Notes under the pieces: generated by a model | The model's input: the letters and a program-made list of their open reading frames with translations, nothing else | Databases searched by the model: none | Told to the model about the DNA's origin: nothing | Position numbers and translations under genes: made by a program | Shown here: piece by piece, positions 1-45,695 of the stretch | How positions within the stretch are numbered: position 1 is the first letter of the stretch | Layout: the number at the start of each line of letters is the position of its first letter | DNA from: a virus | DNA length: 45,695 nt | Strand: one strand, 5' to 3' | Virus record (IMG/VR): IMGVR_UViG_3300045988_144013

Positions 1-55
1 ATTCTTCTGGAATTGGCTATAATTGTTTCATTAAATAGCACTTTATGATATAATA
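1..55 (+). repeat. Terminal direct repeat, left copy (att core or circular-assembly overlap)
   Basis: Bases 1-55 are identical to 45641-45695. Confidence 0.95.
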
Positions 56-98
56 TTATAATTGCCAAAGAACGACTTGTAAAGCGGGATTTATACAA

Positions 99-122
99 AT
101 TCGTCAAAAATTCGTCAAAAAT
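99..122 (+). promoter_or_regulatory. Tandem 11-mer ATTCGTCAAAA x2; candidate integrase arm-type binding site
   Basis: The 24-mer ATTCGTCAAAAATTCGTCAAAAAT recurs at 45545-45568. It lies 3 bp from the int stop codon. Confidence 0.5.
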
Positions 123-125
123 TTT

Positions 126-1187
126 CTAAAAAAAATTTGAGAGACGCTTCTGTGCATTTTCTCTCATTTCATCAGTGTAGTGTACATATGCCTTTAAAAC
201 TGTTTCAACTGTATCTCCCAACAATGCTGCGACCGTTTTAATATCAAAGCCACTACTAAGTAATGTTGTAGCATAAGTATGCCTGAAGTCATGAATACTT
301 GTGTCATCTTTTGTGTACAGAGAAACTCTTTTTATAGAGTGATATGTCACATTCCAAAATACCATATCGCTGATGTGACGAGGATATTTATTCTTGTATT
401 CAATTAAAACCGTTTGTAATCGCATAGGTATAGGTACAGTTCGATAAGAGTTATTGCTTTTTAATTCTTGTAGGGTCATAATATTTCTATTTGTAGCAAC
501 CATTTGTCGCTCTACTTTTAATGTGCCTGCATTAAAATCAATATCAGACCATTTCAAACCTGTTATCTCGCCAACCCTAAGCCCCGCGAAAGCGGCGATA
601 CAACACGCTGTATATAAAGTATAGTTCTTGGATTTTAAACGTGCTAGAACAGCTTCTAAACGTTCTTTGGAAAGGGCGTTTATTTTTCTTTGGCCTTTTA
701 TTTTTAACGGATGTATCCCTATCGTAGGATCTTTAGTTATAAGTTCGTATGGAGATACCGCTCTTTTAAAAATAGTTTTTAGTTTTACGAGATACAAGTT
801 GGCGGTGTTTGCTTTCACTGGTAAAGAGTTAAATATTGATTGTATGTCGCTATGCGTTATGTCTACCAGACGCATATCTTTTAGTTCTGAAAAGGCTTTG
901 ATAGCGTGCTGGTATCCGAGTAGAGTGTTGTATGCTATGCTCCTTCTTATATCATTAAGATACATTGCGGAAAATTCACCAAAGGTTATTCTTGCAGTGC
1001 TATTGTCCATATATATTGGCGCATTTGCTTTAACTTCTTCTAGTAACTTATCGCCTGCTATTTTTGCTTCTCTTTTGGTTTTAAATCCTTGTTTTGATTT
1101 TTGCTTCCAACAACCACGATTATCTTTATAGGATAATATTACTTGAAATCCTTTATCTTTTTCTCTAAAAGTGAAATTATACTCCAT
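126..1187 (-). CDS. int: Tyrosine recombinase / phage integrase
   Basis: 353 aa. N-terminal SAM-like domain. C-terminal catalytic signature LRVGE...HDFRHTYATTLL...VHYTD (R, HxxR, Y). Located at the genome end next to the repeat. Confidence 0.92.
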   Translation of the reverse strand: MEYNFTFREKDKGFQVILSYKDNRGCWKQKSKQGFKTKREAKIAGDKLLEEVKANAPIYMDNSTARITFGEFSAMYLNDIRRSIAYNTLLGYQHAIKAFSELKDMRLVDITHSDIQSIFNSLPVKANTANLYLVKLKTIFKRAVSPYELITKDPTIGIHPLKIKGQRKINALSKERLEAVLARLKSKNYTLYTACCIAAFAGLRVGEITGLKWSDIDFNAGTLKVERQMVATNRNIMTLQELKSNNSYRTVPIPMRLQTVLIEYKNKYPRHISDMVFWNVTYHSIKRVSLYTKDDTSIHDFRHTYATTLLSSGFDIKTVAALLGDTVETVLKAYVHYTDEMRENAQKRLSNFF

Positions 1188-1307
1188 TTTTTCACCTCCT
1201 ATATTTTAAGTTTTTAAAGTGTTAAGTATTAAAATAAATTTATTGTTTAAGAAATTAGATTATATTATACTAACATTGCCGTTGTAAATATTTTATTTTT
1301 GTTATGG

Positions 1308-1341
1308 CTGCTACCGGGCGTTTGGTAGCGGTCTTTTTTTA
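1308..1341 (+). terminator. Rho-independent terminator, plus-strand orientation
   Basis: Stem CTGCTACC / GGTAGCGG (one G-U pair) followed by T7. Confidence 0.5.
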
Positions 1342-1540
1342 TTTCATTTAGCCTTGGGGAAAGATAAGATCTTTATAGAATTATCTTGTCCGTCCCCTTT
1401 CTTCGGGGACACTGGGCAATAATGTGATGCTCCTTGATTCCTAAAACATAACCAATCACTTGATTTAGCTCACCAGGCGAAAAATCTTTCATGTTGCATT
1501 CGATAAGCTTGATTGTTCTGGATAACAAAGTATCACGCTC

Positions 1541-1927
1541 CTAAACTGCATTTTTATTTTTTGATGTTTCTGCAGTTAGCAGTCCATCAATAAAGCCAAT
1601 AACAATATATCTATCATTATCTTCAATTTTGCGGAACTTATCTATAAGAATTTTTTCCTGATCAGATAATACATAGTTATCTTCCTGATCGATATAAATA
1701 GGAGTGGGGCGTTCCATTTCTACATCGAATCCCATAAGCCAGCCTTCGTTTACATTTAATGCAACGGCTATCTTGTAGAGATTATTCTGTTTTGCCTTAA
1801 ATTTGCCTTTTAAATATTGGCTAATAAGAGGTTGGCTTAATCCAGTTTTTTTGGACAGTTCAACTGGCTTTATGCCTGTGACATCTAACGCTTCTTGTAG
1901 CCTAGTGGCAAAATCAGTTTTTTTCAT
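1541..1927 (-). CDS. cI-like XRE-family repressor
   Basis: HTH GLSQPLISQYLKGK. Divergent from the cro-like gene. Start moved to the second ATG (MKKTDF), which has GGAAGGA 8 nt upstream. Confidence 0.8.
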   Translation of the reverse strand: MKKTDFATRLQEALDVTGIKPVELSKKTGLSQPLISQYLKGKFKAKQNNLYKIAVALNVNEGWLMGFDVEMERPTPIYIDQEDNYVLSDQEKILIDKFRKIEDNDRYIVIGFIDGLLTAETSKNKNAV

Positions 1928-2007
1928 TGCAATCATCCTTCCTTCAACTATAATAACACTGATATTAAGGAAAGTAAAGGATAAAATAAGAAAACTAAAA
2001 TTTAGTA

Positions 2008-2036
2008 TTGACTTAAGAAAGCTTAAGTAGTATAAT
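2008..2036 (+). promoter_or_regulatory. Early rightward promoter TTGACT-N17-TATAAT
   Basis: Near-consensus -35 and -10 with a 17-nt spacer, 34 nt upstream of the cro-like start. Confidence 0.65.
2011..2028. promoter_or_regulatory. Operator-like dyad ACTTAAG-N4-CTTAAGT inside the promoter spacer
   Basis: Perfect 7-bp inverted half-sites overlapping the -35 and spacer. Confidence 0.5.
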
Positions 2037-2069
2037 CGTCTTAGAAACAGAAAAGAAAGGAGGAACGTT

Positions 2070-2300
2070 ATGAATCCGGAATTTGATTATTCAAAACTTA
2101 ATGAAAAAATAATTAGAACATTTCTTACAAGAACTGCATTTTGTGAGGCTTTTGGGGTATCGACATCGAATCTTTCGTTGAAAATGAATAACAAACATTA
2201 CTTTACTCAACCACAAATCGCTAAGGCTTGTTCATTATTGAAAATTCCACAATCTCAAGTTGGTAAATATTTTTTTACCACAAAAATTAAGAAATCTTAA
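2070..2300 (+). CDS. Cro-like small HTH regulator (DUF739-like)
   Basis: 76 aa. HTH-like FCEAFGVSTSNLSLKMN. RBS AAGGAGG. Divergent from the repressor. Confidence 0.65.
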   Translation: MNPEFDYSKLNEKIIRTFLTRTAFCEAFGVSTSNLSLKMNNKHYFTQPQIAKACSLLKIPQSQVGKYFFTTKIKKS

Positions 2301-2319
2301 CAAAAAGGAGCGCTGTTAA

Positions 2320-2676
2320 ATGATTGTAGAATGTCCACACGTTGGAATAAGAGAGCTGTCTGAAGCGTGGGGTGTTAGTGCTAGGACAGTAAAAGAATGG
2401 CTTGCTAGTGCAGGTATTAAAACAGTAGTACGTGGTCGGTATCGTATATCAGATGTTACGAGATATGCCGATCAGTACGGTAAGCCGAAACTTTCTAATC
2501 GAGAGCGATTAGAGGTAATGCAGCTACAAAAAGCCTTAGATAACGCTAACGCTGAAATAGCAGAACTGCAAGAATGTCTGTTGAAAGTGTCAGGAGTAAC
2601 AGCTGACGCTGTTCAAAAGATAGTTAGGCAGATGAAAAAAGAAACTGAAATAGTAGAAATGAGGCAGAGCAGATGA
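2320..2676 (+). CDS. HTH DNA-binding protein (excisionase/regulator-like) with C-terminal coiled coil
   Basis: 118 aa. IRELSEAWGVSARTVKEWL is MerR/Xis-like. Confidence 0.5.
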   Translation: MIVECPHVGIRELSEAWGVSARTVKEWLASAGIKTVVRGRYRISDVTRYADQYGKPKLSNRERLEVMQLQKALDNANAEIAELQECLLKVSGVTADAVQKIVRQMKKETEIVEMRQSR

Positions 2677-2831
2677 AAGCATTAATCAAAGTAGCAGGAA
2701 CAGCAGTAGTAATGAAAGAGAGTATTAAGCAACAGCCTTGTGTATGGTCTTTAACTGCTTTGGCTATAGCAACAGTAGTTAGGCTGATATATGACATAGG
2801 CTACGCTATGGGGCAGGTGGCAGGCTTATGA
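2673..2831 (+). CDS. Small membrane protein (52 aa)
   Basis: ATGA overlap with the upstream stop. Hydrophobic segment WSLTALAIATVVRLIY. Not in the ORF track (under 60 aa). Confidence 0.4.
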   Translation: MKALIKVAGTAVVMKESIKQQPCVWSLTALAIATVVRLIYDIGYAMGQVAGL

Positions 2832-2923
2832 TTAGAGATTTTACCGTAGCGACTACTGCAATATTTATTGGAACATACGTAGCTATTATGGCTGCTGTAG
2901 TGACAGTAGGGGTGTTGAGATGA
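2828..2923 (+). CDS. Small membrane peptide (31 aa)
   Basis: ATGA overlaps at both ends. Single TM segment TAIFIGTYVAIMAAVVTVGVL. Confidence 0.35.
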   Translation: MIRDFTVATTAIFIGTYVAIMAAVVTVGVLR

Positions 2924-3114
2924 GCGAAGATAGGAGAAAAAACATGAACGAAAATATCAAGCAAGAAGCTAAAACATTAGAAGAAGCTGCAAGACCATTA
3001 GTAGAATACATCAGAAAACACCATACGCCCATGACTACGGCAATAGTCACAGGCGCAAGTGTTGAGATTTTGAGCACAGATATTCAAGTTCCTTTTGATG
3101 ATGAGTGGGATTAA
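2920..3114 (+). CDS. Hypothetical protein
   Basis: 64-aa ORF, translationally coupled to the upstream micro-ORFs. Confidence 0.5.
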   Translation: MSEDRRKNMNENIKQEAKTLEEAARPLVEYIRKHHTPMTTAIVTGASVEILSTDIQVPFDDEWD

Positions 3115-3314
3115 CGAATGCGAGTTTCACCGCGTCCTTTTAAAACATTGTGGACAAACTGCCCTTTAGATGGGGAAGCAAGAAACTTGTTGAACAAATC
3201 TTCGGTACAGTTTGGATAGCGATAAGCATATCCGTTGTGAAAATGAACTTCAATTACTCCATTCTCATAACCAATACATTCAACGTTTGATGAATCTACA
3301 GCAATCATTTTCAT
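3111..3314 (-). CDS. KTSC domain protein
   Basis: Motif VDSSNVECIGYENGVIEVHFHNGYAYRYPNCTEDLFNKFLASPSKGQF. Start set at MKMIAV, with GGAGGTG upstream. Confidence 0.65.
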   Translation of the reverse strand: MKMIAVDSSNVECIGYENGVIEVHFHNGYAYRYPNCTEDLFNKFLASPSKGQFVHNVLKGRGETRIR

Positions 3315-3365
3315 AATATCACCTCCATATATAGTAATTGTACCACAGCAAGGAGAGTATTCAAG

Positions 3366-3542
3366 ATGAACAAAATTAAACAAATTCGTGAACAGAAAGG
3401 CTTGTCAAGAAGTCAAGTTTCTAAAGCCAGTGGTGTTTGGTATAAAAATCTAATTGATATTGAAAACGGTAAAGATGTGACATTATCCACGCTCAGGAAA
3501 ATTGCAGCAGCAATGAACTGTGAAGTATCTGATTTAGTTTAG
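3366..3542 (+). CDS. Small XRE-family HTH protein (58 aa)
   Basis: IREQKGLSRSQVSKASGVWYKNLIDIENGK. RBS AAGGAGAG. Below the ORF-track cutoff. Confidence 0.6.
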   Translation: MNKIKQIREQKGLSRSQVSKASGVWYKNLIDIENGKDVTLSTLRKIAAAMNCEVSDLV

Positions 3543-3553
3543 GAGGAGCGTTT

Positions 3554-3697
3554 ATGACAAAACAAAAGAAAAAGAGCTACCGAAGTTGCAGCTTCGATAG
3601 CTCAGGGTGGACTGTAAATTTTACGAAGTTTAGCGTCCACCTTCATTTTAGCAAAAGAATTGGAGGATTGCAAGCATGGATAATTTTGATGATTTAG
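3554..3697 (+). CDS. Possible 47-aa basic protein; the region is also hairpin-dense
   Basis: Strong RBS AGGAGG 7 nt before the ATG. The ORF is covered by 12-bp and 7-bp stems and overlaps the next gene. Confidence 0.3.
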   Translation: MTKQKKKSYRSCSFDSSGWTVNFTKFSVHLHFSKRIGGLQAWIILMI

Positions 3698-3852
3698 TAT
3701 ATTCGATTAGATATGAATTAGATGCAATGCAGGAAAATCTGAATAACACAGATGATTTGGACGGAAGCGAAGCTAAAGTAAATGTTTTGCTGAAATGGAT
3801 TAAAAACAGTGCAAATACGATTGAAAATAAAATTGAAGATTGGGGCGTGTAA
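3676..3852 (+). CDS. Hypothetical acidic protein (58 aa)
   Basis: RBS GGAGGA 8 nt upstream. Ends 2 nt before the Gp157-like start. Confidence 0.5.
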   Translation: MDNFDDLVYSIRYELDAMQENLNNTDDLDGSEAKVNVLLKWIKNSANTIENKIEDWGV

Positions 3853-3854
3853 AT

Positions 3855-4343
3855 ATGAAACTTTATGAAATTAATCAACAATTAGAGCGGTTGCTAGAAC
3901 TTGATACTGAAAGAATGGTAGATACTGAAACAGGTGAAATATTGACTGCCGAGGATATAGATCAGTTGAAGATTGATAGAGTAGAAAAGATTGAAGGCTG
4001 CCTTGTGGTTTACAAAAACAAAATGGCAGAAACAGCAGCCATTGAAGAAGAAATTAAAAGGCTGACGGAAAGAAAAGCTACCTTAAAAAATAAGGCGGAG
4101 TGGTTAAAAGGTTATGTAGCCTACGCTTTAAAGGGTGAAAAATTTGAGACTCCCAAAGGCGCAGTCAGCTACAAAAAAAGTGAGACAGTGGAAATTACCG
4201 ATAAGGAGAAGCTGCCGACAGAATTTTTGAGAGTTGTTACATCAACATCACCTGACAAAGCGGCTATCAAGGCTGCGATCAAAGCTGGCAGTAAGATTGA
4301 TGGGGCACAGGTAGTAGAGCATCAGAATGTGCAGATAAAGTGA
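3855..4343 (+). CDS. Siphovirus Gp157-like protein
   Basis: Start reset to MKLYEINQQLE. Coiled-coil N-terminus and conserved C-terminus. Sits directly upstream of the annealing protein, as is typical for the family. Confidence 0.6.
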   Translation: MKLYEINQQLERLLELDTERMVDTETGEILTAEDIDQLKIDRVEKIEGCLVVYKNKMAETAAIEEEIKRLTERKATLKNKAEWLKGYVAYALKGEKFETPKGAVSYKKSETVEITDKEKLPTEFLRVVTSTSPDKAAIKAAIKAGSKIDGAQVVEHQNVQIK

Positions 4344-4353
4344 GGTGGAGGAC

Positions 4354-5010
4354 ATGATTGATATATATACAAACTTAGCAACCCCGCCTACAGATGCTTT
4401 GAAAACAATCCAAGCAGGTAATCTAAGGGGAAAAAGTGATATAAACCCACAATGGAAGATTGAAGCTATTACTGCTCAGTTTGGATTGTGTGGTATTGGA
4501 TGGAAATTTGAAATTTTAGATAAGACTATATATCCATTAGAGGATAAGCAAATATTACTGTATATGACGGTAGCTTTGTTTATCAAAAACGGTGATAGTT
4601 GGAGCGAGCCTATCATTGGTTGTGGAGGCGACTTCATTGTTCAAAAATATAAAACTGGACTTACAGCAAATGATGAAGCCTTTAAGATGTGTCTTACTGA
4701 CGCACTTGGTAACGCTATGAAAAATATTGGCGTTGCAGCAGATGTGTACAGGGGGTTTTGCGATGGTAAATATAGCGTTCGAGAAGAACGGCAATCTGTT
4801 GAACCATCAACCACTAAAACATCAAATAAAGCAGAACTGCCTACACCTATAAACCAAACTAAGCCTGCGTTTCCTGACGAAAATACTGGACCACAATTTT
4901 TGATGTGTCAAGAATGTACAGTTGAAATCAGTCAAAGAGTTCACGATTACAGCGTGCAGAAATTTGGCAGGCCTCTTTGTATGAACTGTCAAAAGGCAGT
5001 AGCAAAATGA
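4354..5010 (+). CDS. Rad52/Sak-type single-strand annealing protein with a C-terminal CxxC...CxxC zinc ribbon
   Basis: INPQWKIEAITAQFGLCGIGW and CLTDALGNAMKNIGVAADVY are Rad52-like signatures. The tail is CQEC...CMNC. Confidence 0.65.
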   Translation: MIDIYTNLATPPTDALKTIQAGNLRGKSDINPQWKIEAITAQFGLCGIGWKFEILDKTIYPLEDKQILLYMTVALFIKNGDSWSEPIIGCGGDFIVQKYKTGLTANDEAFKMCLTDALGNAMKNIGVAADVYRGFCDGKYSVREERQSVEPSTTKTSNKAELPTPINQTKPAFPDENTGPQFLMCQECTVEISQRVHDYSVQKFGRPLCMNCQKAVAK

Positions 5011-5066
5011 AGTTGGAAGGTTTAGGGATTCATCAGTTAAATAAATTTTGAAAAGAGGAATTAAAA

Positions 5067-5324
5067 ATGGAACAAGTATATGGGAAAAAAGTTGAAAGTT
5101 ATCATGACAGTACTGATAATTATATCGCTGAAAATGAAGTCACTGTAACAATTACATTAAGCGAATATCGAAAATTGGTGCAGGAAGTGGCTACAAAAAA
5201 ATATGATATCGACAGGGCGAACTCGGCAACGTACGAGGCAAAGCGCCAGCTGGAAAAATTTAAAAATCAATATTTCGAGGAATTAAAAAAAGAATATGGC
5301 GAAAATGCCGAAGATGAAGATTAA
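5067..5324 (+). CDS. Hypothetical coiled-coil protein
   Basis: 85-aa ORF with RBS AGAGGA. Confidence 0.5.
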   Translation: MEQVYGKKVESYHDSTDNYIAENEVTVTITLSEYRKLVQEVATKKYDIDRANSATYEAKRQLEKFKNQYFEELKKEYGENAEDED

Positions 5325-5345
5325 CGCAAAGTAAGTGGGCGCAAA

Positions 5346-5921
5346 ATGAAGCTAACAGTTAAAGGTTTACAGACGTTAAAAGGGATGGGATACATAAATT
5401 TAGTAGTACCTGTCCCTTTATCAGAGGAAGAAGAAATCAATAAAATCGATCCTGAAAAGCAGTATGTTGTAGAGGTCAAGCAATGGCGCAAAGGGCGTTC
5501 TAACGACGCTAATAAATACGCTTGGGTATTATGCCAAAGGATAGCAGAAAAGCTGTCAGAAGAGAGCTTTCACAGCAAGGAAGATGTTTACAGGAAGGCA
5601 ATCCGGGAATGTGGTTACGGCAGAATATGGCCAGTGCCAACTGACGCTGTAAACAGAACTATTGAAATTTGGCAAAGCAATGGTGTTGGCTGGATAGCTG
5701 AATTGCTTGGTGAATGTCAGAACATTAAAGGCTATAGCAATGTAAGGGTATATTACGGTAGCAGTGCTTATGACACGAAAGAGATGAGCCGTTTTATAGA
5801 TTGTTTGGTATCTATGGCAAAAGATATTGGTGTAGAAACAAGGCCGCAGGAAGAATTAGATGAGCTGATCAAGGAGTGGGGCGTTAAAGATGATTCCAAA
5901 AATAAAGAGGATAAGACTTAA
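5346..5921 (+). CDS. NinB/Orf-like recombination mediator
   Basis: KGRSNDANKYAWVLCQRIAEKL aligns by eye with lambda Orf RNRSLDQNRKLWACLGDV. The C-terminal SSAYDTKEMSRFIDCLVSMAKDIGV aligns with STSRMRVGEFAELLELIQAFG. Confidence 0.55.
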   Translation: MKLTVKGLQTLKGMGYINLVVPVPLSEEEEINKIDPEKQYVVEVKQWRKGRSNDANKYAWVLCQRIAEKLSEESFHSKEDVYRKAIRECGYGRIWPVPTDAVNRTIEIWQSNGVGWIAELLGECQNIKGYSNVRVYYGSSAYDTKEMSRFIDCLVSMAKDIGVETRPQEELDELIKEWGVKDDSKNKEDKT

Positions 5922-6180
5922 GGGTAAAGCGCTAAAAAAACTCTGCGAGGAAGTATATCGGCGTGATGATTGTTTGTGTGTAAACTGCAATAGCTTTGTT
6001 GAGCCTGGAGTTAAGCCACACCACGAGCCGCTAAAGTCACAAGGTGGACAGGATAGGCTTGAAGATATGGCAATGCTTTGTAATGACTGTCATTACCTGC
6101 GCCACAATGCCGCCGAGGGCGTTGTAATTGGGCAAAAGGTAAAAGCGTATTTGTCTACAAAATATGACCATCAGGAGTAA
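5890..6180 (+). CDS. HNH endonuclease
   Basis: CxxC...HHEP...CNDCHYLRHN HNH motif. Confidence 0.75.
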   Translation: MIPKIKRIRLKGKALKKLCEEVYRRDDCLCVNCNSFVEPGVKPHHEPLKSQGGQDRLEDMAMLCNDCHYLRHNAAEGVVIGQKVKAYLSTKYDHQE

Positions 6181-6186
6181 AGTGCT

Positions 6187-7110
6187 ATGAATACTGGGTT
6201 TATTGCTTTACATCGAAAATTGTTAGATAGTCCGATTTGGCAGGTTACGACAGTTGAGCAAAAGGTAATTTTAATCACTCTGCTTTTAATGGCAAATCAC
6301 AGTGAAAAAAAGTGGTATTGGCAGGGAGAAGAATTTATTTGCCAACCGGGACAATTTATAACCAGCTTGCCTAATATCGTAAAAGCTTGCGGAAATGGAC
6401 TAACAGTCCAAAATGTAAGGACTGCGTTAAAAAAGTTTGAAAATATGAATTTTTTAACAGACCAATCAACAAAGACTGGAAGGCTGATAACTATAGTAAA
6501 CTGGCAGGTTTATCAAGGAAAAAGGGAAGTCGATAACAGACAACCTAACAGTCAGCTAATAGACGGTCAACAGACACCTAACAGACAACCTAACAGTCAG
6601 CTAACATCTAACAATAATGATAATAATATAACAATGATAAACAATGATAATAATAATAACGCGCGCGCATGCGAGCAAACCAAAAATAGATTAGAGGTTA
6701 ACGAAAAAGAAAAAGGTTTTGAATTATTTTGGGAATTATATCCGTCGAAAAGGAAAAAGCCTGTTGCAAGAATAGCATGGATGAATATGCGTGTACACTC
6801 TGAAGAACAGTATGCATTGATTAATGCTGCTGTTGAGCGATACAAAAAAACTAATCAGTGGCAGGAGGAGAACGGAAGGTACATACCTGATCCTGATACT
6901 TTTTTGCAGGATGAACGTTGGACGGATGAAATCAAATTGTCTGAAGCAGTGCAAGCTGCTGACAGGGAAGCACAAGAGAAAGACGAATGGATTGCAAAAA
7001 ATAAGGAGCGCTGGGCAGCGATACCTCCAGAGAAAAGAAAATACAGACTGGCTTGTTTTATGGGGCTGGACTGGGAGGAAGTGAGGGATATGCCGTATGT
7101 TGGAACTTAG
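6187..7110 (+). CDS. Replication initiator / replisome organizer (winged-helix N-terminus, DnaD-like C-terminus)
   Basis: N-terminus FIALHRKLLDSPIWQ...GQFITSLPNI...VQNVRTALKKFENMNFL. Low-complexity linker that contains DNA iterons. Confidence 0.7.
   Translation: MNTGFIALHRKLLDSPIWQVTTVEQKVILITLLLMANHSEKKWYWQGEEFICQPGQFITSLPNIVKACGNGLTVQNVRTALKKFENMNFLTDQSTKTGRLITIVNWQVYQGKREVDNRQPNSQLIDGQQTPNRQPNSQLTSNNNDNNITMINNDNNNNARACEQTKNRLEVNEKEKGFELFWELYPSKRKKPVARIAWMNMRVHSEEQYALINAAVERYKKTNQWQEENGRYIPDPDTFLQDERWTDEIKLSEAVQAADREAQEKDEWIAKNKERWAAIPPEKRKYRLACFMGLDWEEVRDMPYVGT
6534..6604 (+). repeat. Two perfect 26-bp direct repeats, 45 bp apart, inside the initiator gene; candidate origin iterons
   Basis: TAACAGACAACCTAACAGTCAGCTAA at 6534-6559 and 6579-6604, with a partial copy between them. 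Followed by a 55-bp A/T-rich run and then GCGCGCGC. Confidence 0.55.
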
Positions 7111-7747
7111 AGAGATAACGGCAGCGTATGAAGTGTGGCAGGCGGCGGGATTAAAGCCAAACTGGGGAAGCGAAGATGCAAAAAAAACTATCGAAAGGCA
7201 AACCCTGGAGCGTTATAAATACACAGACATTGAGATGTGGGGCGATACTGTTGATTATATCGCTGATAATAATAAATATTGGCCAACATGGGCAGATATT
7301 AATAATACTTTATCAATCCTACGACAAAATAAAATTGGTGCAGAGAAGAAGGCTATTGAGCGTAATTCTAAAGCGGCAAATGAGTTTGTGAAGAAGCTAT
7401 TTGCTGATCTTGCTGCCGGTAAAACATTTGGCGAACTACGGCAGCCAGTGAGCGATAAAGTTAGAGCTGCAGCAAAGAGGATTTTTCCTGATGCCGACGA
7501 TAGCTTTATAAAGCGTAATTACAACGATATCAGCTTTATCGCAGACGTCGAACGAAAATGTGCTGAATGTATTAACACTGTTGATTGCCCATACAGCGGA
7601 CATCAACCGTTTTTGAGAGTAGACGAAGAAAGCGGATTTACTTATGTGGTAGCTGATCGTGAACGGTGTTATAAATATCATCCGTTAGTGCCTGATGTAG
7701 TACCAAAACGGTCAGCATGTCGTCAAGGTGATTTAGCTAAAGTTTAA
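7097..7747 (+). CDS. Hypothetical replication-module protein (possible helicase-loader-like)
   Basis: 216 aa. Overlaps the initiator stop. No Walker motif. Cys cluster CAECINTVDCPYSGH. Confidence 0.4.
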   Translation: MLELREITAAYEVWQAAGLKPNWGSEDAKKTIERQTLERYKYTDIEMWGDTVDYIADNNKYWPTWADINNTLSILRQNKIGAEKKAIERNSKAANEFVKKLFADLAAGKTFGELRQPVSDKVRAAAKRIFPDADDSFIKRNYNDISFIADVERKCAECINTVDCPYSGHQPFLRVDEESGFTYVVADRERCYKYHPLVPDVVPKRSACRQGDLAKV

Positions 7748-7760
7748 AGGAGCGGTAACT

Positions 7761-8285
7761 ATGAAAATAAGTGCAGAAAAATTACAGGAGATTATAGAAA
7801 GTCACGGCAGATGGTTGCGAAACGAAGAAGGAGGGGAACGTGCAAACCTCCGCAGTGCAGACCTCAGCAGTGCAGACCTCAGCGGTGCAGACCTCAGCGG
7901 TGCAGATCTCAGCGGTGCAGACCTCCGCAGTGCAGACCTCAGCAGTGCAGACCTCTACTGTGCAGACCTCAGCAGTGCAGATCTCAGCGGTGCAGACCTC
8001 CGCAGTGCAGACCTCCGCAGTGCAGACCTCCGCAGTGCAGACCTCGACAAAACATATTATCAAGTTGTTAGAGTTGGTAGTCGCCGAGGAATAACTACTT
8101 ATTGCGTAGATGACGACAATGTTCTATGCGGATGTTGGAATGGCTTCAAAGGTGGTACGCTAGACGAATTTAAAACTCGTGTAGAGAGTGTATACGGACG
8201 TGAAGGTAATAATCCTAACGAGCAATATTACGATGAGTATATGGCGGCAATCACATTCTTTGCGGCAATGAAGGAGATGAAATAA
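7761..8285 (+). CDS. Pentapeptide-repeat protein
   Basis: About 14 consecutive A(D/N)LxS/G pentapeptides (ADLSS/ADLSG/ADLRS), then an 85-aa Cys-containing C-terminal domain. Confidence 0.85.
   Translation: MKISAEKLQEIIESHGRWLRNEEGGERANLRSADLSSADLSGADLSGADLSGADLRSADLSSADLYCADLSSADLSGADLRSADLRSADLRSADLDKTYYQVVRVGSRRGITTYCVDDDNVLCGCWNGFKGGTLDEFKTRVESVYGREGNNPNEQYYDEYMAAITFFAAMKEMK
7841..8046 (+). repeat. 15-bp tandem repeat, about 13.7 copies (TGCAGACCTCMGCRG)
   Basis: Read directly. Units differ at only 1-3 positions. In frame, 3 pentapeptides per 45 bp. Confidence 0.95.
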
Positions 8286-8626
8286 TGAAAATTAAAGCAA
8301 CAACACCATGTTATAAATTCAGGGACGCAACACCGGAAGAGCAGATTGCAAAAATCAAAGAAGAACTGGCTGAGGTAGAAGCTGCTTACACAGAGTTTAA
8401 AAAAGTGTTGGCAGAAGATAAGCTGCTGGCGTTGATGATGGAGATTATCGACGTTAAGGCTTGCTGTAACACGTTTGTTTACCAGCTGCGGAAGAATCAT
8501 GCTTTGGCGTTTTTGGCTTATGCCAAAGCTAAGCGAGAAGTCATAAATAAAAATCTTGCAAGAGGGTACTACTTTACACCAGAAGATATTGACAAGCTGA
8601 ACACTAATAAGTCAGAACCGTTTTGA
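8285..8626 (+). CDS. MazG-like nucleotide pyrophosphohydrolase (tentative)
   Basis: KEELAEVEAA and MEIIDV resemble the MazG EExxE / ExxD metal-binding motifs. Confidence 0.4.
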   Translation: MKIKATTPCYKFRDATPEEQIAKIKEELAEVEAAYTEFKKVLAEDKLLALMMEIIDVKACCNTFVYQLRKNHALAFLAYAKAKREVINKNLARGYYFTPEDIDKLNTNKSEPF

Positions 8627-8653
8627 TATACAGTCAACTTTAGGAGGCAAGCA

Positions 8654-9421
8654 ATGAAAATAAAGACAGAATTTTATTGTGATAATTTTCAAAATTTTAA
8701 ACGGTATGGGATTCCCAAGGCACAGTTAGTAATTGCGGATATACCGTACAACCTTGGAGCAAATGCTTACGGATCTAATCCAATGTGGTATGTAGATGGC
8801 GATAATAAAAAAGGTGAAAGCAAATTTGCAGGTAAAGCTTTTTTCAATACAGATCATAATTTTAACATTGCAGAATACTTTCATTTTTGTAATCGCTTAT
8901 TAAAAAAAGAGCCTAAAGAAAAAGGGAAAGCTCCGTGCATGATAGTTTTTTGCTCATTTGAACAAATGCCGATGGTAATTCAGTATGCAGAAAAACATGG
9001 GTTTAAAAAACACATTCCTTTAATTTTCATCAAAAACTTTTCAGCACAGGTATTAAAAGCAAATATGCGTGTTGTTGGTGCTACTGAATACGCTTTGGTG
9101 TTATACAGGGAAAAACTACCGAAATTTAATAATAATGGAAAAATGATTTTTAATTGGTTTAACTGGGTAAAGGATACAAAAACATATCCTAAAATACATC
9201 CGACACAAAAGCCAGTTAATTTGTTGAAGCAGTTAATAACAATCTTTACAGACCCAAGTGACGTGGTTATAGATCCAGTAGCAGGGAGTGGGACAACATT
9301 AAGAGCGGCTATGGAATTAGGTAGAAACAGTTATGGATTTGAGTTATCTAAGGAGTTTTACAATAAAGCTAAAACCGAAATGCTCAAGCCGCAGAAATTT
9401 GAACAATTAGTTTGTTTTTAG
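8654..9421 (+). CDS. Orphan DNA methyltransferase (N6-adenine or N4-cytosine, beta class)
   Basis: Motif IV ADIPYN lies before motif I VIDPVAGSGTT. HPTQKP motif present. No adjacent restriction endonuclease. Confidence 0.85.
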   Translation: MKIKTEFYCDNFQNFKRYGIPKAQLVIADIPYNLGANAYGSNPMWYVDGDNKKGESKFAGKAFFNTDHNFNIAEYFHFCNRLLKKEPKEKGKAPCMIVFCSFEQMPMVIQYAEKHGFKKHIPLIFIKNFSAQVLKANMRVVGATEYALVLYREKLPKFNNNGKMIFNWFNWVKDTKTYPKIHPTQKPVNLLKQLITIFTDPSDVVIDPVAGSGTTLRAAMELGRNSYGFELSKEFYNKAKTEMLKPQKFEQLVCF

Positions 9422-9531
9422 TTAAAACGGCCGCGCATACTAACTATATACAAGCATAAAGGGAAGTATACCCCTGCGGAGGTGATTAGCCCGTAGGGGG
9501 GCGGCCTTTTAAATATAAGGAGTTGGAAATA

Positions 9532-9756
9532 GTGAAACCAATAAATATAAAAATTATGATGGCGTTAATCGAAAAAGAACCAGGCGATCAGTATGTACCG
9601 GTATTGAAACCAGTACTTATGCAGATACTGACGGAACTCAAACATCTGCGTCGGAAAAATAGTCAGCTCGGCGGTAAAAATGCCCGGTTAAGGCGAGAGA
9701 AGAAAGCTCTAGAAATTATGTTATCGGCGGTAGTAATAAATGACGACGTGGAATGA
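9532..9756 (+). CDS. Hypothetical protein
   Basis: GTG start 9 nt after AAGGAG. The ORF-track TTG at 9523 is too close to the RBS. Confidence 0.45.
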   Translation: MKPINIKIMMALIEKEPGDQYVPVLKPVLMQILTELKHLRRKNSQLGGKNARLRREKKALEIMLSAVVINDDVE

Positions 9757-10162
9757 ACTGCCGGCACACCTTGTAAGTAAAATTCGTTCTGATAGCGTAA
9801 CGGCGTCGGCGAATTTACCAGGGGCTGTACCTGTGCTGAAATATGGCAATGCAATAACTGAGGTTGACGGGATTCGCTTTGATAGTAGGAAAGAAGCAAA
9901 ATACTATGAGGACCTACTTTGGCAGCAACGTACTGGTGCAGTAAAAAGCATTGAATTACAGCCTGAATTTGTTTTACAGCCTGCTTATGAGGTCGCAGGT
10001 AAAAAGATAAGGCCGATTATTTACAAGGCTGATTTCAAAGTTACGGAAGCCAGCGGCCACGTTTATTATGTTGACACCAAGGGCATGAGGACACAGGTGT
10101 ATATGATCAAAAAGAAAATGCTGCTTTATAAGTACCCAGACATTGATTTCAGGGAAGAATAG
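9740..10162 (+). CDS. DUF1064 (endonuclease-like) protein
   Basis: VDGIRFDSRKEAKYYEDL...YKADFKV...YVDTKG is the typical DUF1064 pattern. Confidence 0.7.
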   Translation: MTTWNELPAHLVSKIRSDSVTASANLPGAVPVLKYGNAITEVDGIRFDSRKEAKYYEDLLWQQRTGAVKSIELQPEFVLQPAYEVAGKKIRPIIYKADFKVTEASGHVYYVDTKGMRTQVYMIKKKMLLYKYPDIDFREE

Positions 10163-10175
10163 GAGATGATACTGA

Positions 10176-10640
10176 TTGACTGAAGCTGAACTGCAAAAGC
10201 GTATTGCCTATCAATTTGGTTTGATCAATGGCAACATAGTCTTGCCTAATATACTGTTGACCGTTGGTAGGGTTGGTCACTATGAAGCAGATTTGCTTTA
10301 TATAACGCCTAAAAGATATTGCACAGAAGTAGAAATTAAAATCAGTATGGCCGATTTTAAGGCCGATTTTAAAAAGAAAATCTACCACAATAGCGACATA
10401 GTAAGAAATTTTTACTACGCTTTCCCGCATGAGCTGTACCAAGAAAACAGCACAGAGATTAACCAAATATTATTGGATTCTGATGCTGGAATAATGGCCG
10501 TCAGGGATTTTCAAGGGAGATGTGCAAGAATACTGCGCGACCCAAAAACCAGGCAGAATATAAAGCCGATAACAGAACAAAAACTATACGAACTGCTGCG
10601 GATAGGATGTATGAAGTGGTATACGGCAAATAGAATGTAA
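10176..10640 (+). CDS. PD-(D/E)XK nuclease, MmcB-like
   Basis: HYEADLLYI...TEVEIKIS matches the D...ExK signature. TTG start 10 nt after AGGAG. Confidence 0.55.
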   Translation: MTEAELQKRIAYQFGLINGNIVLPNILLTVGRVGHYEADLLYITPKRYCTEVEIKISMADFKADFKKKIYHNSDIVRNFYYAFPHELYQENSTEINQILLDSDAGIMAVRDFQGRCARILRDPKTRQNIKPITEQKLYELLRIGCMKWYTANRM

Positions 10641-10654
10641 AGGTGGTGGAGTAG

Positions 10655-10816
10655 ATGAAAAAAACTGAAATAAAGTACGTAGGTTGGTGCCATGAGTGCA
10701 AATGCCTAGGAAGTTTTATTTGTGGTAACTGTAAGCCTAATGAGAAATACAGTTTTGCTAGACCTTCTGAATTTATGCCTAAGGACAAAAAACGTTGGGT
10801 AAGAATGGAGGAGTAA
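10655..10816 (+). CDS. Small zinc-ribbon protein (53 aa)
   Basis: CHEC...CGNC. Not in the ORF track. Confidence 0.45.
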   Translation: MKKTEIKYVGWCHECKCLGSFICGNCKPNEKYSFARPSEFMPKDKKRWVRMEE

Positions 10817-10819
10817 AAA

Positions 10820-10999
10820 ATGAAATACTTAGACTATTGTTATTTATGCATTAATAATAGAAAGGCCAGTGAGTTGAGCGAAAACCCAGAATGTAGTAAC
10901 TGTATTCAGCTTACTGTTATATCTATGCCAACTAAGTTTAAATCGCGTAGGATTACTTGGGCTGACAGAACGGAGCTAGAAATACATGAAAACAATTAA
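10820..10999 (+). CDS. Small zinc-ribbon protein (59 aa)
   Basis: CYLC...CSNC. RBS GGAGGAG upstream. Confidence 0.45.
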   Translation: MKYLDYCYLCINNRKASELSENPECSNCIQLTVISMPTKFKSRRITWADRTELEIHENN

Positions 11000-11210
11000 A
11001 TTGGCTAACGTAGTAGTACAGATACACGTTAGAGATGAATATTCAGGGCAGAGAGTACTATATTGTCCGTGGGTTAATTGCAAGCATTATAGTAATGGTG
11101 AATGCACTTATAAAGATAGTTATGGCTGTAATTGCTGTCGCTTTGTATTAATGAATGGACAAACTTATTGCCAAGGCTATGAGAGGGATGAAGATCATGA
11201 TAGCAATTAA
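10986..11210 (+). CDS. Small Cys-rich protein
   Basis: 74 aa with 9 Cys. Confidence 0.5.
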   Translation: MKTIKLANVVVQIHVRDEYSGQRVLYCPWVNCKHYSNGECTYKDSYGCNCCRFVLMNGQTYCQGYERDEDHDSN

Positions 11211-11397
11211 AGGAATGGATATGCCTGCAAACTGCGGTGAATGCCCATTGACATATCCAGTTGGCTTTTATAGGAATCTACCATTTTCTGTTGATAAGAG
11301 CAAAGGCTGCTGTATTCTTGTCTGTGAAATTGAAGATCCAAACATTAGGCTGATAGATTGTCCATTAATTGAGATAAAGGATGGTGAAGAAAAATGA
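11197..11397 (+). CDS. Small Cys-rich protein (MPANCGECPL type)
   Basis: Start reset to MIAIKG, which overlaps the upstream stop. CGEC...CC...C...DCPL. Confidence 0.5.
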   Translation: MIAIKGMDMPANCGECPLTYPVGFYRNLPFSVDKSKGCCILVCEIEDPNIRLIDCPLIEIKDGEEK

Positions 11398-11482
11398 ATC
11401 AATTGTTTATAAGTGTTACGGTGCTTTGGATGATAGCTTGCATTGTAATGAGCACAATATCTAAATAGGAGCGTGAATAACA

Positions 11483-11707
11483 ATGCCATATACTATAACG
11501 ATTTATTTGAAATCTGACAACGATATTTACATGAAATTTGGTGCAGAATTCAGTAAATTCATTTCTGAGACAGACTTAAACCATTGGGAAGAAACAGCTA
11601 TAAACGCTTTAATAAGCATGAGCGGTGGCACAAAAGCTATGATAATTAGCAAAAGTGAATATGAAGAAAATATAGACGAAACCGAGAGCATTCCAGAAGA
11701 TGATTAG
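11483..11707 (+). CDS. Hypothetical acidic protein
   Basis: 74-aa ORF with RBS AGGAG. Confidence 0.5.
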   Translation: MPYTITIYLKSDNDIYMKFGAEFSKFISETDLNHWEETAINALISMSGGTKAMIISKSEYEENIDETESIPEDD

Positions 11708-11735
11708 TGCTAAAGGAAGAGGGAGAATAAATAGC

Positions 11736-11936
11736 ATGGATTTTATTTATTTACTAATGAATTGTGTCGTTACAGCATCTATTATTGTGGCTATAGCGTC
11801 AGCTTTTTGGTTTATATTGGTACTTCTGACTGACAGCAGTGACAGACATAGTAATTTATATGTCATTACTTGCACTATAGGGGCTGTAACACTTATGTTA
11901 TTTGGAATAGCATTGCTCACAGATAAAGGAGTGTAA
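11736..11936 (+). CDS. Small two-TM membrane protein
   Basis: Start reset to MDFIYLL. Two hydrophobic helices. Confidence 0.45.
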   Translation: MDFIYLLMNCVVTASIIVAIASAFWFILVLLTDSSDRHSNLYVITCTIGAVTLMLFGIALLTDKGV

Positions 11937-11944
11937 AGAAAATA

Positions 11945-12313
11945 ATGCGTGAAATATTATTTAGAGGTAAAGGAATAAATGATAAAGAATGGCGCTACGG
12001 CTTTTATACAGAACAGCAGGGATACCCTTACATAACACCGGATGGAGTGGCGATGTATGAAATTGACGCTAATACCGCAGGGCAGTATACAGGCTTTGTC
12101 GATAAAAATGGCAAGAAAATATTTGAGGGCGATATCGTCTGTATGGACGACTGGATACCCCCATGTATGCAGGTAGCTTATGCACAGGGAACTTTCTACT
12201 TAGCGGAAATTGAAAAACCAGTTAAATATTATGGTGACATTTATTATTTAAACCATGGTGGGAACCCTTGTGCAAAAGTTATCGGCAATATCTATGATGA
12301 TTTGAGCTACTAA
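11945..12313 (+). CDS. YopX family protein
   Basis: MREILFRGKG...EWRYGFY...QYTGFVDKNGKKIFEGDIV is the classic YopX N-terminus. Confidence 0.8.
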   Translation: MREILFRGKGINDKEWRYGFYTEQQGYPYITPDGVAMYEIDANTAGQYTGFVDKNGKKIFEGDIVCMDDWIPPCMQVAYAQGTFYLAEIEKPVKYYGDIYYLNHGGNPCAKVIGNIYDDLSY

Positions 12314-12330
12314 AGGAGCGGTGAATAAAA

Positions 12331-12471
12331 ATGGAAGAAGAACAATGCCCTTGTGATGATTGTGACGCTACCTGTGATTACTGGGACAGTAAATACTGCT
12401 GTATATATTGTCGTTGGCAGTATGGAGACATTGAACCTGACTGTGAGAATTGTGACCCGATGGATATTTGA
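12331..12471 (+). CDS. Small Cys-rich protein (46 aa, 11 Cys)
   Basis: RBS AAGGAG. Not in the ORF track. Confidence 0.45.
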   Translation: MEEEQCPCDDCDATCDYWDSKYCCIYCRWQYGDIEPDCENCDPMDI

Positions 12472-12489
12472 GAGGACGGTGAATAGATA

Positions 12490-12744
12490 ATGAGATTAAT
12501 AGATGCCGACGCCCTGCGTCGGCGGAAAGAGTTGCGATTCGGCTTAATGGCAGCAATCACTACTATTCAATTTTTAATAGACGAAGCCCCTACAGTAGAA
12601 GAACGTAAGCATGGGCATTGGGTAAGACATAATAATATCATTGCTTGCAGCGAGTGTATTTGGGATATGTATTGGGAGGAAGGAAATACAGAATTAAATT
12701 ACTGCCCAAATTGCGGGGCTATTATGAACGGTGAACCAGAATGA
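12490..12744 (+). CDS. Hypothetical protein with C-terminal zinc ribbon
   Basis: MRLIDADAL N-terminus. CSEC...CPNC. Confidence 0.55.
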   Translation: MRLIDADALRRRKELRFGLMAAITTIQFLIDEAPTVEERKHGHWVRHNNIIACSECIWDMYWEEGNTELNYCPNCGAIMNGEPE

Positions 12745-12986
12745 ACATACTAAAGTTAGAAAGATCAATAGCTTTATTAAAACCAATCATCTGGAAAATG
12801 CACATGAATGAAAAAAGGGATGCTTATATAACTTTATTGACAGCTGCTCAAAAACAGATACCACAGGAATTAAGTCCCTTGTTATCAGATGATGGTTTAC
12901 GTTGGAAATGCCCTGTGTGTGAGAAATTAGTAGATGACGCTGCTCATTATTGTAAATACTGCGGCCAAGCTATATGTAATGATTAA
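12741..12986 (+). CDS. Hypothetical zinc-ribbon protein
   Basis: CPVC...CKYC. ATGA overlap with the upstream gene. Confidence 0.5.
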   Translation: MNILKLERSIALLKPIIWKMHMNEKRDAYITLLTAAQKQIPQELSPLLSDDGLRWKCPVCEKLVDDAAHYCKYCGQAICND

Positions 12987-12997
12987 GGAGTGAAGAC

Positions 12998-13162
12998 ATG
13001 AATTATCCTGATCTAATAAAATGGATATTTGAATTTGTATATGAACATTGGATATTAACGTTTTTGTTTATATTAGCTTTAAGAAGGTTTAGTATTTTTA
13101 CAATAAATCTATCAGAGAAGAAGGGCGATACAAATGTTATTAACAATAGAAAGCAAGTTTAA
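12998..13162 (+). CDS. Possible small membrane protein (54 aa)
   Basis: RBS AAGGAG. One TM segment. Overlaps the next ORF by 29 nt. Confidence 0.25.
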   Translation: MNYPDLIKWIFEFVYEHWILTFLFILALRRFSIFTINLSEKKGDTNVINNRKQV

Positions 13163-13412
13163 TATAGGTGATAATGTACATTTGCCTAAGGGAGAACGTA
13201 AAGTACTTGGTGTTAAATTAGATTCTAAAGGTATCTTATATTTGCTTGAAAGTGCAGACGGTACGAGAGAATGGGTGCAAGAATATTGGGTTGTTATGGG
13301 CGAAGAAGAGCATAAACACGGAGAGTTTGAGGAGGCTATTTTGAACCAACTCATAGAAGACAACATAAATCCTTTTGGAGCATTATTTAGGCGATTAAAA
13401 AAGAAAAGCTAG
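13134..13412 (+). CDS. Hypothetical protein
   Basis: 92-aa ORF. Confidence 0.5.
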   Translation: MLLTIESKFNIGDNVHLPKGERKVLGVKLDSKGILYLLESADGTREWVQEYWVVMGEEEHKHGEFEEAILNQLIEDNINPFGALFRRLKKKS

Positions 13413-13424
13413 AAGGAGACTGAT

Positions 13425-13868
13425 ATGCTAATAGAACAGTATATTAAGCATGTAGAGCGGTACTTTTGGGATCGTAAGCAAATACAAAAAGTTGTTGATG
13501 AAGAAAAAGAGCAACGTACTGCAAGGAAAGGGCATACGGGCGGTGGGGGTCATGCTTTTATTAGTAATCCAACAGAAACAGCAGCATTAAAAAACATTGA
13601 GCCAGTACGTATGATATCGTTTGGATATGGACCATATCAGTCGATAATAATGAACCCGGAGCTATGGCTTGAAGTTGTCGCAGAAACCTATAAGATACAT
13701 GAGAATCAGCTTACTGGTAAAGTTATGTATCAAAAATATGAAAAAAGGAAGCCGATGAAAATAATTGCAGAATTAACCGGCGTAAATAGAGATACCTGTT
13801 ATGAATTTCGTAAGGAGTTTCTCCGAGATGCTGTTGGTTTGGCATTGAAAAAAGGTTTGATAAAATAA
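13425..13868 (+). CDS. Late-gene transcriptional regulator (RinA/ArpU-like, sigma-region-4-like C-terminus)
   Basis: Last gene before the packaging module. C-terminal HTH IIAELTGVNRDTCYEFRKEF. The late-promoter motif begins 6 bp after its stop. Confidence 0.6.
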   Translation: MLIEQYIKHVERYFWDRKQIQKVVDEEKEQRTARKGHTGGGGHAFISNPTETAALKNIEPVRMISFGYGPYQSIIMNPELWLEVVAETYKIHENQLTGKVMYQKYEKRKPMKIIAELTGVNRDTCYEFRKEFLRDAVGLALKKGLIK

Positions 13869-13873
13869 AAAAG

Positions 13874-13912
13874 TTTCCGACATATTACCTGTTTTGATGA
13901 GTTAAAATAGTA
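13874..13912 (+). promoter_or_regulatory. Late-promoter motif, copy A: TTTCCGACA-N16-GAGTTAAAATAGTA
   Basis: Same bipartite motif with identical 16-nt spacing at 37021 and 37112. Confidence 0.6.
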
Positions 13913-14151
13913 TTGTAAGTAAGTGGGCTTACAACAAAGCCCGTGTAGCTCAGACCACGGGTACGGCATAGATGGGGAACACCTATCCACGCTTAAAGGT
14001 GCGTGTGTTGTTTGGGTAATCCGGCAACTGCTCGACCCTGCCGTTGGGGTGATACAGCGGCATATTTAATCTACATAAATAATTTAGCCTTAAAAAGCCG
14101 ATAAAACACGGTAATATATATCAGAATTTAGCATATAGAATAAGAGGTGTG

Positions 14152-14451
14152 ATGATGAACGATATCTGTATGGCAACTCCAACTTGTGATAAAGAAAAAG
14201 GCTCGTTAGAAAAACAAATAGAAACCATTGAACGTCTTACTAGGACATTAAATTTAAGTATTGAGAATACGCAGATGTTTATATTTAGTGATCCTAATAG
14301 TGGTAGTGTTGTCTGTAAGGAAGAACATCTTGCTTCAAACAGCCTAGAGGGAAGGTTAGACGATCTTGCTTCTGAATTAGAAAAAATCGTATCAAAGAGC
14401 AATCTAATTAATGACATTTTAAGAGACAAGTTAGGAACAATGACTCTCTAA
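14152..14451 (+). CDS. Hypothetical protein between the late promoter and terS
   Basis: About 99-aa ORF with RBS AAGAGG. Confidence 0.45.
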   Translation: MMNDICMATPTCDKEKGSLEKQIETIERLTRTLNLSIENTQMFIFSDPNSGSVVCKEEHLASNSLEGRLDDLASELEKIVSKSNLINDILRDKLGTMTL

Positions 14452-14464
14452 TAACTTAATACAC

Positions 14465-14498
14465 AGCACTTAACTTCGGTTAGGTGCTTTTTTATTTG
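14465..14498 (+). terminator. Terminator with UUCG tetraloop, family member 1
   Basis: AGCACTTAAC-TTCG-GTTAGGTGCT followed by TTTTTTATTTG, 19 nt before the terS ATG. Confidence 0.7.
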
Positions 14499-14516
14499 CA
14501 AAGGTGGTGATAACAG

Positions 14517-14900
14517 ATGGCTGCATTAAAAGATCCAAGACAGGAGAAATTTTGTCAGCTTATGGCTGCAGGTGGTAAAACACAGGAGCAGGCAGCCATA
14601 GAAGCAGGATATTCAGAGAGAAGCGCCAGGCAACAGGCAGCAAGACTGTTGACAAATGATAACATTTGCGACAGGATGAACGAACTTCGTGGAATCCAAG
14701 AAGAAGAGGTTGCAGATGAACTTCGCAGACTAAAAGACTTCTGGTTAGATGTTATGGAAGACGAAGAAGAGCGTATGAATGATAGGCTTAAAGCATCTGA
14801 GCTATATGGTAAATCGATAGCAGCATTTGTAGAGAAGCGCGAGGTTAGCGGTAAAGATGGTGAACCAATTACTTTTCGTTGGGCTGGTGATGATGGTTGA
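14517..14900 (+). CDS. terS: Terminase small subunit
   Basis: KDPRQEKFCQLMAAGGKTQEQAAIEAGYSERSARQQAARLL is a Terminase_2-type N-terminus. Confidence 0.9.
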   Translation: MAALKDPRQEKFCQLMAAGGKTQEQAAIEAGYSERSARQQAARLLTNDNICDRMNELRGIQEEEVADELRRLKDFWLDVMEDEEERMNDRLKASELYGKSIAAFVEKREVSGKDGEPITFRWAGDDG

Positions 14901-16228
14901 AAGTAATAACTATACCATACAAGCCAAGGCCTCTTTGGAAAGACATAATTCATCCTGCACTTGATAAATATCGCTTCGCCGTTATAGTAGCTCACAGACG
15001 TTATGGTAAGACTGTAGGAATGATAAATGAGCTGACTAAGAGTGCTATCAAAAATACGCTTATAAGCCCTCAGTTCGCATATGTAGCGCCGTTTAGGAAT
15101 CAGGCTAAGATGATTGCATGGAACTATTTGAAGTATTACACAAGCGCGATTCCTGGCAGAAAGGTAAATGAAAGCGATCTGTTTATAGAACTGCCATCAA
15201 AGCATAAAAATGCTGTTGGGGCAAGGATATATATTATAGGTGCGGATAAGCCTGATGCGTTGCGCGGTACTTACTGGGACGGTGTTGTGCTTGACGAATA
15301 TGCTCAAATAAAGCCTGAACTATGGGGCGAAGTAATACGGCCGGCGTTAGCTGACCGCAAGGGCTTCGCTTATTTTATCGGAACACCTAAAGGGCAGAAT
15401 CAGTTCTATGAGATATACCAAAGAGCGCAACGCAGCGAAGACTGGTTTACCTGCCTTTATAGAGCTGATGAAAGCGGTGTGTTGGATGAAGCAGAGCTTA
15501 AGTCGATGATGGAAGATATGACGGATATAGAAATACGTCAGGAACTTTATTGTGATTTTACTGCATCGGCTAGTAATGTCGTCATCCCTATTGATTTAGT
15601 TACAGAGGCAGCACACAGATTGCTTCAAGAAAAAGACGTGCAGGGAGCTCCAGTTATTCTTGGCGTTGATATAGCCAGATATGGTGATGACAGATCTACT
15701 ATTTTTAAGAGACAGGGACTATGGGTAGATGAACCTTTAGTTTACAAAGGTCTGGACACTATGGATATGGCGGCAAGAGTTATTGATGCGATAATAAGAT
15801 ATAAGGCCGATATGACTTTTATTGACGCCGGAGTCATGGGTGCTGGAGTTATAGATCGCATTAGGCAGTTGGGGTACAACAATATCAGTGAAGTCTACTT
15901 TCAGGGCAATGCACTGCATGAACAGCGTTTTGAAAATATACGTGCTGAGATGTATTTTAAGATGCTTGAATGGCTCAAGTCTGGCGGCGCTATACCTGAT
16001 ATGCCGGAATTAAAAAGCGAACTTAGTATCGTAGAGTACAAGTTTAGTAAACGTGGCAAAATCATCTTACAGCCTAAAGAAGAAATTAAGGAAAAGATTG
16101 GTAAAAGCCCCGATCTTGCAGATGGTCTTGCTCTGACTTTTGCAAGGCCTGTTTATCCAAGGTTAAAACCGGGTGATCCTGGGTATGGCCGGAAGATGAT
16201 GTGTAATACAGAATATTCGATATTTTAA
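14897..16228 (+). CDS. terL: Terminase large subunit
   Basis: 443 aa. Walker A-like HRRYGKT, Walker B VVLDEYA, C-terminal nuclease domain. ATGA overlap with terS. Confidence 0.9.
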   Translation: MKVITIPYKPRPLWKDIIHPALDKYRFAVIVAHRRYGKTVGMINELTKSAIKNTLISPQFAYVAPFRNQAKMIAWNYLKYYTSAIPGRKVNESDLFIELPSKHKNAVGARIYIIGADKPDALRGTYWDGVVLDEYAQIKPELWGEVIRPALADRKGFAYFIGTPKGQNQFYEIYQRAQRSEDWFTCLYRADESGVLDEAELKSMMEDMTDIEIRQELYCDFTASASNVVIPIDLVTEAAHRLLQEKDVQGAPVILGVDIARYGDDRSTIFKRQGLWVDEPLVYKGLDTMDMAARVIDAIIRYKADMTFIDAGVMGAGVIDRIRQLGYNNISEVYFQGNALHEQRFENIRAEMYFKMLEWLKSGGAIPDMPELKSELSIVEYKFSKRGKIILQPKEEIKEKIGKSPDLADGLALTFARPVYPRLKPGDPGYGRKMMCNTEYSIF

Positions 16229-16240
16229 GGAGTGATAGCA

Positions 16241-16456
16241 ATGGGAATTTTCAAGAAAGTATTTGGTGGTGGGAGTATTAGAATGCCTGAGGTTGTTGAA
16301 ACGCCTCCGGCTCCTACGACAGTGACCAGTACGGAGACTGGAACAGAAACAGATCCGGCAAAGAAAAATAAAAGGCGTGGTTTTGCTTCTACGCAAGTGT
16401 CGTCTGATCGCAATACTATTGCAGGCAACGCTACTGGCAGAAAGACTTTAGGTTAG
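16241..16456 (+). CDS. Hypothetical small protein
   Basis: Start reset to MGIFKK, 8 nt after AAGGAG. Confidence 0.45.
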   Translation: MGIFKKVFGGGSIRMPEVVETPPAPTTVTSTETGTETDPAKKNKRRGFASTQVSSDRNTIAGNATGRKTLG

Positions 16457-16466
16457 GGGTATTGAA

Positions 16467-18269
16467 ATGGCTAAAGCTAAATTAAAGCAAAAAGAAATTG
16501 AAACTATAGCAGCACGAGCGCCGGCAGAAACACACCCAGCAGATGGGCCGTCTTTAAAAAGCCACTGGCCAGAGAAAAGAAAACTGATTAGAAAGATGAG
16601 AGATCTTTATGAAAAAAGACTTGATTATGAAATTCGTTGGAAAGCGATTAGAGATTATCAGTTGCCGTTTATAGGCGAATTCGATAATACGGCAGATAAA
16701 ACTAATCCTGCCCGCAGACGTGATCTGGAAATTGCTCAGGGCGTTGCATGGTTGGCCGCACAAGTATTTGCTGCAGGAGTAATGAGCGGTTTAACCCCTC
16801 CTAGTCGTCAGTGGTTCAAATTAGGGTTTAGCAATAGTGCGATGAGTGGTGATATTGAAGCCACGAGAGTGTTGGATATCAGGCAAGAAATAGTATCTGC
16901 GGTGCTTTCAAAGAGTAATTTTTACAATAGCATACATTCGGTGTATCTTGAGTTGCCATTTGGACAATGCCCAATGGCAATTTTTTATGACCCGAGTACG
17001 GGTATTAGATGTGTACCTATGACTATTGGGACTTATGCTCTTGGTGTAGACGGCTTTGGCAAGGTGCAGACATTCGCTCGAAAATATGAAATGTCATTAG
17101 CACAGATAGTTGATTGTTTTGGACAGGAAAGCCTGCCTCAACATTTGCAGCAGCAAGCGACTAATGGTACTGGACTTGATAAAAAGCATACTGTCAATTG
17201 GCTTGTTGAACCAAATGACAAACGCCTGCCAGGATATATGGATAGGTTGAATATGCCTTATAGGTCTGTGTATTGGCTTGATAAATCGCAGGATAATGAA
17301 TTCTTATACGTTGGGGGGTTTGAAGAATGGGCCATACCAGTTGCAAGGTATCTTGTAAACGGGCTTGAACCGTACGCTAAAGGGCCAGGTTGGTTCGCTG
17401 AAGGCGATAGTAAAGCACTTCAGACTATGAAAAAAGATTTGCTTACAGCTATTGAGATTGGGGTTAAACCTCCAATGAAAGGACCGGCTTCGCTGCTGAA
17501 CAACGGTGGTATTAATCTTATTCCTGGCGGGATGACAGCTGTGGATGACCAGTCGCAGCAGTTCGTTCAACCGCTGTTCCAGGTCAATTTAGATATTGAC
17601 CATGCTTCTCAGGAGATCATTCGCACGGAGGACGCAATCAAAAGGCACTATAGTGCAGATTTATTTTTGATGCTTGATAGTGTTGATAACGGGCAAATGA
17701 CGGCACGCGAGGTCATGGAACGCACACAGGAAAAGTTGCAGCAGCTAGGGCCTGTAGTCGAACGGTTACAGGATGAGTTCCTAACGCCGATTATTGTTAG
17801 GATATACAACATCCTCGAAAGGTCTGGAGCATTCCCGCCGATACCACCTGAGATCCAGGAACGTATAAGCGATGAGGATATTAAAATTGAGTATATTTCC
17901 CCGTTGGCGCAAGCGCAGAAAATGAGTGGACTTGTTAATATCGAACAGGCTCTTGCTACTACGCTGCAGATGGCGCAGGCTTGGCCGGAAGTGCTCAAGA
18001 AGGTTGATCCTATAGGAACACTGTCCAAATACTTTGAAATGCTTGGTGCTCCCGCTGCTATGCAACGTAGCGACGATGATGTTAAGAAGCTTATTGAGCA
18101 AGAACAGCAGGCATTACAAGAGCAGCAACAGACGCAGGAAGCAATGGCTCTTATGCAGGCAGCAGCACCGGCAGCACAGGCGGCAAAGAACATGACTGAG
18201 GCTGCAAATGATGGTAACCCAGCTATGGCAGCTTGGTTAGGCATGGGAGGCGGCGCAGGTGAGGTATAA
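16467..18269 (+). CDS. Portal protein (podovirus head-to-tail connector type)
   Basis: 600 aa, directly after terL. Q/A-rich C-terminus. Confidence 0.85.
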   Translation: MAKAKLKQKEIETIAARAPAETHPADGPSLKSHWPEKRKLIRKMRDLYEKRLDYEIRWKAIRDYQLPFIGEFDNTADKTNPARRRDLEIAQGVAWLAAQVFAAGVMSGLTPPSRQWFKLGFSNSAMSGDIEATRVLDIRQEIVSAVLSKSNFYNSIHSVYLELPFGQCPMAIFYDPSTGIRCVPMTIGTYALGVDGFGKVQTFARKYEMSLAQIVDCFGQESLPQHLQQQATNGTGLDKKHTVNWLVEPNDKRLPGYMDRLNMPYRSVYWLDKSQDNEFLYVGGFEEWAIPVARYLVNGLEPYAKGPGWFAEGDSKALQTMKKDLLTAIEIGVKPPMKGPASLLNNGGINLIPGGMTAVDDQSQQFVQPLFQVNLDIDHASQEIIRTEDAIKRHYSADLFLMLDSVDNGQMTAREVMERTQEKLQQLGPVVERLQDEFLTPIIVRIYNILERSGAFPPIPPEIQERISDEDIKIEYISPLAQAQKMSGLVNIEQALATTLQMAQAWPEVLKKVDPIGTLSKYFEMLGAPAAMQRSDDDVKKLIEQEQQALQEQQQTQEAMALMQAAAPAAQAAKNMTEAANDGNPAMAAWLGMGGGAGEV

Positions 18270-18621
18270 GAGTATTACAGATGCGGATAGCCGGCAAGCT
18301 AAATTGCAGGCGTTCTTTCAAAGAGAGCTTCGCAAACGCGATCAGGATGCACTATCAACTATCTTAAATAGCGAAAGCGGACGCTGGTTTTTAATGCGAT
18401 TGCTTGATAAAACAAAAATCAATATAGATAGTTTTACCGGCAATTCACAGACCTTTTATAACGAGGGTATGAGAAAAGTCGGTTTATTAATTCTCGATGA
18501 TATTAAGAGTCTTGGTATTTCTGGAGTAGAGCTCAAACAAAAGGCTGAGCTTGAATATATAAAAACTCAAATCAAAGCGCAGGAAATTGCTGCCGAACAA
18601 TTGGAAGGAGACGATGACTAA
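18259..18621 (+). CDS. Bbp19-like head-module protein (tentative)
   Basis: GRWFLMRLLD...SFTGNSQTFYNEGMRKVGLLIL matches the remembered Bbp19-like pattern. GTG start. Confidence 0.4.
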   Translation: MRYKSITDADSRQAKLQAFFQRELRKRDQDALSTILNSESGRWFLMRLLDKTKINIDSFTGNSQTFYNEGMRKVGLLILDDIKSLGISGVELKQKAELEYIKTQIKAQEIAAEQLEGDDD

Positions 18622-19259
18622 TGGAAGATGTAACTAACACGAGTGCCAACGATAACACGCAGGGCACTGAAGTAGTTGAACAGCAGAAAGAGGTTCAACA
18701 GGAGACACAGTCTGCTGATACCCTTCTTGGTGGTAAAGCAGAAACTCAACCACAGGAAGAAGCTGAACCAATTGCTTATGACTTTAAAGAAACTATTTCC
18801 GCTATGGATGACTTTGAGTTCAGCCAGGAAGAGAGCGATAAGTTCGTAGAGGTCATTAAGGATATGGGGCTTAACAATGAGCAGGCTAACGCTATTGTTA
18901 AGTATGGCGGCGAATGGGGTAAAGGCATCGCAGAAGCTGCTATGAATGCTGTTATAGAGCAGCGAAATACAGAAGTTCAAAATTGGGGTGAGACTGCAAA
19001 GAAAGAACTTGGGACAGAGTTTGACAGTATCATTAGTCTTTGCGGTCTTGCGGTGGAACATGTAGAGAAAGCGGTTCCTGGTATCAGGCAGGCGTTAAAC
19101 GAAACAGGCGCAGGTAACAGAATTGAAGTTATCCGCGCTTTTTCTATGCTCGGAAAGTTTTTGGAGAGTGACCCGGGTAAAGGCGCTGGCGCTCCTGCCG
19201 CACAGGGAAGCAGCCTTGAAAAATTCTATGACAAAACAGATTTTAGTAAATTAAAATAA
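18621..19259 (+). CDS. Scaffolding protein
   Basis: Acidic 212-aa protein between the portal and capsid genes. Confidence 0.65.
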   Translation: MEDVTNTSANDNTQGTEVVEQQKEVQQETQSADTLLGGKAETQPQEEAEPIAYDFKETISAMDDFEFSQEESDKFVEVIKDMGLNNEQANAIVKYGGEWGKGIAEAAMNAVIEQRNTEVQNWGETAKKELGTEFDSIISLCGLAVEHVEKAVPGIRQALNETGAGNRIEVIRAFSMLGKFLESDPGKGAGAPAAQGSSLEKFYDKTDFSKLK

Positions 19260-19276
19260 GAGAGGATGAATGAATA

Positions 19277-20281
19277 ATGGCAGTTTTAAATCAATTGGCA
19301 TATACCTTAGCTGATTGGAGGGGAAGACTTGACCCTTCCGGAAATGTAGATGATATTATTGAGGTATTGTCTCAATCTAATCCAATTTTAGAAGAAATGA
19401 CTTTTATGGAGGGCAATCTTCCTACTGGGATCGTGACTACTCAACGTACAAAAGTTCCTGAACCTTCTATCCGTCGTATCAATACTGGTGTTCCTTATAA
19501 AAAGAGCGGAGTAAAACAGATTAATGATACGACTACTTTATACGAAAATCGTAATAAGATGGATGTAGAGCTTTTGCGTTTGCAGAATGATCCTGCAGCT
19601 TTCCGTTATAGCGAGGATCTAGCATTTGTAGCCGGCTTTGGTGATCGTATTGCTAAAGATGTTATTTATGGCGGACTTAGCGAGGTTCCGGATGAATTTA
19701 ACGGGTTCGATATCAGACATCGTTATTTTGGCAATGGTGATGATCCGACGGCTGAAGGCTATACTACTCTTAATGCTGGCGGCGGTACCAAAAATACATC
19801 TATTTATTTTGTAAATTGGGGAGAACGTACATGCTCAGGCGTGTTCCCTAAAAATGGTAGTGCTGGTTTGAAGAAAGAAGATCTTGGACAACAAACTACA
19901 ATAGCGGATGACGGAACTGAATTTGAAGCTATGATTACGAAATGGACTTGGAATGTAGGCCTGACTATTCGTGATTATAGAGCTGTAGGAGCTATTCGCA
20001 ATATTGATGCAGCACAGTTTGCATCTGCAACTTCTGCTCAAAAGCAGAAGATTATTGAGAATGTTATTCGCGTTCATGACCGGTTGAGAAATCCTGACAG
20101 TGTTATGATGTACTGTTCTCGCAGCATGTATACTCTGTTCAAACTGTGCTTGATCGATAAAAATAACGTTCATGTTGAAATGGAAACGCTGGCCAATGGC
20201 ATTAAAGTATTAAATGTAGATGGTATGCGTGTACGTAAACTTGACTGCATTCGTGAAGACGAAGCTAAAATTGAAGCGTGA
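19277..20281 (+). CDS. Major capsid protein
   Basis: 334 aa, positioned after the scaffold. Strong RBS GAGAGGATGAATGAATAATG. Confidence 0.8.
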   Translation: MAVLNQLAYTLADWRGRLDPSGNVDDIIEVLSQSNPILEEMTFMEGNLPTGIVTTQRTKVPEPSIRRINTGVPYKKSGVKQINDTTTLYENRNKMDVELLRLQNDPAAFRYSEDLAFVAGFGDRIAKDVIYGGLSEVPDEFNGFDIRHRYFGNGDDPTAEGYTTLNAGGGTKNTSIYFVNWGERTCSGVFPKNGSAGLKKEDLGQQTTIADDGTEFEAMITKWTWNVGLTIRDYRAVGAIRNIDAAQFASATSAQKQKIIENVIRVHDRLRNPDSVMMYCSRSMYTLFKLCLIDKNNVHVEMETLANGIKVLNVDGMRVRKLDCIREDEAKIEA

Positions 20282-20294
20282 GGAGTGAAAAATA

Positions 20295-20657
20295 ATGAGA
20301 TTAGATAAGGAAAATATTTTCTTTGAGAAACCTGCTGCAGAATTAGTTGACGGTGTTCTTGGCGATATTATCGCTATGGGCGGCGGAGACAGCATAAATC
20401 CAATGTGGCTTTATGTAGGACCGAAGCTTGAAAGCGGCAGTGTTGTTTTAACCTTGGAAACTGCTGATGATGAAGCGTTCAGCGAGGCTGTAGCGCTGGG
20501 AAGCTTTACTCTGGACGACAATGCTCCTGTACGAGCTAAGGTGCCTTTGGGAGTAAAAGAATACCTGCGCATCAAAGCTAGTGATTCCAGCACTCCAACT
20601 AATGCAACTGCCGATAAAATTGTTGCGGCGCTCGCTGTAGATGTGGATTTTAAATGA
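20295..20657 (+). CDS. Capsid decoration / cement protein (Bbp16-like, tentative)
   Basis: 120 aa, immediately after the capsid gene. Predicted beta-rich. Confidence 0.45.
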   Translation: MRLDKENIFFEKPAAELVDGVLGDIIAMGGGDSINPMWLYVGPKLESGSVVLTLETADDEAFSEAVALGSFTLDDNAPVRAKVPLGVKEYLRIKASDSSTPTNATADKIVAALAVDVDFK

Positions 20658-20815
20658 TTTTAGATAGTAATGGTAATACTGTAATGCCGGGTAGAAAGCT
20701 TGAAGATATGTCGGCCAATGAATTAAGAGCTAAGCTCTATAATGCCGATGTTAAATATCCGGCAAATGCCAGTAGACAAGATTTGATTAGGCTTATTAGA
20801 GAAAATATTAAATAA
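20654..20815 (+). CDS. Small HeH/SAP (Rho-N-like) domain protein (53 aa)
   Basis: MSANELRAKLYNADVKYPANASRQDLIRLIREN. ATGA overlap. Not in the ORF track. Confidence 0.5.
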   Translation: MILDSNGNTVMPGRKLEDMSANELRAKLYNADVKYPANASRQDLIRLIRENIK

Positions 20816-20852
20816 CACCTATGTAGTCATGTGACGGCTATGTACAAGCACT

Positions 20853-20881
20853 TAGGGACGTCTTTAAGGCGTCCCTATTTT
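20853..20881 (+). terminator. Rho-independent terminator after the head module
   Basis: TAGGGACG-N9-CGTCCCTA followed by TTTT. Confidence 0.7.
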
Positions 20882-20913
20882 AATAAAGAGGAAAATAACA
20901 TGGAGGTGTTTCC

Positions 20914-21507
20914 GTGATGAATAATACAGATATTTGCAATATGGCCTTGGCTTATTTAGCTAAAGGCCGCATTTCTTCTATTGATGAGAATAACGAACTT
21001 GCAAGGCAGTGCAAGCTGTTTTATGACCATAGCCGAAAAGGTCTATTGCGTGAATATAGCTGGGGCTTTGCCAAGAGGATTATTAGGCTTGCAGAACTGG
21101 ATGCTTCAAATCCTGATTGGAAGTATGTATATGCATATCCAGAAAAATGTGTGTGTGCAAGACGTATTTTTAATGAGAAAGAGACTGTAAACAGCTTGGA
21201 TAAAGATAAGTATGATTTGTTTTTGATTAGTGATAATACGCAGGCTATAGGATGTGATGTGTACCAAGCATATTTGGAGTACACATATGACGCAGAGGAT
21301 GCAGAGCTTTTCAGTTCTGATTTTGTTGAGGCGTTGGCGAGGATGTTAGCTTTTAATATTTGCTTACAGTTAAATGGCAATGGGACTATCCAGCAGACAC
21401 AATATCAACTGGCACAGGCAGCTCTTAGCAGGGCAAAATATACTACGGCCGCTGAACGTCAGGATAAGTTGGACTACCCTGATAAATACTTTACTGCGAG
21501 GATGTGA
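20914..21507 (+). CDS. Head-tail adaptor / tail tubular A-like protein
   Basis: 197 aa. First gene of the tail block, preceding the nozzle-like gene. Confidence 0.4.
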   Translation: MMNNTDICNMALAYLAKGRISSIDENNELARQCKLFYDHSRKGLLREYSWGFAKRIIRLAELDASNPDWKYVYAYPEKCVCARRIFNEKETVNSLDKDKYDLFLISDNTQAIGCDVYQAYLEYTYDAEDAELFSSDFVEALARMLAFNICLQLNGNGTIQQTQYQLAQAALSRAKYTTAAERQDKLDYPDKYFTARM

Positions 21508-21511
21508 ACTT

Positions 21512-24280
21512 ATGGCTAGAGGAAGTGGACCAAATCCTTTTTATGTACTGCAGCCGGCATTTACTGCAGGAGAGATATCTAATGCGGTAGCTAACCGCGT
21601 TGATCTGGATAAATATCAGTATGCGCTTTTGACTGCTGAGAATTGTTATATTCGCCCTTATGGGCCCGTGTATCGTCGCAGCGGAACTGTTTACTGTATT
21701 GCTACAAAATATGCTGATAAGAGATGTATTCTGGCGGGGTTTAATTTTACTGACGATATTAATTATTTGCTTGAAATAGGGGATCAGTACATCAGAATAC
21801 ATAGAAACGGGGAATATCTTGGTATAGAGATAGTAACTCCTTTTACAGAATCTGATTTGGAAAAATTAAGATTTGCTCAGTCTGCGGATGTTATATACAT
21901 TACGAGCGGTAGTTATCCGGTGAAACAATTAGCAAGATACAGCGAAACGGACTGGAAGTTTGGCGATTTTGAAATTACTCATGCTTATTTTGAAGATGAG
22001 GCTATGATGGATTTAGTTGAGAGCGCTGTTTATACGTCTCCTGGTGATTATACGTATACAGTGCCAAAAGATGGCCGCTACACAATAGAAGTTGCAGGTG
22101 CTGGTGGCGGTGGCAGCGGTGTGGCAAGGAAAGCAAGTGATAAACAAAGCTCTGGCGGGACTGGCGGCCGTGGTGGATTTTACAGTTTTGATATGGATTT
22201 GACCGAAGGTGATAGTTTTCCTGTAACCGTAGGAGCCGGAGGAAAAGGCGGAGCCGTACATTATGGAGCCGGTTATGGTAATGCTGGCGGCAACGGTGGA
22301 AGCAGTAGTGCTTTTGGCTGGGTAGCGCAAGGCGGTGGAGGAGCTACTGCGGCTTATTCAGAAGAGCATGGAGCAAAAAACGGAAGTGATGGAATCAATT
22401 ATGGCAATGGTGGCATTGGCGGTAAGAAAGGCGTTGCTTATGATGATAACAATCTTTCAGGGACAGATGGGGCAAATGGCTGGGTTACTATAGCGTTTCA
22501 GGATAATCCGAAGGTTACACCGTCCAGTACAACAGGCACTGTGACCATTACAAGCAATAGGCCTATTTTTAACGAGGGATTGATTGATGGTAATATTAGG
22601 CTGACACATGAGGTAGAATCGTCCTCGGTAGAATTAAATTTGAAAGACAATGCTACAGGAACGACTGGAGCGGTTGTCGTTGGAGAAAGCTGGAAGGTTA
22701 TTTCCGGTGGAACGTGGACTGGAAGTTTTCAAGTGCAAAAAAGTGAGGATGGTACAACGTGGAAAGAATATCGTAAATATTCTGCTACAAATAATTTTAA
22801 TGCTACTGAAAGCGGTACAGTAACAGATACAACTTATTTGAGAATAGAAGCTTCTATAACAAGCGGTGATCTGACTGTTACGCTTACTGCACTGCCGTAT
22901 ACTAAAGACGGCACAGCTAAAATAGTTAGTTATATCGACGAATATAATATTAAAGCTATGGTAAACGAACCGTTTGGTTCTACAGAAAGTACTACTACTT
23001 ATGCTTTTGGGGCTTGGAATAGCAATTTCGGTTATCCAAAAACGGTATGTTTTTTTCAAGACAGACTTTGCTTTGGTGGAAATAATAAAAGACCGTATAT
23101 GGTTTGGATGTCTAGAAGCGGTGATTATCCTAATTTTGGCGTAGAAAAGGTCAGTGGTACAGTAACAGATGATAGTGCTATTGCCGCTTCGTTTATCAGC
23201 AGGAAACAATTTGATATTTTACATTTAATTCCGTCTGTGGATTTGCTTGTTTTAACGCAGGGCAATGAATGGATCGTTTCAGGGAGCGAGGTCGTGACAC
23301 CGACGAATATCACACCGAAGATGCAAACTACCAGGGGCTGCAGCAATTGTGAGCCGCTTACAATTGGCAATAGAATTGTATTCGTACAGGGACGTGGTTC
23401 GACAGTGCGGGATATGGGCTACAGTTTTGAAACCGACAGCTATGGCGGTATGGAATTGACGATACTGGCGGGACAAATTATAAAGGGACTTTCGATTACT
23501 GATTCTGCTTATAAGCAGGAGCCGGACAGCATAATTTACTTTGTGCGCAGTGATGGTACGATAGCGTGTCTGTCTTACATAAGAGAACAGGAAGTATATG
23601 CATGGTCAAGAATTATTACTGACGGTGAATTTGAAGCTGTAGTGAATATTCCTGAAGGTGATGAGGATAGTGTATATGTTGTTGTTAAACGTGTGGTAAA
23701 TGGAGAAACTGTCCGTTATATTGAGCGGTTTGACAATAACTATGACGGTGATGCTCCGAATGATTATGTAATGCTAGATTGTGCTAAAAAGTATGATATG
23801 GATGAGGCGACTAATATTGTAACAGGGCTTGGTCACCTTGCTGGCAATAATATTACTGTTTTAGGTGATGGGCGTGTATTGAGAAATTATAAAGTGCTTG
23901 ATGACGGTACTGTTGAATTACCTATACAAATTAAACGTGCGGTTGCAGGTCTACCGTATATTATGAATATTGAGCTTCCTAATGTTGAAATTCAATTACA
24001 GGACGGAACTATGCAGGGCAGGTTTAAGCAGGTGTCAGAGGCGATTTTACGCATTGAAAATACTCTCGGCGGTGAAGTTGGTACTGAATTTGGAAATCAG
24101 GATGCTATTGCTTATGATGAATTTAGCGTTACTGAGAATATGAAATTGTATAGTGGAGATAAAACGGCAACTCCACCGGCAGGTGGGTTTGATCGTGATG
24201 GAAGACTTTGTATTACAAGTACTGAACCTTATCCGTTTAATTTGCTCAGCGTAACGAGGAAGGTGACTTTTGGTGGCTAA
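21512..24280 (+). CDS. Tail nozzle / tubular B-like protein with an inserted glycine-rich domain
   Basis: Start reset to MARGSGPNPFY. N-terminus AGEISNAVANRVDLDKYQYAL...IRPYGPVYRRSGT. 922 aa. Confidence 0.55.
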   Translation: MARGSGPNPFYVLQPAFTAGEISNAVANRVDLDKYQYALLTAENCYIRPYGPVYRRSGTVYCIATKYADKRCILAGFNFTDDINYLLEIGDQYIRIHRNGEYLGIEIVTPFTESDLEKLRFAQSADVIYITSGSYPVKQLARYSETDWKFGDFEITHAYFEDEAMMDLVESAVYTSPGDYTYTVPKDGRYTIEVAGAGGGGSGVARKASDKQSSGGTGGRGGFYSFDMDLTEGDSFPVTVGAGGKGGAVHYGAGYGNAGGNGGSSSAFGWVAQGGGGATAAYSEEHGAKNGSDGINYGNGGIGGKKGVAYDDNNLSGTDGANGWVTIAFQDNPKVTPSSTTGTVTITSNRPIFNEGLIDGNIRLTHEVESSSVELNLKDNATGTTGAVVVGESWKVISGGTWTGSFQVQKSEDGTTWKEYRKYSATNNFNATESGTVTDTTYLRIEASITSGDLTVTLTALPYTKDGTAKIVSYIDEYNIKAMVNEPFGSTESTTTYAFGAWNSNFGYPKTVCFFQDRLCFGGNNKRPYMVWMSRSGDYPNFGVEKVSGTVTDDSAIAASFISRKQFDILHLIPSVDLLVLTQGNEWIVSGSEVVTPTNITPKMQTTRGCSNCEPLTIGNRIVFVQGRGSTVRDMGYSFETDSYGGMELTILAGQIIKGLSITDSAYKQEPDSIIYFVRSDGTIACLSYIREQEVYAWSRIITDGEFEAVVNIPEGDEDSVYVVVKRVVNGETVRYIERFDNNYDGDAPNDYVMLDCAKKYDMDEATNIVTGLGHLAGNNITVLGDGRVLRNYKVLDDGTVELPIQIKRAVAGLPYIMNIELPNVEIQLQDGTMQGRFKQVSEAILRIENTLGGEVGTEFGNQDAIAYDEFSVTENMKLYSGDKTATPPAGGFDRDGRLCITSTEPYPFNLLSVTRKVTFGG

Positions 24281-24758
24281 AAAGTATAAGGTCGAATTGG
24301 CTGACGTTGATAACGCTATTGGAATTGCTGTAGCGCTGCTGAAAGATTTGAGAGATAGTGATAGGCAGGAGCTGGAAGCATATGAGGAAGACGAAATAAT
24401 GCTTGTTGCCGGTAGTATTGAAAATGCAGATCATTGTTACATTTATAAAGATATGGAAGATAACATTCTTTGTATTGTAGGATTAACTGAAATTCCAGGC
24501 GTTCAGGGTAAAGAGATTTGGATGTTGGCGACAAAAAGGATAAGCAGTTTCAAAAAAGAGCTGCTTATTTGCGTTGCCAGGCTTTTAATTTCAAAATGGG
24601 TAAAAGAATATGGACGGCTTTATAATTATGTTTACAGCGGCAATTCTGCTTCTATACGGTGGCTTGATAGGCTGGGAGCAATGTTCTTAGCTCCTATAAA
24701 AATAAAAAAGAACGGAAAAGAGTTTCTTCCGTTCGTGATTGAGGAGGGGGGTATATAA
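24270..24758 (+). CDS. Internal virion protein A-like (T7 gp13/DUF2833-like, tentative)
   Basis: GKEIWMLAT...YNYVYSGNSASIRWLDRLGAMF. Position after the nozzle gene. Non-ATG start. Confidence 0.35.
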   Translation: MVAKKYKVELADVDNAIGIAVALLKDLRDSDRQELEAYEEDEIMLVAGSIENADHCYIYKDMEDNILCIVGLTEIPGVQGKEIWMLATKRISSFKKELLICVARLLISKWVKEYGRLYNYVYSGNSASIRWLDRLGAMFLAPIKIKKNGKEFLPFVIEEGGI

Positions 24759-25394
24759 ATGTGTTTATCTGTAGGTATGATGATGGGATTGACTGCTTTG
24801 CAGGGAGTATCGCAAATAGCTGCGACGAACCAACAGGCTAAAGCGCAGCAGGCTTATTACGATGCGCAGGCACAGGCTGCAGAACAAAACGCTGATATAC
24901 AGGCAAAGAAGGGGGAGCAGATAGCGGAGCAGTACGCTTATGAGCAGCAAAAACTCAATGATCGTCGTCGCCTTGTAGCAGGTCAGCAGGCCGCCGCATT
25001 TGGCGCAGCAGGCATCAGTGGCGATATGGGGACAGCTCTTGACCTTAGTGATTCCAGCTTTAGGGCTTATAGAAAAGACAGTAACCAGCTTTTGAGTAAT
25101 CAGCGCAACGACCAATGGAGTAACTATCTTGGCGTAGTGAATTACAAGAACCAGGCTAACGCTGCAAGAGCTTCTGCTTATAACGTGAAACAACAGGCCA
25201 AGCAGCAGAATATAGGCACTATCTTGGGTACTGCTGCTGGTATTTTTGGCGCATATAAAAATTACGGCGGCAGCGGGAAAACAGGCGGTTCATCCAACGG
25301 AGGCTTTGTTTATCAGTCGCCTTATCAAAATAATTACACAAGTCCATATTCGGGCATCGCGCCACTTGGTAAATCAAAATATCCTTACTTCTAA
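24759..25394 (+). CDS. Internal virion / ejection protein (Q/A-rich)
   Basis: N-terminal TM segment and a QAxxQA-rich coiled region. Lies in the core-protein block. Confidence 0.45.
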   Translation: MCLSVGMMMGLTALQGVSQIAATNQQAKAQQAYYDAQAQAAEQNADIQAKKGEQIAEQYAYEQQKLNDRRRLVAGQQAAAFGAAGISGDMGTALDLSDSSFRAYRKDSNQLLSNQRNDQWSNYLGVVNYKNQANAARASAYNVKQQAKQQNIGTILGTAAGIFGAYKNYGGSGKTGGSSNGGFVYQSPYQNNYTSPYSGIAPLGKSKYPYF

Positions 25395-25396
25395 AC

Positions 25397-25425
25397 TTGC
25401 ATTGGTACGAAATGTATTATATAAT
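25397..25425 (+). promoter_or_regulatory. Sigma70-type promoter TTGCAT-N17-TATAAT
   Basis: Perfect -10 and 4/6 match at -35, with a 17-nt spacer, 3 bp after the preceding stop. Confidence 0.55.
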
Positions 25426-25544
25426 AAACGAAAAGAGATAGTCAGTGGTCGCACGCTGGCTCTCCCTCATAATCATAAAACGTGAAAGGAAGCCGCGCGC
25501 CACTGGTGTTAGCGGCTTATTTCATGGCTATTTACAGCCTAAAA

Positions 25545-25611
25545 TGACAATAGCTATTAATGTACTAAAAGCAATCATCAAAGACAACGCTTCATAAGTT
25601 GACAATAGCTA
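25545..25611 (+). repeat. Direct repeat TGACAATAGCTAT x2, each containing the palindrome ATAGCTAT
   Basis: Copies at 25545-25557 and 25599-25611. Confidence 0.8.
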
Positions 25612-25656
25612 TCACCCCCCGTAAGGGAAGCCAACACACTGACTATCTCGGACAAC

Positions 25657-25685
25657 ATTATAACATACCTTTAAGCGCTTAACAA
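25657..25685 (-). promoter_or_regulatory. Minus-strand promoter TTGTTA-N17-TATAAT with TG extension
   Basis: Read on the reverse complement. It would start transcription at the right arm of the 13-bp inverted repeat, convergent with the plus-strand promoter. Confidence 0.45.
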
Positions 25686-25704
25686 TTTGTTAAAGCGCTT
25701 TTTC
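25673..25704 (+). terminator. Terminator, family member 2
   Basis: AAGCGCTTAACAA / TTGTTAAAGCGCTT (one bulge) followed by TTTT. The 5' arm AGCGCTTAAC is shared with members 1 and 3. 27 nt before the next ATG. Confidence 0.65.
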
Positions 25705-25730
25705 TATACCTAAAAAGGAGGTCTAAACCT

Positions 25731-27812
25731 ATGAAATTCAGTCAATATCCTTCACAGGTCAATCCTAATACAATACAGGGACAAGTACAGCGCCCAGGCG
25801 ATTTAAACAGTTACGGTGGCAATGGCGCTGGATACGAGGCTATTGGTAGAGGATTGGGTGCGGTGAATGAAGTAACAATGAAAATGATAGAAGATGATGA
25901 TAAGCGTAGTTTATTGGAAGCTGTTGATAAATATAATAAAGCAAGATATAACATCCTTTATAACAATGAAACAGGCCTTATGAATACACGCCTTGAAGGT
26001 GCTGTCGGTGCGCAGGATAGGTATTTGGAAGAAGAACGAAAAATCAGAAGTGAAATTTTAGGACAGACTAAGTTTGTTACAAGCCAGTATAGATCTGCAT
26101 TTGAAGAGATGGCTAATAGGTCAGCAAATCAAGGCTGGGCACTTGTTGGGCAGCATCAACATCAACAAGGAGAAAAAGTTAAAGATGTCAGTTATGAAAA
26201 CAACATAAATGATCAGATCGAATTCGGGCAGAAAAATTATGATAATAATGATATTGTTGTGGGCAATGAGGCATCAATCAGACTTTTAACTTCTGCCAGA
26301 TATCAAGGATATGGAGAAGCATTTATAAAAAATAAAACAAGTCAGGCGCTGGGCAAATATGGAAGCACCTTGATCACTGCGGCGATAGTTAATCAGAATT
26401 ACGCCAAAGCGGACGAACTGTTAGGATATTTTTACGATGATTTAACTCCTGAGCAGCGTAATGGCTTTAACAATACAATATTTCAAAAAGAAAAGGTTGA
26501 AACCATAGATAGTTTTGCGCGGCAGATTTTCCAGCAGTTTGGTAATGATGAAGAAGGTGCCAGGGCTTTTATTGATAATATGGGTAATACCTCTATTGAC
26601 GAACAGCAACCAGGGAATGGTATTACGTGGGTCAAGAAAGAGGGCGCTTCGTTAGAGGGAACACAGTATGTAACTCGTAGTGGCCTTGCTGATTTGGGGC
26701 AATATTACCAAAAGATGACTGGTGAACCTTTATTGGTTACCAGTGGTACTGACAGCGGAAATTTGCACGCTGAAGGTGAGCGTAGCCATGGTGGCGGCTG
26801 GAAAGTAGATGTTGCAAGTGATTGGTTGGAGAATCCCGAAAATCGAGCTAAATTTATACAGTATGCTGAAAGTAAAGGGATTCTCGTACTTGATGAATAT
26901 AGTGAGCCGTCTACAAATTCTACGGCAGGACATTTAGATTTAGATTTTACTGACTACAAAGGCAGTGGTGGCGGTAGAAGGTTGATAGATTATGGCGATA
27001 AAGAAACTGTTTTTAAAATGTATAAAAACATGGTAAAGGATCAAGAGAACCGTCAGAAAGAACAGCAAAATGCTTTTTATGCTCAAACAATTGAAAATAT
27101 TTATAACCTTTATAAGCAGGGTGTTCCATATCAATCAGTAGTAGACCAAATCAAAGCAGTTGCCGGTGCAAATGTTGAAGCTGGCAAGAAAATGTTATCA
27201 GCTGCTGATTATTTTTATGATTCTGATGGTAAAATAAAAGGTCTAAGTTCTACACAGTTAGATGTTGCACAAGATATGCTTGGCGGTGGAATGTTCACTT
27301 CTCTTGAAGAGTATACAGGATTTTTAGCAAATCATGGCGCCAAACCTGAGCAGTTGTATAAAGCTAAAGAGACATGGGATCAATTTGAAAACTCCGAAGG
27401 ACGGTTTAGTTATAACTGGAGCGATCTGCAGCAAGATGTTGTTGGCGATATTAAAGATAAAAACGGTGCGAAAGCTCAGGCATGGCGAGAAGCACAAGCC
27501 TACGGAAAAGTATTTATCAGCAAATTTATTTTAGAAAACAAGCGCGAACCTATGTATCATGAAGTTGTTGAAGCGTGTAGAAATTCTCTTAAAAAAAATC
27601 ATTTTGGAACAATGACAGTAAGGGGCTCATATCTGAATAGCGAAGAAGAAGTAAATATTAGTGATGCGCGTTTAGCGCTGGTTGGGATACGTAATGTAGA
27701 AAGGGCTAGAAATACTGATGGCAGTCTGACAGAAGATTTGTTTATTGTAAGATATACAGATGGACGCGTAGAGCAAATGAATGCCGCGAAATTATATATT
27801 ATAGCTGGATGA
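25731..27812 (+). CDS. Internal virion protein with an M15-type (VanY/DD-peptidase-like) peptidoglycan hydrolase domain
   Basis: ERSHGGGWKVDV and AGHLDLDF resemble the SxHxxGxAxD / H zinc ligands of peptidase M15. 693 aa in the core-protein block. Confidence 0.55.
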   Translation: MKFSQYPSQVNPNTIQGQVQRPGDLNSYGGNGAGYEAIGRGLGAVNEVTMKMIEDDDKRSLLEAVDKYNKARYNILYNNETGLMNTRLEGAVGAQDRYLEEERKIRSEILGQTKFVTSQYRSAFEEMANRSANQGWALVGQHQHQQGEKVKDVSYENNINDQIEFGQKNYDNNDIVVGNEASIRLLTSARYQGYGEAFIKNKTSQALGKYGSTLITAAIVNQNYAKADELLGYFYDDLTPEQRNGFNNTIFQKEKVETIDSFARQIFQQFGNDEEGARAFIDNMGNTSIDEQQPGNGITWVKKEGASLEGTQYVTRSGLADLGQYYQKMTGEPLLVTSGTDSGNLHAEGERSHGGGWKVDVASDWLENPENRAKFIQYAESKGILVLDEYSEPSTNSTAGHLDLDFTDYKGSGGGRRLIDYGDKETVFKMYKNMVKDQENRQKEQQNAFYAQTIENIYNLYKQGVPYQSVVDQIKAVAGANVEAGKKMLSAADYFYDSDGKIKGLSSTQLDVAQDMLGGGMFTSLEEYTGFLANHGAKPEQLYKAKETWDQFENSEGRFSYNWSDLQQDVVGDIKDKNGAKAQAWREAQAYGKVFISKFILENKREPMYHEVVEACRNSLKKNHFGTMTVRGSYLNSEEEVNISDARLALVGIRNVERARNTDGSLTEDLFIVRYTDGRVEQMNAAKLYIIAG

Positions 27813-27839
27813 ACCAATAAATAAATTAGGAGTGGTATT

Positions 27840-30800
27840 ATGGACGCAGCAAGAAAACAGGAATTAGATAACATCTTTAATAACGCATTAAAAGCCAGCA
27901 CTAATTATTCTATTCAAAATGCCTATTATGGCACTGACAGCGGAGTGGACCCTTTGTCTACACTTGGTTTTATTGATAAGCAAACCGGTTATGATGTGGA
28001 ATCTAAAATTACTACAGCACTTCTTAATGGTGCAAAATCCGGGATAAAAGGGTTATTGGCAAATGCAGGCGCAATGGTAGAAGAAAATATTGCAATACAT
28101 AAAAGGCAAGATCCCAATTATATACCGTATGGCGGCTATGCTCCGAAAATTGCAGAACAATTCAACAGTTTGGCAAACAGTGAGATTTTACAAAGGACTG
28201 ATGTGCGTAGCAGTAGCAAGCTGGGGCAGTTTGGGCTTGATTTTTTAGAGGGTGCAGGTCAATTTGTTCCGCAAATTGCAGTAACAGGATTAACTGGCGG
28301 TATAGGTGGCGGCATTTTTATGGGTATGTCTATTGCCGGCAACCAATATTCGGACTTGAGAGCGCAGGGCGTTGATGTAGAAACCGCTGCTAAAGCAAGT
28401 CGTTATAACGCTATTATACAGGCACCGCTGGAGCAGCTGGCGCTTGGTAAGGTTTTGGCGAGTCTGCCAGCAGGAAGTCCGTTAAAGAAGAGACTTGTTC
28501 GGTTATTAGAAAGTGCAATAACAGAAGGTGGGACAGAATTCATTCAAGAATTCCCTGAGCAGCTGACGAATATCTATGCCCAAAATCCAAATGCTGATGC
28601 TAAGCAAATTGCTACAGAATGGGACAAAAACTGGCAAGAAAATATTAAAAACGCAGGTTATAGTGGGTTGATCGGTGCCTTATTAGGCGTTGGAGCTAGT
28701 GGTGCTAAAATAGCGATTGACAGTATTGGTGAAAATGTTGATGCTGAAATACACAAAGAAAAACTAACTCAATTAGAAAATAATATCGAAAATGTTAAAA
28801 AAAGTGGAGTTAATCCGGAATATGCAGCGGGTGTTATTAATACGAATCGACCTTCTGATTTTATATCAATAGATGGGCAAAAGCTTCAGCAATATATGCA
28901 GGAGCAGGGAGCGGAAAAGATCACTCAAGCTTTGAATATTACAGAAGATGAAGTAAATGCTGCCGCCACTGATGGGTTGGACGTAGAAGTGCCTATAGGA
29001 GATTTTACGGCTGCCGCTTGTAAGTATGGCGATTTTTATAAAACTATGCAGGATCATATTTCTTTTGGAGATGGTGACTATAGTGTTAACGATAGAAAAT
29101 TAAAAAAGGATCTACGTAAAGCATATCAAATTTCAGAAAATGCCAGAGAAGAGCTGGATATAGAAGTTGATAAAATTGTGGAAAACTCTACAAATGCAAA
29201 AATGAACCAGGAAGAACGAGGAGCGTTGCGCGAATTTTTGGTCAGTCAGGCTATGATTGTTAATCCTGAAAATCCAGCGCAGTATTTCAGAGATCATCCA
29301 GTAGAAATAAAGCGTGTTGTCAGTACTCCTAAGGGCCGATATATGCAAACTAAAAGCGCTAACGAAAAATTGATTGAGGATGAAAGAAACTTTGCTGGCA
29401 TCGTAGATGAATATACTGCAGGGAAAATAAACGATACTAAAACTTATAATGTTATGACGACACCGCTTGCATTGGGTCTTGCAGGCGGTAAAATTTTGCC
29501 TGTAACTATCGACGGAAGCAAGATCAAACATATTTTTGACGGCCATTCCGATGGCATGACGCCGGAGCTGCTAAAACAAGTTCCACGTGCTATGGCTGAC
29601 CCGATGATGGTTTTAGATTCGTATGCTGGGCGTAAGGTTGTTGTATTAGACTTAAAGGATGCACAAGGGTCTACTATTATTCTTCCTTTAGAACTTGATG
29701 TTGAACGCAATCGTTATCAGGTGAATGCTGTCAGCAGTGCTTATGGGAAAGGTGGAGAAAATGGCACAGATTATGATTGGTTTATAGAGCACAATCTAAA
29801 AAAAGGTAGAGTGTCATATATAAATAAAGAAAAGACTGCCAAGTGGTTACAGTCTCCAGGCAGCGATTCCGCCAGCAGAGGTAACGACCTTGACAGTCTT
29901 CTTAATAATAGTATACCAGATGAAAATGCACTTCGCAAGAGACGAGAAGAAATGCAGGGATACTACCAGGCCGAAGGGAAAACTAAAGGTGCTATCACCT
30001 GGGACGAAGAAGGCAAAGCAATTATCAGCCTGTTTGAAGGTTCGGATGTGACAACAGTCTTCCATGAAACAGGACATTATTTTGTAGAGAATCTTGCGAA
30101 CGATGTAAATAGCGGGAAAGCAACCGAACAGCGACAAAAAGACTGGGAAACATTGCTGGACTATGCCGGAATAACTAATGAACAATGGCTTAATATGAGT
30201 ATAGATGAACGCCGGCCTGCTCATGAAAAATGGGCAGAGGGGTTTGAAACATATGTAATGGAAGGTAAGGCTCCGTCTCTTGCTCTGCGCCATGTTTTTG
30301 CAAAAATGGCGAAATGGATGAAGCGTGTTTATGAAAGTATTAGGCGTAATGAAAATGCTGCTCCGCTGACTGATGAAGTTCGGCAGGTCTTTGATCGTAT
30401 GCTTGCCAGTGAAGAGGAAATAAATACAATGTCCAGAGTAGATGGTTATTTTAATAAGCTTCCTTCTGTTATAACAGATAATCTTTCTGAGAGCTCTAAA
30501 ATCAGGCTTGAAAATTATATTGCTAAAGCAAGGGACGAAGCTGTAGATATTTTGACCAGGGAAAGTTTAAGGAATTTTACAAAAGAACGTCGTGTAGCGA
30601 TTGAGGACTTCAAAGATAAACTTCGTCCTGAAATCAGAACAGAAGTAGAGAAACAGCCTTTGTATGCTGCTGGACGAATGCTTGTTGATGATTTGCAGAA
30701 AAAACAAACAGCGAAAGGCGTTGCAGATTATTATCTTGGCTTAATTGCCAGAACTTTGGATATTGAAAGTAAACCTTTGAGCGAAGTAGAAGAGCTTGAT

Positions 30801-33800
30801 GTTATGAAGTTTGATATGATTGCTGAAGCTCAGGGCTTTAGCGGTGATGAGCTGGCAAAAAGGCTTATTGCCGAGCCTACGCTTGAACAGGCGATAGAGA
30901 GAGCCCTTGATAATGCGGTACAAGTAAAATTTCCTGATATTTATAAAGAACGCCAATTAGCGGAAGATGCGGCACGAGAAGCCATTTATAATGATGATAG
31001 CGGTCTGTTGATTGGTGTAGAACAACAGCTAATTGAAGATATGGCAGCGAATATCAATAATAAACAGCGTAGTACAGAACAGGCTCTTGCGCTTGCCCGA
31101 GCACGTAAGCAACAGGCTAAATTAGCAGCTAAAGCAGAAATCAGTAAAATGAGTATGAGTAATGCTTTGAAAACGGGCAGGTTTGTTATGGCAGAACGTC
31201 GTGCTGCAGCACAGGCGGCGAAAGCTATAAAAGCTAAGAGTTTTGAAGAAGCGGCAGATTATAAAAGACAGCAGGCTTTTAACCATGCTTTGGTATTGGA
31301 AAGTTTAAAAATGAAGCAGGAAAAAAGCAGAGCTGAAAAATTTTTAAAACGCCAGTTTAAGGCAAAAAAAGAAACGTGGGAAGATGAAAAGCACTTTACA
31401 CAAGCAGCTGCCATTATGGAAAGGATGGGATTAAAACGCAAGGATTATGATCCTGCACTCAGAAAACAATCTTTAATAGAGTATGCAGAAGAAATGCAGG
31501 AACAATATGATAATGTTGCTATTGCCGACTGGCTTATGGATGAAGGGACGTCTTTAGACAATCCTGCCGCAATGACTTTTGAACAACATCAGGATGTTAT
31601 CAATGCTTTGAAAAATATTAAAGCAATCGTTAAACAGGAAAAATATGTAACCTGGTACGGTAAGGAATTGAATTATAAGGAATTCAAGGACGAGGCTATT
31701 AGGAATCTTTTGAAACTAAAAACAAAATGGCAATCTGGTATCAATTCCAAAGAAAAGGCTAAGCCAAGTCAGAGATTTTTTAGAAACCTTACAAATACTG
31801 ATAATTTCTTTGAGCGGATGGATGGCTGGAAATATGGATTTTTCAGTAAACATTTTGGCGAAAGCGGACAAATTGCAGCTAATAAAAAAGCTGCATATAC
31901 AATGGAGTTTGAAGAACGTATTGCTGACGCTACTAAAAAATGGCTGCCGGATAAAAAGGCTGCGGAAGCAGCAGATAAAGAAATTTATTACGAACCATTT
32001 AAGGCCTCATTAACAAAACATAATATTATAAAGATGCTATTGTATTTAGGCTCGGAAAGCAGTTCGTATAAATTGTGTTCAGTTGGGCCTAACAGTACTT
32101 ATGCAACATTTTTCCGAGGCTCTGAGTTGTGGGTTGAAGGTGATCTTGAACAGACGAGAAGCAATTTGCTTGAGGCTTTAGGCAACGTTTTAACAGAAGC
32201 TGATATTCGTTACGCGGAGGAAATTTCCGCTGCTTGTAGCGCTCACTGGAATGAACTTTCGGATATGGTAAAAAGAACGACTGGTTTCTCGCCTGAGAGA
32301 GTTGATGCTATGCCAGCAGAACTTACTTTGCGTAATGGAGCTAAAGTTGTTTTCCGTGGTGGGTACATTCCGTTAGTAAGATATACTGACGGTGGCAGTC
32401 ATCCTGCTACGTCGGATGCCGTTCCGGCAACAAGCGATAAGCGTGCTGTAAACAGTATTAGAACACTGCATACAAATACCGGTGGAACCAAAGCACGTGA
32501 TAGAAGTGTATATCCGTTGGATTTAAGAAAAGGCGCTGAGTACTCTGCAGTTATGGATAATATACATGATCTATGCTATAGAGAACTAGCTACAAGCTAT
32601 CGTAAAATGTTGAATGATCCTGAAATGTATTCTTTGCTGAAAGAAAAATTAGGTATTGCGAATTTTGAAGCGTTTACAGAATACTTAAAGAAAACGGCAC
32701 AGCCTTATGACGGTGGTTACGCTTCAATCAGTGAAAGAGATGCAGGGACTTGTTTGAGCTGGATACGCCAAAAGGCAGTCAATGTAGCAATAATGCTTAA
32801 CTTCAAAACTGCTGTCCAAAACTTGGGAAATCCGTTGTTATATGGTAATGTTGTTGAAGGCTTTGGTTATAAGGACGTAATGGCCGCTTATGGAAATTTG
32901 TTTTTGAATATGCAAAAAGGGCAAGGATGGAAAGCTTCCAAAGAACTTGTTTATTCTAAATCATCTTATATGAAAGAGCGTTCTGTATTGCCGGATATTT
33001 CATTGCGGGATATGAAAGACGAGAGTAGAAAACTGAATCCAGTTGAGCAGGTTACAGTTGAATTTGGTACAAAAGCATTGGTGTTTACCGATAATTTATC
33101 AGCTATTCCTGTTTGGATACAGGCGTATCAAAAGAAAATCAATGTCGGAGTCAGCGAACAGGAAGCCGTGCTATTTGCGGATACTGTTATTAGGCGTACA
33201 CTTGGCAGCAGCCGTATTACAGATGTTGCACCTATTCAGCGTGGCAGCGCACTCATGAAATTATTTACAACATTCCAGGGCTTTTTCAATACGCAGTTCA
33301 ATCAATGGCAAAGAGAAGCTGGAATTTTTGGCCGTGAGTGGAGTGCCGGAAGGAAAGTTGAAGCATCTAAGCGAATAGTTGCTTTTGCAGCGGCTAAGTA
33401 TTTTATGTTTTGCCTGCTGAATTTGGCTTTTGCATTAGAACCGCCTTTTGAAGAAGACGATGATGAATGGACAAAATATGGTAAAGAGCTTTTGCAGTAT
33501 CCTATGAGTTTGCTAGGACCTGTTGGGCAGGTTGCCAATACTCTTGTTAGCAATATGGTCGGAATGCGAACCTATGGCTATAGGATGACTGCAGTACAAG
33601 GTTCTATCGAACAAGCGGAGCGTACAGTAAAGAAAATAAGCAGTGTACAAAAAGGCAATGCTGAACCAGAAGAACTGATTGAGCCTTTAGCTAATCTCGG
33701 TGGTCTTATCGCTGGTGTGCCGGCGCAGTTCAATAAATTGTTTTTTAACGCTTATGATATTGTTGTAAATGATATGGAGCCTCAGTGGGGCGATATCTAC

Positions 33801-33827
33801 AGACGCAGACCAAAAAAAGAACGGTAA
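27840..33827 (+). CDS. Giant polyvalent internal virion / DNA-ejection protein (1995 aa)
   Basis: N-terminal glycine-zipper TM region. Central KHIFDGHSDGMTPELL module (phage MuF/PBECR-like). HETGH zinc-peptidase motif at 30063-30077. Long coiled coils. C-terminal TM segments. Confidence 0.7.
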   Translation: MDAARKQELDNIFNNALKASTNYSIQNAYYGTDSGVDPLSTLGFIDKQTGYDVESKITTALLNGAKSGIKGLLANAGAMVEENIAIHKRQDPNYIPYGGYAPKIAEQFNSLANSEILQRTDVRSSSKLGQFGLDFLEGAGQFVPQIAVTGLTGGIGGGIFMGMSIAGNQYSDLRAQGVDVETAAKASRYNAIIQAPLEQLALGKVLASLPAGSPLKKRLVRLLESAITEGGTEFIQEFPEQLTNIYAQNPNADAKQIATEWDKNWQENIKNAGYSGLIGALLGVGASGAKIAIDSIGENVDAEIHKEKLTQLENNIENVKKSGVNPEYAAGVINTNRPSDFISIDGQKLQQYMQEQGAEKITQALNITEDEVNAAATDGLDVEVPIGDFTAAACKYGDFYKTMQDHISFGDGDYSVNDRKLKKDLRKAYQISENAREELDIEVDKIVENSTNAKMNQEERGALREFLVSQAMIVNPENPAQYFRDHPVEIKRVVSTPKGRYMQTKSANEKLIEDERNFAGIVDEYTAGKINDTKTYNVMTTPLALGLAGGKILPVTIDGSKIKHIFDGHSDGMTPELLKQVPRAMADPMMVLDSYAGRKVVVLDLKDAQGSTIILPLELDVERNRYQVNAVSSAYGKGGENGTDYDWFIEHNLKKGRVSYINKEKTAKWLQSPGSDSASRGNDLDSLLNNSIPDENALRKRREEMQGYYQAEGKTKGAITWDEEGKAIISLFEGSDVTTVFHETGHYFVENLANDVNSGKATEQRQKDWETLLDYAGITNEQWLNMSIDERRPAHEKWAEGFETYVMEGKAPSLALRHVFAKMAKWMKRVYESIRRNENAAPLTDEVRQVFDRMLASEEEINTMSRVDGYFNKLPSVITDNLSESSKIRLENYIAKARDEAVDILTRESLRNFTKERRVAIEDFKDKLRPEIRTEVEKQPLYAAGRMLVDDLQKKQTAKGVADYYLGLIARTLDIESKPLSEVEELDVMKFDMIAEAQGFSGDELAKRLIAEPTLEQAIERALDNAVQVKFPDIYKERQLAEDAAREAIYNDDSGLLIGVEQQLIEDMAANINNKQRSTEQALALARARKQQAKLAAKAEISKMSMSNALKTGRFVMAERRAAAQAAKAIKAKSFEEAADYKRQQAFNHALVLESLKMKQEKSRAEKFLKRQFKAKKETWEDEKHFTQAAAIMERMGLKRKDYDPALRKQSLIEYAEEMQEQYDNVAIADWLMDEGTSLDNPAAMTFEQHQDVINALKNIKAIVKQEKYVTWYGKELNYKEFKDEAIRNLLKLKTKWQSGINSKEKAKPSQRFFRNLTNTDNFFERMDGWKYGFFSKHFGESGQIAANKKAAYTMEFEERIADATKKWLPDKKAAEAADKEIYYEPFKASLTKHNIIKMLLYLGSESSSYKLCSVGPNSTYATFFRGSELWVEGDLEQTRSNLLEALGNVLTEADIRYAEEISAACSAHWNELSDMVKRTTGFSPERVDAMPAELTLRNGAKVVFRGGYIPLVRYTDGGSHPATSDAVPATSDKRAVNSIRTLHTNTGGTKARDRSVYPLDLRKGAEYSAVMDNIHDLCYRELATSYRKMLNDPEMYSLLKEKLGIANFEAFTEYLKKTAQPYDGGYASISERDAGTCLSWIRQKAVNVAIMLNFKTAVQNLGNPLLYGNVVEGFGYKDVMAAYGNLFLNMQKGQGWKASKELVYSKSSYMKERSVLPDISLRDMKDESRKLNPVEQVTVEFGTKALVFTDNLSAIPVWIQAYQKKINVGVSEQEAVLFADTVIRRTLGSSRITDVAPIQRGSALMKLFTTFQGFFNTQFNQWQREAGIFGREWSAGRKVEASKRIVAFAAAKYFMFCLLNLAFALEPPFEEDDDEWTKYGKELLQYPMSLLGPVGQVANTLVSNMVGMRTYGYRMTAVQGSIEQAERTVKKISSVQKGNAEPEELIEPLANLGGLIAGVPAQFNKLFFNAYDIVVNDMEPQWGDIYRRRPKKER

Positions 33828-33836
33828 GAATAAAAA

Positions 33837-33897
33837 AACTGGCAACGATTTCTCAAGGGACGAAATCCCAATGTTGAAAAAGTTGCCAGTTTTTTAT
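33837..33897. terminator. Bidirectional terminator between convergent genes
   Basis: AACTGGCAAC / GTTGCCAGTT, with an A-run before and T6 after. Inner hairpin GATTTC/GAAATC. Confidence 0.65.
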
Positions 33898-33920
33898 TTA
33901 TCATTACAATTTATTTGACA

Positions 33921-34301
33921 TTAGAAGAAAAATTTATGGGAATGACATTGTTCATATATTTTTCTTATTTCCCAATTAGAAATATTATAGCCATGTAGTC
34001 GTTTATTGTGGAAAACCAACATAAATAAAAACCAAAAAAATGGCAAAATGAATCCTAGATAGGCATTATAAGAATAAATACCAGTTATGTATGGTATAAA
34101 ATATATTGTCGCGATAATTAGTCCGAGAGCAACAAATACATTTTCAATTAATTTTATAATTAGCAAATATAAAGTAAAAGCAATTAAAGTAATAATTCCG
34201 CATTGAAGTTTAAGTATTATTGAACCTTCACGACCCATTCCGATTGCAAATATAGAAAGCCATACACATAATCTTCCCATATCGTCATTAAATTTATCCA
34301 T
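33921..34301 (-). CDS. Four-TM membrane protein; candidate superinfection-exclusion protein (SieA position)
   Basis: 126 aa, very hydrophobic, low-GC codons. Own TG-extended -10 (TGATATAAT) and RBS AGGAG. Confidence 0.6.
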   Translation of the reverse strand: MDKFNDDMGRLCVWLSIFAIGMGREGSIILKLQCGIITLIAFTLYLLIIKLIENVFVALGLIIATIYFIPYITGIYSYNAYLGFILPFFWFLFMLVFHNKRLHGYNISNWEIRKIYEQCHSHKFFF

Positions 34302-34370
34302 ACCAATACTCCTAAAATAAGCATATTATTGACTGTTTTTCATAATTATATCACATTTATAAATGAAAAT

Positions 34371-34392
34371 AAAACAGCCCGTAGGCTGTTTT
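34371..34392 (-). terminator. Terminator after the XRE gene
   Basis: AAAACAGCC-CGTA-GGCTGTTTT, symmetric hairpin. Confidence 0.6.
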
Positions 34393-34396
34393 AAAG

Positions 34397-35101
34397 TTAA
34401 GATTTATTAAGGTATTCTTCTATGAATTTATTCAAGTCATTATCTTGATTGTCTACTATTATATATAAATCATCAATAATAGAATGTTTTTTTGAATCTG
34501 TAATGAATTTAAACTGACCTGAAATAAAAGCAAAAAGTCCGATTACGACTTCACTGTCTCTGAAAAATTTGAAAAGCAAATAACCATTCTGTGAAATAGG
34601 ATCAATTGCGGTGAAATATGATTCCTGTTCTAAAAAATCATAATCATTAAATTGAGGGAAAAAGCTCAAAATAAAATCATTTATGATTGGATGTGTTGAA
34701 TTAAAATGTTTGTTTTTATCCAAAGAAACCGGATTTCCATTGTCATCCAAAACCATTATTTCTTCTTTTAAGTCTTCTGGTATCTTTTTTATGAATGGAA
34801 CACTTTCAACTTTAGGGAAGATATCCCAGTGAACCAAAGAATTCTGTGTATCGTATATTAGTTTTTCTACTAATTTATAGACTTTAGAGTCAGACTTTGA
34901 TTGAGTATCTAAAAGCAGATAATCTAAAGTTACATTAAATAATTCTACAAGTTTTTTTAATAATTCTGGATCGCTAGGAATACTTTTTCCCGTTTCGTAG
35001 TAACTAACAATTCTCGAGGATACTCCTAACTTTGTGGCTAAATCTTTTTGGGTCATACCCTTGGCTTCACGGAGTTTCTTTAGATTTTCACTGAAAGACA
35101 T
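34397..35101 (-). CDS. XRE-family HTH regulator with an unknown 165-aa C-terminal domain (Mnt-position repressor)
   Basis: LREAKGMTQKDLATKLGVSSRIVSYYETGK. Start reset to MSFSEN. Divergent from the RHH/antirepressor operon. Low GC. Confidence 0.75.
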   Translation of the reverse strand: MSFSENLKKLREAKGMTQKDLATKLGVSSRIVSYYETGKSIPSDPELLKKLVELFNVTLDYLLLDTQSKSDSKVYKLVEKLIYDTQNSLVHWDIFPKVESVPFIKKIPEDLKEEIMVLDDNGNPVSLDKNKHFNSTHPIINDFILSFFPQFNDYDFLEQESYFTAIDPISQNGYLLFKFFRDSEVVIGLFAFISGQFKFITDSKKHSIIDDLYIIVDNQDNDLNKFIEEYLNKS

Positions 35102-35180
35102 ATTAATCACCACCTAAAGCAATTATAACAATAAGAACCATAAGACACAATATTTTTCTCGAAAAACATCAAGACGTATA

Positions 35181-35209
35181 TTGACATAACTAACGTATTA
35201 CGTTAAAAT
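35181..35209 (+). promoter_or_regulatory. Promoter TTGACA-N17-TAAAAT with an embedded 15-bp perfect palindrome TAACGTATTACGTTA
   Basis: Consensus -35. The palindrome 35191-35205 spans the spacer and -10. 33 nt before the RHH gene. Confidence 0.65.
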
Positions 35210-35241
35210 TAAAAGTAACAAACGAGAAAGGAGTATTAAAG

Positions 35242-35412
35242 ATGAGGCCAACAATTGATTTTAAAGGTGATCTTGGAGCAGTACTTAGATACCACTGTAC
35301 AAAAGTGGGCATTAGTATTGCTGGCTATGTCAAGGGGTTAGTGTATGATGATTTGTTAAAGAAGTATCCTAACTTACTTGATGAAACAAAAAAAGAAACT
35401 ACCATCAAATAG
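35242..35412 (+). CDS. Arc/Mnt-like ribbon-helix-helix protein (56 aa, tentative)
   Basis: N-terminal beta-strand-like TIDFKGDL followed by two helices. RBS AAAGGAG. Not in the ORF track. Confidence 0.45.
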   Translation: MRPTIDFKGDLGAVLRYHCTKVGISIAGYVKGLVYDDLLKKYPNLLDETKKETTIK

Positions 35413-35471
35413 TTCTTGGCGGAACAATGGTAGTTTCATAATGAAAGAATGTTCAAGATAAACATCATTCT
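35388..35471 (-). ncRNA. Candidate antisense small RNA, about 84 nt (sar-like position)
   Basis: Minus-strand promoter TTGAAA-N17-TAAACT (complement of 35478-35506). 11-bp perfect hairpin 35395-35405 / 35427-35437, followed on the minus strand by T7. Confidence 0.4.
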
Positions 35472-35531
35472 TTTAACAGTTTATCATATATTGAACATTC
35501 TTTCAAATTAAAATTGAAAGGATGTATTTTT

Positions 35532-36263
35532 ATGAAAAACGAACTGAAGATTTTTGAAAACGAAGCTTTTGGTAAAGTTAGAATAATTGAAAAAAATAAT
35601 GAGCCGTGGTTTGTAGGCAAAGATGTTGCTGATATTTTGGGGTATAAAAATGGCAGCCGTGATATTAACGTCCATGTTGATGAAGAAGATAGGCTAAAGT
35701 ACCAAATCCGTACCGCAGGTCAAGCGAGAGAGCAGACACTTATTAACGAAAGCGGATTATACTCATTGATTCTATATAGTAAGCTACCTGCCGCAAAGAA
35801 ATTCAAACGCTGGGTAACAAGCGAAATACTTCCTGCGATTCGCAAAACTGGGTCGTATTCTGTAAATCAGGATATAAAAGCTAGAGAAGTAGAAGCTCGC
35901 TTAAATAACAGCCGGGCAAGAGTTGCATCGACATTCCTTAAAGTTGCTCAAATGACTGATCTGCTAGAATATAAGCATATATGTCAGCAGAAAGCAGCAG
36001 AGGTTTTAAGTGGTTTACCGTTACTACCAATGGAAGAAGCTAAAGAAATTACTTATTCAGCAACAGATATAGGGAAAATGCTTGGAGTATCGGCAAATAA
36101 AATAGGTAAGATAGCCAATCAGCATAATCTTAAAACGCCGCAGTATGGAAAGTTATTTTACAGCAAATCGGAACATAGTTGCAAAGAAGTAGAAACATTC
36201 CGTTACTACGAATGCGCCATTCTAAAATTCAGAGAAATTCTGAAAGGTGGTGTGGTGGCATGA
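35532..36263 (+). CDS. BRO-N domain antirepressor
   Basis: LKIFENEAFGKVRII...EPWFVGKDVADILGY...INESGLYSLILYSKLPAAKKFKRWVTSEILPAIRKTGSY. Start reset to MKNELK. Confidence 0.85.
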   Translation: MKNELKIFENEAFGKVRIIEKNNEPWFVGKDVADILGYKNGSRDINVHVDEEDRLKYQIRTAGQAREQTLINESGLYSLILYSKLPAAKKFKRWVTSEILPAIRKTGSYSVNQDIKAREVEARLNNSRARVASTFLKVAQMTDLLEYKHICQQKAAEVLSGLPLLPMEEAKEITYSATDIGKMLGVSANKIGKIANQHNLKTPQYGKLFYSKSEHSCKEVETFRYYECAILKFREILKGGVVA

Positions 36264-36472
36264 ACTTGACAGATGCTATTAAATTAGCTGGATATCAGGA
36301 AGTGCCATTCTACAATCAAGAAGTTATAAAAGGGTTAAATGATATAGTGGAGTGTGAAAAACGGAAAAGCAGCTATAACGATTTACCTTTTGCGGCGTGT
36401 TTGAGTGGTTACTTGTATGGAGTTACGCAAGGCGTTCGTAAAGAACGGCAAAGAAGAAAAAATGCCCGGTAA
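36260..36472 (+). CDS. Hypothetical protein (70 aa)
   Basis: ATGA overlap with the antirepressor stop. Start reset to MNLTDAIK. Confidence 0.5.
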   Translation: MNLTDAIKLAGYQEVPFYNQEVIKGLNDIVECEKRKSSYNDLPFAACLSGYLYGVTQGVRKERQRRKNAR

Positions 36473-36499
36473 AGGGATTGAAATAGTTTTTGAATAATG

Positions 36500-36566
36500 A
36501 AAAAAAGAAACACCCGCTTTCCGTGGAAAGATGCGCGAGTGTTTCTTGTGACCAGCCGAAGCTGAT
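36500..36566 (-). ncRNA. Candidate antisense small RNA, about 67 nt
   Basis: Minus-strand promoter TTGATA-N17-TATACT (complement of 36573-36601). Hairpin AGAAACAC / GTGTTTCT (36506-36546), followed on the minus strand by T6-7. Confidence 0.35.
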
Positions 36567-36613
36567 AACAATAGTATAGCAGTTTTCGGCTGGTATATCA
36601 AGGAGGATATACC

Positions 36614-36823
36614 ATGAACGGAAACAGGTCGTCGTGTCCTGACGAAGAAAAAAGGGCATTGGAGAAATTTGTCGAAGTTGTAAGAAGCACATCTCAAGAA
36701 GAATTTGCAAGAAAATATATAAATGAAGATAGTGATAAAATGACAGAGACAAAAAGCGAGATCTCCACCGCTGATAGAAAAGAAGTAAAAGAACAAATCA
36801 AAGGCGGTGTAAATAATGAATAA
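36614..36823 (+). CDS. Hypothetical protein
   Basis: 69-aa ORF. The RBS AAGGAG sits in the loop of an 8-bp hairpin. Confidence 0.45.
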   Translation: MNGNRSSCPDEEKRALEKFVEVVRSTSQEEFARKYINEDSDKMTETKSEISTADRKEVKEQIKGGVNNE

Positions 36824-37016
36824 AGTGCGGAAATCATTTAGGGAGCTGTTGAACAAATTGTCTCCGGCGCAGCTTGAAGAAGTAGCAGCCATAGCATATG
36901 AGATAAAGAAAGAACGTGAATCGTCGTCGAAGGTAGTTCGGTTTATGGATAAGTCCAGCCAGCGTTGTTATGATCAGGGGTATAAGCTTGGTCTGATGTT
37001 AGGAAATAAATTTTAA
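36816..37016 (+). CDS. Hypothetical protein
   Basis: 66-aa ORF overlapping the upstream stop. Confidence 0.45.
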   Translation: MNKVRKSFRELLNKLSPAQLEEVAAIAYEIKKERESSSKVVRFMDKSSQRCYDQGYKLGLMLGNKF

Positions 37017-37020
37017 AAAG

Positions 37021-37059
37021 TTTCCGACAAAATGCCATTTAACAAGAGTTAAAATAGTA
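37021..37059 (+). promoter_or_regulatory. Late-promoter motif, copy B
   Basis: TTTCCGACA-N16-GAGTTAAAATAGTA, both boxes identical to copy A. Confidence 0.6.
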
Positions 37060-37111
37060 ATGTAAGGTTATTGGATATGAGAGCAGAGGCGGTGTTAAAA
37101 AATTAAAAATG

Positions 37112-37150
37112 TATCCGACAAAACCACTATAAAAATGAGTTAAAATAGTA
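37112..37150 (+). promoter_or_regulatory. Late-promoter motif, copy C
   Basis: TATCCGACA-N16-GAGTTAAAATAGTA, 91 bp downstream of copy B. Confidence 0.6.
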
Positions 37151-37178
37151 TCATAAAGTTAGTTAGAACTTAATAGAA

Positions 37179-37210
37179 AGCGCTTACTTCGGTAGGCGCT
37201 TTTTTATTTG
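37179..37210 (+). terminator. Terminator with UUCG tetraloop, family member 3
   Basis: AGCGCTTAC-TTCG-GTAGGCGCT followed by TTTTTATTTG, which runs straight into the tail-fibre RBS GGAAGGAGGG. Confidence 0.7.
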
Positions 37211-37225
37211 GAAGGAGGGAAAACT

Positions 37226-38374
37226 TTGATAGGCAGTAGTGAAAATAGGATTACATACAATGGGAATGGAGTTGCTACAGAGTTTGGATATTCTTTTAAG
37301 ATATTGGAAAAGACCGATATTAATGTAGTACTTGTTGATCCTGATTTAAAAGAAACTGTTTTAACCAAAGATTATTTCGTTGATATGGAGAAGTCAGTAG
37401 TGTTTTATCCTGGCTATTCTCCGGGAGCAGAACCACCAGAGGCAGAACGACCACCAATATTACCTGAAGGGTGGCAGCTTGTTTTATATCGTGAGGTTCC
37501 TATAACACAGGAATCTCAGTTGGATACTCATTGGCCATTTAATGTTATCGAAGCGGCATTGGATAAACTAACGATAATTTGCCAACAGCTGTGGGACGGT
37601 GTAACGAGAGCAATTCGTTTATCAGATTCAGCGCCTAAAGATATTTCTACAGTTCTGCCACAACCAATGCCAAACGAGAGTTTTTATTGGGATGAAACCG
37701 GTAAAAAACTTATTGCTGGGCCTAATCCTAAATTTGCTATGGAGCAGGCACAGGCGAGTGCAGAATCTGCAAAGAAGTCTGAAACGTCAGCAGCAGAAAG
37801 TGCAGAATCTGCAAAAAAAGATGCAGAGAAAGCAGAAGATGCTGCTGACCGTGCAGAAGATATTTTACTACGGTTCGAGAGCGGAACTATAACAAAAGAG
37901 TTTACTGCGACAGATGACAGATGGACTGAAAACAACGGCATGTGGCGTCTTACAATGGCAATGGGTAACAGCAGGCTTATAGGCGTATACAAGGAAGTCA
38001 AGAAGCCTCAGTATGAAATGGTACTGACCGGCGTTTATATGGACGCTGAAAATGTGATTATCGAAGTGCCTGAAAAGTTTGCGGGTATCGTTATACTGGC
38101 GTCGCTGACTAAAAAAACCGGTGACAAAGTATATATCAAAAATTTTACTGAGGAAGATTTTACAAAGGTTGGCAGCGATTCTGTACTGACCATATCTGCC
38201 GAGGAACACCAGGCAGGGAGCAGTCCTATCATCGTCAGCTTAACAAAAATCATTGATGGTGTTAGCTATCCTTATTATGCTAATACCGGCGTAGATAATA
38301 ACGGTAACGTTGTTATAAATGCGAGCGAAGCGTTCGCAGGGAAAATAATTTTGGATGGAGGTTATTTACAATGA
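37226..38374 (+). CDS. Tail fibre protein, proximal
   Basis: N-terminus NRITYNGNGVATEFGYSFKI...INVVLVD is typical of tail-fibre anchors. AESAKKSETSAAESAESAKK repeat. TTG start 6 nt after the strong RBS. Confidence 0.7.
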   Translation: MIGSSENRITYNGNGVATEFGYSFKILEKTDINVVLVDPDLKETVLTKDYFVDMEKSVVFYPGYSPGAEPPEAERPPILPEGWQLVLYREVPITQESQLDTHWPFNVIEAALDKLTIICQQLWDGVTRAIRLSDSAPKDISTVLPQPMPNESFYWDETGKKLIAGPNPKFAMEQAQASAESAKKSETSAAESAESAKKDAEKAEDAADRAEDILLRFESGTITKEFTATDDRWTENNGMWRLTMAMGNSRLIGVYKEVKKPQYEMVLTGVYMDAENVIIEVPEKFAGIVILASLTKKTGDKVYIKNFTEEDFTKVGSDSVLTISAEEHQAGSSPIIVSLTKIIDGVSYPYYANTGVDNNGNVVINASEAFAGKIILDGGYLQ

Positions 38375-39342
38375 ATGTAGAAAAAATTGGAACTGGAACG
38401 CAGCGTGAAAGAGATGCTGCGATAAACGCTAATTTTGAAGCGTTAGATACTGGCAAGCTTGATAAAACATCGGCAGATTCTGACTATGCTAAGAAGTCTA
38501 CAACTTTAAGTGGTTATGGTATTACTGATGCATATACAAAGACTGAAACTGATAATAAAATTTCTGCTGTTGTATCTTCATTACAATGGAAGCCTTCTGT
38601 TGAAACATATGCAGATATTGCAACAACTTATCCTAATCCGGCAGACGGCTGGACTGTAAACGTAAATGATACGGATATAACATATCGTTATACTGGTTCA
38701 AGTTGGATTGCTATTTCTGCAAACTCCATTCCTATTGCTACTTCTGACACAGACGGCAAAATGTCCGCTGCAATGGCAGCTAAACTGAATGGTATTTCTG
38801 AGGGGGCTAATAATTACACGCTTCCTGCTGCTACGGCAAGCGTATTAGGCGGTGTAAAAATCGGTTCTAACATTAATATCAATAGTGATGTTATTTCAGT
38901 AAATAATGCGTCTACGACCCAAAAAGGTGTCGTGCAATTAATAGATAGCTTAGTTACAGAAGATTACACCAAAGCTCCAACTGCCGCAGCTATGAAAAGA
39001 ACATGGGAGTTAGCTTCCGGTAAACAAAACCCTGAGACGACATTATCCGGCTATGGAATTACTGATGCTTATACGAAAACCGAAGTTGATAATAAAATAA
39101 CAGAAGCTGTTGCCGGTGCTGCAGTACTCAAAACTGAATTTACAGCAAGCAGTGCTAACTGGGGAACATTATCAGACGGCTATTATCCATTTACTTTAGC
39201 GGCGTCAGGAAAACACTTCCTCGGCATGTATAGAACTAACGGCAGTACATATGAGAGTGTTATGGTTGACGCCGTTGAAAGTGGCAGTAATATTATAATT
39301 CAAAGTACGGAAAAGTTTGCCGGCTTTATTCTGACGATTTGA
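38371..39342 (+). CDS. Tail fibre protein with two LSGYGITDAYTKTE fibre-repeat motifs
   Basis: The motif occurs at about 38503-38562 and again at about 39040-39099. ATGA overlap with the upstream gene. Confidence 0.75.
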   Translation: MNVEKIGTGTQRERDAAINANFEALDTGKLDKTSADSDYAKKSTTLSGYGITDAYTKTETDNKISAVVSSLQWKPSVETYADIATTYPNPADGWTVNVNDTDITYRYTGSSWIAISANSIPIATSDTDGKMSAAMAAKLNGISEGANNYTLPAATASVLGGVKIGSNININSDVISVNNASTTQKGVVQLIDSLVTEDYTKAPTAAAMKRTWELASGKQNPETTLSGYGITDAYTKTEVDNKITEAVAGAAVLKTEFTASSANWGTLSDGYYPFTLAASGKHFLGMYRTNGSTYESVMVDAVESGSNIIIQSTEKFAGFILTI

Positions 39343-39353
39343 GGTGAGGAAAA

Positions 39354-39953
39354 ATGGGACTTGAGGGATTAGTAACAGTTGAAAAAATAAGAGCTGCAAT
39401 CAATGCATCACTATCAGGTCTGAGTAACTCTAATGCAACGATTACTATAACAAAGAATGATGGTACAACTAGTACTATTACCATTAACAATGTAGCTAAT
39501 GCGACTACTGCAACAAAACTCGGAAGCAGCACTGTAGGCAGTGGCGTAAAGGCAATTTATCTTAATGCAGGTACGGCAACTGCGAGTAATAGTACTGTGG
39601 GGAACAGCAACACGCCGGTGTACTTAAACGCTGGCACTATAACAGCTTGTGATGCAAGTATTGGTTCCGGTTGGACTGTTTCAGAAGGGGCGGCAGGTTG
39701 GGCGCGAGAAAATACCACTGGCTTCACCATCCAGTGGTGGGTAGGGAATACTGATGCTACATATAGAAGCATTACTTATCCTAGAAGTTTTTCAACTTTG
39801 TATTATGCAAATGTTATAGCGTCCAGCAACTGCGAAACATTTGTTACAGGTGTTAGTAATACCAGTATTAGTTTTTGCCTATGTAGTGGTTACAATGATG
39901 ATCGCTGGAGCGGTTCACAGCCTTGTAGGCTTTATGCTTGTGGCTTGACTTAA
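39354..39953 (+). CDS. Tail fibre tip / receptor-binding protein (expressed orientation, tip V1)
   Basis: Ser/Thr/Asn-rich shaft, then a C-terminal tip domain after TGFTIQW. The left inverted repeat lies inside the gene. Confidence 0.75.
   Translation: MGLEGLVTVEKIRAAINASLSGLSNSNATITITKNDGTTSTITINNVANATTATKLGSSTVGSGVKAIYLNAGTATASNSTVGNSNTPVYLNAGTITACDASIGSGWTVSEGAAGWARENTTGFTIQWWVGNTDATYRSITYPRSFSTLYYANVIASSNCETFVTGVSNTSISFCLCSGYNDDRWSGSQPCRLYACGLT
39707..39737 (+). repeat. Left 31-bp inverted repeat (IR-L) of the putative invertible segment
   Basis: AGAAAATACCACTGGCTTCACCATCCAGTGG is the exact reverse complement of 40133-40163. Confidence 0.95.
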
Positions 39954-40162
39954 CTTATGCCAAACGCTACATACCTTTGTCCTTGTCCTGGTGACCCAAT
40001 GGTGAAACCATTGTTAGAGATAGATGTTACAGTTACTTGGTTCTTATATAATTGTTCACCTTTATTGTTATTAGTTTGCATTACAACCTGAAACGCTGTT
40101 GTAAAAGTGCGAGGAAAGGTAGTTGTATCGCCCCACTGGATGGTGAAGCCAGTGGTATTTTC
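39950..40162 (-). other. Silent alternative tail-fibre tip cassette (V2), 70 codons plus stop, no start codon of its own
   Basis: The minus strand reads ENTTGFTIQWGDTTTFPRTFTTAFQVVMQTNNNKGEQLYKNQVTVTSISNNGFTIGSPGQGQRYVAFGIS*. A stop lies 13 codons upstream with no ATG/GTG/TTG between. Its stop overlaps the V1 stop. Confidence 0.8.
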
Positions 40163-40163
40163 T
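40133..40163 (-). repeat. Right 31-bp inverted repeat (IR-R)
   Basis: Exact reverse complement of 39707-39737. Confidence 0.95.
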
Positions 40164-40180
40164 ATGAAAAGGAGAACTAT

Positions 40181-40780
40181 ATGACTTACTTAATTAAATT
40201 CGATGAAACCGGTAGACGTGGGGAAACCTATGTCGCCGAAGAAAAAACACAGGAAGAAATTACAGAACTGCTTGAAAAAGGTTTTGTACAAATTCCAGAA
40301 GAAGATTATCAGCTTATTGTCGGTAATATTGATGGTCATGAGTATATACGTAAATCTGATGGAAGTTATAGTATATATGAACCTCCTACGCCTGACTTAG
40401 AAGAACTGAAGGCAAATAAACTGGCAGAGGTAGACGCTTGGACAGAAGGAAAAATCACCGGCGGGTTTACATCTGAATGTAGCGGAGAGCTGGTCAGATA
40501 TGACAGCGATAAAGATACACAACTTACAATGCAGGGTATAGCCTTGAACGTAAATACAGATCGCTTTGCTGTAGAATATCCTACAGGCTGCCCTGTGCGT
40601 GGTTACGCAGATAGAAGTGCTGTCAAAACGATCTTCTATCTTACGCCGGAACAGGTGTTCGAGTGGTGCGCTGATTTATCTACCCATATAGGTACGTGTA
40701 AGCAGGCAGGTTGGAATAAACAGGCTGAAGTAAATGCAGCTCAAAGCAAAGAGGAATTGGATGCGATTATTTTAGATTAG
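40181..40780 (+). CDS. DUF4376 domain protein (tail-fibre-associated)
   Basis: Start reset to MTYLIKFDETG, with RBS AAAGGAG. ELKANKLAEVDAWTEGKITGGF...YDSDKDTQLTMQG is the DUF4376 pattern. Confidence 0.6.
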   Translation: MTYLIKFDETGRRGETYVAEEKTQEEITELLEKGFVQIPEEDYQLIVGNIDGHEYIRKSDGSYSIYEPPTPDLEELKANKLAEVDAWTEGKITGGFTSECSGELVRYDSDKDTQLTMQGIALNVNTDRFAVEYPTGCPVRGYADRSAVKTIFYLTPEQVFEWCADLSTHIGTCKQAGWNKQAEVNAAQSKEELDAIILD

Positions 40781-40791
40781 GCGGTGCAAAG

Positions 40792-41091
40792 ATGGTAGAA
40801 ACAGTAATGGCCGCAATAACAATTTTTAGTTTTTTATTTGGTATCGCTGGCTTTGTGTTTAAGATATGGATAATTTCTCCGTTGTCAACGGCAATAGAAA
40901 ATTTGCAGAAAACTGTTGATGCTTTGTTAAATACAATAAAAGAAGAACAGACCAAAGCTACAAATATGCAGATTGAGATTGCAAAAGTAGATCAGAGGGC
41001 AAGATCTGCACATAACAGGATTGATGAAGTTGGTGAACGGTTACTGTTGGTCGAAAACAAATGTAATAACTGTGCATGTAAGGATAAGTGA
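40792..41091 (+). CDS. Membrane-anchored coiled-coil protein (holin/lysis-associated candidate)
   Basis: N-terminal TM segment AAITIFSFLFGIAGFVFKIWII followed by a coiled coil. Confidence 0.4.
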   Translation: MVETVMAAITIFSFLFGIAGFVFKIWIISPLSTAIENLQKTVDALLNTIKEEQTKATNMQIEIAKVDQRARSAHNRIDEVGERLLLVENKCNNCACKDK

Positions 41092-41429
41092 TATTCATGT
41101 TTGAGAAAATAAAAAACTTAATAGTCAGTGCTAGAAATAAAGTAGCCTCAATGTCGCCAAAAATAATGGCGGTCATTGTAGGCTATTTTATTGCAGTCAT
41201 TTTGCTGGTCTTTACTTATTATGCAGCTTGGCTTTACATGTGGCTGTGGTTAAACAAGATTGTTATGTCCGACTTGCTGGCGCTGATACGTGAGATTACA
41301 GGCCCCGCTATGGTCGCATTTGTGACCTTTATCGTTACGAGTTTGGTCGATAAAGACGGTGATGGAGTGCCTGACAATTTAGAAAAGGAGATTGAGAGCA
41401 ATGGTGACAAAAAGAATCACTTTAGATGA
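41088..41429 (+). CDS. Holin candidate
   Basis: 113 aa with 2-3 TM segments and a charged C-terminus, immediately upstream of and overlapping the endolysin gene. Confidence 0.6.
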   Translation: MIFMFEKIKNLIVSARNKVASMSPKIMAVIVGYFIAVILLVFTYYAAWLYMWLWLNKIVMSDLLALIREITGPAMVAFVTFIVTSLVDKDGDGVPDNLEKEIESNGDKKNHFR

Positions 41430-41940
41430 GCTGCGACAGTTAGCTAAAAGAGCTAGAGGTAATATTGATAAGATCTATCTACACTGGTCAGCTGGTAATT
41501 ATCACCAGTTTTTTAGTGACTATCACCTAAACATTGACAGCGACGGCGCCATTATGGCGACCACAGATGATTTGACAGAATATAAAGCTCATACATGGCG
41601 GCGCAATTCTAGAGCTATTGGGATTGCTTTAGCTTGCTGTGTAGATGCTGTAGCTTATGCTGATGGTCGTGTCGATTTTGGAAATGTACCACCGACAGAG
41701 TTGCAGATAGATAGTATGGCGAAAGTTGTAGCTGTATTGTGTGAGGAGCTTGGATTGGACATTAATGCCGATACCGTAATGACGCATGCAGAAGCAGCAG
41801 ACTTAGACGACTATGGACCAGCGACAACCTTTGAGCGTTGGGATTTATGGAAATTACCAGATATACCAGGCGACGGCGTGCTAAAGCTAGGCGGTGATGT
41901 TATTCGTGGCAAGGCTATCTGGTGGCAGCAAAACTGGTAA
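41401..41940 (+). CDS. Endolysin, N-acetylmuramoyl-L-alanine amidase (Amidase_2/PGRP type)
   Basis: IYLHWSAG...AHTWRRNSRAIGIAL...VMTHAEAA. Start reset to the ATG 10 nt after AAGGAG. Confidence 0.8.
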   Translation: MVTKRITLDELRQLAKRARGNIDKIYLHWSAGNYHQFFSDYHLNIDSDGAIMATTDDLTEYKAHTWRRNSRAIGIALACCVDAVAYADGRVDFGNVPPTELQIDSMAKVVAVLCEELGLDINADTVMTHAEAADLDDYGPATTFERWDLWKLPDIPGDGVLKLGGDVIRGKAIWWQQNW

Positions 41941-42111
41941 AAGTAGTTGTTGTAGAAAATGCAATACCTTTAATTTGAAGGTAGTTTTAAAGGTATATAG
42001 GCAATATGTTTACTGAATAAAGGTGTTAAATAGAAATGCGCTATTTTGAGTATTTTATTCGATAAAATATTCGCGAAAAACGTACAAAAATATTCGATTG
42101 AAAGGAGGCGA

Positions 42112-42243
42112 ATGGTAATGAGAAAAGTAATGACTTTTTTGAAAGAGGCGGCAATTGTAGTAAAAGAGCAGCCGGGGGTATGCTTTGCGATCCTGGTGCT
42201 GGGCTTTGCTTTGGGAGCTATGCATAGCTGGTTCGGTCTGTGA
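42112..42243 (+). CDS. Small membrane protein (43 aa)
   Basis: RBS AAAGGAGG. TM segment VCFAILVLGFALGAMHSWF. Confidence 0.4.
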   Translation: MVMRKVMTFLKEAAIVVKEQPGVCFAILVLGFALGAMHSWFGL

Positions 42244-42390
42244 TCTCGAAATAACTTTGCTCATATTCAGCTTGTGCGCCGAGAAAGAACTGTTGCAAAA
42301 GAAAATAGTAAGGCAACGGTCTAAAACGGCGCACGTGGCTAATATGACTGTAAAAACAGGAAAATAATATACATGGAGTGAAAATCGTGT

Positions 42391-42843
42391 ATGAAAAAAT
42401 ATATAATCATCGGTATTGGATTATTGTGGTCATTATTATTGCTTGTATCGCTGCCTGCTGTATGTTCTGCGGAGGAACTTCCGGAGACAATAACGATGTC
42501 TCGGGAACAGTTCAACGAATTACAGACGATAATAAACAGACAGGAGAATCTATTGACCGAGCTGTCGAACATGTCGGCAGTGCAGGAGATGAACTCGAGC
42601 GAGCTGAAGAAGCTAATCGAAGAGCAGCGTTTATCCTATCAGAAAATCAAAAGCGAGCTAACGAGTGCGCAGGAATCATTATTGAACTCCAAAAAAACAA
42701 TAGCAGAGCAAAACAAATCCTTGCAGACGTTGAGCGAGCAAATAAAGAAAGAACAATCCAAAAGTGAGCTTAAGCAAAAACAAAAGGCTTTATGGGGATT
42801 TATCGGAGGGGCATTAGTTGGAGCGATAGCAGCGAGCAGGTGA
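42391..42843 (+). CDS. Unimolecular-spanin candidate (N-terminal signal/lipobox-like Cys, coiled coil, C-terminal TM)
   Basis: MKKYIIIGIGLLWSLLLLVSLPAVCSA... long coiled coil ...ALWGFIGGALVGAIAASR. Confidence 0.45.
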   Translation: MKKYIIIGIGLLWSLLLLVSLPAVCSAEELPETITMSREQFNELQTIINRQENLLTELSNMSAVQEMNSSELKKLIEEQRLSYQKIKSELTSAQESLLNSKKTIAEQNKSLQTLSEQIKKEQSKSELKQKQKALWGFIGGALVGAIAASR

Positions 42844-42847
42844 TTAT

Positions 42848-43090
42848 ATGGATAATTGCCGATTGCAGGCAAGAGATTGGCTTTCTCGATCTACCCGTAA
42901 GGAATTTGAAGCAATAATCCAGGAAGCCAAGTTAACGCCACGGCAGATGGAAATTATTGAACTGAAGTTTATTCACGATCTCAAAAATTATCAAATAGCA
43001 ATGCGAATAGATACGTCAGTGCAAACGGTCGAAAGAGATTTGCGGCAGGCGTATAATTCGGTTAAGAGAGTATTAAAGGCGGTCACATGA
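42848..43090 (+). CDS. Sigma-70 region-4-like small HTH regulator
   Basis: LTPRQMEIIELKFIHDLKNYQIAMRIDTSVQTVERDLRQA. Confidence 0.6.
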   Translation: MDNCRLQARDWLSRSTRKEFEAIIQEAKLTPRQMEIIELKFIHDLKNYQIAMRIDTSVQTVERDLRQAYNSVKRVLKAVT

Positions 43091-43114
43091 TAAGTGTGAC
43101 TGCCTTATTTTTTA
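43078..43114 (+). terminator. Rho-independent terminator
   Basis: GGCGGTCACA / TGTGACTGCC (one mismatch) followed by TTATTTTTT. Confidence 0.65.
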
Positions 43115-43203
43115 TGTCTTGGTGAGGGAAATATGAAGGAATGTTGACGGATTATAAAGGCTGATTTAAGCGATAATTTAAGTAAGAAACGGAGGCGATA
43201 ACA

Positions 43204-43653
43204 ATGTATGGAATAAATCCCTACGCTCCTGTAAATCCTGCAATGGCGGGAGTGACACAGCAGCGTTTAGCCAATTACCAATCACAAATGCCGCAGATGT
43301 CTACATATCAGCCACAGCAGTTTGTACCGCAGCCACCTATGCCTTTGATGATGAAAGGACGTACAGTAGCCAGCTTAGACGAAGTAAAGGCTGCTCAAAT
43401 TGATTTGGATGGAAGCCTTACATATTTTCCTTGCCCGGCAGACAGCTGCATATATGCAAAGTATATTGATATGAATGGGATGCCGGTAATACAAAATTAT
43501 AAATTGTCGCTTGAAAAAGAGCCGGTTCCGAAGAGATACGCTGATGCGGAATTAGTTGAAGCTCTGCAGCAAAAAGTAAATTCTTTAGAACGATATGTGA
43601 AGGGGGAGACAGTAAGTGCAAATGAATCCGTTGACAATGATGCAAATGTTTAA
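43204..43653 (+). CDS. Accessory protein with a P/Q/M-rich N-terminus
   Basis: 149-aa ORF with RBS ACGGAGG. Conserved-looking core TVASLDEVKAAQIDLDGSLTYFPC. Confidence 0.55.
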   Translation: MYGINPYAPVNPAMAGVTQQRLANYQSQMPQMSTYQPQQFVPQPPMPLMMKGRTVASLDEVKAAQIDLDGSLTYFPCPADSCIYAKYIDMNGMPVIQNYKLSLEKEPVPKRYADAELVEALQQKVNSLERYVKGETVSANESVDNDANV

Positions 43654-43855
43654 CCAAATCAAGGGCAGCAATAACCCTATGGGTATGATGCAGCAAATGT
43701 TTGGTAATAACCCTATGTTCGGGCGTGCTATGGAAATGGCACAAGGTAAGTCGCCTGAGCAGCTAAAAGAAACTGTTATGAATCTTGCAAAACAACGTGG
43801 TATTGATCCGCAGCAAGCTCAGCAAATGCTTTCTCAATTTGGTATTAAAATCTGA
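43616..43855 (+). CDS. Accessory M/Q/N-rich small protein
   Basis: 79 aa. GTG start 8 nt after GGGGGA. Overlaps the upstream gene. Confidence 0.45.
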   Translation: MQMNPLTMMQMFNQIKGSNNPMGMMQQMFGNNPMFGRAMEMAQGKSPEQLKETVMNLAKQRGIDPQQAQQMLSQFGIKI

Positions 43856-43906
43856 TCGGTGGCCACCAGATGATTTTAAACAATAAATTTAAAGGAGATG
43901 TTCTAT

Positions 43907-44542
43907 ATGACTATGGAAGGTAGTGGCGTAATGCCTGTATATGATCTGAATAACCGTACCGCAGCAGCAGACGGCGCCGGGTTTGGCGGCGGCTGGATGT
44001 GGGTAGTAATGTTATTCTTCCTGCTTGCCTGGGGCGGCGGTGGATTCGGTGGTTTCGGAGGCGGCGCTAATGGTGCTGTAAATACTTTGACTAATGAATT
44101 TCTTTATACCAATCTGAATAGTACTTTAGATCGTGGTTTTAATCAACTCGCAAATCAAAACTTCGGTATTCAAAAAGACTTATGTCAAGGCTTCGGCGGT
44201 GTTCAGGCTGCTATTGCTCAGTCCACCTTCGCTGCTCAACAGTGCTGCTGCGAAACCAATCGTAACATTGACGCGGTTCGTTACGAGAATGCTAAAAACA
44301 CTTGTGACATTACCTCTGCTATTCATGCGGAAGGTGAAGCAACTCGCGCATTAATGACTGCGAATGTTATGCAGGAACTGCGTGACCAACTGCAAGCTGC
44401 TCAGCTGCAACTTGGAACTTTGGCTCAGACTTCTAACATCATTAATGCGGTACGTCCGTTCCCGCAGCCGGCTTACATCACTTGCAGCCCGTATCAATCT
44501 GCAACCGGTGTTTATGGCTGTGGCGGTTGTGGCACCGTGTAA
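43907..44542 (+). CDS. Accessory membrane protein: Gly-rich TM N-terminus, CCC-containing core, Cys-rich tail
   Basis: GFGGGWMWVVMLFFLLAWGGGGFGGFGGG ... AQQCCCETNRNIDAVRYENAKNTCDI ... GCGGCGTV. Start reset to MTMEGS. Confidence 0.55.
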   Translation: MTMEGSGVMPVYDLNNRTAAADGAGFGGGWMWVVMLFFLLAWGGGGFGGFGGGANGAVNTLTNEFLYTNLNSTLDRGFNQLANQNFGIQKDLCQGFGGVQAAIAQSTFAAQQCCCETNRNIDAVRYENAKNTCDITSAIHAEGEATRALMTANVMQELRDQLQAAQLQLGTLAQTSNIINAVRPFPQPAYITCSPYQSATGVYGCGGCGTV

Positions 44543-44552
44543 TTCCGCTTAA

Positions 44553-44597
44553 AGCGTGACTATTAACAGGGGAGCTGTCACGCTTCCCTGTTTTAAT
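44553..44597 (+). terminator. Terminator with two overlapping alternative hairpins
   Basis: AGCGTGAC/GTCACGCT and AACAGGGGA/TCCCTGTT, followed by TTTT. Confidence 0.55.
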
Positions 44598-44616
44598 TTA
44601 AGGAGATGAATTATAA

Positions 44617-45045
44617 ATGGCAACTTGTAATTGCAGAACTATATTGACCACGGCTGTAGCAGTAAGCGGTAGTAACTTGGTGGTGACCATTCCTGCCGGC
44701 ACTTATGAAAACTGCGTTAGATATTGTATTAGGATAGCGCAGGATATTCCTTCTACTGCTACAAATCTTATGCCAGTAGTTATTAAAATCGGTACTGGTG
44801 CTACTTTGTATAATGTAAATCGTAAATGCGGACATCATTTATATGCCAATCAGGTAAGAACGCGACGTAATTATTCTTTGCTGGTAGCTGCTGACAGTGC
44901 AACCTTTGTTCTTGAATGCGGCTATATTGCTGCCTGCAACTGTGGTACTGTACCCGGACTGCCTGTAGCAACAGCAGAACCTGCAGAAGATAATACTGAA
45001 GTTCAGACCGTAAAAAATACTAAGGCGGTGAGCAAGGATGCATAA
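44617..45045 (+). CDS. Accessory Cys-containing protein
   Basis: 142-aa ORF with RBS AAGGAG. MATCNCRT... N-terminus. Confidence 0.55.
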   Translation: MATCNCRTILTTAVAVSGSNLVVTIPAGTYENCVRYCIRIAQDIPSTATNLMPVVIKIGTGATLYNVNRKCGHHLYANQVRTRRNYSLLVAADSATFVLECGYIAACNCGTVPGLPVATAEPAEDNTEVQTVKNTKAVSKDA

Positions 45046-45499
45046 GTACGAAGATTATATTGATATCGTGGACGGCGATGAAATGAAAGAAGATGAAATA
45101 GATTGTATCGTCTGTGGAGCTTTGGAAAAACTTAAAGCACACGATGAAGATGATTATGAAGCTGTAATGATGAAAATTCATTGCGTAGCTCATGGACCAC
45201 ACTTCGATGAGCATCTTGCTAAAAAAGCCGTTTCGGAAATGAAAAATGTTGACGGCACTGCTGGCGAGCATTGGACGTTAGAAGAAACAACCCGTGTCAT
45301 GGATCAAAATGGTATTAAAGCCAATAAGTATGATTGGTATTACTTATTGAATATGTTACATAGCGATTATTCTCACCTATGGGGAGAAGATGTTGCTCAG
45401 TATGTTAAATTTGCTAAAGCGTACATCAATGATCCTGATGCTGGTACAGGTAAGGTATTTTATCTGTGGAGAGCTGGGAAGCATCATCATCATAAATAA
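45038..45499 (+). CDS. Accessory protein, conserved hypothetical (HWTLEETT...YDWYYLLNMLHSDY type)
   Basis: 153-aa ORF overlapping the upstream stop. Natural C-terminal HHHH run. Confidence 0.55.
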   Translation: MHKYEDYIDIVDGDEMKEDEIDCIVCGALEKLKAHDEDDYEAVMMKIHCVAHGPHFDEHLAKKAVSEMKNVDGTAGEHWTLEETTRVMDQNGIKANKYDWYYLLNMLHSDYSHLWGEDVAQYVKFAKAYINDPDAGTGKVFYLWRAGKHHHHK

Positions 45500-45508
45500 A
45501 GATTGCAT

Positions 45509-45542
45509 AAAATAACCTCCCCAATTATGAGGAGGTTATTTT
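45509..45542. terminator. Strong bidirectional terminator at the end of the accessory cluster
   Basis: 12-bp perfect stem AAAATAACCTCC / GGAGGTTATTTT. Confidence 0.7.
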
Positions 45543-45544
45543 GC

Positions 45545-45568
45545 ATTCGTCAAAAATTCGTCAAAAAT
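45545..45568 (+). promoter_or_regulatory. Second copy of the tandem ATTCGTCAAAA x2 site (opposite arm of the att region)
   Basis: Identical 24-mer to 99-122. In the circular form the two copies flank about 170 bp that contains the 55-bp repeat. Confidence 0.5.
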
Positions 45569-45640
45569 AAGTTGCCGAAAGGGGTTAAAACCTGTATTTT
45601 AATTGTGACGTTAATATGTCATAAATGGCATAATAACTAC

Positions 45641-45695
45641 ATTCTTCTGGAATTGGCTATAATTGTTTCATTAAATAGCACTTTATGATATAATA
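45641..45695 (+). repeat. Terminal direct repeat, right copy
   Basis: Bases 45641-45695 are identical to 1-55. Confidence 0.95.

Follow-up and report, generated by a model that had tools for sequence, protein, structure and literature searches.

A phage early gene in which a DNA-homogenised, length-variable array encodes pentapeptide repeats ahead of a conserved C-terminal domain

Pentapeptide-repeat proteins are common in the early regions of phage genomes and almost wholly unstudied. The window analysed here, a stretch of 45,695 nt (IMG/VR record IMGVR_UViG_3300045988_144013), contains an early gene whose pentapeptide units are nearly identical to one another at the DNA level. This raises two questions: whether such an array changes in length among related phages, and what the encoded protein does for the phage. 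In our full-text search of the literature, neither copy-number variation nor homogenised DNA arrays turned up as a subject of any paper on pentapeptide-repeat genes of phages, and the sole functional report found in the searched literature was a preprint on the Sucellos system (bioRxiv 10.1101/2024.07.02.601686).

The repeat gene and its array

The window is a circularly closed contig of 45.6 kb (bases 1-55 equal bases 45641-45695) with the genes of a tailed temperate phage, namely those for an integrase, a large terminase, a portal-like connector, a major head protein and tail proteins. The repeat gene sits in the early replication/recombination module. The 5' part of this rightward early block encodes a Rad52/exonuclease-like annealing protein, a NinB/Orf-like protein, an HNH endonuclease and a DnaD-like initiator, and the gene immediately 5' of the repeat gene encodes an uncharacterised 216-aa protein. 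On the 3' side there follow, in order, the genes for a 113-aa protein, an N6/N4 DNA methyltransferase, a DUF1064-type resolvase and an MmcB-like protein. The features of the locus are as follows.

7097..7747, + strand: upstream gene, 216 aa; adjoins the repeat gene throughout the close clade
7746..7752, + strand: Shine-Dalgarno-like AAAGGAG, read from the sequence, 8 nt 5' of the ATG
7761-8285, + strand: pentapeptide-repeat gene, 174 aa
7761..7841, + strand: N-terminal cap, aa 1-27 (MKISAEKLQEIIESHGRWLRNEEGGER), from nucleotide comparison and AF2
7842..8051, + strand: 14 pentapeptide units in the protein register, aa 28-97, from Tandem Repeats Finder, Pfam, AF2 and Foldseek
8046..8282, + strand: conserved C-terminal domain, aa 96-174, 79 aa, from AF2, the cluster search and BFVD
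8283..8285, + strand: TAA stop codon, sharing base 8285 with the ATG of the next gene (TAATG)
8285..8626, + strand: downstream gene, 113 aa; accompanies the repeat gene only within the close clade
8654..9421, + strand: orphan N6/N4 DNA methyltransferase, a variable neighbour

The AAAGGAG motif, a good ribosome-binding site, overlaps the stop codon (7745-7747) of the upstream gene, and the repeat gene is translationally coupled to the next gene via TAATG. The repeat protein matches Pfam PF00805 (E 3e-22; 78.2 bits against a cut-off of 20.2), and both this match and the surrounding module agree with an earlier note on this DNA, which had described a phage pentapeptide-repeat protein encoded in an early region. 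Of the two neighbours named in that note, the methyltransferase was recovered downstream, albeit replaced by C5 methylases or absent in relatives, while the MazG-like gene was not: searches of 8285-8626 in PHROGs, Pfam, NCBIfam and the PDB sequences gave no match to MazG. No partner gene was conserved with the repeat gene beyond the close clade, and a mosaic breakpoint was located near 7322, inside the upstream 216-aa gene. No near-identical DNA was found among GenBank phages, and the repeat gene is missing from G001, a 22.5-kb fragment that is the nearest record. The proteins sharing the same end domains are labelled Phascolarctobacterium faecium at NCBI.

By far the strongest repeat of the window is a single array at 7840-8045, for which Tandem Repeats Finder gave a period of 15, 13.7 copies, 90% matches, no indels and a score of 307. 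The near-perfect 15-bp array of approximately 13.7 copies claimed previously, with the consensus TGCAGACCTCMGCRG, is thus confirmed, and the approximately 14 pentapeptides expected from it correspond to 14 A(D/N)LXX units in frame. The units run in the order ANLRS ADLSS ADLSG ADLSG ADLSG ADLRS ADLSS in the first half and ADLYC ADLSS ADLSG ADLRS ADLRS ADLRS ADLDK in the second. All of the 14 units use CTC for leucine, which is the rarest leucine codon of the phage (4.8% of 900 leucine codons), and the probability of drawing 14 consecutive CTC codons independently from the codon usage of the phage is approximately 3e-19. The alanine codon is GCA throughout the array, and the G+C content of the array is 63% against 39.6% for the genome. 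From the uniform CTC and GCA codons and the deviating G+C content, we conclude that the units are related by descent at the DNA level, beyond what protein constraint alone would bring about. Three other open frames extend over the array (7782-8063 on the - strand, 7811-8071 and 7840-8094 on the + strand), and these are by-products of a stop-free periodic sequence.

Within the window, no copy of the repeat unit was found outside 7795-8090, and a six-frame scan of the window for arrays of at least four A[DN]L units and for the profile of the C-terminal domain recovered this gene only. A mechanism of the diversity-generating retroelement type was rejected, since the window contains no second (template) copy of the repeat.

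We applied the same search patterns to 78 IMG/VR phage loci and 80 bacterial loci (one genome per species). In the phage arrays, the median identity between units was 0.85 and the identity at synonymous third positions was 0.97 (10th percentile, 0.92), as compared with 0.55 and 0.54, respectively, in the bacterial arrays, both samples being biased to ADLSG-like sequences by the search patterns. The matches in bacterial genome contigs were all unspecific pentapeptide-repeat proteins, for the most part cyanobacterial or from soil; none was a close relative, and they served as the bacterial baseline only. The near-identity of the units had been regarded as atypical in the earlier note; this holds against pentapeptide-repeat proteins in general, as represented by the bacterial median of 0.54, but not among phages, in which 0.97 is the norm.

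Variation in unit number and unit type

More than 500 phage stretches in IMG/VR encode relatives of the repeat protein. In the closest of them, the N-terminal 27 aa and the C-terminal 77 aa are almost the same as those of the window protein, while the arrays are very different. Two loci (L001 and L002) possess 16 units against the 14 of the window, with 100% identity over 315 flanking coding nucleotides, and further loci (L003-L014) possess 10, 11, 12, 13, 17, 22, 26, 29 or 31 units with flanks of 93-98% identity. The DNA of the N-terminal cap alone is 100% identical to the window in the former and 95-97% in the latter. Similarly, L084 and the window share 99.0% identity along 8.4 kb, yet L084 has 16 units, and L090 has two units yet shows only three mismatches in 1,766 nt downstream. 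A search of the C-terminal part against 5.8 billion proteins returned 347 clusters, in which the proteins with a 100% identical C-terminal domain are 114, 129, 134, 139, 159 ... 214 aa long; the steps of this ladder are exactly five residues, and all of the 50 proteins fetched were full length. Altogether, the in-frame expansion and contraction anticipated in the earlier note was borne out by the comparison with related genomes proposed there, with arrays of 2 to 31 units among relatives with flanks of 95-100% identity, the lengths always differing in steps of five amino acids. Arrays of up to 31 units occur in close orthologs with flanks of 95-96% identity.

Single events could be traced among 29 full-length alleles that have identical N- and C-terminal parts and 2-22 units. 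Twenty-two of them are linked to one another by single contiguous unit indels or one-unit changes; for instance, adding two ADLSG units to P0012 gives the window allele, and removing one ADLRS from P0024 gives P0021. The arrays of two cultured Rheinheimera phages, Barba5A and Barba35A, are exactly one unit apart (one of three identical ADLSG units), and the 600 nt on either side contain 0 and 2 mismatches. Judged from these allele sequences, the array gains and loses whole units, and we infer replication slippage or unequal recombination as the mechanism. The locus combines near-identical head-to-tail DNA units with unit-number polymorphism between near-identical genomes, as an intragenic VNTR does. 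On the other hand, the commonest allele (184 aa) is identical in 242 collection blocks, and its occurrence on contigs of up to 1.03 Mb indicates a prophage; a 199-aa allele is present in 26 blocks. Hundreds of samples have one allele in common, which shows that the array is not hypermutable in the short term, and this wide sharing argues for a moderate rate of length change.

It may be objected that short-read assemblers collapse or expand tandem repeats, and in fact 7 of the 34 closest IMG/VR contigs break off within the array. The authors of the study on Vibrio phage 24 re-sequenced the repeat of its gene 24_60 by PCR and Sanger sequencing (bioRxiv 10.1101/2024.07.02.601686), and the residue numbers used in that paper would imply at least 19 units, more than the eight in the GenBank record (KJ572844.2). 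Nevertheless, the longest internal repeat of the window gene is 41 nt and thus shorter than the k of 55 (the 55-nt overlap of the contig), non-modal alleles were recovered in identical form from different samples and with different assemblers, the order of the units differs between alleles in ways that a collapse cannot produce, and the difference of one unit between Barba5A and Barba35A is found in cultured isolates. The two-unit allele was recovered from two samples by two assemblers, one of which, we presume, uses k = 31; as such an assembler cannot join the first unit to the last without real reads, we regard this allele as real. We therefore consider it highly unlikely that the copy-number variation is assembly noise. 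Individual alleles may be wrong, and a copy number of the repeat gene derived from short reads needs to be checked before it is trusted.

The variation between units is restricted in a particular way. In a comparison of 241 units, taken from 15 distinct arrays within the close clade, 11 of the 15 nucleotide positions never vary, the variable ones being positions 4 (G/A/T, yielding D/N/Y), 10 (A/C, yielding S/R) and 13 and 14 (G/A, yielding G/S/D), and third codon positions vary in merely 4 of 1,205 cases. Seventeen of the 20 unit types are combinations of D/N/Y, S/R and G/S/D. In the Rfr fold (e.g., the structures of MfpA and Np275/276), residues 1 and 3 of each unit face inward and the remaining three outward. 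All four variable nucleotide positions change outward-facing residues, while the inward alanine and leucine are fixed; the core is thus frozen, and the exposed positions are mixed combinatorially.

A more distant lineage (L016-L019) has a fixed number of 13 units, so that its positions can be compared one to one. The pN/pS of the array was 1.9-12 among L016-L018 and about 0.8-1.1 in comparison with L019, as opposed to 0.08-0.22 for the N-terminal cap and 0.29-0.54 for the C-terminal domain across L016-L019. We do not claim positive selection from the array values above 1, since the shuffling of pre-existing unit types can raise the non-synonymous excess and yields an equal signal. Old unit types appear to have been reshuffled within arrays with unit diversity maintained, and the pattern of variation is suggestive of selection on the surface.

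Predicted fold and the C-terminal domain

The AF2 model comprises a helix in the N-terminal cap (residues 5-19, of low confidence), followed by the units at residues 28-97 with block-mean pLDDT of 75-86. A motif of the cap, L..I...H..WL....G.RA.L, recurs in phage pentapeptide-repeat proteins. The 14 units amount to approximately 3.5 coils of a predicted right-handed quadrilateral beta-helix. Foldseek matched it to solved pentapeptide-repeat proteins with a probability of 1.0 (6omx, 3n90 and 2bm4; rmsd 0.5-1.2 Å), including 6omx at 1.2 Å over 71 columns and MfpA (2bm4) at 0.5 Å over 63. The beta-helix expected in the earlier note is therefore upheld by both the model and its structural matches.

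The C-terminal domain modelled alone gave a pLDDT of 96 and a pTM of 0.85 with the order beta-beta-beta-alpha-alpha, and IGSR, CGC(W/F), G(G)TLxEF and YxEYxAAIxFF are conserved in it as motifs, the second and third reading CGCW and GGTLxEF in the window protein. Residues 96-174 searched against 1.84 billion representatives retrieved 179 clusters, in which the domain is always at the C-terminus of proteins of 56-391 aa. It is usually preceded by degenerate pentapeptide repeats, sometimes by bactofilin- or hexapeptide-like repeats and sometimes by nothing, as in proteins of 74-97 aa. In BFVD, the same domain ends phage proteins annotated as pentapeptide, hexapeptide, 'polymer-forming cytoskeletal' and 'beta solenoid' with TM of 0.6-0.78. 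No match to the domain was detected in Pfam, NCBIfam or PADLOC. Its profile found no relative among PDB sequences (the best hit, with E 0.12, being a coiled helix), and Foldseek found no fold match in the PDB (best E 0.7, TM 0.33). Going by these searches, what is conserved in the family is the C-terminal domain and not the solenoid, and the domain is a phage-specific module placed behind pentapeptide, hexapeptide and bactofilin-like solenoids. Target binding and dimerisation are the obvious options for its role. With a confident fold and no solved relative, this 79-aa domain, which appears to be the constant partner of many different phage solenoid scaffolds, is a target for structural and binding studies.

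Proposed role and comparison with known systems

We tentatively favour a dispensable host-interaction protein, in the first place a binder or decoy that would blunt abortive-infection or nuclease-type defence; an anti-defence role in the broad sense is plausible. Dispensability is indicated by two Barba isolates from which the related gene is missing, and the repeat protein had no PADLOC match. The protein has three parts, namely the N-terminal capping helix, the beta-helix of 14 units and the 79-aa C-terminal domain. The homogenised 15-bp array gains or loses whole units and appears to reshuffle unit types, so that the length of the solenoid and the three outward residues of each unit change between near-identical phages while the end domains stay the same. 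Under this proposal, the C-terminal domain would supply a constant activity, that is, target binding or dimerisation, and the solenoid a rapidly diversifying surface and spacer.

The possibility that we rank second, somewhat unlikely in itself, is that the C-terminal domain works together with the N-terminal helix and that the solenoid is a tolerated linker or bulk whose length and surface drift merely through the mechanical instability of a homogenised array, the variation being of no adaptive significance. Alleles with 2-7 units, which make up less than two coils, have kept their end domains intact and were found again in independent samples, and the same C-terminal domain is found behind unrelated types of solenoid, alone, or, in Listeria phage LWP01, behind a degenerate, non-repetitive pentapeptide region. 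Lengths between 2 and 31 units seem to be tolerated and are not multiples of the four units that make up a coil, and in this respect a neutral spacer fits as well as an adaptive one. A neutral spacer is harder to reconcile with the heterogeneity of the units at exactly three exposed residues next to frozen synonymous sites, with a pN/pS higher in the array than in the end domains, and with the changes at similar positions selected experimentally in Vibrio phage 24 (bioRxiv 10.1101/2024.07.02.601686). In addition, homogenised arrays recur in phages of 31-71% G+C, and this recurrence suggests that the design itself is favoured. Far less probable, indeed hardly credible to us, is that the array is primarily a DNA element (iterons, a recombination hot spot or a Chi-like cluster) with a secondary coding role. 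The array adjoins replication initiator genes, and the ADLSG units contain AGCGG, the pentamer of Bacillus subtilis Chi, which is over-represented and strand-biased in the window. However, the reading frame of the array is continuous with two conserved protein domains, the inward alanine and leucine never vary while exposed residues do, and the arrays of other phages encode the same peptide with different codons. A Chi cluster as the main explanation of AGCGG in the units was rejected, since only 4 of the 82 AGCGG sites lie inside the array.

The earlier note had proposed a mimic of DNA like Qnr or MfpA, which would bind gyrase/topoisomerase or host nucleases by imitating B-DNA. In favour of this proposal, the beta-helix superposes on MfpA, QnrB1 and AlbG, the window allele is acidic (array charge of -8; protein pI of 4.55), the gene lies among replication and recombination genes, and DNA-like decoys would suit a sensor such as RexA. 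Nevertheless, the protein falls well below the NCBIfam models of the Qnr/MfpA group (27-37 bits against cut-offs of 240-480; Qnr 27.3/240, MfpA 33.4/360, QnrB 31.8/460), and alleles whose end domains are identical have array charges anywhere between +1 and -14, some long arrays being neutral. Furthermore, a rod resembling DNA cannot be built from the short alleles of 2-7 units, and the C-terminal end is a different globular domain instead of a dimerisation helix of the MfpA/Qnr type. We thus regard this proposal as unlikely; a Qnr identity is strongly lowered by these results, and DNA mimicry as such only moderately so.

If the protein does interact with host defence, a wider and rather doubtful extension can be considered, in which homogenised arrays are a built-in diversity generator for a counter-defence protein and the C-terminal domain serves as effector throughout a large, so far unrecognised class of phage proteins built as solenoid plus head. 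The gain, loss and shuffling of units would then constantly yield beta-helices of new length with a new D/N/Y-S/R-G/S/D surface, and some variants in a phage population would already be capable of binding or evading the polymorphic immune sensors of hosts. The alleles described above provide an unusually clean natural data set for this subject, as one gut prophage lineage comprises dozens of alleles differing only in the number of units and in three exposed residues per unit. The set can be used to test whether the length or surface of the solenoid tunes the phage-host interaction, and the array may also serve as a strain marker for these prophages.

The closest tested analogue of the window protein is gp60 of Vibrio phage 24. 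This V. cholerae phage escapes the RexAB-like abortive-infection system Sucellos via the changes Y112R and N115D in 24_60, and deletion of 24_60 renders the phage far more sensitive to Sucellos (bioRxiv 10.1101/2024.07.02.601686), which makes gp60 a probable anti-Sucellos factor. The gene (SBVc24_0060, KJ572844.2, 12900-13322) encodes an N-terminal helix, eight ANLRG-type units with 0.86 nucleotide identity between units and a 77-aa C-terminal domain, and it follows two methyltransferases. The two proteins thus share the plan of an N-terminal helix, a homogenised array, which in 24_60 follows the pattern A(N/D)L(R/Y)G, and a C-terminal domain of about 75 aa, both are encoded by early phage genes near DNA methyltransferases with repeats that are hard to assemble, and a GC motif is found at the matching place in the two C-terminal domains. 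The spacing of N110, Y112 and N115 would fit ANLYG-AN and thereby place the selected changes at outward-facing repeat positions, the counterparts of those that vary in the window family. In contrast, there is no detectable sequence homology between the two proteins outside the repeats. Comparison of the C-terminal domains by hhalign yielded a probability of 16.5% (P 0.0015, 44 columns), as opposed to 1.2% for the Barba phage C-terminal domain, with the alignment centred on the motif V-x-[AC]-G-C ... T-[IL]-E-E-[FW] common to the window and 24_60 domains. Phage 24 infects a gamma-proteobacterial host and is of a different phage type from the window phage. The function of 24_60 was tested experimentally, and the window protein is likened to it by analogy.

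Other known proteins share only parts of this plan. Bacillus phages phiAGATE (L0LC68) and Bp8p-T (A0A0A0PQW0) and Listeria phage LWP01 (AQY52622.1) have the C-terminal domain in common with the window protein (TM of 0.6-0.78 to the window model; sequence E 8e-6 for LWP01), but the solenoids of this type are hexapeptide, bactofilin-like or degenerate pentapeptide ones lacking a homogenised tandem DNA array. Conversely, the synthetic solenoid beta1 (PDB 4yc5), the best PDB sequence match to the window protein (E 2e-47), and Nostoc Np275/Np276, Alr5209 and HetL share its near-consensus A(D/N)LSG units, but these are cellular or designed proteins with neither a phage context, nor the C-terminal domain, nor a population length ladder. 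The entry names of beta1 variants in the PDB (3beta1, beta1_ex1/6beta1) suggest that idealised arrays fold at more than one length. Qnr, MfpA, AlbG, McbG and EfsQnr, which act on type II topoisomerases, share the right-handed quadrilateral beta-helix (0.5-1.6 Å over 63-69 columns). The Qnr/MfpA family is characterised by degenerate repeats of fixed length, a C-terminal dimerisation helix and a conserved acidic surface; the window protein, unlike this family, has a homogenised variable array, a globular C-terminal domain and a variable charge.

Finally, bacterial contingency loci and intragenic VNTRs, such as the repeat tract of tolA (PMC3477136), gain and lose whole units in frame as seen here. 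The locus in the window differs from them in being a phage early gene, in which there is no on/off switching and three exposed residues per unit are recombined. The pentapeptide-repeat protein of the window joins a DNA-homogenised, length-variable array to an uncharacterised conserved C-terminal domain.

The homology start near 7322 and the coupled downstream gene

Two features flanking the gene for the 174-aa pentapeptide-repeat protein (hereafter, the repeat gene) are considered here.

about 7322, inside the gene 7097-7747 (+) for a 216-aa protein: start of BLAST homology in six related loci
8285-8626 (+): 113-aa gene whose translation is coupled to that of the repeat gene

In six related phage loci (L001, L085, L086, L089, L090, and L092), BLAST homology to the window begins exactly at 7322, and the 216-aa protein occurs in variants that are about 78% and about 96% identical. 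The shared start and these variants suggest a mosaic recombination junction near 7322. The repeat gene may move as one block with the C-terminal part of the 216-aa gene on one side and the 113-aa gene on the other. The 113-aa gene is conserved beside the repeat gene in the close clade, the loci with near-identical end parts of the repeat gene; in the lineage bearing the longer, 199-aa allele (L092-L095), a 69-aa gene occupies its place. Searches of PHROGs, Pfam, NCBIfam, and PDB sequences yielded no match for the 113-aa gene.

Array length and apparent gene absence among relatives

All four contigs of a sister lineage (L016-L019; IMG/VR, 45-66 kb) carry exactly 13 units, albeit with differing unit sequences. 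Length variation is therefore not universal among homogenised-array lineages. Among 115 isolates of the Barba phages, which are cultured Rheinheimera phages, two (H99, MT497273.1; H100, MK719750.1) gave matches confined to the sequence on either side of the pentapeptide gene, amounting to 29% of the query. Thus, the gene appears to be absent from, and dispensable in, these two isolates.

Contig ends and other repeated sequences

The ends of the window are exact duplicates of 55 nt (1-55 = 45641-45695), most simply regarded as a k-mer overlap from circular contig assembly. Integrated copies of this phage are present in contigs of up to 1.03 Mb (L087). AGCGG, the Bacillus subtilis Chi pentamer, occurs 82 times in the window against 55 +/- 6.5 expected (61 on the plus strand and 21 on the minus strand), only four of these being in the array. 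The excess and strand skew could be Chi-like or merely reflect coding-strand bias. We also found a 63-nt motif, including GTTTCCGACA ... GAGTTAAAATAGTA, in three copies that are 71-75% identical.

13861-13923: first copy
37008-37070: second copy
37099-37161: third copy

The three copies resemble recurrent promoters or regulatory elements, putatively preceding late gene blocks.

Comparison with gene 24_60 of Vibrio phage 24

The pentapeptide-repeat gene 24_60 is a probable anti-Sucellos factor.

12900-13322 of KJ572844.2 (L176): database copy of 24_60, 8 repeat units, 140 aa

Published escaper mutations lie at N110, Y112, and N115 (bioRxiv 10.1101/2024.07.02.601686), which by residue numbering fall within repeat context. 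These residue numbers imply at least 19 units in 24_60, as opposed to eight in the database copy. The array in the public record is probably collapsed, as the methods of the same authors hint (bioRxiv 10.1101/2024.07.02.601686).

Follow-up and report, generated by a model that had tools for sequence, protein, structure and literature searches.

Three copies of a two-box motif as putative regulator-dependent late promoters of a Phascolarctobacterium faecium prophage

Introduction

Which factor reads a two-box motif that stands ahead of the late gene blocks in a viral DNA stretch of 45,695 nucleotides (IMG/VR record IMGVR_UViG_3300045988_144013, hereafter the window), and what does it do there? 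An earlier interpretation based on the letters of the window (the sequence-only reading) had taken the motif for a late promoter and had proposed two candidate factors, a RinA-like regulator encoded at 13425-13868 (P0001) and a region-4-like protein encoded at 42848-43090 (P0002). Late regulators of the RinA/Ltr type govern transduction and the making of virions in many temperate phages by a mechanism that is unsolved. The analysis reported here indicates that the three copies of the motif probably serve as late promoters in a prophage of Phascolarctobacterium faecium, a temperate and podovirus-like one, and would be read with the help of P0001.

Results

Copies and layout of the motif

The motif is real and restricted to the phage. 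A pattern scan of the window for TCCGACA-N16-GAGTTAAAATAGTA returned exactly three sites, all on the + strand (copies A, B, and C; Table 1), as previously reported. The spacer is 16 nt long in 3/3 copies, the 14-mer GAGTTAAAATAGTA is identical and has three exact occurrences in the window, with no extra site at up to two mismatches, and an A-run lies upstream of every copy. The full 37-nt pattern with up to three mismatches recovered the same three sites (0.00 expected from 100 shuffles). TCCGACA by itself occurs five times in the window and ACA-N20-TAWAAT seven times; both are combined at the three motif sites only. P. faecium DSM 14760, with a genome of 2.3 Mb, harbors the same prophage; in this genome, CCGACA-N16-GNGTTAAAAT was found at three sites, all on the forward strand and all within the prophage, and the reversed control pattern gave 0 matches.

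Table 1. Features of the late region, in coordinates of the window.
Feature	Position	Strand	Evidence or remark
Late regulator gene P0001, 147 aa	13425..13868	+	Distant RinA/Ltr-superfamily member; profile and fold
A-rich run ATAAAATAAAAAAGTT, UP-element-like, 5' of copy A	13860..13875	+	Sequence; overlaps regulator stop codon
Putative late promoter, copy A	13876..13912	+	Sequence, pattern scan, comparison with relatives
Copy A box 1, TCCGACA	13876-13882	+	Followed by the 16-nt spacer
Copy A box 2, GAGTTAAAATAGTA	13899-13912	+	Holds -10-like TAAAAT (13903-13908)
Stem-loop TTGTAAG-N8-CTTACAA	13913..13934	+	Predicted 5' end of late transcript; fold
Conserved leader hairpin TGCCGTTGGGGTGATACAGCGGCA, weak T-tail	14039..14062	+	Sequence, comparison
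100-aa ORF, function unknown	14149..14451	+	Leader cargo between promoter A and T1
Intrinsic terminator T1	14465..14498	+	10-bp stem, UUCG loop, U6AUUU tail
terS, small terminase, first packaging/head gene	14517..14900	+	Pfam Terminase_2 (4e-12), PHROG 51
Strong internal terminator, 11-bp stem	20853..20887	+	Inside late block; a copy A transcript must pass it
Putative late promoter, copy B	37023..37059	+	Begins 7 nt past stop of 66-aa ORF 36816-37016
Putative late promoter, copy C	37114..37150	+	91 bp past copy B
Intrinsic terminator T2	37176..37210	+	About 25 nt past copy C, 15 nt before tail-fibre start
Tail-fibre gene, first of tail-fibre and lysis block	37226..38374	+	PHROG 1640 and 36601 (tail proteins)
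Amidase_2 endolysin	41392-41940		In tail-fibre/lysis block
P0002, 80 aa, sigma region 4 only	42848..43090	+	Pfam Sigma70_r4_2 (2.8e-8)
Terminator after P0002 gene	43076-43106

The proposed layout was also recovered. The box of copy A begins 7 nt past the TAA stop (13866-13868) of the 147-aa regulator gene (6 nt for the start previously given, 13874), and copy A stands in front of the packaging and head block, of which terS is the first gene. Copies B and C lie in tandem ahead of the tail-fibre gene, whose likely start is a TTG behind GGAGGG. Each site combines an UP-like run rich in A, a GACA box resembling a -35, the spacer, and TAAAAT as a -10 of the sigma-A type. TCCGACA is present once per promoter, and no direct repeats other than the motif itself were found near copy A. 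Transcription would start near 13915, 37062, and 37153. Two features had gone unremarked in the sequence-only reading: transcription from each copy would run into an intrinsic terminator, and the -10 part agrees with the consensus for host sigma-A.

Since the spacer is 16 nt in all copies, CCGACA and TAAAAT are separated by 20 nt, a distance outside the working range of sigma-A promoters. With GACA 20 rather than 17 nt from the -10, and with the extended -10 TG missing, the host sigma-A holoenzyme alone should therefore work poorly at these sites. The immunity-like island of the phage carries a canonical 17-nt TTGACA/TAAAAT promoter, indicating that the host machinery is ordinary and that a spacing of 20 nt is peculiar to the late sites. 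It is very unlikely that the motifs are self-sufficient sigma-A promoters, or other DNA sites such as operators or packaging sites, working independently of a phage activator. Such promoters would account for the match of TAAAAT to the -10 consensus (5/6) and of GACA to the -35 core, for the A-runs, which can serve as UP elements, and for a sigma-A-like TTGGCA-16-TAAAAT site with TG just upstream of copy A. However, the latter site is present at copy A alone, the host genome has no copy of the motif outside the prophage, and box 1 differs along with the regulator in distant phages (see below). The single orientation of all copies, ahead of late gene blocks, is a poor fit to operators or packaging sites.

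Conservation in related phages

Selection acts on the two boxes. A motif scan of related phages, the check suggested by the sequence-only reading, yielded 211 instances in related phage contigs (39 distinct), in which both boxes are essentially invariant and the spacer drifts. In this set, variable positions amounted to 0/21 in box 1, 2/42 in box 2, 11/48 in the spacer, and 16/39 in the upstream flank, and conservation of box 2 reached 4 nt beyond TAAAAT on either side. The motif is linked to the regulator family: type-A instances lie directly behind a P0001-family gene in 118/118 cases with enough upstream sequence, a count that is partly circular because about half of the loci were fetched by similarity to P0001.

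The 20-nt geometry, which had been singled out as non-standard, recurs in two phages with distant regulators. TGTATAGGACA-N20-TAWAAT occurs three times in phage G052 (regulator 31% identical), ahead of terS, the gene for a 701-aa virion protein, and a tail-fibre gene, and TTTTGTACTTTACA-N20-TAAAAT occurs twice in phage G061 (regulator 35% identical), ahead of terS and a tail fibre/spike gene. The shared arrangement is xxxACA, 20 nt, and TAWAAT, again with A-runs ahead of the copies, and the upstream boxes differ from TCCGACA. Box 1 thus changes with the regulator and the geometry is kept, as fits regulator-specific recognition. This geometry is not universal in the P0001 family, since other members show spacings of 17-22 nt or no clear box, and in most of them the regulator gene is followed by a TRTGnTATAAT-type sigma-A -10. 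In three relatives (L160, L161, and L164), the order of regulator gene and terS is the same as here. Taken together, the comparative evidence supports the interpretation of the motifs as putative late promoters.

The regulator P0001

The P0001 gene is the last of a + strand early block running from about 2070 and lies directly before terS, which is the classical position for a late regulator. P0001 alone gave no match in Pfam, PHROG, or NCBIfam, and none to TIGR01636, TIGR01637, or PF07374 even at E values up to 10. Its family comprises 127 representatives, among which direct matches were obtained to TIGR01636 (four members), DUF1492 (four members), and PHROG 36/248. Comparison by hhalign of a family profile of 73 sequences with 17 proteins passing the TIGR01636 cut-off gave a probability of 99.5% with an E value of 2.8e-23; the alignment spans 132 columns, among them the S-D-P-T motif. 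At the profile level, the P0001 family is therefore homologous to RinA over its full length, and the label 'RinA-like' holds at this level, whereas single-sequence searches find no match.

The AlphaFold2 model of P0001 (pLDDT 90.9) is one compact body with a beta-hairpin insert. Its N-terminal domain, in which a GGGGHAFISNPTE loop is conserved, is specific to the family, and the four C-terminal helices are sigma-region-4-like: helices 78-142 superpose on the -35-binding domain of Mycobacterium tuberculosis SigL (3hug_K; probability 0.99, TM 0.79, rmsd 2.2 Å), and columns 87-132 of the family aligned with sigma-A region 4 in hhalign.

Alternatively, P0001 might be a stand-alone minimal sigma factor, the C-terminal part reading TCCGACA as the -35 and the N-terminal part reading GAGTTAAAAT as the -10, so that host sigma-A is not needed. 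Two conserved boxes across a 16-nt spacer are the usual ECF-type geometry, and the extended conservation of box 2 points the same way. In addition, the best full-length PDB fold matches of P0001 are all ECF sigma factors, and one family member matches Sigma70_r4 and another an ECF superfamily model. We nevertheless regard this explanation as unlikely. The ECF fold matches have E values above 0.2 and rmsd values of 14-27 Å, with only the sigma-4 part superposing, and the compact model lacks a linker between sigma-2 and sigma-4 parts. Pfam Sigma70_r2 had no match in P0001 or in any of the 73 family members, and hhalign against sigma-A and group-3 sigma segments aligned only 45 region-4 columns (29% probability) and nothing for residues 1-82, so that no sigma region 2 was found. 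Moreover, the -10 part of the relatives is of the host type, and the authors of the RinA study judged a sigma role quite unlikely (PMC3152322).

The second candidate factor, P0002, has a clear Sigma70_r4_2 domain and is conserved (90-91% identity in each of the five close phage records that were compared, and 49% at the syntenic place in G061), and region-4-only proteins make up the LtrA family of late regulators (PMC3753634). Its gene adjoins no motif copy. It closes the late lysis block, 4 nt past the gene before it, lies downstream of copies B and C, and would thus be expressed only once late transcription has begun. P0002 was not found in the genomes of G052, G295, and G142, the first of which has three promoters of the same geometry. 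That P0002 reads the motif is highly improbable, both because it is itself a late gene and because it is absent from G052. Of the two factors initially proposed, P0001 is thus strongly favored by its linkage to the motif.

Leader and terminators

An intrinsic terminator lies between each copy and the first gene behind it (T1 for copy A, T2 for the tandem). T2 is paralogous to T1, from which its stem differs by a compensatory change (a-t to g-c), and the T1 module is near-invariant in relatives though the first gene behind it changes. The end of T1 is separated from the terS ATG by 18 nt. In the leader ahead of T1, the stem-loop at the predicted 5' end of the late transcript is retained in relatives with 65-72% regulator identity and in phage G295 (31%). 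The hairpin TGCCGTTGGGGTGATACAGCGGCA was found in L160, L161, and L164 despite differing leader content between; the 100-aa ORF is missing at this place in relatives, and the slot is occupied in L164 by two tRNA-Ser genes. All five copies in G052 and G061 show the order promoter, terminator, ribosome binding site, and start codon. Across the P0001 family, a + strand terminator was found in the 600 nt that follow the regulator gene at 21/26 loci, compared to 3/26 in the coding control, and a -10 precedes the terminator in about 13 of the 26 loci.

The promoter-then-terminator order hints at antitermination, but does not show it. In the manner of lambda Q at PR'-tR', P0001 might load on RNA polymerase at these promoters and confer resistance to the terminators behind them; the late genes would then be expressed only from polymerases started at a TCCGACA promoter. 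We offer this mechanism, which is compatible with the late-promoter interpretation, as a tentative proposal. Simple activation of initiation does not explain the intervening terminators, and the few nucleotides behind T1 and T2 leave no room for a promoter. The paralogy of T1 and T2, the invariance of T1, the terminator frequency in the family, the order conserved in G052 and G061, and the strong terminator within the late block are in agreement with this possibility. A terminator also follows the RinA-binding region and a -10-like box in phage 80alpha, whose mapped +1 lies at a distance from the binding site that the authors left unexplained (PMC3152322).

Several observations weigh on the other side. 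Antiterminator or Q families were not detected in Pfam, PHROG, and NCBIfam scans of P0001 or its family, and no Q protein was found among the fold matches of P0001 with meaningful probability. Inspection by eye of positions +1 to +25 of the three copies, with no quantitative scoring, revealed no shared TAnnnT-type pause element. The terminators may be weak in vivo, and leaky ones would suffice; in 5/26 family loci the terminator stands right at the regulator stop codon, which is its ordinary place. Finally, the published primary 5' end of 80alpha lies behind the terminator (PMC3152322), and the RinA literature searched contained no mention of antitermination.

Discussion

From these data, we infer that the motif set represents genuine, factor-dependent late promoters, a variant of the RinA/Ltr kind. 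Copy A would drive the packaging, head, and ejection-protein block, and the tandem of copies B and C would restart late transcription for the tail-fibre/lysis block after an inserted, partly opposite-strand immunity-like island. P0001 would most likely bind TCCGACA and recruit or reposition RNA polymerase, sigma-A region 2 meanwhile reading TAAAAT. Several points speak against the late-promoter interpretation: P0001 alone misses all curated models, each promoter has one box as opposed to the repeat arrays of Ltr systems, the 20-nt geometry is not universal in the P0001 family, the linkage count is partly circular, and simple activation of initiation leaves the terminator behind each promoter unexplained. 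The switch is of an ordinary kind, except that each promoter fires into a transcription stop signal.

The RinA/Ltr family is hereby extended to Negativicute prophages of the human gut, in which curated models miss it. This phage group offers an unusually clean target, in which a single short box keeps a constant distance of 20 nt from a host-type -10 and two to three such sites are present per genome. Natural variants with differing boxes and cognate regulators, together with hundreds of metagenomic copies, make box-swap and spacer-length work straightforward, and copy C with T2 forms a compact promoter-terminator cassette of about 100 bp suited to the question of terminator read-through. It is conceivable, though doubtful, that the 'activators' of the RinA superfamily are in general promoter-loaded antiterminators, sigma-4-like phage proteins which bind a displaced -35-like box, join RNA polymerase at initiation, and carry it through the conserved terminators gating every late block. 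If true, this would recast the principal switch for late genes in temperate phages of Firmicutes and Negativicutes, and would account for the location of the RinA-binding region ahead of a terminator and over 155 bp away from the mapped 5' end of terS.

Among known systems, ECF and phage sigma factors (SPO1 gp28, T4 gp55) likewise have two boxes, a 16-nt spacer, and a sigma-4-like domain for the upstream box, but P0001 has no sigma region 2 detectable by profile comparison and no inter-domain linker in the model. T4 middle promoters combine a MotA box at -30 with a sigma-70 -10, and AsiA remodels sigma region 4. The likeness lies in the host-type -10 and in the replacement of the -35 by a phage-specific box, at a non-canonical distance, with a phage protein as its putative reader; in contrast, the prophage has no MotA or AsiA homologue, its box resembles a displaced -35 (GACA), and the putative reader is itself sigma-4-like.

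The lambdoid Q/PR'/tR' system shares the succession of regulator gene, promoter with a regulator-binding site (here putative), short leader, intrinsic terminator, and late genes, as well as the presence of cargo in the leader. It differs in that P0001 resembles no Q family in sequence or fold and that the promoter, given its 20-nt spacing, lacks the look of a constitutive one. In addition, inspection by eye of the first 25 transcribed bases showed no -10-like pause element near the promoter, and the prophage has several promoter-terminator units where the lambdoid system has one.

The Ltr superfamily of Gram-positive phages comprises RinA (phi11/80alpha), ArpU, LtrA, LtrB/DUF1492, and LtrC (PMC3152322, PMC3753634, PMC13123087). 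As in these systems, a protein of about 140-150 aa with a sigma-region-4-like C-terminal half is encoded by the last early gene directly before terS, the specificity determinants come right after the regulator gene, a terminator separates the latter from terS, and homology is established at the profile level (99.5%). The host is here a Negativicute and the virion module is podovirus-like, and P0001 has a beta-hairpin insert and escapes the curated RinA, ArpU, and DUF1492 models. Ltr proteins bind arrays of three to four direct repeats (PMC13123087, PMC3753634), whereas one -35-like box is fixed 20 nt from the -10 in the prophage, which has three putative promoters per genome compared to one mapped late promoter.

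A bipartite motif is present at three sites of the phage genome

The 14-mer GAGTTAAAATAGTA (box 2), which contains a -10-like TAAAAT hexamer, had three exact sites in the window, and none was added by allowing up to two mismatches. The full motif, in which TCCGACA (box 1) precedes box 2, was found at the same three sites with up to three mismatches, for an expectation of 0.00 upon shuffling. The bipartite motif claimed by the sequence-only reading to exist in three copies (A, B, and C) is therefore borne out. Box 1 by itself was present at five sites of the window and the pattern ACA-N20-TAWAAT at seven; both coincided only at copies A, B, and C. An A-rich run was located upstream of all three copies. 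Box 1 of copy A starts 7 nt past the TAA codon of the gene (13425-13868) encoding the 147-aa proposed late regulator P0001; copy B starts 7 nt past the stop codon of a 66-aa ORF, and copy C is located 91 bp further. Weaker copies of the motif were not found ahead of the other late blocks (20914 and 25731).

Motif copies and the terminators located downstream from them
Feature	Position	Strand	Description	Basis
Copy A	13876-13912	+	TCCGACA-N16-GAGTTAAAATAGTA	sequence
Copy B	37023-37059	+	TCCGACA-N16-GAGTTAAAATAGTA	sequence
Copy C	37114-37150	+	TCCGACA-N16-GAGTTAAAATAGTA	sequence
T1	14465-14498	+	10-bp stem, UUCG loop, U-rich tail; ends 18 nt before terS ATG	
T2	37176-37210	+	~25 nt past copy C, 15 nt before likely TTG start at 37226	

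The window is the DNA of a temperate phage. From the left end, it harbors an integrase gene, a long early block on the + strand, terS, and terL. The virion proteins are those of a podovirus-like module (Head-tail_con portal, nozzle protein, and 1995-aa ejection protein), which is followed on its 3' side by tail-fibre genes, an Amidase_2 endolysin gene, and a lysis block. A Bro-N domain protein (35514-36263) and its promoter belong to an immunity-like island that interrupts the late genes, and the tail-fibre block therefore requires its own late promoters. The promoter of the island (35181-35209) has the near-consensus, canonical organization TTGACA-17-TAAAAT. At the late sites, GACA and TAAAAT are 20 nt apart, and GAG replaces the GTG of relatives, leaving no TG extension. 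For the holoenzyme on its own, sigma-70 promoters with a 20-nt distance between GACA and the -10 box and no TG extension are expected to be weak. The simplest way to activate the late sites would be a sigma-4-like protein bound to the displaced box; we infer start sites at these promoters, near 13915, 37062, and 37153, and a dependence of their activity on such a factor. A sigma-A promoter at 13839-13866, with the motif as part of a transcribed leader containing a pause-like -10 box, was rejected, since nothing comparable accompanies copies B and C.

The motif is conserved in relatives and specific to phages

Exact motif matches were present in more than 100 IMG/VR contigs. The 211 instances (39 distinct) used to assess conservation came from this contig set and, in addition, from relatives with 65-72%-identical regulators. 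Variable positions amounted to 0/21 for box 1, 2/42 for box 2, 11/48 for the spacer, and 16/39 for the upstream flank; the length of the spacer was constant throughout. The scan of related phages suggested by the sequence-only reading thus revealed that the conserved features are the two boxes and the distance between them. A P0001-family gene was located directly upstream of the motif in 118 of 118 type-A instances for which 520 nt or more of upstream sequence was available, a count that is partly circular since about half of the loci were retrieved by the motif alone and the rest by the protein.

The nearest named relatives of P0001 were from Phascolarctobacterium, and a 99%-identical copy is encoded by the non-pathogenic type strain P. 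faecium DSM 14760. The pattern CCGACA-N16-GNGTTAAAAT had three sites in this 2.3-Mb genome, all in a prophage and on a single strand, and the reversed control pattern had none, indicating that the motif is phage-specific and does not define a class of host promoters. Comparison of 13000-16500 with 50,697 phage records by blastn gave no match, and no paper on late promoters of Phascolarctobacterium phages was found in the literature searched. Judged from sequence, the motifs are genuine, selected, phage-specific elements and probable late promoters, tied to a distant regulator of the RinA superfamily.

P0001 is a distant member of the RinA superfamily

As a single sequence, P0001 had no match in Pfam, PHROGs, or NCBIfam, and a PDB sequence search assigned no family (best E of 0.034, helix-turn-helix only). 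An exhaustive phmmer search retrieved 127 cluster representatives. In a 73-sequence alignment of the family, TIGR01636 (RinA) was matched by four members (best E of 2e-6), DUF1492 by four, and Sigma70_r4 by one; PHROG 36 and 248 (regulator/activator) were also matched by members. Profile comparison of the family by hhalign with 17 same-phylum proteins above the TIGR01636 cut-off gave 99.5% probability (E of 2.8e-23 over 132 columns), with a common S-D-P-T motif. The label 'RinA-like' given to this gene by the sequence-only reading is therefore correct at the superfamily level.

The AlphaFold model of P0001 was confident (pLDDT 90.9, pTM 0.82). Its two N-terminal helices lead into a conserved glycine-rich loop, which is followed by a helix and a beta-hairpin; four helices come last. 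These last four helices superposed on the domain with which M. tuberculosis SigL binds the -35 element (probability 0.99, TM 0.79, rmsd 2.2 A). Full-length P0001 gave weak fold matches with ECF sigma factors (E >0.2, rmsd 14-27 A). In profile comparison with segments of sigma-A and group-3 sigma factors, the alignment covered region 4 only (45 columns, 29%), and the N-terminal half had no counterpart. P0001 was not classed as a sigma factor because of these weak ECF matches and of the alignment restricted to region 4. The loci of two relatives with 48-51% identity, P0018 and P0019, were not found in viral contigs.

The second candidate factor is a predicted late product

The sequence-only reading had proposed two phage-encoded readers of the motif. 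The second, an 80-aa protein (42848-43090), consists of sigma region 4 only, with a clean domain match. Its gene is the last of the lysis block (42848-43106 including a terminator with a 13-bp stem); it starts 4 nt past the preceding gene (42391-42843), which encodes a membrane/coiled-coil product, and ends at this strong terminator. This coupling and the terminator indicate that the late transcript starting at copies B and C encodes the 80-aa protein. It was found in five of five close phage records and in the distant G061 phage, where a 49%-identical protein has the syntenic position; no homologue was found in genomes G052, G295, and G142, although the G052 phage has three promoters of the window-type geometry. 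The 80-aa protein is thus unlikely to read the motif, and of the two proposals P0001 is favoured, through the linkage of its family to the motif.

Independent lineages reproduce the promoter geometry

Of 301 genomes sampled from the class, 32 encoded a member of the P0001 family, and most of these genes were followed on the 3' side by a sigma-A-type -10 box, often TRTGnTATAAT. Two distant phages reproduced the 20-nt geometry exactly. The G052 phage (regulator 31% identical) has three copies of TGTATAGGACA, 20 nt, TAWAAT, preceding terS, the gene for a 701-aa virion protein, and a tail-fibre gene. The G061 phage (regulator 35% identical) has two copies of TTTTGTACTTTACA, 20 nt, TAAAAT, preceding terS and a tail-fibre or spike gene. 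Within both phages, spacers vary from copy to copy; between lineages, box 1 changes and the distance and type of -10 box are constant. This pattern would be expected if box 1 were bound by the cognate regulator and the -10 box read by the host. A 20-nt geometry universal to the family was rejected, since other members have 17-22 nt or no clear box.

The leader is a cargo slot followed by a terminator

The leader from promoter A to T1 is a cargo slot. It contains a 100-aa ORF (14149-14451) in the window and small ORFs in other relatives. In locus L164 (regulator 67% identical), two tRNA-Ser genes with anticodons TGA and GCT (10584-10767) lie in the interval bounded by the late promoter and leader terminator, at a place matching ~14063-14100 of the window. 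No tRNA was found in the window, and the leader had no Rfam family at gathering thresholds or at E values up to 1; its RNA fold z-score was only -0.9. A stem-loop, TTGTAAG-N8-CTTACAA (13913-13934), is located right where the transcript from copy A is predicted to begin and may act as a 5' stabiliser. A stem-loop of this type (CGTAAGctttagggCTTAC) was also present in the G295 phage (locus L170), whose regulator is only 31% identical. The hairpin TGCCGTTGGGGTGATACAGCGGCA (14039-14062) is kept in all relatives examined, with flanking sequences swapped or replaced.

An intrinsic terminator is present downstream of every copy of the motif. T1 and T2 have common flanks and a compensatory pair difference, and belong to paralogous modules (14456-14516 and 37167-37225) comprising AACTTAATA, a stem with a CTTCGG loop, TTTTTTATTTG, and a purine-rich ribosome binding site. 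The T1 module is nearly invariant in relatives; the first gene joined behind it varies. The order promoter, terminator, ribosome binding site, start codon was found in five of five copies of the G052 and G061 phages. A + strand terminator was located within 600 nt past the regulator gene in 21 of 26 family loci, versus 3 for the coding control and 9 for the opposite strand; the -10 box precedes the terminator in about 13 of the 26 loci, and the terminator is at the stop codon in 5. Within the late operon, another strong + strand terminator (20853-20887; 11-bp stem, 6 GC pairs) is located past the capsid-region genes and ahead of ORF 20914.

These terminators raise the serious, unproven possibility, which we consider tentatively, that the regulator mediates read-through in addition to promoter activation. 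The same arrangement could possibly be accounted for by leaky terminators or by a promoter overlapping the terminator. No literature linking RinA-type regulators to antitermination was found, and none of the RinA papers searched mentions antitermination. The late promoter set is a compact system in which the role of these terminators could be addressed.

Comparison with phage 80alpha

Phage 80alpha has the same order of promoter and terminator: rinA is followed by two TGGCAGT repeats and a -10-like box, and a terminator then precedes terS. In its rinA-terS intergenic region (L281, 1422-1607), the two repeats are followed by TAAAAT/TATTAT boxes, and the published +1 (1584) lies further on, past an intrinsic terminator (1536-1569). 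This order places the RinA-binding region and the -10-like box upstream of the terminator. The sequences that RinA needs for binding were reported to lie over 155 bp upstream of the 5' end mapped for terS, a distance taken to imply a more complex mechanism, and a terminator was described between rinA and terS (PMC3152322). In contrast to the published cases of the RinA superfamily, the phage analyzed here has a single displaced -35-like box at a fixed spacing.

Follow-up and report, generated by a model that had tools for sequence, protein, structure and literature searches.

How are the late genes of a phage transcribed when hairpins resembling terminators stand between its promoter-like sequences and the first genes of its late operons? 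The question arises for a viral stretch of 45,695 nucleotides (IMG/VR record IMGVR_UViG_3300045988_144013; hereafter the window) from a Phascolarctobacterium prophage, in which an initial annotation had described three near-identical terminators ahead of late genes and proposed that they are under antitermination control. All three hairpins (A, B and C) are present, in position and letter for letter, as first described. The arrangement of a late-promoter-like repeat, P, with A and C fits, and does not prove, read-through control in the style of lambda Q; we regard factor-dependent antitermination at A and C as plausible, with a probability of around 40%, the dependence on a factor being the part that we infer.

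Hairpins A, B and C and the structured RNA ending in B

14465-14498 including the U-run (stem-loop 14465-14488), + strand: hairpin A, terminator-like, with a C(UUCG)G loop
25397-25425, + strand: sigma-70-type promoter, TTGCAT-N17-TATAAT, 5' of the structured RNA
25432-25704, + strand: structured RNA of ~270 nt, with closing helix 25435-25441 with 25643-25649, ending in hairpin B and UUUUUC
25673-25700, then UUUUUC to 25704, + strand: hairpin B, the 3' end of the structured RNA
37176-37210 including the U-run (core 37179-37200, extended by A-U pairs), + strand: hairpin C

The predicted RNA folds have energies of -13.3 (A), -12.0 (B) and -17.5 (C) kcal/mol, with z-scores against shuffles of -5.9, -4.3 and -4.6, respectively. 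A and C both have the C(UUCG)G tetraloop, as reported earlier for two of the three hairpins, share the tail TTTTTTATTTG 3' of the stem and have the U-tract UUUUUUAUUUG immediately after it, where B has only the weaker UUUUUC. Aligned over 34 positions, they agree at 30; the other four are two mismatches in the stem, both compensatory (A-U to G-C), and two gaps, which form a paired A/T indel. A G.U pair is kept in both. Their local alignment score of 24 compares with a mean of 6.95 (sd 2.3) for all 528 pairs among the 33 terminator-like hairpins in the window. The structure is strand-specific, with C folding at -16.4 kcal/mol on the + strand versus -8.5 kcal/mol on the - strand. Both hairpins combine a stable G+C-rich stem-loop on the transcribed strand with an adjacent U-tract, structure being conserved over sequence, and sequence and fold predict that A and C are canonical intrinsic (Rho-independent) terminators. 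An automated terminator scan listed A, with B and C absent from its list.

The description of a near-identical family holds for A and C and fails for B, in which the stem is bulged, the loop is 3 nt long and the U-run is short; B is loosely similar to C (local alignment score 15) and has only about 10 nt in common with A and C. Since B is unlike the others in stem, loop, tail and context, and since the 8-mer AGCRCTTA occurs at chance frequency (5 matches versus 4.5 expected), a single family of three hairpins was rejected. B is predicted to terminate a distinct, undescribed structured RNA whose own promoter, of the sigma-70 type, is conserved in all four of its sequence types. RNAalifold gives 54 pairs, 16 of them with compensatory changes, and 94% of cells are paired versus 33-43% in slid controls; the RNA is missing from distant relatives. 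A protein gene in this region (ORF 25445-25597) was rejected because it is not conserved across the RNA sequence types. Across the window nothing reached the Rfam gathering threshold, the best matches in E-value mode (for the B RNA, the P1 leader and the P3-C transcript) being far below it, and a gathering-threshold scan of L361-L364 likewise returned nothing. Hairpin B may be a leaky terminator of the ~270-nt RNA, transcribed from the RNA's own promoter. However A and C are read, the reading of hairpin B is corrected and an undescribed structured RNA is uncovered.

Putative promoter-hairpin cassettes at the heads of the late operons

13425-13868, + strand: 147-aa gene, directly 5' of P1; candidate sigma-like late regulator in the RinA/Ltr gene position
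13861-13923, + strand: P1, copy 1 of a 63-nt repeat (repeat family D3), core TCCGACA-N16-GAGTTAAAATA at 13876-13909
13940-13963, + strand: tRNA-Lys(UUU) remnant, deleted, in the P1 leader
14039-14062, + strand: hairpin T0, conserved leader hairpin GCCGTTGGGGTRATACAGCGGC with a weak U-tract, -13.7 kcal/mol, z -2.4
14069-14136, + strand: 5' part of the pre-A block, homologous to the -10 block and leader preceding C (alignment A4)
14149-14451, + strand: 100-aa ORF inserted within the pre-A cassette, missing from many relatives
14454-14498, + strand: 3' part of the pre-A block, ACTTAATA followed by hairpin A and its U-run
14517-14900, + strand: terS, first gene of late operon 1 (PF03592, phrog_51)
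20853-20877, + strand: terminator-like hairpin within late operon 1, 3' of the capsid genes, -17.5 kcal/mol, z -5.7
25731-27812, + strand: 693-aa gene in the T7 gp15 position, first gene 3' of hairpin B
35181-35209, + strand: strong sigma-70-like promoter, TTGACA-17-TAAAAT, driving an accessory (moron) operon, 35242-37016
37008-37070, + strand: P2, copy 2 of the 63-nt late-promoter-like repeat, core 37023-37056
37099-37161, + strand: P3, copy 3 of the 63-nt late-promoter-like repeat, core 37114-37147
37226-38374, + strand: tail-fibre gene with a TTG start, first gene of late operon 2 (phrog_1640 and other tail-fibre families)

The distances from hairpin to gene are as first annotated, A ending 19 nt before the terS ATG (14517) and B 27 nt before the ATG at 25731; C does abut the tail-fibre ribosome-binding site, the SD GGAAGGAGG lying at 37210-37218 ahead of a TTG start at 37226 that is inferred from relatives. 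Late operon 1 spans terS to the gene for a 1995-aa internal protein; the 693-aa gene is preceded by gp13-like and gp14-like genes (PF11090, PF24072) and followed by that for the 1995-aa MuF_C protein. Late operon 2 also holds lysis genes, with the amidase gene at 41392-41940. The proposal that each hairpin lies downstream of a promoter holds for all three in that a promoter-like element precedes each, with the correction that A and C follow the phage-specific P repeat and B a promoter of the sigma-70 type.

More than 100 IMG/VR stretches contain the P core; a phage genome typically has it at two sites, one ahead of each late operon, and we infer that P is a late promoter. The distance of 20 nt from its CCGACA to TAAAAT departs from the spacing of sigma-70 promoters. 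The A and C cassettes, each of ~100 nt, are paralogous, comprising a -10 block, short leader, hairpin, U-run and SD, and A resembles C because the whole cassette has been duplicated. Hairpin C begins about 24-29 nt 3' of the P3 -10 block, and the RNA predicted from P3 is 50-58 nt long, in agreement with the short default RNA of ~55 nt proposed earlier for this copy. The leader has GTTA repeats that may, speculatively, echo the -10 block.

A and C sit between late-promoter-like P and the first late gene, with no later promoter: the interval from U-run to gene is 19 nt in P1-A-terS and the SD only in P3-C. There being no room for a promoter after either hairpin, the late genes would have to be transcribed by read-through, as originally proposed. 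Polymerase starting at P1 would need to pass four terminator-like hairpins to reach the 1995-aa gene. The late-region hairpins at 14039-14062, 20853-20877 and 33840-33888, all terminator-like, were missing from the initial annotation. The accessory operon is transcribed toward hairpin C, and the + strand from 36263 to 37176 is without a strong terminator.

In the mechanism that we favour, both late operons would be headed by a cassette consisting of a phage-specific promoter block, a leader of ~25 nt, hairpin, U-run and SD. A and C would act as gates, halting transcription from the early operon and from the accessory operon, and also basal transcription from the late promoters, which would yield the short RNA from P3. 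A terminator downstream of the promoter would tax late expression unless the block were relieved: in lytic growth polymerase would have to pass A and C and, en route to the internal-protein genes, also 20853-20877 and hairpin B, and a phage factor would make P-initiated polymerase terminator-resistant, following the logic of lambda Q.

A strong rival, and a contender that we take seriously, is that A, C, 20853-20877 and B are passive leaky terminators, i.e. insulators or attenuators with fixed read-through, the late switch being located only at the promoter, via a sigma-like factor, with no antitermination factor involved. They would lower leak into the packaging and lysis genes and, with the internal terminators, set late-protein ratios; attenuation of ~100-fold from the capsid to the internal-protein genes would fit virion stoichiometry without a factor. 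P, judged from its spacing, looks factor-dependent, not constitutive, so there is no sign of the constantly active promoter that the Q paradigm calls for, and control may be exerted entirely at initiation. Tandem P2/P3 could offset losses at C, which is the first strong + strand terminator after the 35181-37016 operon, A being the first of canonical form past the early operon, and the U-run of B is weak. However, four canonical terminators one after another, if each were efficient, would reduce distal expression severely, and an insulator upstream of P, its site in the studied Ltr/RinA phages, would be equally effective without the late tax. If read-through is passive, these are ordinary, well-documented insulating or attenuating terminators in a mosaic phage family.

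The leaders themselves vary. The pre-A block is kept in 38 distinct upstream contexts, and its inserted 100-aa ORF has no family match (Pfam, NCBIfam, PHROG). At the site of the tRNA-Lys remnant relatives carry an intact tRNA-Lys or two tRNA-Ser; ARAGORN found no tRNA within the window. A small covarying hairpin and other conserved RNA-like features occur upstream of A. RNAs such as put, EAR and Tn916 canT modify polymerase in cis, and a late-leader or B-region RNA might do so here, carrying polymerase past A, 20853-20877, B and C. With a structured P1 leader, a covarying ~270-nt RNA midway in the late operon, and a conserved leader with a 5-bp hairpin before C, there is material for such processive antitermination, which we nevertheless judge very improbable: only ~24 nt separate the P3 start from C, too short for a put-like element acting on a terminator within itself, the P1 leader is mosaic and variable, and the B RNA ends in its own terminator, is confined to closer relatives and, like the leaders, lacks an Rfam match. 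Visual inspection of the 24 nt of leader ahead of C showed no alternative (antiterminator) fold.

Conservation of the cassettes in related phages

The order of P, hairpin and SD is kept in more than 100 related phages and in a prophage of P. faecium DSM 14760, whereas the genes 3' of the SD vary; P is followed by the hairpin in all of the distinct P2/P3 contexts examined, and the first genes behind each cassette are of at least six different kinds, joined exactly after the SD. In P. faecium DSM 14760 the match (99%) is confined to the 210-nt P2-P3-C cassette, with unalignable flanks; this was the sole real match in a genome-wide scan with the P pattern, which gave mostly chance matches. The cassettes are conserved islands within mosaic genomes, and in phages sharing only the tail fibre, the fibre gene lies inside a continuous operon without a cassette. 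The phage collection searched contained no near-identical published phages.

In some relatives with an otherwise identical cassette, the A stem is swapped for an unrelated stem or a UUAU-loop variant, with U-run and SD unchanged, implying selection on the hairpin and U-run, not on stem sequence. In more distant relatives, whose terL is 57-66% identical, the pre-terS site is likewise occupied by strong hairpins, though unrelated ones, and the exact C hairpin is also an ordinary intergenic terminator in unrelated contigs. The idea that conservation of stem sequence marks recognized elements is thus contradicted by the replacement stems, the UUAU variant and the exact C copies, and recognition of the stems as sequences is ruled out. 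The use of exact C elsewhere also argues against antitermination, there being no tie to a specific factor, and is in keeping with C as a generic part in a set of passive leaky terminators. On the other side, many relatives with separate terminators upstream of P2 retain C nonetheless, which counts against the passive reading.

The same conservation bears on a further possibility, that the hairpins are mainly RNA-level 5'-UTR elements, with roles in mRNA stabilization, processing after release of leader tRNAs or the context of translation initiation, the U-run serving as an A/U-rich enhancer ahead of the SD and termination being incidental. Hairpin, U-run and SD do form one conserved unit with variable genes joined exactly behind it, the tRNAs in the P1 leader of relatives imply that the leader must be processed, and the covarying hairpin and RNA-like features before A would suit such a role. 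We consider it improbable: a G+C-rich stem followed by six U terminates bacterial RNA polymerase regardless of other roles, the replacement stems keep the U-run immediately adjacent and, whereas known 5' stabilizers require the extreme 5' position, ~24 nt precede the hairpin in the P3 transcript.

Candidate regulators and known systems

Searches of ~50 proteins with PHROG, Pfam and NCBIfam, covering the early genes and the main late genes, revealed no Q, N, AlpA, NusG/LoaP, RinA, ArpU or other annotated antiterminator or late regulator, a result that favours passive leaky terminators. For factor-dependent read-through, the only candidate that could be named would be the sigma-region-4-like 147-aa protein encoded 5' of P1. 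It has no Pfam match at E<=0.01, no NCBIfam match at E<=1 and no PHROG match, and its few homologs include one named as Phascolarctobacterium sp. In an AF2 model (pLDDT 75), its C-terminal four-helix domain resembles ECF sigma region 4, with weak E-values (0.3-1) and a probability of up to 0.98; the fold search returned sigma region 4, not Q. Thus modelled, it looks like an initiation factor and not a known antiterminator, the fold match being weak, and it may drive P. Its gene ends at 13868, within P1 (13861-13923), and in the P0008 relative (L305) P1 likewise shares sequence with the 3' end of the regulator ORF. Besides it, just two candidates resemble regulators, an 80-aa sigma-region-4-only protein (42848-43090) and a sub-threshold HTH_17-like early protein (2320-2676).

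Taken to its full extent, antitermination here would amount to a Q-like switch built from unrelated parts, with one sigma-region-4-like protein both directing polymerase to the late promoter and conferring resistance to the proximal and further terminators of a 20-kb operon, while in the lysogen ~55-nt RNAs would be all that the cassettes produce, in temperate T7-like phages of the Negativicute Phascolarctobacterium; promoter-coupled processive antitermination would then have a fourth, non-homologous solution, its first among these bacteria. We think this complete scheme unlikely. Were read-through factor-dependent, there would be a Q-like late switch without a Q homolog in a phage of a common human-gut bacterium. 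It would extend promoter-coupled antitermination beyond lambdoid phages and illustrate how a late regulator of the sigma-like kind and terminators can work together. The system is small and lends itself to testing, with a cassette of ~210 nt, one 147-aa candidate and a cultured lysogen, P. faecium DSM 14760.

In late control of the lambda type, found also in phages 21 and 82, the Q gene is followed by pR', the 6S RNA and tR'. The present locus is similar in having a regulator gene immediately 5' of a late promoter, a canonical terminator a few tens of nt past that promoter and before late or lysis genes, a predicted short default RNA and further terminators inside the late operon. It differs in that no Q-family protein (Q-lambda, Q21, Q82) was found by Pfam, PHROG or NCBIfam among the early genes and the 147-aa protein, in that P lacks the consensus of a sigma-70 promoter and is likely to depend on a sigma-like factor of the phage, in that the cassette occurs twice, heading two operons, and in its Negativicute host and T7-like virion module. 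In Stx phages, the corresponding short transcript is the sRNA StxS (PMC7547250). In the Pseudomonas AlpA, Bartonella BaGTA, Tn916 and pLS20 antitermination systems, an insulating terminator shields harmful genes, and only transcription from a dedicated promoter or leader passes it. The likeness of the present locus to such systems (compare PMC11658703 and bioRxiv 10.1101/2024.11.20.624540) is one of layout, A and C lying between promoter and genes; the HTH_17-like early protein scores below threshold.

RinA, ArpU and Ltr proteins are late activators of Gram-positive phages (PMC3152322, PMC3753634), the LtrA family being sigma-70 region-4-like. As in those phages, a small regulator gene lies here directly 5' of terS and the target promoter, with a terminator in the interval between regulator and terS. 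However, the 147-aa protein matches no RinA, ArpU, LtrA (Sigma70_r4), LtrB (DUF1492) or LtrC family HMM, and a second promoter site heads a second late operon. Furthermore, whereas characterized Ltr/RinA phages have an insulating terminator upstream of the terS promoter (PMC3753634), T0 and A are downstream of P1, and C is downstream of P2/P3. Among the distant loci examined no repeated element was found, nor was the promoter located in the relative L055; the order there is a RinA-like gene, an AT-rich stretch, a hairpin and 70 nt, followed by terS.

A late cassette present at two sites

The strongest new facts reported here are descriptive, i.e. a duplicated late cassette, evidence from stem replacement for structural selection, a tRNA-bearing late leader and an undescribed structured RNA ending in one of the hairpins. 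The three terminator-like hairpins of the initial annotation, A (14465-14498), B (25673-25704) and C (37179-37210), were confirmed at these positions and all fold stably. A and C are almost one element: of 34 aligned positions 30 agree, and both hairpins have a C(UUCG)G loop, a correspondingly placed G.U pair and the tail TTTTTTATTTG. The two mismatches in the stem are compensatory, and the two gaps amount to a paired indel. When the 33 terminator-like hairpins of the window are compared in all 528 pairs, the mean score is 6.95 (sd 2.3), whereas A and C score 24. B, with its bulged stem, 3-nt loop and short U-run, overlaps them in AGCGCTTAAC only, so the family of three proposed earlier holds for A and C and not for B, and its 8-mer signature is present at chance frequency only. 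Additional terminator-like hairpins in the late region lie at 14039-14062, 20853-20877 and 33840-33888; the motif AGCACTTA also adjoins the strong internal terminator 20853-20877 (at 20847-20877), probably by coincidence, because its frequency is that expected by chance.

The 45.7-kb window comprises, in order, an integrase gene, a repressor-like gene, a DUF739 (cro-like) gene, a + strand early/replication region and a T7-like morphogenesis module, with an accessory region (33921-37016, some genes on the - strand) dividing the late genes into operon 1, from terS, and operon 2, from the tail fibres.

Genes of the window (the integrase, followed by the T7-like morphogenesis module)
126-1187, - strand: integrase
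14517: terS
14897: terL
16467: portal
19277: major capsid protein
21374: tail-tube B-like gene
24270: gp13-like gene
24759: gp14-like gene
after the gp14-like gene: internal proteins, 693-aa and 1995-aa
from 37226: tail fibres
41392: amidase

The two ends carry an identical 55-nt sequence (direct repeats at 1-55 and 45641-45695, adjoining the integrase gene), representing either prophage att core sites or a circular-assembly overlap (k = 55). No near-identical published phage was found; related contigs are numerous in IMG/VR, and Phascolarctobacterium faecium DSM 14760 carries a related prophage, the host therefore being a human-gut Negativicute. Within a 174-aa gene (7761-8285), ~14-20 tandem 15-nt units (7795-8090) code for pentapeptide repeats (ADLSG/ADLRS). 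In the tail-fibre block, a perfect inverted repeat of ~30 nt (GAAAATACCACTGGCTTCACCATCCAGTGG; 39706-39737 and ~40133-40162) encloses ~400 bp that take in a 199-aa gene's 3' end and the 5' end of a 242-aa DUF4376 gene. This stretch might be an invertible segment for host range; the surrounding region showed no invertase.

A and C are alike because a whole unit of ~100 nt, consisting of -10 block, leader, hairpin, U-run and SD, is duplicated. In relatives lacking the 100-aa ORF found at 14149-14451 in the window, the ~80 nt that precede A can be aligned to the -10 block and leader of the C copy (...CGGTAATATAYATCAAARTTTAGCATAWAACTTAATAYAAAG-hairpin, ...GAGTTAAAATAGTATCATAAAGTTAGTTAGAACTTAATAGAA-hairpin); in the window this ORF breaks the cassette at the A site. 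C starts 29 nt past the core of P3, the nearest copy of a promoter-like repeat described below, as in every distinct P2/P3 context examined, and is unvarying across these contexts except for one loop variant. The leader following P1 is a mosaic, in which relatives carry tRNA-Lys(UUU) or two tRNA-Ser (L021 3070-3144, L034 4076-4150, L125 6891-6964, L168 9884-10067) and the window has an internally deleted tRNA-Lys remnant (13940-13963, not called by ARAGORN) together with the conserved hairpin 14039-14062. The first genes after each cassette are of at least six different kinds, with the junction directly after the SD. Alignment with the P. faecium prophage is confined to the 210-nt P2-P3-C unit (99% identity) and 57 nt around A; the flanking sequences do not align. 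The cassettes are constant control modules ahead of variable cargo.

Selection on the stems

Some relatives have, in an otherwise identical pre-A cassette, the unrelated stem GGCAATGTGAATAATTTGCACATTGCT, and one has the stem-loop AAGCACTTAC-TTAT-GTAGGTGCTT, the U-run and SD being unchanged in all of them; in relatives with terL only 57-66% identical, the corresponding position ahead of terS is occupied by strong but unrelated hairpins. An exact 25-mer of C was found in four unrelated viral contigs without the P cassette (L361, around 8006-8030 on the - strand, and L362-L364), in two of the four directly after the upstream gene's stop codon. These replacement stems and isolated copies of C contradict the earlier suggestion of sequence-specific recognition of the stems, and the data strongly support selection for a terminator-type hairpin. 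The G.U pair is kept in both A and C, and the - strand of C folds far worse, implying that the constraint acts on the + strand RNA. A mainly post-transcriptional role of A and C is judged unlikely. In L361, a TGTGGTATAAT promoter is followed by a ~110-nt leader with a closing helix (GGGAAAGU with ACUUUCCC) and then by the C 25-mer, an arrangement that looks like a riboswitch-type attenuator and gave no Rfam match.

Element P and read-through at A and C

Copies of the 63-nt repeat P
P1, 13861-13923
P2, 37008-37070
P3, 37099-37161

P contains the conserved blocks AAAAAnGTnTCCGACA and GAGTTAAAATAGTA with 16 nt between them; with 20 nt separating CCGACA from TAAAAT, its spacing is unlike that of sigma-70 promoters. 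More than 100 related contigs have the core, typically at two sites per genome: one copy downstream of the homolog of a 147-aa gene (13425..13868, + strand, in the window), and one copy or a tandem pair ahead of the tail-fibre operon. Since the 147-aa gene ends at 13868, P1 begins right at its 3' end. Family searches with the 147-aa protein gave no match; in its AF2 model (pLDDT 75) the C-terminal part is a four-helix domain, the best structural matches of which are ECF sigma region 4 (weak E-values, probabilities to 0.98). We infer that P is a putative late promoter and the 147-aa protein its candidate sigma-like specificity factor, which by analogy would be a functional counterpart of the RinA/ArpU/Ltr regulators, whose genes precede terS in Gram-positive phages. 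The position is like that in Ltr/RinA systems; HMM membership is not shared, nor is element order, the studied phages having a terminator upstream of the terS promoter (PMC3753634), whereas A and C here follow the promoter element. A second candidate regulator is an 80-aa protein (42848-43090) consisting of sigma-70 region 4 alone (PF08281, E 2.8e-8), which resembles the LtrA class of late regulators and whose gene closes the lysis block, with a strong terminator (43076-43106) directly after it.

Early transcription via the 147-aa gene reaches A without encountering a canonical + strand terminator, having passed just the leader hairpin at 14039-14062 with its weak tail, and from a strong sigma-70-like promoter at 35181 there is no strong + strand terminator until C. 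Both hairpins would therefore shield the packaging and lysis genes from transcription that arrives from upstream. The observed order is promoter-like P, hairpin, gene, and the placement of the hairpins, their conservation and canonical strength, and the additional terminators within operon 1 give a Q-type appearance. In a Q-type scheme only polymerase starting at the dedicated promoter would become terminator-resistant, and the default product would otherwise be a short RNA, for which StxS offers a comparison (PMC7547250). We tentatively favour factor-dependent antitermination at A and C, with a probability of roughly 0.4; it would work similarly to lambda pR'-tR'/Q, from which it differs in the protein and probably in promoter type, and would be promoter-coupled antitermination in a new form. 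Passive attenuation and insulation, combining leaky terminators, a strong, partly duplicated promoter and tuning of stoichiometry, is a serious if slightly less probable rival, and would make this an ordinary arrangement. It accounts for the same anatomy. Two observations speak against the factor-dependent scheme: family searches of about 50 proteins, covering the early genes and the main late genes, gave no match to known antiterminators, and P does not look constitutive. RNA-based antitermination appears improbable, more so than a post-transcriptional role.

A structured RNA ending in B

The gp14-like and 693-aa genes are separated by 337 nt, which do not represent a promoter and terminator of the A/C kind; they hold a structured RNA with a sigma-70-type promoter.

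Features of the gap
25397-25425: sigma-70-type promoter TTGCAT-N17-TATAAT, conserved across relatives
25397-25704: structured RNA (~270 nt) with promoter and hairpin B, between the gp14-like and gp15-position genes

Downstream of the promoter, an invariant closing helix (GAGAUAG with CUAUCUC) encloses internal helices that occur in relatives as four sequence types with compensatory changes, and hairpin B comes after this core. RNAalifold gave 54 pairs, 16 with double changes, with 94% of cells paired versus 33-43% when partners were slid by 1-3 columns. The region has no conserved ORF and matched no Rfam family; distant relatives have only ~125 nt at this position, without the structured RNA. 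Given the promoter and covarying core, B is thus the terminator of the ~270-nt RNA. Downstream of B there is no separate promoter for the 693-aa and 1995-aa genes, whose transcription thus requires read-through at B, as the initial annotation had reasoned, albeit in an arrangement unlike that of A and C; the short U-run suggests that B is leaky. Five relatives (L004, L031, L035, L037 and L227; homologous to window 25430-25500) carry a partial tandem duplication of the structured RNA, with a 5' domain belonging to one sequence type ahead of a complete unit of another, which suggests recombination at the conserved GAAAAGAGATAG motif.

What the first reader, a model, noticed from the sequence alone, without database searches (positions are those of the whole stretch)
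25397..25704. Non-coding island inside the structural operon with face-to-face promoters, a 13-bp closing inverted repeat and internal palindromic repeats
A 336-bp gap interrupts otherwise tightly packed core-protein genes. It holds TTGCAT-N17-TATAAT on the plus strand (25397-25425) and TTGTTA-N17-TATAAT with a TG extension on the minus strand (25657-25685). Each would start transcription at one arm of a perfect 13-bp inverted repeat, GAGATAGTCAGTG (25435-25447 / 25637-25649). Inside are a GC hairpin (25490-25518) and two copies of TGACAATAGCTAT. The plus transcript ends at a strong terminator that overlaps the minus-strand promoter. The minus strand also encodes a 16-aa hydrophobic peptide, MIAFSTLIAIVILGCK (complement of 25528-25578), fully covered by the plus-strand RNA. 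That layout recalls Ibs/Sib-type type I toxin-antitoxin pairs, although no Shine-Dalgarno sequence precedes the peptide. Alternatives are a structured regulatory RNA of about 270 nt or a miniature inverted-repeat insertion.
Basis: partly seen in the sequence, partly recalled or inferred. Interest (0 to 1): 0.7.

Follow-up and report, generated by a model that had tools for sequence, protein, structure and literature searches.

The report
Prophage type I toxin-antitoxin cassette
The non-coding-looking gap in this prophage's virion-gene operon is a small self-contained toxin-antitoxin module (a 25-residue membrane toxin of the TxpA/BsrG 'holin-like toxin' family plus an antisense RNA), a well-known kind of element here seen in a gut Negativicute phage and occurring as swappable variants.

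Summary
They are best explained as a type I toxin-antitoxin cassette of the TxpA/BsrG kind, not Ibs/Sib.

- **Toxin gene.** The minus strand encodes a 25-aa peptide, (M)STYEALSLMIAFSTLIAIVILGCK (complement 25528-25605). It has a TTG start and a GGGGGGUGA Shine-Dalgarno 6 nt upstream.
- **Family.** The peptide scores 35.5 bits against Pfam Hol_Tox (cut-off 23.3). The exact sequence is already in RefSeq as 'putative holin-like toxin' (WP_220399594.1). Two sister variants are annotated in Phascolarctobacterium faecium.
- **Distribution.** About 100 related phage contigs carry the cassette, always between the T7 gp14-like and gp15-like genes. More distant relatives lack it.
- **Variants.** Five cassette types share near-identical promoter and terminator flanks but have diverged cores.
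- **Inverted repeat.** The 13-bp repeat covaries across types. G·U pairs place it in the minus-strand RNA, so it is a 5'-3' closing helix like helix P1 of bsrG mRNA. The SD and start codon are sequestered.
- **Antitoxin.** The central hairpin is stronger on the plus strand in four of five types. It is the likely terminator of a ~95-nt antisense RNA.

No transcripts or toxicity were tested. This is a new member of a known kind, of modest interest.

The parts
25397..25425 (+). Predicted sigma-70-type promoter of the antisense (antitoxin) RNA: TTGCAT-N17-TATAAT. The predicted start is about 25432.
   Evidence: Read in the sequence. Invariant apart from one R position in all cassette types, and duplicated together with the cassette in arrays. 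The -35 matches consensus at only 3/6 positions and the site is not listed by the scan. Function is inferred.
25432..25525 (+). Predicted antitoxin sRNA of about 95 nt: a 5' stem-loop, a linker, then a terminator hairpin plus UUAUUU. It is fully complementary to the 3' part of the toxin mRNA.
   Evidence: Folds of five cassette types give the same shape. The 5' 54-56 nt, or this whole unit, persists as orphan remnants in arrays where the toxin ORF is deleted. The ends are predicted, not measured.
25435..25447 (-). 3' strand of helix P1 of the toxin mRNA (left arm of the 13-bp inverted repeat). On the minus strand it is followed by UUUUCGUUUAUU.
   Evidence: covariation; 100% of cells paired; G·U only on the minus strand.
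25455..25459 (-). 3' strand of helix P2 (CCAGC in the RNA).
   Evidence: 95/95 cells paired on the minus strand against 76/95 on the plus strand, with one compensatory pair.
25458..25494 (-). 3'-domain hairpin P3 of the toxin mRNA (GGCUUCC...GGGAGAGCC).
   Evidence: 90/95 cells paired on the minus strand against 67/95 on the plus strand. The register is approximate.
25490..25518 (+). Central GC hairpin flanked by an A-rich tract upstream and a U-rich tract downstream. It is the likely intrinsic terminator of the antitoxin RNA. It also forms a weaker stem-loop just 3' of the stop codon in the toxin mRNA, which is a likely loop-loop contact site.
   Evidence: clearly more stable on the plus strand in four of five cassette types and equal in type D (A: -16.0 vs -11.0 kcal/mol)..
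25528..25605 (-). Toxin ORF: 25 codons plus stop, TTG start, product (M)STYEALSLMIAFSTLIAIVILGCK.
   Evidence: Translation. Pfam PF16935 Hol_Tox 35.5 bits against a cut-off of 23.3. Exact sequence is RefSeq WP_220399594.1 'putative holin-like toxin'. It is the only ORF conserved in all five cassette types and is always 78 nt.
25545..25557 (-). ORF-internal segment (codons for L-I-A-I-V) that pairs with the SD/start-codon region. This is the first copy of the 'TGACAATAGCTAT' repeat.
   Evidence: MFE folds. An equivalent pairing is predicted in all five cassette types. Repeat confirmed.
25600..25612 (-). Start-codon region (second copy of the repeat; TTG = complement 25603-25605), sequestered by pairing with 25545-25557.
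25612..25620 (-). Shine-Dalgarno GGGGGGUGA, 6 nt upstream of the TTG. Its G-run is paired with the upstream anti-SD CUUCCC (complement 25625-25630).
   Evidence: Sequence and folds. SD GGUGGUGA or GGGAGGUGA is at the same place in types B, D and C.
25631..25635 (-). 5' strand of helix P2 (GUUGG).
25637..25649 (-). 5' strand of helix P1, at the predicted 5' end of the toxin mRNA (right arm of the inverted repeat).
25427..25649 (-). Predicted full-length toxin mRNA, about 220 nt.
   Evidence: Inferred from the promoter position and from the requirement that both P1 strands lie in one minus-strand RNA. The ends are not measured.
25657..25685 (-). Predicted toxin promoter: TTGTTA-N17-TGnTATAAT.
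   Evidence: 10/12 matches, TG extension. Nearly invariant in all cassettes.
25673..25705 (+). Strong plus-strand intrinsic terminator (AAGCGCUUAACAA/UUGUUAAAGCGCUU + UUUUUCU) overlapping the toxin -35. It probably insulates gp15/gp16 from the constitutive antitoxin promoter. Late transcripts must read through it.
   Evidence: Fold. Invariant in the nine aligned sequences, with single-base variants in a few other contigs. Its function is inferred.

Best explanation
The island is a self-contained type I toxin-antitoxin cassette of the TxpA/BsrG kind. It is carried as a moron between the gp14-like and gp15-like internal-virion genes of a temperate T7-like prophage of Phascolarctobacterium faecium.

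**Toxin side (minus strand).** A sigma-70-type promoter on the minus strand (25685-25657) makes a toxin mRNA of about 220 nt. Its 5' end pairs with its 3' end (helix P1, the 13-bp inverted repeat, plus P2). Its Shine-Dalgarno and TTG start codon are buried in stems, so the full-length mRNA is poorly translatable. It encodes a 25-aa single-helix membrane peptide of the Hol_Tox family.

**Antitoxin side (plus strand).** A convergent plus-strand promoter (25397-25425) makes an antisense RNA of about 95 nt that ends at the central hairpin. This RNA is perfectly complementary to the 3' part of the toxin mRNA, including the 3' strands of P1, P2 and P3.

**Inferred mechanism.** By analogy with bsrG/SR4 and txpA/RatA, pairing starts at the complementary hairpin loops and opens P1. 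It creates a long duplex that is cut (RNase III), and it may tighten SD sequestration.

**Inferred role.** In the lysogen the pair is expressed constitutively. Loss of the prophage, or shut-off of host transcription, would let the more stable toxin mRNA outlast the antitoxin. That would stabilise the prophage or abort superinfection.

**Shown here:** the ORF and its family; conservation of the architecture; covariation and strand assignment of the helices; the fixed genomic position; the allelic cassette types.

**Inferred:** transcript ends, RNA-RNA mechanism, toxicity and biological role.
For: **Coding evidence**
- The peptide hits Pfam Hol_Tox above the gathering score in all five cassette types, at 32-38.5 bits against 23.3.
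- TxpA, BsrG and BsrE, typed in from memory, hit the same model at 31-48 bits.
- The exact peptides are RefSeq 'putative holin-like toxin' entries, two of them from P. faecium.
- The ORF is the only one conserved across types. It is always 78 nt while the UTRs vary in length, and third-position changes are enriched.
- There is a sub-threshold Rfam BsrG match on the minus strand.

**RNA structure**
- P1, P2 and P3 are 98.7% paired, against 39-48% when the partners are slid. Five pairs show compensatory changes.
- 55 G·U cells make these helices work only on the minus strand. Minus-strand pairing is 209/209, 95/95 and 90/95; plus-strand pairing is 201/209, 76/95 and 67/95.
- The SD and start codon are sequestered in every type.
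- This matches the probed bsrG mRNA, where 5' nt 1-35 pair with 3' nt 232-262 in P1, the SD lies in a stem, and SR4 binds the 3' part and opens P1 (PMC3834814).

**Antitoxin**
- The convergent promoter is conserved.
- The central hairpin is clearly more stable on the plus strand in four of five types and equal in type D, and it carries U-rich tails.
- Arrays retain the antitoxin 5' region, or a whole antitoxin unit, where the toxin ORF has been lost. The reverse is never seen.
- B. subtilis family members likewise have antitoxins overlapping the toxin 3' end, and they sit on prophages (PMC6562991; PMC2887945).

**Context**
- The element is a temperate phage with an integrase and a repressor.
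- The island is absent from more distant relatives, where the gap is 4-12 bp.
- Type I TA stabilise a C. difficile prophage (PMC7699646).
Against: - No transcript, toxicity or neutralisation data exist for this locus.
- The plus-strand -35 is weak by consensus (3/6) and was not called by the scan.
- The central hairpin also has a U-rich tail on the minus strand. Some toxin transcripts may therefore stop there and lack the 3' strands of P1-P3.
- The toxin mRNA has no separate terminator hairpin after P1, unlike bsrG, so its 3' end is uncertain.
- Only three clearly separate cassette lineages (A, B/D, C) underlie the covariation, so the statistics are thin. The consensus structure was also derived on the minus-strand alignment, which favours that strand for P3.
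- At 25 aa, with a single C-terminal Lys, the peptide is shorter than the tested toxins (30-59 aa).
- The host is a diderm Firmicute, in which no family member has been tested.
- The strong plus-strand terminator in front of gp15 has no established explanation.
Confidence: 0.78

Rival explanations
1. It is an Ibs/Sib-like arrangement. A long plus-strand RNA (about 268 nt, from about 25432 to the terminator at about 25700) covers the entire toxin mRNA and its promoter. It silences the toxin by full-length duplex formation and by transcriptional interference.
For: - The far-right hairpin plus U-run is a strong plus-strand terminator and is almost invariant.
- If the central terminator leaks, such an RNA must exist.
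- The promoters are face to face, 230 bp apart.
Against: - The central hairpin has terminator features and is clearly stronger on the plus strand in four of five types, equal in type D.
- Orphan remnants end exactly at or before that hairpin.
- The peptide is not an Ibs homologue, and there is no Sib hit in Rfam.
- Tested relatives use 3'-end overlap.
Confidence: 0.12
2. The peptide is used by the phage itself as a holin-like or lysis-timing factor, or as a membrane effector during lytic growth, rather than as an addiction or abortive-infection toxin. The antisense RNA merely keeps it off in the lysogen.
For: - The family name and database annotation read 'putative holin-like toxin'.
- The gene sits inside the late operon.
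Against: - The gene is on the opposite strand to the late operon. It has its own sigma-70-type promoter and a sequestered SD.
- Late rightward transcription would produce antisense RNA to it and collide with its transcription.
- More distant relatives lack the cassette altogether.
- Characterised family members are TA toxins.
Confidence: 0.06
3. The inverted repeat and conserved flanks act at the DNA level, either as a miniature inverted-repeat element or as a site-specific recombination cassette. The ORF is then incidental.
For: - The variable cores are bounded by near-identical flanks that include the outer part of the inverted repeat.
- Arrays and stubs show repeated recombination at GAAAAGAGATAG.
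Against: - There is a single copy in the window. All 104 contigs with readable downstream sequence have it at the same gp14/gp15 junction.
- Only one hit was found in 185,579 species genomes.
- The inner part of the repeat covaries and tolerates G·U on one strand only, which fits an RNA helix.
- The ORF has a significant Pfam match and keeps its length.
Confidence: 0.03

Closest known systems
bsrG/SR4 of Bacillus subtilis prophage SPbeta (type I TA; toxin in Pfam Hol_Tox)
   Same: - The toxin belongs to the same Pfam family.
- It is carried on a prophage.
- The toxin and antitoxin genes are convergent, with the antitoxin complementary to the 3' part of the toxin mRNA.
- The toxin mRNA is closed by a long-range 5'-3' helix P1, with the SD in a stem and the start codon at the base of the next stem-loop.
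- The antitoxin terminator loop is complementary to a toxin stem-loop just after the stop codon.
   Different: - The toxin is 25 aa against 38 aa.
- The mRNA is about 220 nt against 294 nt.
- The predicted antitoxin is about 95 nt against 180 nt.
- There is no separate terminator hairpin after P1; P1 is followed directly by a U-run.
- The host is a diderm Negativicute.
- The cassette is embedded antisense inside a T7-like virion operon.
- Nothing has been tested experimentally here.
txpA/RatA (skin element), bsrE/SR5 and EF3263 of Enterococcus faecalis (TxpA family, Fozo et al. 2010)
   Same: - They share the N-terminal M-S/T-x-Y-E/Q-x-L motif family.
- The antitoxin sRNA overlaps the toxin 3' UTR; for EF3263 it is about 110 nt.
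- They are located on mobile elements.
   Different: - There is no nucleotide similarity.
- RatA is 222 nt.
- The present peptides form their own 25-aa subgroup, annotated only as 'putative holin-like toxin'.
Type I TA of Clostridioides difficile prophages phiCD630-1/-2 (Peltier et al. 2020)
   Same: - Small membrane toxins with antisense RNAs sit inside gut-Firmicute prophages.
- They were shown to contribute to prophage maintenance. This is the role inferred here.
   Different: - The toxin families are unrelated (34-47 aa).
- The positions within the prophages differ.
hok/sok and aapA/IsoA (fold-back inhibition of toxin mRNA)
   Same: It works alike in one respect: a 5'-3' long-distance pairing keeps the full-length toxin mRNA inert (own knowledge of these systems).
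   Different: - The toxin family is different.
- In those systems the antitoxin targets the 5' region.
- No 3'-processing step is evidenced here.
ibs/sib of E. coli
   Same: It has a very small hydrophobic toxin with a cis-antisense RNA.
   Different: - There is no sequence or Rfam relationship.
- Sib covers the whole ibs ORF, whereas here the overlap is most likely 3'-terminal only.

Membership tests
TxpA/BsrG-type type I toxin (Pfam PF16935 Hol_Tox) | The peptide matches the family profile above the curated cut-off. | tested here: met
   35.5 bits (window) and 32.2-38.5 bits (other cassette types) against a cut-off of 23.3. TxpA, BsrG and BsrE, recalled from memory, score 31-48 bits on the same model. 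RefSeq names the exact sequence 'putative holin-like toxin'.
TxpA/BsrG-type type I toxin (Pfam PF16935 Hol_Tox) | A small peptide with a single hydrophobic helix and a polar or charged C-terminus. | tested here: met
   The sequence is 25 aa with a hydrophobic core LSLMIAFSTLIAIVILG and a C-terminal Lys. The charged tail is minimal compared with BsrG or TxpA.
bsrG/SR4-like type I TA locus | The toxin mRNA is closed by a 5'-3' helix, with the SD in a double-stranded region. | tested here: met
   Covariation and strand test and folds of five types, compared with the probed bsrG structure. This is a prediction only; no structure probing was done.
bsrG/SR4-like type I TA locus | A convergently transcribed antisense RNA overlaps the 3' part of the toxin mRNA. 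| tested here: inconclusive
   There is a conserved promoter-like site and a hairpin-plus-U-tail that is plus-strand-biased in four of five cassette types. No expression data are available, and the -35 is weak.
bsrG/SR4-like type I TA locus | The peptide is toxic when overproduced, the toxicity is neutralised by the antisense RNA, and decay depends on RNase III. | not testable with these tools
   This requires experiments in P. faecium or a surrogate host.
bsrG/SR4-like type I TA locus | A matching Rfam model exists for the toxin mRNA or the antitoxin. | tested here: not met
   No family reaches gathering score. BsrG (RF01412) gives only 18.4 bits against 55 on the minus strand, and no antitoxin family matches. 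RNA sequence is not conserved across this toxin family, so this does not exclude membership at the protein or architecture level.
ibs/sib | An Ibs-family peptide and a Sib RNA. | tested here: not met
   The only significant Pfam hit is Hol_Tox. There is no Sib match even at E<=10.
Miniature inverted-repeat transposable element | Many dispersed copies at unrelated sites, bounded by terminal inverted repeats and target-site duplications. | tested here: not met
   There is one copy in the window. All 104 contigs with readable downstream sequence have it at the gp14/gp15 junction. A scan of species genomes gave one hit.

The most novel reading that the evidence does not exclude
The gp14/gp15 junction of this family of P. 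faecium T7-like prophages may be a dedicated, hot-swappable slot for addiction modules.
- The invariant promoter and terminator flanks would serve as homology arms for exchanging toxin/antitoxin alleles (types A, B, D, C1, C2).
- The retained orphan antitoxin pieces would give the phage RNA-level immunity to the toxin type it displaced. These pieces are a 54-56-nt 5' stub of type A or C in front of a type B cassette, or a whole type B antitoxin unit without its toxin. On this reading, related prophages compete through type I TA 'anti-addiction'.
- In addition, rightward late transcription through the cassette would act as a built-in antitoxin during lytic growth. The conserved terminator in front of gp15 would have to be overridden by a phage antitermination mechanism.
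Probability: 0.2. Interest if true: 0.6.

Novelty: new member of a known kind. Interest (0 to 1): 0.35.

Why it matters
- **Annotation.** It resolves an apparently non-coding island into a recognisable module. It also corrects the gene model: TTG start, 25 aa, SD present.
- **Reach of the known architecture.** The bsrG-type layout (5'-3' closed toxin mRNA, 3'-overlapping antisense RNA) extends from Bacillus prophages to a prophage of an abundant human-gut Negativicute. No type I TA has been described for that group in the literature I could search.
- **Natural variants.** The series of cassette variants with identical flanks gives ready-made covariation support. It also offers a set of presumably orthogonal toxin/antitoxin pairs that could be tested or reused as RNA devices or counter-selection markers.
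- **Limits.** None of this changes the general understanding of type I TA systems.

Tried and rejected
**Searches that found nothing useful**
- Rfam at gathering thresholds gave nothing. At E<=10 it gave only sub-threshold hits.
- There are no tRNA or tmRNA genes.
- blastn of the island and megablast of the 12-kb structural region against cultured-phage records gave no match.
- The first genome-contig scan, using the gp15-like protein, confirmed nothing.
- The second scan, using the left flank, gave one contig labelled as a Muribaculaceae MAG. I regard it as mis-binned phage DNA, because the peptides are annotated in P. faecium and the genes have strong Gram-positive-type SDs.
- tblastn against phages gave only weak Brevibacillus-phage hits at E = 0.3.

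**Alternatives rejected**
- A plus-strand 50-aa ORF in the island (25445-25597) is not conserved in other cassette types.
- MITE, purely non-coding RNA and Ibs/Sib membership were rejected, as set out under the rival explanations and membership tests.

**Not run**
- I did not use the metagenome-contig scan or build a covariance model, because about 100 viral contigs already gave five cassette types.
Full report
**1. The observation**

The window is a temperate phage. It has an integrase (126-1187, minus strand), a repressor-like regulator, a DnaD-like replication protein, a terminase and a portal. It also has a major head protein and a T7-type nozzle. The gp13-, gp14-, gp15- and gp16-like internal virion proteins follow.

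The gp14-like ORF ends at 25394 and the gp15-like ORF starts at 25731, leaving a 336-bp gap.
- both promoter-like sites;
- the perfect 13-nt inverted repeat at 25435-25447 / 25637-25649;
- the GC hairpin at 25490-25518;
- the two copies of TGACAATAGCTAT;
- the plus-strand terminator that overlaps the minus-strand -35.

Both strands fold much better than shuffled controls, with z = -6.7 and -7.2.

**2. What the minus strand encodes**

That frame opens with TTG at 25605 and stops at 25528. The product is (M)STYEALSLMIAFSTLIAIVILGCK, 25 aa. GGGGGGTGA lies 6 nt upstream of the TTG.

- The peptide hits Pfam PF16935 (Hol_Tox, 'putative holin-like toxin') at 35.5 bits, against a cut-off of 23.3.
- Fozo et al. 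[quoted passage not shown]
- The exact 25-aa sequence is RefSeq WP_220399594.1, 'MULTISPECIES: putative holin-like toxin'. Two sister peptides are RefSeq entries from Phascolarctobacterium faecium.

The host is therefore almost certainly P. faecium or a close relative, a Negativicute. The protein-coding part has already been annotated by NCBI's pipeline.

**3. Relatives**

The gp15-like protein has many relatives. Contigs encoding relatives at 99-43% identity all have a 336-439-bp gap at the same junction. Contigs at 41-34% identity, including P. succinatutens, have only 4-12 bp there. The island is thus an insertion confined to one sub-clade.

Scans of IMG/VR with either flank gave about 100 contigs. 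In every contig with readable downstream sequence (104 of 106), the cassette is followed directly by a gp15-like start.

The flanks are almost invariant, even between phages whose gp15 proteins are only about 45% identical. These flanks are:
- the plus-strand promoter through GAAAAGAGATAG;
- CTATCTCGGACAACATTATAAC with the minus-strand promoter;
- the right-hand terminator.

The core, by contrast, falls into five types: A (the window), B, D, C1 and C2. They are 55-73% identical between the three lineages A, B/D and C (B vs D 76-92%, C1 vs C2 92-100%).

**4. Coding constraint**

All five types keep a 78-nt ORF at the same place, preceded by an SD (GGUGGUGA or GGGAGGUGA). The peptides share M-[ST]-x-Y-[EQ]-A-L-S-L-M-x-x-F.

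UTR lengths differ (37-48 nt and 86-97 nt), yet the ORF never has an indel. Third-codon positions change about twice as often per site as first and second positions. No other ORF on either strand is conserved.

**5. RNA structure and strand assignment**

I aligned 19 distinct cassettes in the minus-strand sense (A3).

- The consensus fold has a closing helix P1, which is the inverted repeat. It also has a second helix P2 just inside P1, and a 3'-domain helix P3.
- The inner part of P1 differs between types but stays complementary: CAGUG/CACUG in A, UUAAC/GUUAA in B, and UUGAU/AUCAA in C.
- Overall 98.7% of cells are paired, against 39-48% when partners are slid by 1-3 columns. Five pairs show changes on both sides.
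- These helices contain 55 G·U cells. Read on the plus strand, those would be C·A mismatches. Pairing on the minus strand is 209/209, 95/95 and 90/95. On the plus strand it is 201/209, 76/95 and 67/95.

The helices therefore belong to the minus-strand RNA. That RNA must run from about 25649 to at least 25435, where P1 is followed by UUUUCGUUUAUU.

In MFE folds of each type, the SD and the start codon are buried. In the window, the G-run of the SD pairs with CUUCCC. The start region (second copy of the 'TGACAATAGCTAT' repeat) pairs with the first copy inside the ORF. This explains that repeat.

The same anatomy was determined by probing for bsrG mRNA. There, 5' nt 1-35 pair with 3' nt 232-262 in helix P1. 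The SD lies in a stem of SL1, and the start codon lies at the base of SL2. SR4 binds the 3' part and leaves the 5' strand of P1 single-stranded (PMC3834814).

**6. The plus-strand RNA**

The central hairpin is flanked by an A-rich tract upstream and a U-rich tract downstream in every type. It is clearly more stable as plus-strand RNA in four of the five types and equal in type D:

| Type | Plus strand (kcal/mol) | Minus strand (kcal/mol) |
|---|---|---|
| A | -16.0 | -11.0 |
| B | -11.1 | -8.6 |
| D | -11.3 | -11.2 |
| C1 | -13.4 | -6.4 |
| C2 | -14.7 | -6.4 |

A plus-strand RNA from about 25432 to about 25525 (about 95 nt) would consist of a 5' stem-loop, a linker and this terminator. It would be complementary to the last 95 nt or so of the toxin mRNA. 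That matches the 3'-overlap layout of txpA/RatA, bsrG/SR4, bsrE/SR5 and EF3263.

Recombination products give independent support:
- Most type B cassettes are preceded by a 54-56-nt stub. The stub is the 5' part of a type A or type C plus-strand RNA, cut just before its terminator.
- Another group of contigs carries four elements in a row. These are a type A stub, a complete type B antitoxin unit whose toxin ORF is deleted, a second promoter, and an intact C2 cassette.
- Antitoxin-side remnants without a toxin occur repeatedly. A toxin without its antitoxin side was never seen. This is what selection on a toxin-antitoxin pair predicts.

**7. Mechanism**

The steps below are inferred.
- In the lysogen both promoters fire.
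- The full-length toxin mRNA is translationally inert, because of P1, P2 and the SD stems.
- The antisense RNA pairs with its 3' part, probably starting at the complementary hairpin loops. This triggers duplex cleavage and possibly tighter SD sequestration, as shown for bsrG/SR4.
- If the prophage is lost or host transcription stops, the toxin would be made.

Prophage maintenance by type I TA has been shown in C. difficile (PMC7699646). Abortive infection is an equally possible role.

The strong plus-strand terminator at 25673-25705 most simply insulates gp15/gp16 from the constitutive antitoxin promoter. It also means that late transcripts must read through two terminators. I cannot explain this.

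**8. Comparison and verdict**

The locus works like bsrG/SR4, and its toxin is a member of the same Pfam family. RNA-level membership cannot be shown with Rfam models, and nothing has been tested experimentally.

It is not Ibs/Sib, not a MITE, and not a purely non-coding RNA. The protein is already annotated. The following appear to be undescribed in the literature available to me:
- the antisense RNA and the mRNA architecture;
- the position inside a T7-like virion operon;
- the set of cassette alleles with orphan antitoxin remnants.

I rate it a new member of a known kind, of modest interest. The more interesting reading, allelic exchange and anti-addiction, remains untested.

Noticed in passing
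L012-L014, L020, L021 and others (stub A + B); L019, L022, L026, L034, L063 (stub C + B); L025, L028, L039, L051 (stub A + toxin-less B unit + second promoter + C2): Cassette arrays occur. A 54-56-nt 5' piece of one antitoxin type is joined at the microhomology GAAA(A/G)GA to a complete cassette of another type. In some contigs a whole antitoxin unit is kept while its toxin ORF is deleted. Toxin-only remnants were never seen.
   Followed up: partly
window 25673-25700: The arms of the plus-strand terminator each contain the self-palindromic 8-mer AAGCGCTT. The two copies are 20 bp apart and flank the -35 of the toxin promoter. This could equally be a pair of operator sites for a dimeric regulator.
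   Followed up: no
window 25673-25705 and 25490-25518: Two plus-strand terminators lie between gp14 and gp15, with no room for a promoter before gp15. The window encodes no T7-type RNA polymerase. Expression of gp15/gp16 therefore implies terminator read-through or antitermination of the late operon.
   Followed up: no
window 27840-33827; L004-L017 downstream genes: The gp16-like internal virion protein is about 2,000-2,480 aa. It carries different internal modules in different relatives: MuF_C in the window, a faint ART-PolyVal hit in L010, and LPD3 in L016/L017. It resembles the 'polyvalent proteins' of phages.
   Followed up: partly
window 33921-36892: A block of regulatory genes interrupts the structural genes between gp16 and the tail-fibre genes. 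It holds a minus-strand repressor-like HTH protein (34397-35113), an Ant-type anti-repressor (35514-36263) and two further minus-strand ORFs.
   Followed up: partly
L080 (CAMUND010000039.1, 26,051 bp) and L081 (IMGVR_UViG_3300045988_091017, 26,051 bp): The only species-genome hit for the island is a contig binned as 'uncultured Muribaculaceae'. It has the same length as an IMG/VR viral contig. It is probably a mis-binned P. faecium phage contig.
   Followed up: no
H1-H5: Brevibacillus phages Jenst and SecTim467 (5670-5744, minus strand) and Osiris (11324-11398, minus strand): There are weak tblastn matches (52% identity over all 25 aa, E = 0.3) to the type B peptide, under 'hypothetical protein' features. 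These may be further phage-borne Hol_Tox genes.
   Followed up: no
window 25445-25416 (minus strand): A second promoter-like site (CTGACT-N18-TATAAT, 10/12) arises because the plus-strand -10 region ATTATATAAT is nearly palindromic. It would point into gp14 antisense. It is probably not meaningful.
   Followed up: no

Follow-up and report, generated by a model that had tools for sequence, protein, structure and literature searches.

An immI-like accessory island in a Phascolarctobacterium faecium prophage: a membrane-protein moron and a mobile antirepressor-type cassette with predicted antisense RNA control

The P22 immI region and the layout of the island

Precedents for the locus described here are found in the immI region and 'ant moron' of phage P22, the latter known as ten types in sixteen genomes (PMC2629481), in the CopG and RNAII pair of pMV158 (PMC4485353), in the attenuation system of pT181 (PMC3753616), and in the Gifsy prophages, the induction of which is driven by antirepressors (PMC7067206). 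We compared the annotated P22 record with a region of a Phascolarctobacterium faecium prophage, contained in a window (the whole stretch of DNA analysed) of 45,695 nucleotides. The region has the same layout, sieA-mnt-arc-sar-ant, element by element. In both, an ejection gene is followed by two leftward genes, the first coding for a membrane protein and having a promoter to itself, the second coding for a repressor and ending in a terminator; next come divergent promoters, an ORF of ~55 aa, an antirepressor-type gene and a tail gene. The initial annotation had likened the gene order and orientations to those of P22, and both agree with the annotated record. The analogy extends beyond what was then claimed, to a predicted sar-like antisense RNA in the spacer between orf56 and the BRO gene, whose terminator overlaps the 3' end of orf56 as the P22 sar terminator overlaps arc.

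On balance, we take the phage to be a temperate, podovirus-like prophage of P. faecium and the region to be a composite accessory island. The earlier assignment to Bacillota holds at the level of phylum, but the host is specifically a diderm Negativicute. The internal and ejection proteins of the phage are distantly related to those in podoviruses of Gram-negative hosts.

Table 1. Features of the island. Genes, promoters and terminators are established at the sequence level; RNA units and operators are predictions.
Feature	Position	Strand	Description
Bidirectional terminator-like hairpin	33833..33895	.	20-bp inverted repeat I1, 90% complementary, A-run and T-run flanks
TM126	33921-34301	-	126 aa, membrane protein, 27% GC
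TM126 promoter	34345..34353	-	Extended -10 TGATATAAT, then SD AGGAG (from sequence)
Intrinsic terminator after XRE gene	34370..34393	-	Terminator scan; 10-bp stem, then T-run; separates XRE from TM126
XRE gene	ORF 34397-35113; likely gene 34397..35101	-	HTH_3 E=1.5e-15
XRE candidate leftward promoter	35122..35150	-	TTGTGT-17-TGtTATAAT; conserved -35 and extended -10
Rightward promoter with candidate operators	35174..35209	+	TTGACA-17-TAAAAT (35181-35209), score 11/12
Candidate operator GACGTATA	within 35174..35209		Abuts -35 of rightward promoter
Candidate operator AACGTAtTACGTT	35192-35204		Perfect palindrome in rightward promoter spacer
orf56	35242..35412	+	56-aa small protein in arc / copG position
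Predicted cis-antisense RNA 1	35386..35471	-	~85 nt; 5' stem-loop; terminator hairpin 35396-35436, then U-run 35395-35386
Bistable BRO leader	35442..35525	+	Repeats I2 and I12, terminator-like site
Antisense RNA 1 promoter	35478..35506	-	TTGAAA-17-TGaTAAACT; promoter scan, conserved
BRO-N protein	35532..36263	+	243 aa, cassette payload
orf70	36260..36472	+	70 aa; ATGA overlaps BRO stop codon
Predicted second antisense unit, before orf69	36495..36601	-	Promoter TTGATA-17-TGcTATACT (36601-36573)
orf69 and orf66	36614..37016	+	Overlapping small ORFs; module accompanying BRO in most versions
Right border of island	37008..37209	+	Two tandem late-promoter-like repeats TCCGACA-N20-TAAAAT, then strong terminator hairpin 37175-37209, before tail-fibre gene

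Gene content, slot and mobility

All seven ORFs were recovered where they had first been placed, and the flanks were borne out as a 1995-aa protein and an N-terminal tail-fibre domain (phrog_1640, 1.5e-16). The slot between them is the boundary between two late transcription units. Of the 80 relatives retrieved, about 55 (the 44-49% clade) have a gap of only ~140 bp between the ejection and fibre genes, holding a promoter-like element and a terminator; the slot is hypervariable among relatives and empty in most, and it is where several genes of antirepressor type (Rha, BRO, Rha+KilAC) are concentrated. At the left end, the terminator-like hairpin would be the end point of transcripts arriving from both sides, that of the ejection gene and the leftward one of TM126. 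At the right border, which is 98% identical to sequence upstream of a Rha/KilAC gene in the relative L004, the terminator hairpin has z=-3.6, and a third copy of the late-promoter-like repeat (D1), at 13877-13912, heads the structural block.

The low GC content reported for the leftward genes was reproduced (TM126 27.0%, XRE gene 29.1%, remainder of the island 35-41%); for comparison, the window has 39.6%, the ejection gene 40.4% and the P. faecium genome 43.4-44.0% (PMC7283042). The accompanying suggestion of a joint acquisition of these two genes is incorrect: TM126 has its own promoter, which lies inside a block 99.6% identical to two relatives (L001 and L003), and these carry TM126 alone, with no XRE gene. 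We read TM126 as a moron that stands alone, with an extended -10 promoter of its own, independent of the cassette beside it. The protein has three strong hydrophobic spans and a weaker N-terminal one (3-4 TM segments); it had no match in family databases and is an ORFan, with only one near-identical cluster found. It is probably expressed from the prophage, and a role in exclusion is only a guess.

The remainder of the island, positions 34364-36998, is a 2.6-kb indel between near-identical phages, the window matching L001 and L003 at 99.6% identity up to 34363 and at 96% again from 36999. These two phages lack the cassette, which is thus not essential for the phage. From 36500 on, the window is 97.5% identical in DNA sequence to two further relatives (L005/L008). 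Copies of the cassette core are present in 795 index blocks; in every one the core follows the MuF_C protein, and its leftward cargo varies. P2-like myoviruses of the same host carry the XRE/small-ORF/antirepressor module too, within their tail modules, where the payload is BRO (L114) or Rha (L116-L119). A cassette copy with ~30% XRE identity, apparently from a higher-GC background, retains the entire design. The mobility of the cassette and its status as an indel are thus direct results of these comparisons.

Profile searches found an XRE HTH (HTH_3) and a Bro-N domain (E=4.6e-29) in the proteins where these had been proposed. BRO, the true start of which is the ATG at 35532, matching its homologues, aligns over its full length with PHROG Ant families at 1e-61 to 1e-70 (phrog_7940, 1e-69; phrog_130 'Ant', 4e-61). 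The Bro-N family is a heterogeneous one of DNA-binding proteins, and BRO is called an antirepressor only by annotation. The downstream ORF first listed as orf97 exists, but most likely encodes 70 aa (orf70) and is most likely translationally coupled to BRO through the ATGA overlap; no ORF is called in its position in B-type relatives. Neither orf70 nor orf69 and orf66 matched family databases.

These observations could also describe an ordinary patchwork of morons with no immunity role, in which a permissive gap between operons gathers selfish or accessory genes, the likeness to immI is coincidental, and BRO and Rha are DNA-binding proteins with another function (modulation of transcription or replication, or toxicity). 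We consider this unlikely, if worth serious attention. It accommodates the mostly empty slot, the indel, the four proteins of no known family (TM126, orf70, orf69 and orf66), the breadth of the Bro-N family and the presence of 'toxin Bro' among the source annotations of the exact BRO sequence. It sits less well with the control elements described below (repressor, small ORF, antisense unit and SD switch), which are kept in eight diverged versions and govern two different antirepressor-type payloads, BRO and Rha; conservation of such elaborate control suggests a tightly gated regulator rather than a passive passenger. The full-length Ant matches and the clustering of Rha, BRO and Rha+KilAC in one slot point the same way, as does the phage's primary repressor, a cI-like protein of 131 aa in which an HTH is the only domain and the S24 peptidase domain for self-cleavage is missing.

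Promoters, candidate operators and the predicted antisense unit

The likely start of the XRE gene is the ATG at 35101 behind the SD AGGTGGTG, giving a protein of 234 aa. Residues 1-65 form an N-terminal HTH; the C-terminal domain is beta-rich and an orphan, seen in only 7 of 1.84e9 clusters. The AF2 model of the protein has a pLDDT of 72, with PDB matches to the HTH alone (ImmR, SinR, and the 434 and P22 c2 repressors), and family members share an almost unchanged recognition helix. The candidate leftward promoter, with a predicted TSS about at the SD, was absent from the scan output, as its -35 matches at just 3/6 positions; its spacer varies while the -35 and extended -10 are kept, with equivalents in L116 and L204. 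The consensus rightward promoter and its palindrome were found where they had been placed initially. As the promoter scan overall was at chance level (17 found against 16.4 expected), support for both comes from conservation in relatives. The palindrome AACGTAtTACGTT occurs only once in the window and is imperfect in three relatives (L006, L091 and L114); on its own, a 13-mer match with 2 mismatches allowed is no more than chance would give. ACGTAT motifs spaced by 19 nt persist in versions with XRE proteins just 30-48% identical.

The product of orf56 had been labelled RHH-like, which was not confirmed: it had no match in family databases and no significant similarity to RHH proteins. An RHH fold is nevertheless possible. 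The AF2 model is of low confidence (pLDDT 60.5; helices 11-22 and 26-41), and its Foldseek matches are mostly RHH proteins, but with E>=1.4. A 41%-identical homologue is present in L202-L204, and relatives carry true RHH ORFs in this position (profile match to pRN1 ORF56, E=0.009).

The spacer between orf56 and BRO contains a predicted antisense RNA, the ends and effect of which are likewise predictions, and a leader with two alternative folds. The antisense RNA folds with z=-5.0 and the leader with z=-4.3 (dinucleotide shuffles). In the leader, arm III (anti-SD, 35487-35505) has two alternative partners, arm I (an SD mimic, 35442-35460) and arm IV (35511-35525). Arm IV carries the SD GAAAGGATG and has AUUUUUAUG after it. 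The two folds lie within 3-6 kcal/mol of each other in six versions. In versions A-E the observed I:III energy is reached by <=1% of shuffles, although the arm sequences are unrelated between versions; in version F this pairing is not significant. Version B' has weak III:IV pairing, the automatic test did not pick this pairing up in D and E, and version C has no U-run after the SD hairpin. The terminator stem of the antisense RNA (hairpin 1) has three compensatory pairs, with 98.9% of cells paired; the alternative pairings and their covariation are visible in the sequences themselves. In versions A, B and D the SD is buried in the minimum free energy fold, but in B', C and C' it is left free, so the direction of the switch is ambiguous.

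All 8 sequence versions have a promoter and a terminator facing leftward, with an RNA of 66-90 nt predicted for each; they provide about eight pieces of independent evidence, some related by descent, and many of the counted loci are near-duplicates. The promoter has the form TTGAAA-17-TGnTAnAnT in versions A-E and the extended -10 alone in F and H, and its -35 is the reverse complement of the anti-SD core CTTTCAA. The composite motif has 42 matches in 1.96 Mb (both strands), 38 of which are this element, before BRO or Rha genes. A second antisense unit is predicted before orf69, with a terminator hairpin at 36505-36547 (I15) followed by a minus-strand T-run, and a 78-nt fold with z=-6.8.

It is doubtful that the inverted repeats of the spacer are instead DNA operators for dimeric proteins (orf56, XRE or BRO) or simple terminators, with control purely transcriptional. 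As DNA, the SD hairpin is indeed an almost perfect palindrome with its centre at 35510 (I12), promoter-like hexamers are no commoner than chance in this AT-rich DNA, and an Rfam search matched nothing. Yet the three-way complementarity of mimic, anti-SD and SD is preserved while the sequences differ from version to version, which a protein operator would not require. Compensatory changes are seen in the hairpin that overlaps the 3' end of orf56; this hairpin has a U-run on the minus strand only and persists in version C, which lacks orf56; the leftward promoter with its extended -10 (TGn) occurs in all eight versions (8/8) at the same place relative to the anti-SD.

XRE HTH proteins are regulators of many defence systems, and the leftward genes might be taken for a defence, abortive-infection or toxin-antitoxin-like module with unrelated rightward neighbours, given PADLOC matches to RmrA, CapH and control proteins, the small membrane protein downstream of the XRE gene and the very low GC of both. 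This is highly improbable: the PADLOC matches cover the HTH alone, with TM126 and the other proteins matching nothing, a terminator and a separate promoter divide the two genes, and TM126 occurs with no XRE gene in L001 and L003. What stays with the XRE gene throughout is the divergent antirepressor operon, while the leftward cargo of the gene elsewhere is entirely different.

A proposed mechanism and its relation to known systems

The explanation we prefer (probability about 0.55) is that the island consists of two independent parts, the TM126 moron and the mobile antirepressor cassette. In the lysogen, XRE would be made leftward from its own promoter and would bind ACGTA-type operators in and beside the rightward promoter, keeping it off as Mnt does in P22. 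Once repression is lifted, the rightward promoter would drive orf56, BRO, orf70, orf69 and orf66, and orf56 probably feeds back on this promoter. The output of BRO would then be gated by RNA. The ~85-nt antisense RNA, starting at ~35471 and ending at its hairpin and U-run, would pair with leader arm I and free arm III for the SD arm, giving a hairpin that would mask the ribosome-binding site and is probably a transcription terminator as well; in its absence, arm I would hold the anti-SD and BRO would be translated. BRO would be expected to inactivate an HTH repressor non-covalently, either the phage's own cI-like protein, which has no cleavage domain, or the repressors of co-resident prophages; action on either would mean induction or anti-immunity. 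The identity of the operator-binding proteins, the expression of the antisense RNA and its direction of action, and the action of BRO are what we infer here.

Descent of the region from a common podovirus ancestor, as a true but deeply diverged P22 immI homologue, can be set aside as exceedingly improbable: the slot, order and orientation of all elements match in a podovirus-like phage with distantly related ejection proteins, but no protein pair is detectably similar, folds or families differ, most relatives in this lineage have nothing in the slot and the cassette moves between podovirus-type and myovirus-type prophages. We therefore reject it on protein, family, slot and mobility results, and of the earlier phrase "convergent or deeply diverged immI" the analogy stands and the deep divergence does not. 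Since the cassette also occurs in an unrelated myovirus tail module it is mobile, and shared position does not amount to inherited synteny. Absence or variability of the island in relatives had been named as evidence against an immI-like region; the island is variable, but this does not refute the analogy, because the P22 ant moron is just as variable.

No similarity was found when BRO was compared with Ant, orf56 with Arc, or TM126 with SieA, although TM126 sits where sieA sits in P22. The maintenance repressor is an HTH (XRE) protein here and an RHH protein (Mnt) in P22, and the payload has a Bro-N domain in place of P22_AR_N/C. Taken together, and by analogy, these comparisons lead us to lean towards a model in which the logic of P22 immI is run by a pMV158- or pT181-like mechanism assembled from unrelated parts.

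Cassette organization and exchange at the ejection/tail-fibre boundary

All seven ORFs of the initial annotation were found at their positions in the ORF map, and both the leftward XRE repressor and the BRO-N antirepressor-type gene named there were borne out. The 238-codon XRE ORF matches HTH_3 (E=1.5e-15), and its most likely start codon gives a protein of 234 aa. The 249-codon BRO ORF matches Bro-N (4.6e-29) over residues 21-107 of a protein that we start at the ATG where its homologues begin MKNELKIFEN (243 aa); its C-terminal region is that of the Bro-N/phage Ant-like family (PF02498; PHROG 130, 463, 2899, 7940). Full-length matches to PHROG 'anti-repressor Ant' families range from 1e-61 to 1e-70 and include phrog_7940 (1e-69) and phrog_130 (4e-61), and on this annotation BRO may be an antirepressor. 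The ORF first called orf97 is better read as a 70-aa ORF (orf70). The membrane protein TM126 has three strong hydrophobic spans and one weak span, and no homologues were found beyond one 94%-identical cluster. For the C-terminal domain of XRE there was no fold match in the PDB, and an exhaustive search found it in only 7 of 1.84e9 clusters. Peptidase_S24, the LexA/cI-type self-cleavage domain, was matched neither in XRE nor in the primary cI-like protein of the phage. We also rejected the island as a known anti-phage defence system, as matches to the PADLOC models were limited to the HTH of XRE, with none for TM126, orf56, BRO, orf70, orf69 or orf66.

The consensus promoter proposed between XRE and orf56 is the top site of a promoter scan, with a palindrome in its spacer. 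The scan overall was at chance level (17 sites against 16.4 expected), and trust in single sites must therefore rest on conservation. The HTH_3 domain of XRE lies beside this divergent promoter, which bears repeated ACGTAT motifs that are kept across versions of the cassette and are candidate operators; the motifs keep their 19-nt spacing even where XRE identity falls to 30-48%, and the recognition helix is nearly invariant. The leftward pair is, as first noted, AT-rich (27.0% GC in TM126 and 29.1% in the XRE gene, against 39.6% for the window); the GC content of the host genome is 43.4-44.0% (PMC7283042).

Positions of the features discussed, in window coordinates
Feature	Position	Strand	Remarks
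Primary immunity region	1541-2070		cI-like protein (HTH only) facing a DUF739 Cro-like gene
Late-promoter-like motif, first copy	13870-13912		heads the terminase/structural block; also mapped to 13877-13912
Untranslated leader	13920-14150		230 nt, GC-rich; z=-2.1, moderately structured
Major capsid gene	19277-20281
Ejection-protein gene	27840-33827
Bidirectional hairpin	33833-33895		20 bp
Cassette	34364-36998		XRE terminator to orf66
XRE start codon	35101	-	ATG; SD AGGTGGTG ahead
Rightward promoter	35181-35209	+	TTGACA-17-TAAAAT; palindrome AACGTAtTACGTT within spacer
Antisense RNA 1 promoter (predicted)	35506-35478	-	conserved with compensatory changes, eight versions
Antisense RNA 1 terminator (predicted)	35436-35386	-	conserved with compensatory changes, eight versions
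Arms I:III	35442-35460 with 35487-35505		19-bp helix
Arms III:IV	35495-35525		12-bp hairpin; buries SD GAAAGGATG; then AUUUUUAUG
BRO gene	35532-36263	+	ATG at 35532
orf70	from 36260	+	ATGA shared with BRO stop codon
Second antisense unit (predicted)	36495-36601	-	before orf69; 5' stem-loop
Second antisense unit promoter	36601-36573	-	TTGATA-17-TGcTATACT; extended -10; -35 overlaps orf69 SD region
Second antisense unit terminator	36505-36547	-	13-bp hairpin, then T-run on minus strand (U-run in RNA)
Two tandem late-promoter-like copies with terminator	37008-37209		precede the tail-fibre genes
Late-promoter-like motif, second and third copies	37015-37070; 37106-37161
Hairpin with U-run	37175-37209		just before fibre-gene SD; z=-3.6
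Sigma-70 region 4 protein	42848-43090		80 aa; PF08281, 2.8e-8

Comparison of the window with L001 and L003, two related loci that lack the cassette, defined its borders. The DNA is 99.6% identical up to 34363 and 96% identical from 36999 on, so near-identical phages differ here by an indel, the 2.6 kb between these points, from the XRE terminator to orf66. TM126 is served by an extended -10 promoter of its own (TGATATAAT), and a terminator divides it from the XRE gene; together with the identity breakpoint at 34363 this makes TM126 a separate unit, and the earlier proposal that the leftward pair was acquired together was given up.

The slot itself was surveyed in 80 loci fetched as relatives of the ejection-protein C-terminus. 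In about 55 of the 80 (the 44-49% clade) the fibre gene begins ~140 bp past the stop codon of the ejection gene, and this gap already holds a promoter-like element with a strong hairpin and a T-run behind it, while in another dozen the slot consists of a single leftward ORF for a 116-aa membrane protein. Large inserts are restricted to the closest relatives and differ in content, with at least six contents in the lineage: TM126 alone (L001); TM126 and a 287-aa membrane protein (L003); DUF805, TM126, XRE, orf56, BRO and Rha/KilAC (L006); leftward membrane proteins, a 58-aa RHH-like ORF, Rha, BRO, orf69 and orf66 (L005, L008); or a 170-aa leftward ORF, a 66-aa RHH-like ORF, Rha and Rha+KilAC (L004). 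The slot is both a transcription-unit boundary and an insertion hotspot. A conserved 52-aa ORF (MDKEAIIQDQINLLLEEQKK...) lies directly before the tail-fibre gene in many relatives (L004 14234-14392, L005 15373-15531, L008 15222-15380); the window, with a fibre module of another type (28% identity), lacks it. In L086 an additional tyrosine integrase (299 aa) stands with a 169-aa ORF between the tail-fibre and lysis genes (12086-13488), possibly as a small element lodged among the late genes.

The core of XRE, orf56, BRO, orf69 and orf66 is very common, the orf56 cluster alone being present in 795 index blocks, and in podovirus-type prophages it comes after the MuF_C protein in every case. What lies leftward of XRE varies (ORFs of 223 aa; of 94, 136 and 189 aa; DUF805 with TM126; 159 aa; or 271 aa) while the antirepressor operon stays; the constant partner of XRE is therefore the divergent antirepressor operon and not a membrane protein. 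Diverged members of this narrow XRE family (42-48% identical) lie inside the tail modules of P2-like myovirus prophages of the same host species, between gpD-like genes and the PAAR/gpU/gpW/baseplate-J genes, where the payload is either orf56, BRO and orf69 (L114) or Rha with two small ORFs and no orf56 (L116-L119). L119 carries two antirepressor cassettes at two tail-gene junctions (3992-6041 and 8101-9212), one with XRE and Rha, the other with a 61-aa RHH ORF and BRO, lacking XRE and with a promoter flanked by TGGTAATCA direct repeats. A metagenome scan added one more copy, whose background seems to be of higher GC; its XRE identity is ~30%, and it has a 41%-identical orf56 homologue and a BRO gene. 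This distribution indicates that the cassette is mobile.

The nature of the small first gene is less clear-cut. The position and size of orf56 are like those of Arc (56 vs 53 aa), and CopG-like RHH proteins take the place of the small gene in relatives L004, L005, L008 and L119; the 58-66-aa ORFs of L004, L005 and L119 match RHH structures (pRN1 ORF56, E=0.009). For orf56 itself there was no family match in Pfam or PHROGs and none in the PDB by phmmer, and hhalign against the RHH profile of the relatives gave a probability of 0.1-0.2%. Its AF2 model is of low confidence (pLDDT 60); the Foldseek list obtained with it is rich in RHH proteins including Arc, but at E values of at least 1.4, headed by ParG (E=1.4), and a profile built with the 41%-identical homologue reached ParG RHH at E=1.2 only. 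The modelled structure and profile thus give only hints of a possible RHH fold. One extra T frameshifts orf56 in L091 (1357-1515), where the rest of the cassette is intact, and the gene is wholly missing from the Rha versions L116-L119, so the small protein is dispensable in some cassettes.

A predicted antisense RNA and a bistable BRO leader

Alignment of the spacer between orf56 and BRO gave two very different sequence types, A and B, that keep the same elements, followed by versions B', C, C', D, E, F/G and H. All versions hold a hairpin at the small-ORF end preceded by an A-run, which makes it an intrinsic terminator for leftward transcription only. In its stem, three pairs change in a compensatory way between types A and B and 98.9% of cells are paired, and the hairpin persists in version C even though a 6-codon ORF replaces orf56 there. 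All versions also hold a leftward promoter with an extended -10 (TTGAAA-17-TGnTAnAnT), whose -35 is the reverse complement of the anti-SD core CTTTCAA; in versions F and H the promoter consists of TGATATAAT or TGCTATAAT only. The sequence signals for a sar-like leftward RNA at the orf56-BRO junction, with its terminator over the 3' end of orf56, are therefore present. The predicted RNA (antisense RNA 1) measures 66-90 nt across versions and has a 5' stem-loop and a U-tailed terminator; in the window its fold scores z=-5.0 against dinucleotide shuffles.

The BRO leader of every version contains three mutually complementary arms, an upstream SD mimic (arm I), an anti-SD (arm III) and the SD arm itself (arm IV). 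Arm III can close on arm I as a long helix or on arm IV as a hairpin that buries the SD; in versions A and B the hairpin is followed by AUUUUUAUG, and in version C the U-run after it is absent. The leader fold scores z=-4.3, and the two folds differ by 3-6 kcal/mol, with the minimum-free-energy fold changing from version to version. For the I:III pairing of versions A-E, the observed energy was reached in at most 1% of 500 shuffles, and the arm sequences are unrelated between versions. The SD hairpin was judged by structure-aware duplex tests, as the MAFFT alignment of type B was shifted by one column, which spoiled the pair count. At the level of sequence, then, the leader can adopt mutually exclusive folds as in pT181/pIP501 attenuation.

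A composite search for this architecture, combining a regular expression for the promoter with a terminator 40-140 nt downstream, was run on both strands of 1.96 Mb and returned 42 matches, 38 of which are the antisense/leader element before BRO or Rha genes. Many of the loci are near-duplicates, so the independent evidence amounts to about eight versions and not to the raw count. Rfam gave nothing at gathering score, and its two sub-threshold matches were noise. A second predicted antisense unit of the same design precedes orf69 (z=-6.8, from a single sequence form with no diverged copies).

Phage, host and transcriptional context

The window encodes, in order, a tyrosine integrase, a 131-aa cI-like HTH protein, terminase, a 600-aa portal, the major capsid protein, a 968-aa tail protein and lysis genes; internal virion proteins of 211, 693 and 1995 aa come after the tail protein. 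By tblastn the 1995-aa protein shows only 21-25% identity to proteins of BPP-1-like, Vibrio and Caulobacter podophages. Homologues of this ~2000-aa ejection protein, including those of L081, L084 and L123, bear MuF_C, and at some loci also ART-PolyVal or LPD38. The protein is polyvalent, and its toxin/effector modules differ among relatives. From the podophage identity and the domains of the homologues it is therefore reasonable to regard the phage as probably podovirus-like, with an ejected polyvalent protein.

Phascolarctobacterium faecium is the organism under which the exact portal sequence, close members of the integrase cluster and an autotransporter gene beside a related locus are annotated; the host, assigned from the source names of exact protein clusters, is thus P. 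faecium, a diderm Negativicute of the human gut. The portal protein is present on more than 1000 contigs. The exact BRO and major capsid proteins are also filed under Bacteroides uniformis (RGV36501.1, RGV36511.1); because the portal, the integrase and neighbouring host genes point to P. faecium, these entries probably reflect a mis-binned or contaminating contig in that assembly. A search of species-representative genomes with the XRE protein gave HTH-level matches only, a DNA search against INPHARED found no related phage, with the Bro-N segment alone matching at 66-75%, and a literature search found no paper on P. faecium prophages. The window contained no tRNA or att clues.

The promoter between the cI- and Cro-like genes of the primary immunity region (TTGACT-17-TATAAT) contains CTTAAG-N4-CTTAAG, which is unrelated to the ACGTA motifs of the island, and the island palindrome has no other copy in the window. 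We therefore discarded the possibility that the two regions share operators, and there is no evidence of cross-regulation. On the question whether repressor type tracks antirepressor type, the comparison covered BRO-carrying contigs from cI and integrase queries; one cI (97-99% identical) accompanies three cassette versions, all with BRO.

A late-promoter-like motif, AAAAAGTwTCCGACA-N20-TAAAAT, occurs three times, with its core (GAGTTAAAATAGTA) exact in all three copies; its spacing of 20 nt is at odds with sigma-70. A candidate late activator is an 80-aa protein that consists of sigma-70 region 4 alone and is conserved in relatives. A strong hairpin with U-run comes straight after the two copies before the fibre genes, and the junctions of island-less relatives (L020, L045, L071, L078) likewise have promoter then terminator. 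This arrangement resembles lambda pR'-tR' and suggests that the late genes are controlled by antitermination. Between the first copy of the motif and the first ORF of the packaging block lies an untranslated leader, for which Rfam gave no match.

Proposed mechanism and comparison with known systems

Beyond the sequence signals themselves, we infer each of the following steps. In a lysogen, the XRE protein would repress the rightward promoter via the ACGTAT motifs. Should the promoter fire, orf56 (RHH in relatives) would feed back on it, and the antisense RNA would pair with arm I, leaving arm III to close on the SD and block BRO translation; in versions A and B the SD hairpin would probably terminate transcription too. 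BRO, once made, would act on an HTH repressor. With a primary cI-like protein that has no S24 domain, the situation is the same as in known antirepressor-driven induction (Gifsy, PMC7067206).

In our reading the island is an antirepressor cassette, mobile and tightly gated, that has arrived at the logic of immI by convergence. To the fullest form of this reading we give a probability of only about one in three (0.35). In that form a self-contained cassette hops between late-operon boundaries of unrelated podovirus-like and P2-like prophages in one gut species. It comprises a repressor of its own, a small protein that resembles a repressor, an antisense RNA transcribed convergently and a bistable leader that hides the SD, and its BRO/Rha payloads are exchangeable. 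It would be a convergent immI built on the antisense logic of Gram-positive plasmid copy control, could be the common currency in which P. faecium prophages in one cell settle induction and anti-immunity, and would have the orphan C-terminal domain of XRE as a new induction sensor.

How SOS-independent prophages of abundant gut anaerobes choose induction is largely unknown, and Negativicute phages are almost unstudied. If the model is correct, a prophage lineage that is very common in the human gut would have a concrete, testable induction/anti-immunity switch; the immI architecture, together with its antisense RNA, would clearly have evolved by convergence from unrelated proteins; and what passes horizontally between phage morphotypes would be the regulatory cassette itself. 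The window and L001/L003, natural twins with and without the cassette, would then be isogenic controls that already exist. Engineers of RNA circuits, who have pT181-type attenuators in use (PMC3753616), could also take an interest in the compact promoter/antisense/SD-switch unit with its eight orthogonal sequence versions.

In the annotated record of Salmonella phage P22, the immI region starts from gene 16 (+). The leftward genes come first, sieA under a promoter of its own and then orf59a and mnt, which have a terminator; Pant and Pmnt follow, overlapping each other and bearing Oarc and Omnt. Next stand arc (+, 53 aa); the leftward, 70-nt sar, whose terminator overlaps the end of arc and whose promoter is inside ant; ant (+); a terminator; and gene 9 (+). 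The window matches this record element for element, in the slot and order that the initial annotation had claimed. In both, the last ejection-protein gene stands on one side and a tail fibre/tailspike gene on the other. Between them a membrane-protein gene and a maintenance-repressor gene both read leftward, the first from its own promoter and the second into a terminator; then come divergent promoters, of which the ant promoter or its counterpart carries operators (candidates in the island), and a small first gene (~55 aa). A 70-90-nt antisense RNA (predicted in the island) terminates over the 3' end of this small gene, and an antirepressor-type gene follows (PMC2629481).

The proteins are nevertheless unrelated in family, as also proposed. 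P22 Mnt matches PF03869 (Arc, the RHH family of P22 Arc as well) and PF11423 (Repressor_Mnt), whereas its island counterpart is an XRE protein with an HTH and an orphan domain; P22 Ant carries PF10547 and PF10548 (P22_AR_N/P22_AR_C), whereas BRO carries Bro-N. In P22, lysogeny is maintained only with Mnt, and Ant inactivates the c2-type prophage repressor by binding to it. BRO against P22 Ant gave E=20 by BLASTP, orf56 and Arc gave no alignment, and TM126 against SieA gave nothing significant. Since no pair of proteins is homologous and the families differ, the suggestion of a deeply diverged immI falls away in favour of a convergent layout. Absence or variability of the island, with no phenotype, in close relatives had been put forward as grounds to refute the analogy; the island is indeed variable, but the P22-like 'ant moron' is equally in rapid flux (ten types in sixteen genomes; PMC2629481), and variability therefore fits the analogy and does not refute it.

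The two systems also differ in their wiring. The divergent promoters of the island stand back to back ~30 bp apart with no overlap, unlike Pant and Pmnt. In P22, Psar lies inside ant and sar covers the ant RBS directly; the antisense promoter of the island lies upstream of the SD, so its RNA would spare the RBS and act via the SD-mimic/anti-SD/SD switch. P22 relies on read-through from Plate (PMC2629481), whereas the island is shielded from late transcription by terminators, with a bidirectional hairpin on its upstream side, and its own late-promoter-like copies and a terminator come after it. The cassette of the island also occurs in myovirus tail modules, and its host is a Negativicute.

In phage P1, the antisense RNA c4 of immI gates ant. 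P1 c4 is processed from the sense transcript, whereas the island RNA is a predicted convergent countertranscript. Gifsy-type prophages (GfoA/GfhA/GftA), as outlined in a passage of PMC7067206 that cites Lemire et al. 2011, combine a primary repressor that has no self-cleavage domain with an antirepressor gene elsewhere under its own repressor. The window prophage is like Gifsy and like coliphage 186 with Tum in having such a primary repressor and an antirepressor-type gene elsewhere; the Gifsy and 186 antirepressors are LexA-controlled, whereas the island would have a dedicated XRE protein, and no LexA-type box was identified.

An antisense-RNA mechanism of the Gram-positive plasmid kind most likely lies behind the immI-like logic of the cassette. 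Plasmid pMV158 has the same succession of promoter, small repressor gene, countertranscript-encoding spacer and payload gene; the plasmid has the RHH protein CopG, the countertranscript RNAII from the copG-repB spacer, and repB (PMC4485353). An RHH first cistron is supported for the 58-66-aa ORFs of L004, L005 and L119 but not for orf56 of the window; countertranscript signals are present. In both systems the countertranscript, predicted for the cassette, is complementary to sequence just upstream of the translation signals of the payload, has its own intrinsic terminator, and forms one half of a dual protein and RNA control (PMC4485353). The payload of pMV158 is a replication initiator and that of the cassette an antirepressor-type protein; RNAII is 48 nt long and the predicted cassette RNAs 66-90 nt; and the cassette adds a divergent XRE repressor and an explicit alternative-pairing switch in the leader. 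That switch recalls pT181 and pIP501, where, as in the BRO leader, there are two exclusive folds and an upstream arm holds the 5' half of the terminator hairpin in one of them; pIP501 adds a small HTH repressor, CopR (PMC4981023). In pT181, as proposed for the cassette, the countertranscript binds the upstream arm and a hairpin with U-run then forms just before the gene (PMC3753616). Unlike those attenuators, version C of the cassette has no U-run, and the cassette hairpin contains the SD and abuts the start codon, so that translational occlusion is at least as likely as termination.
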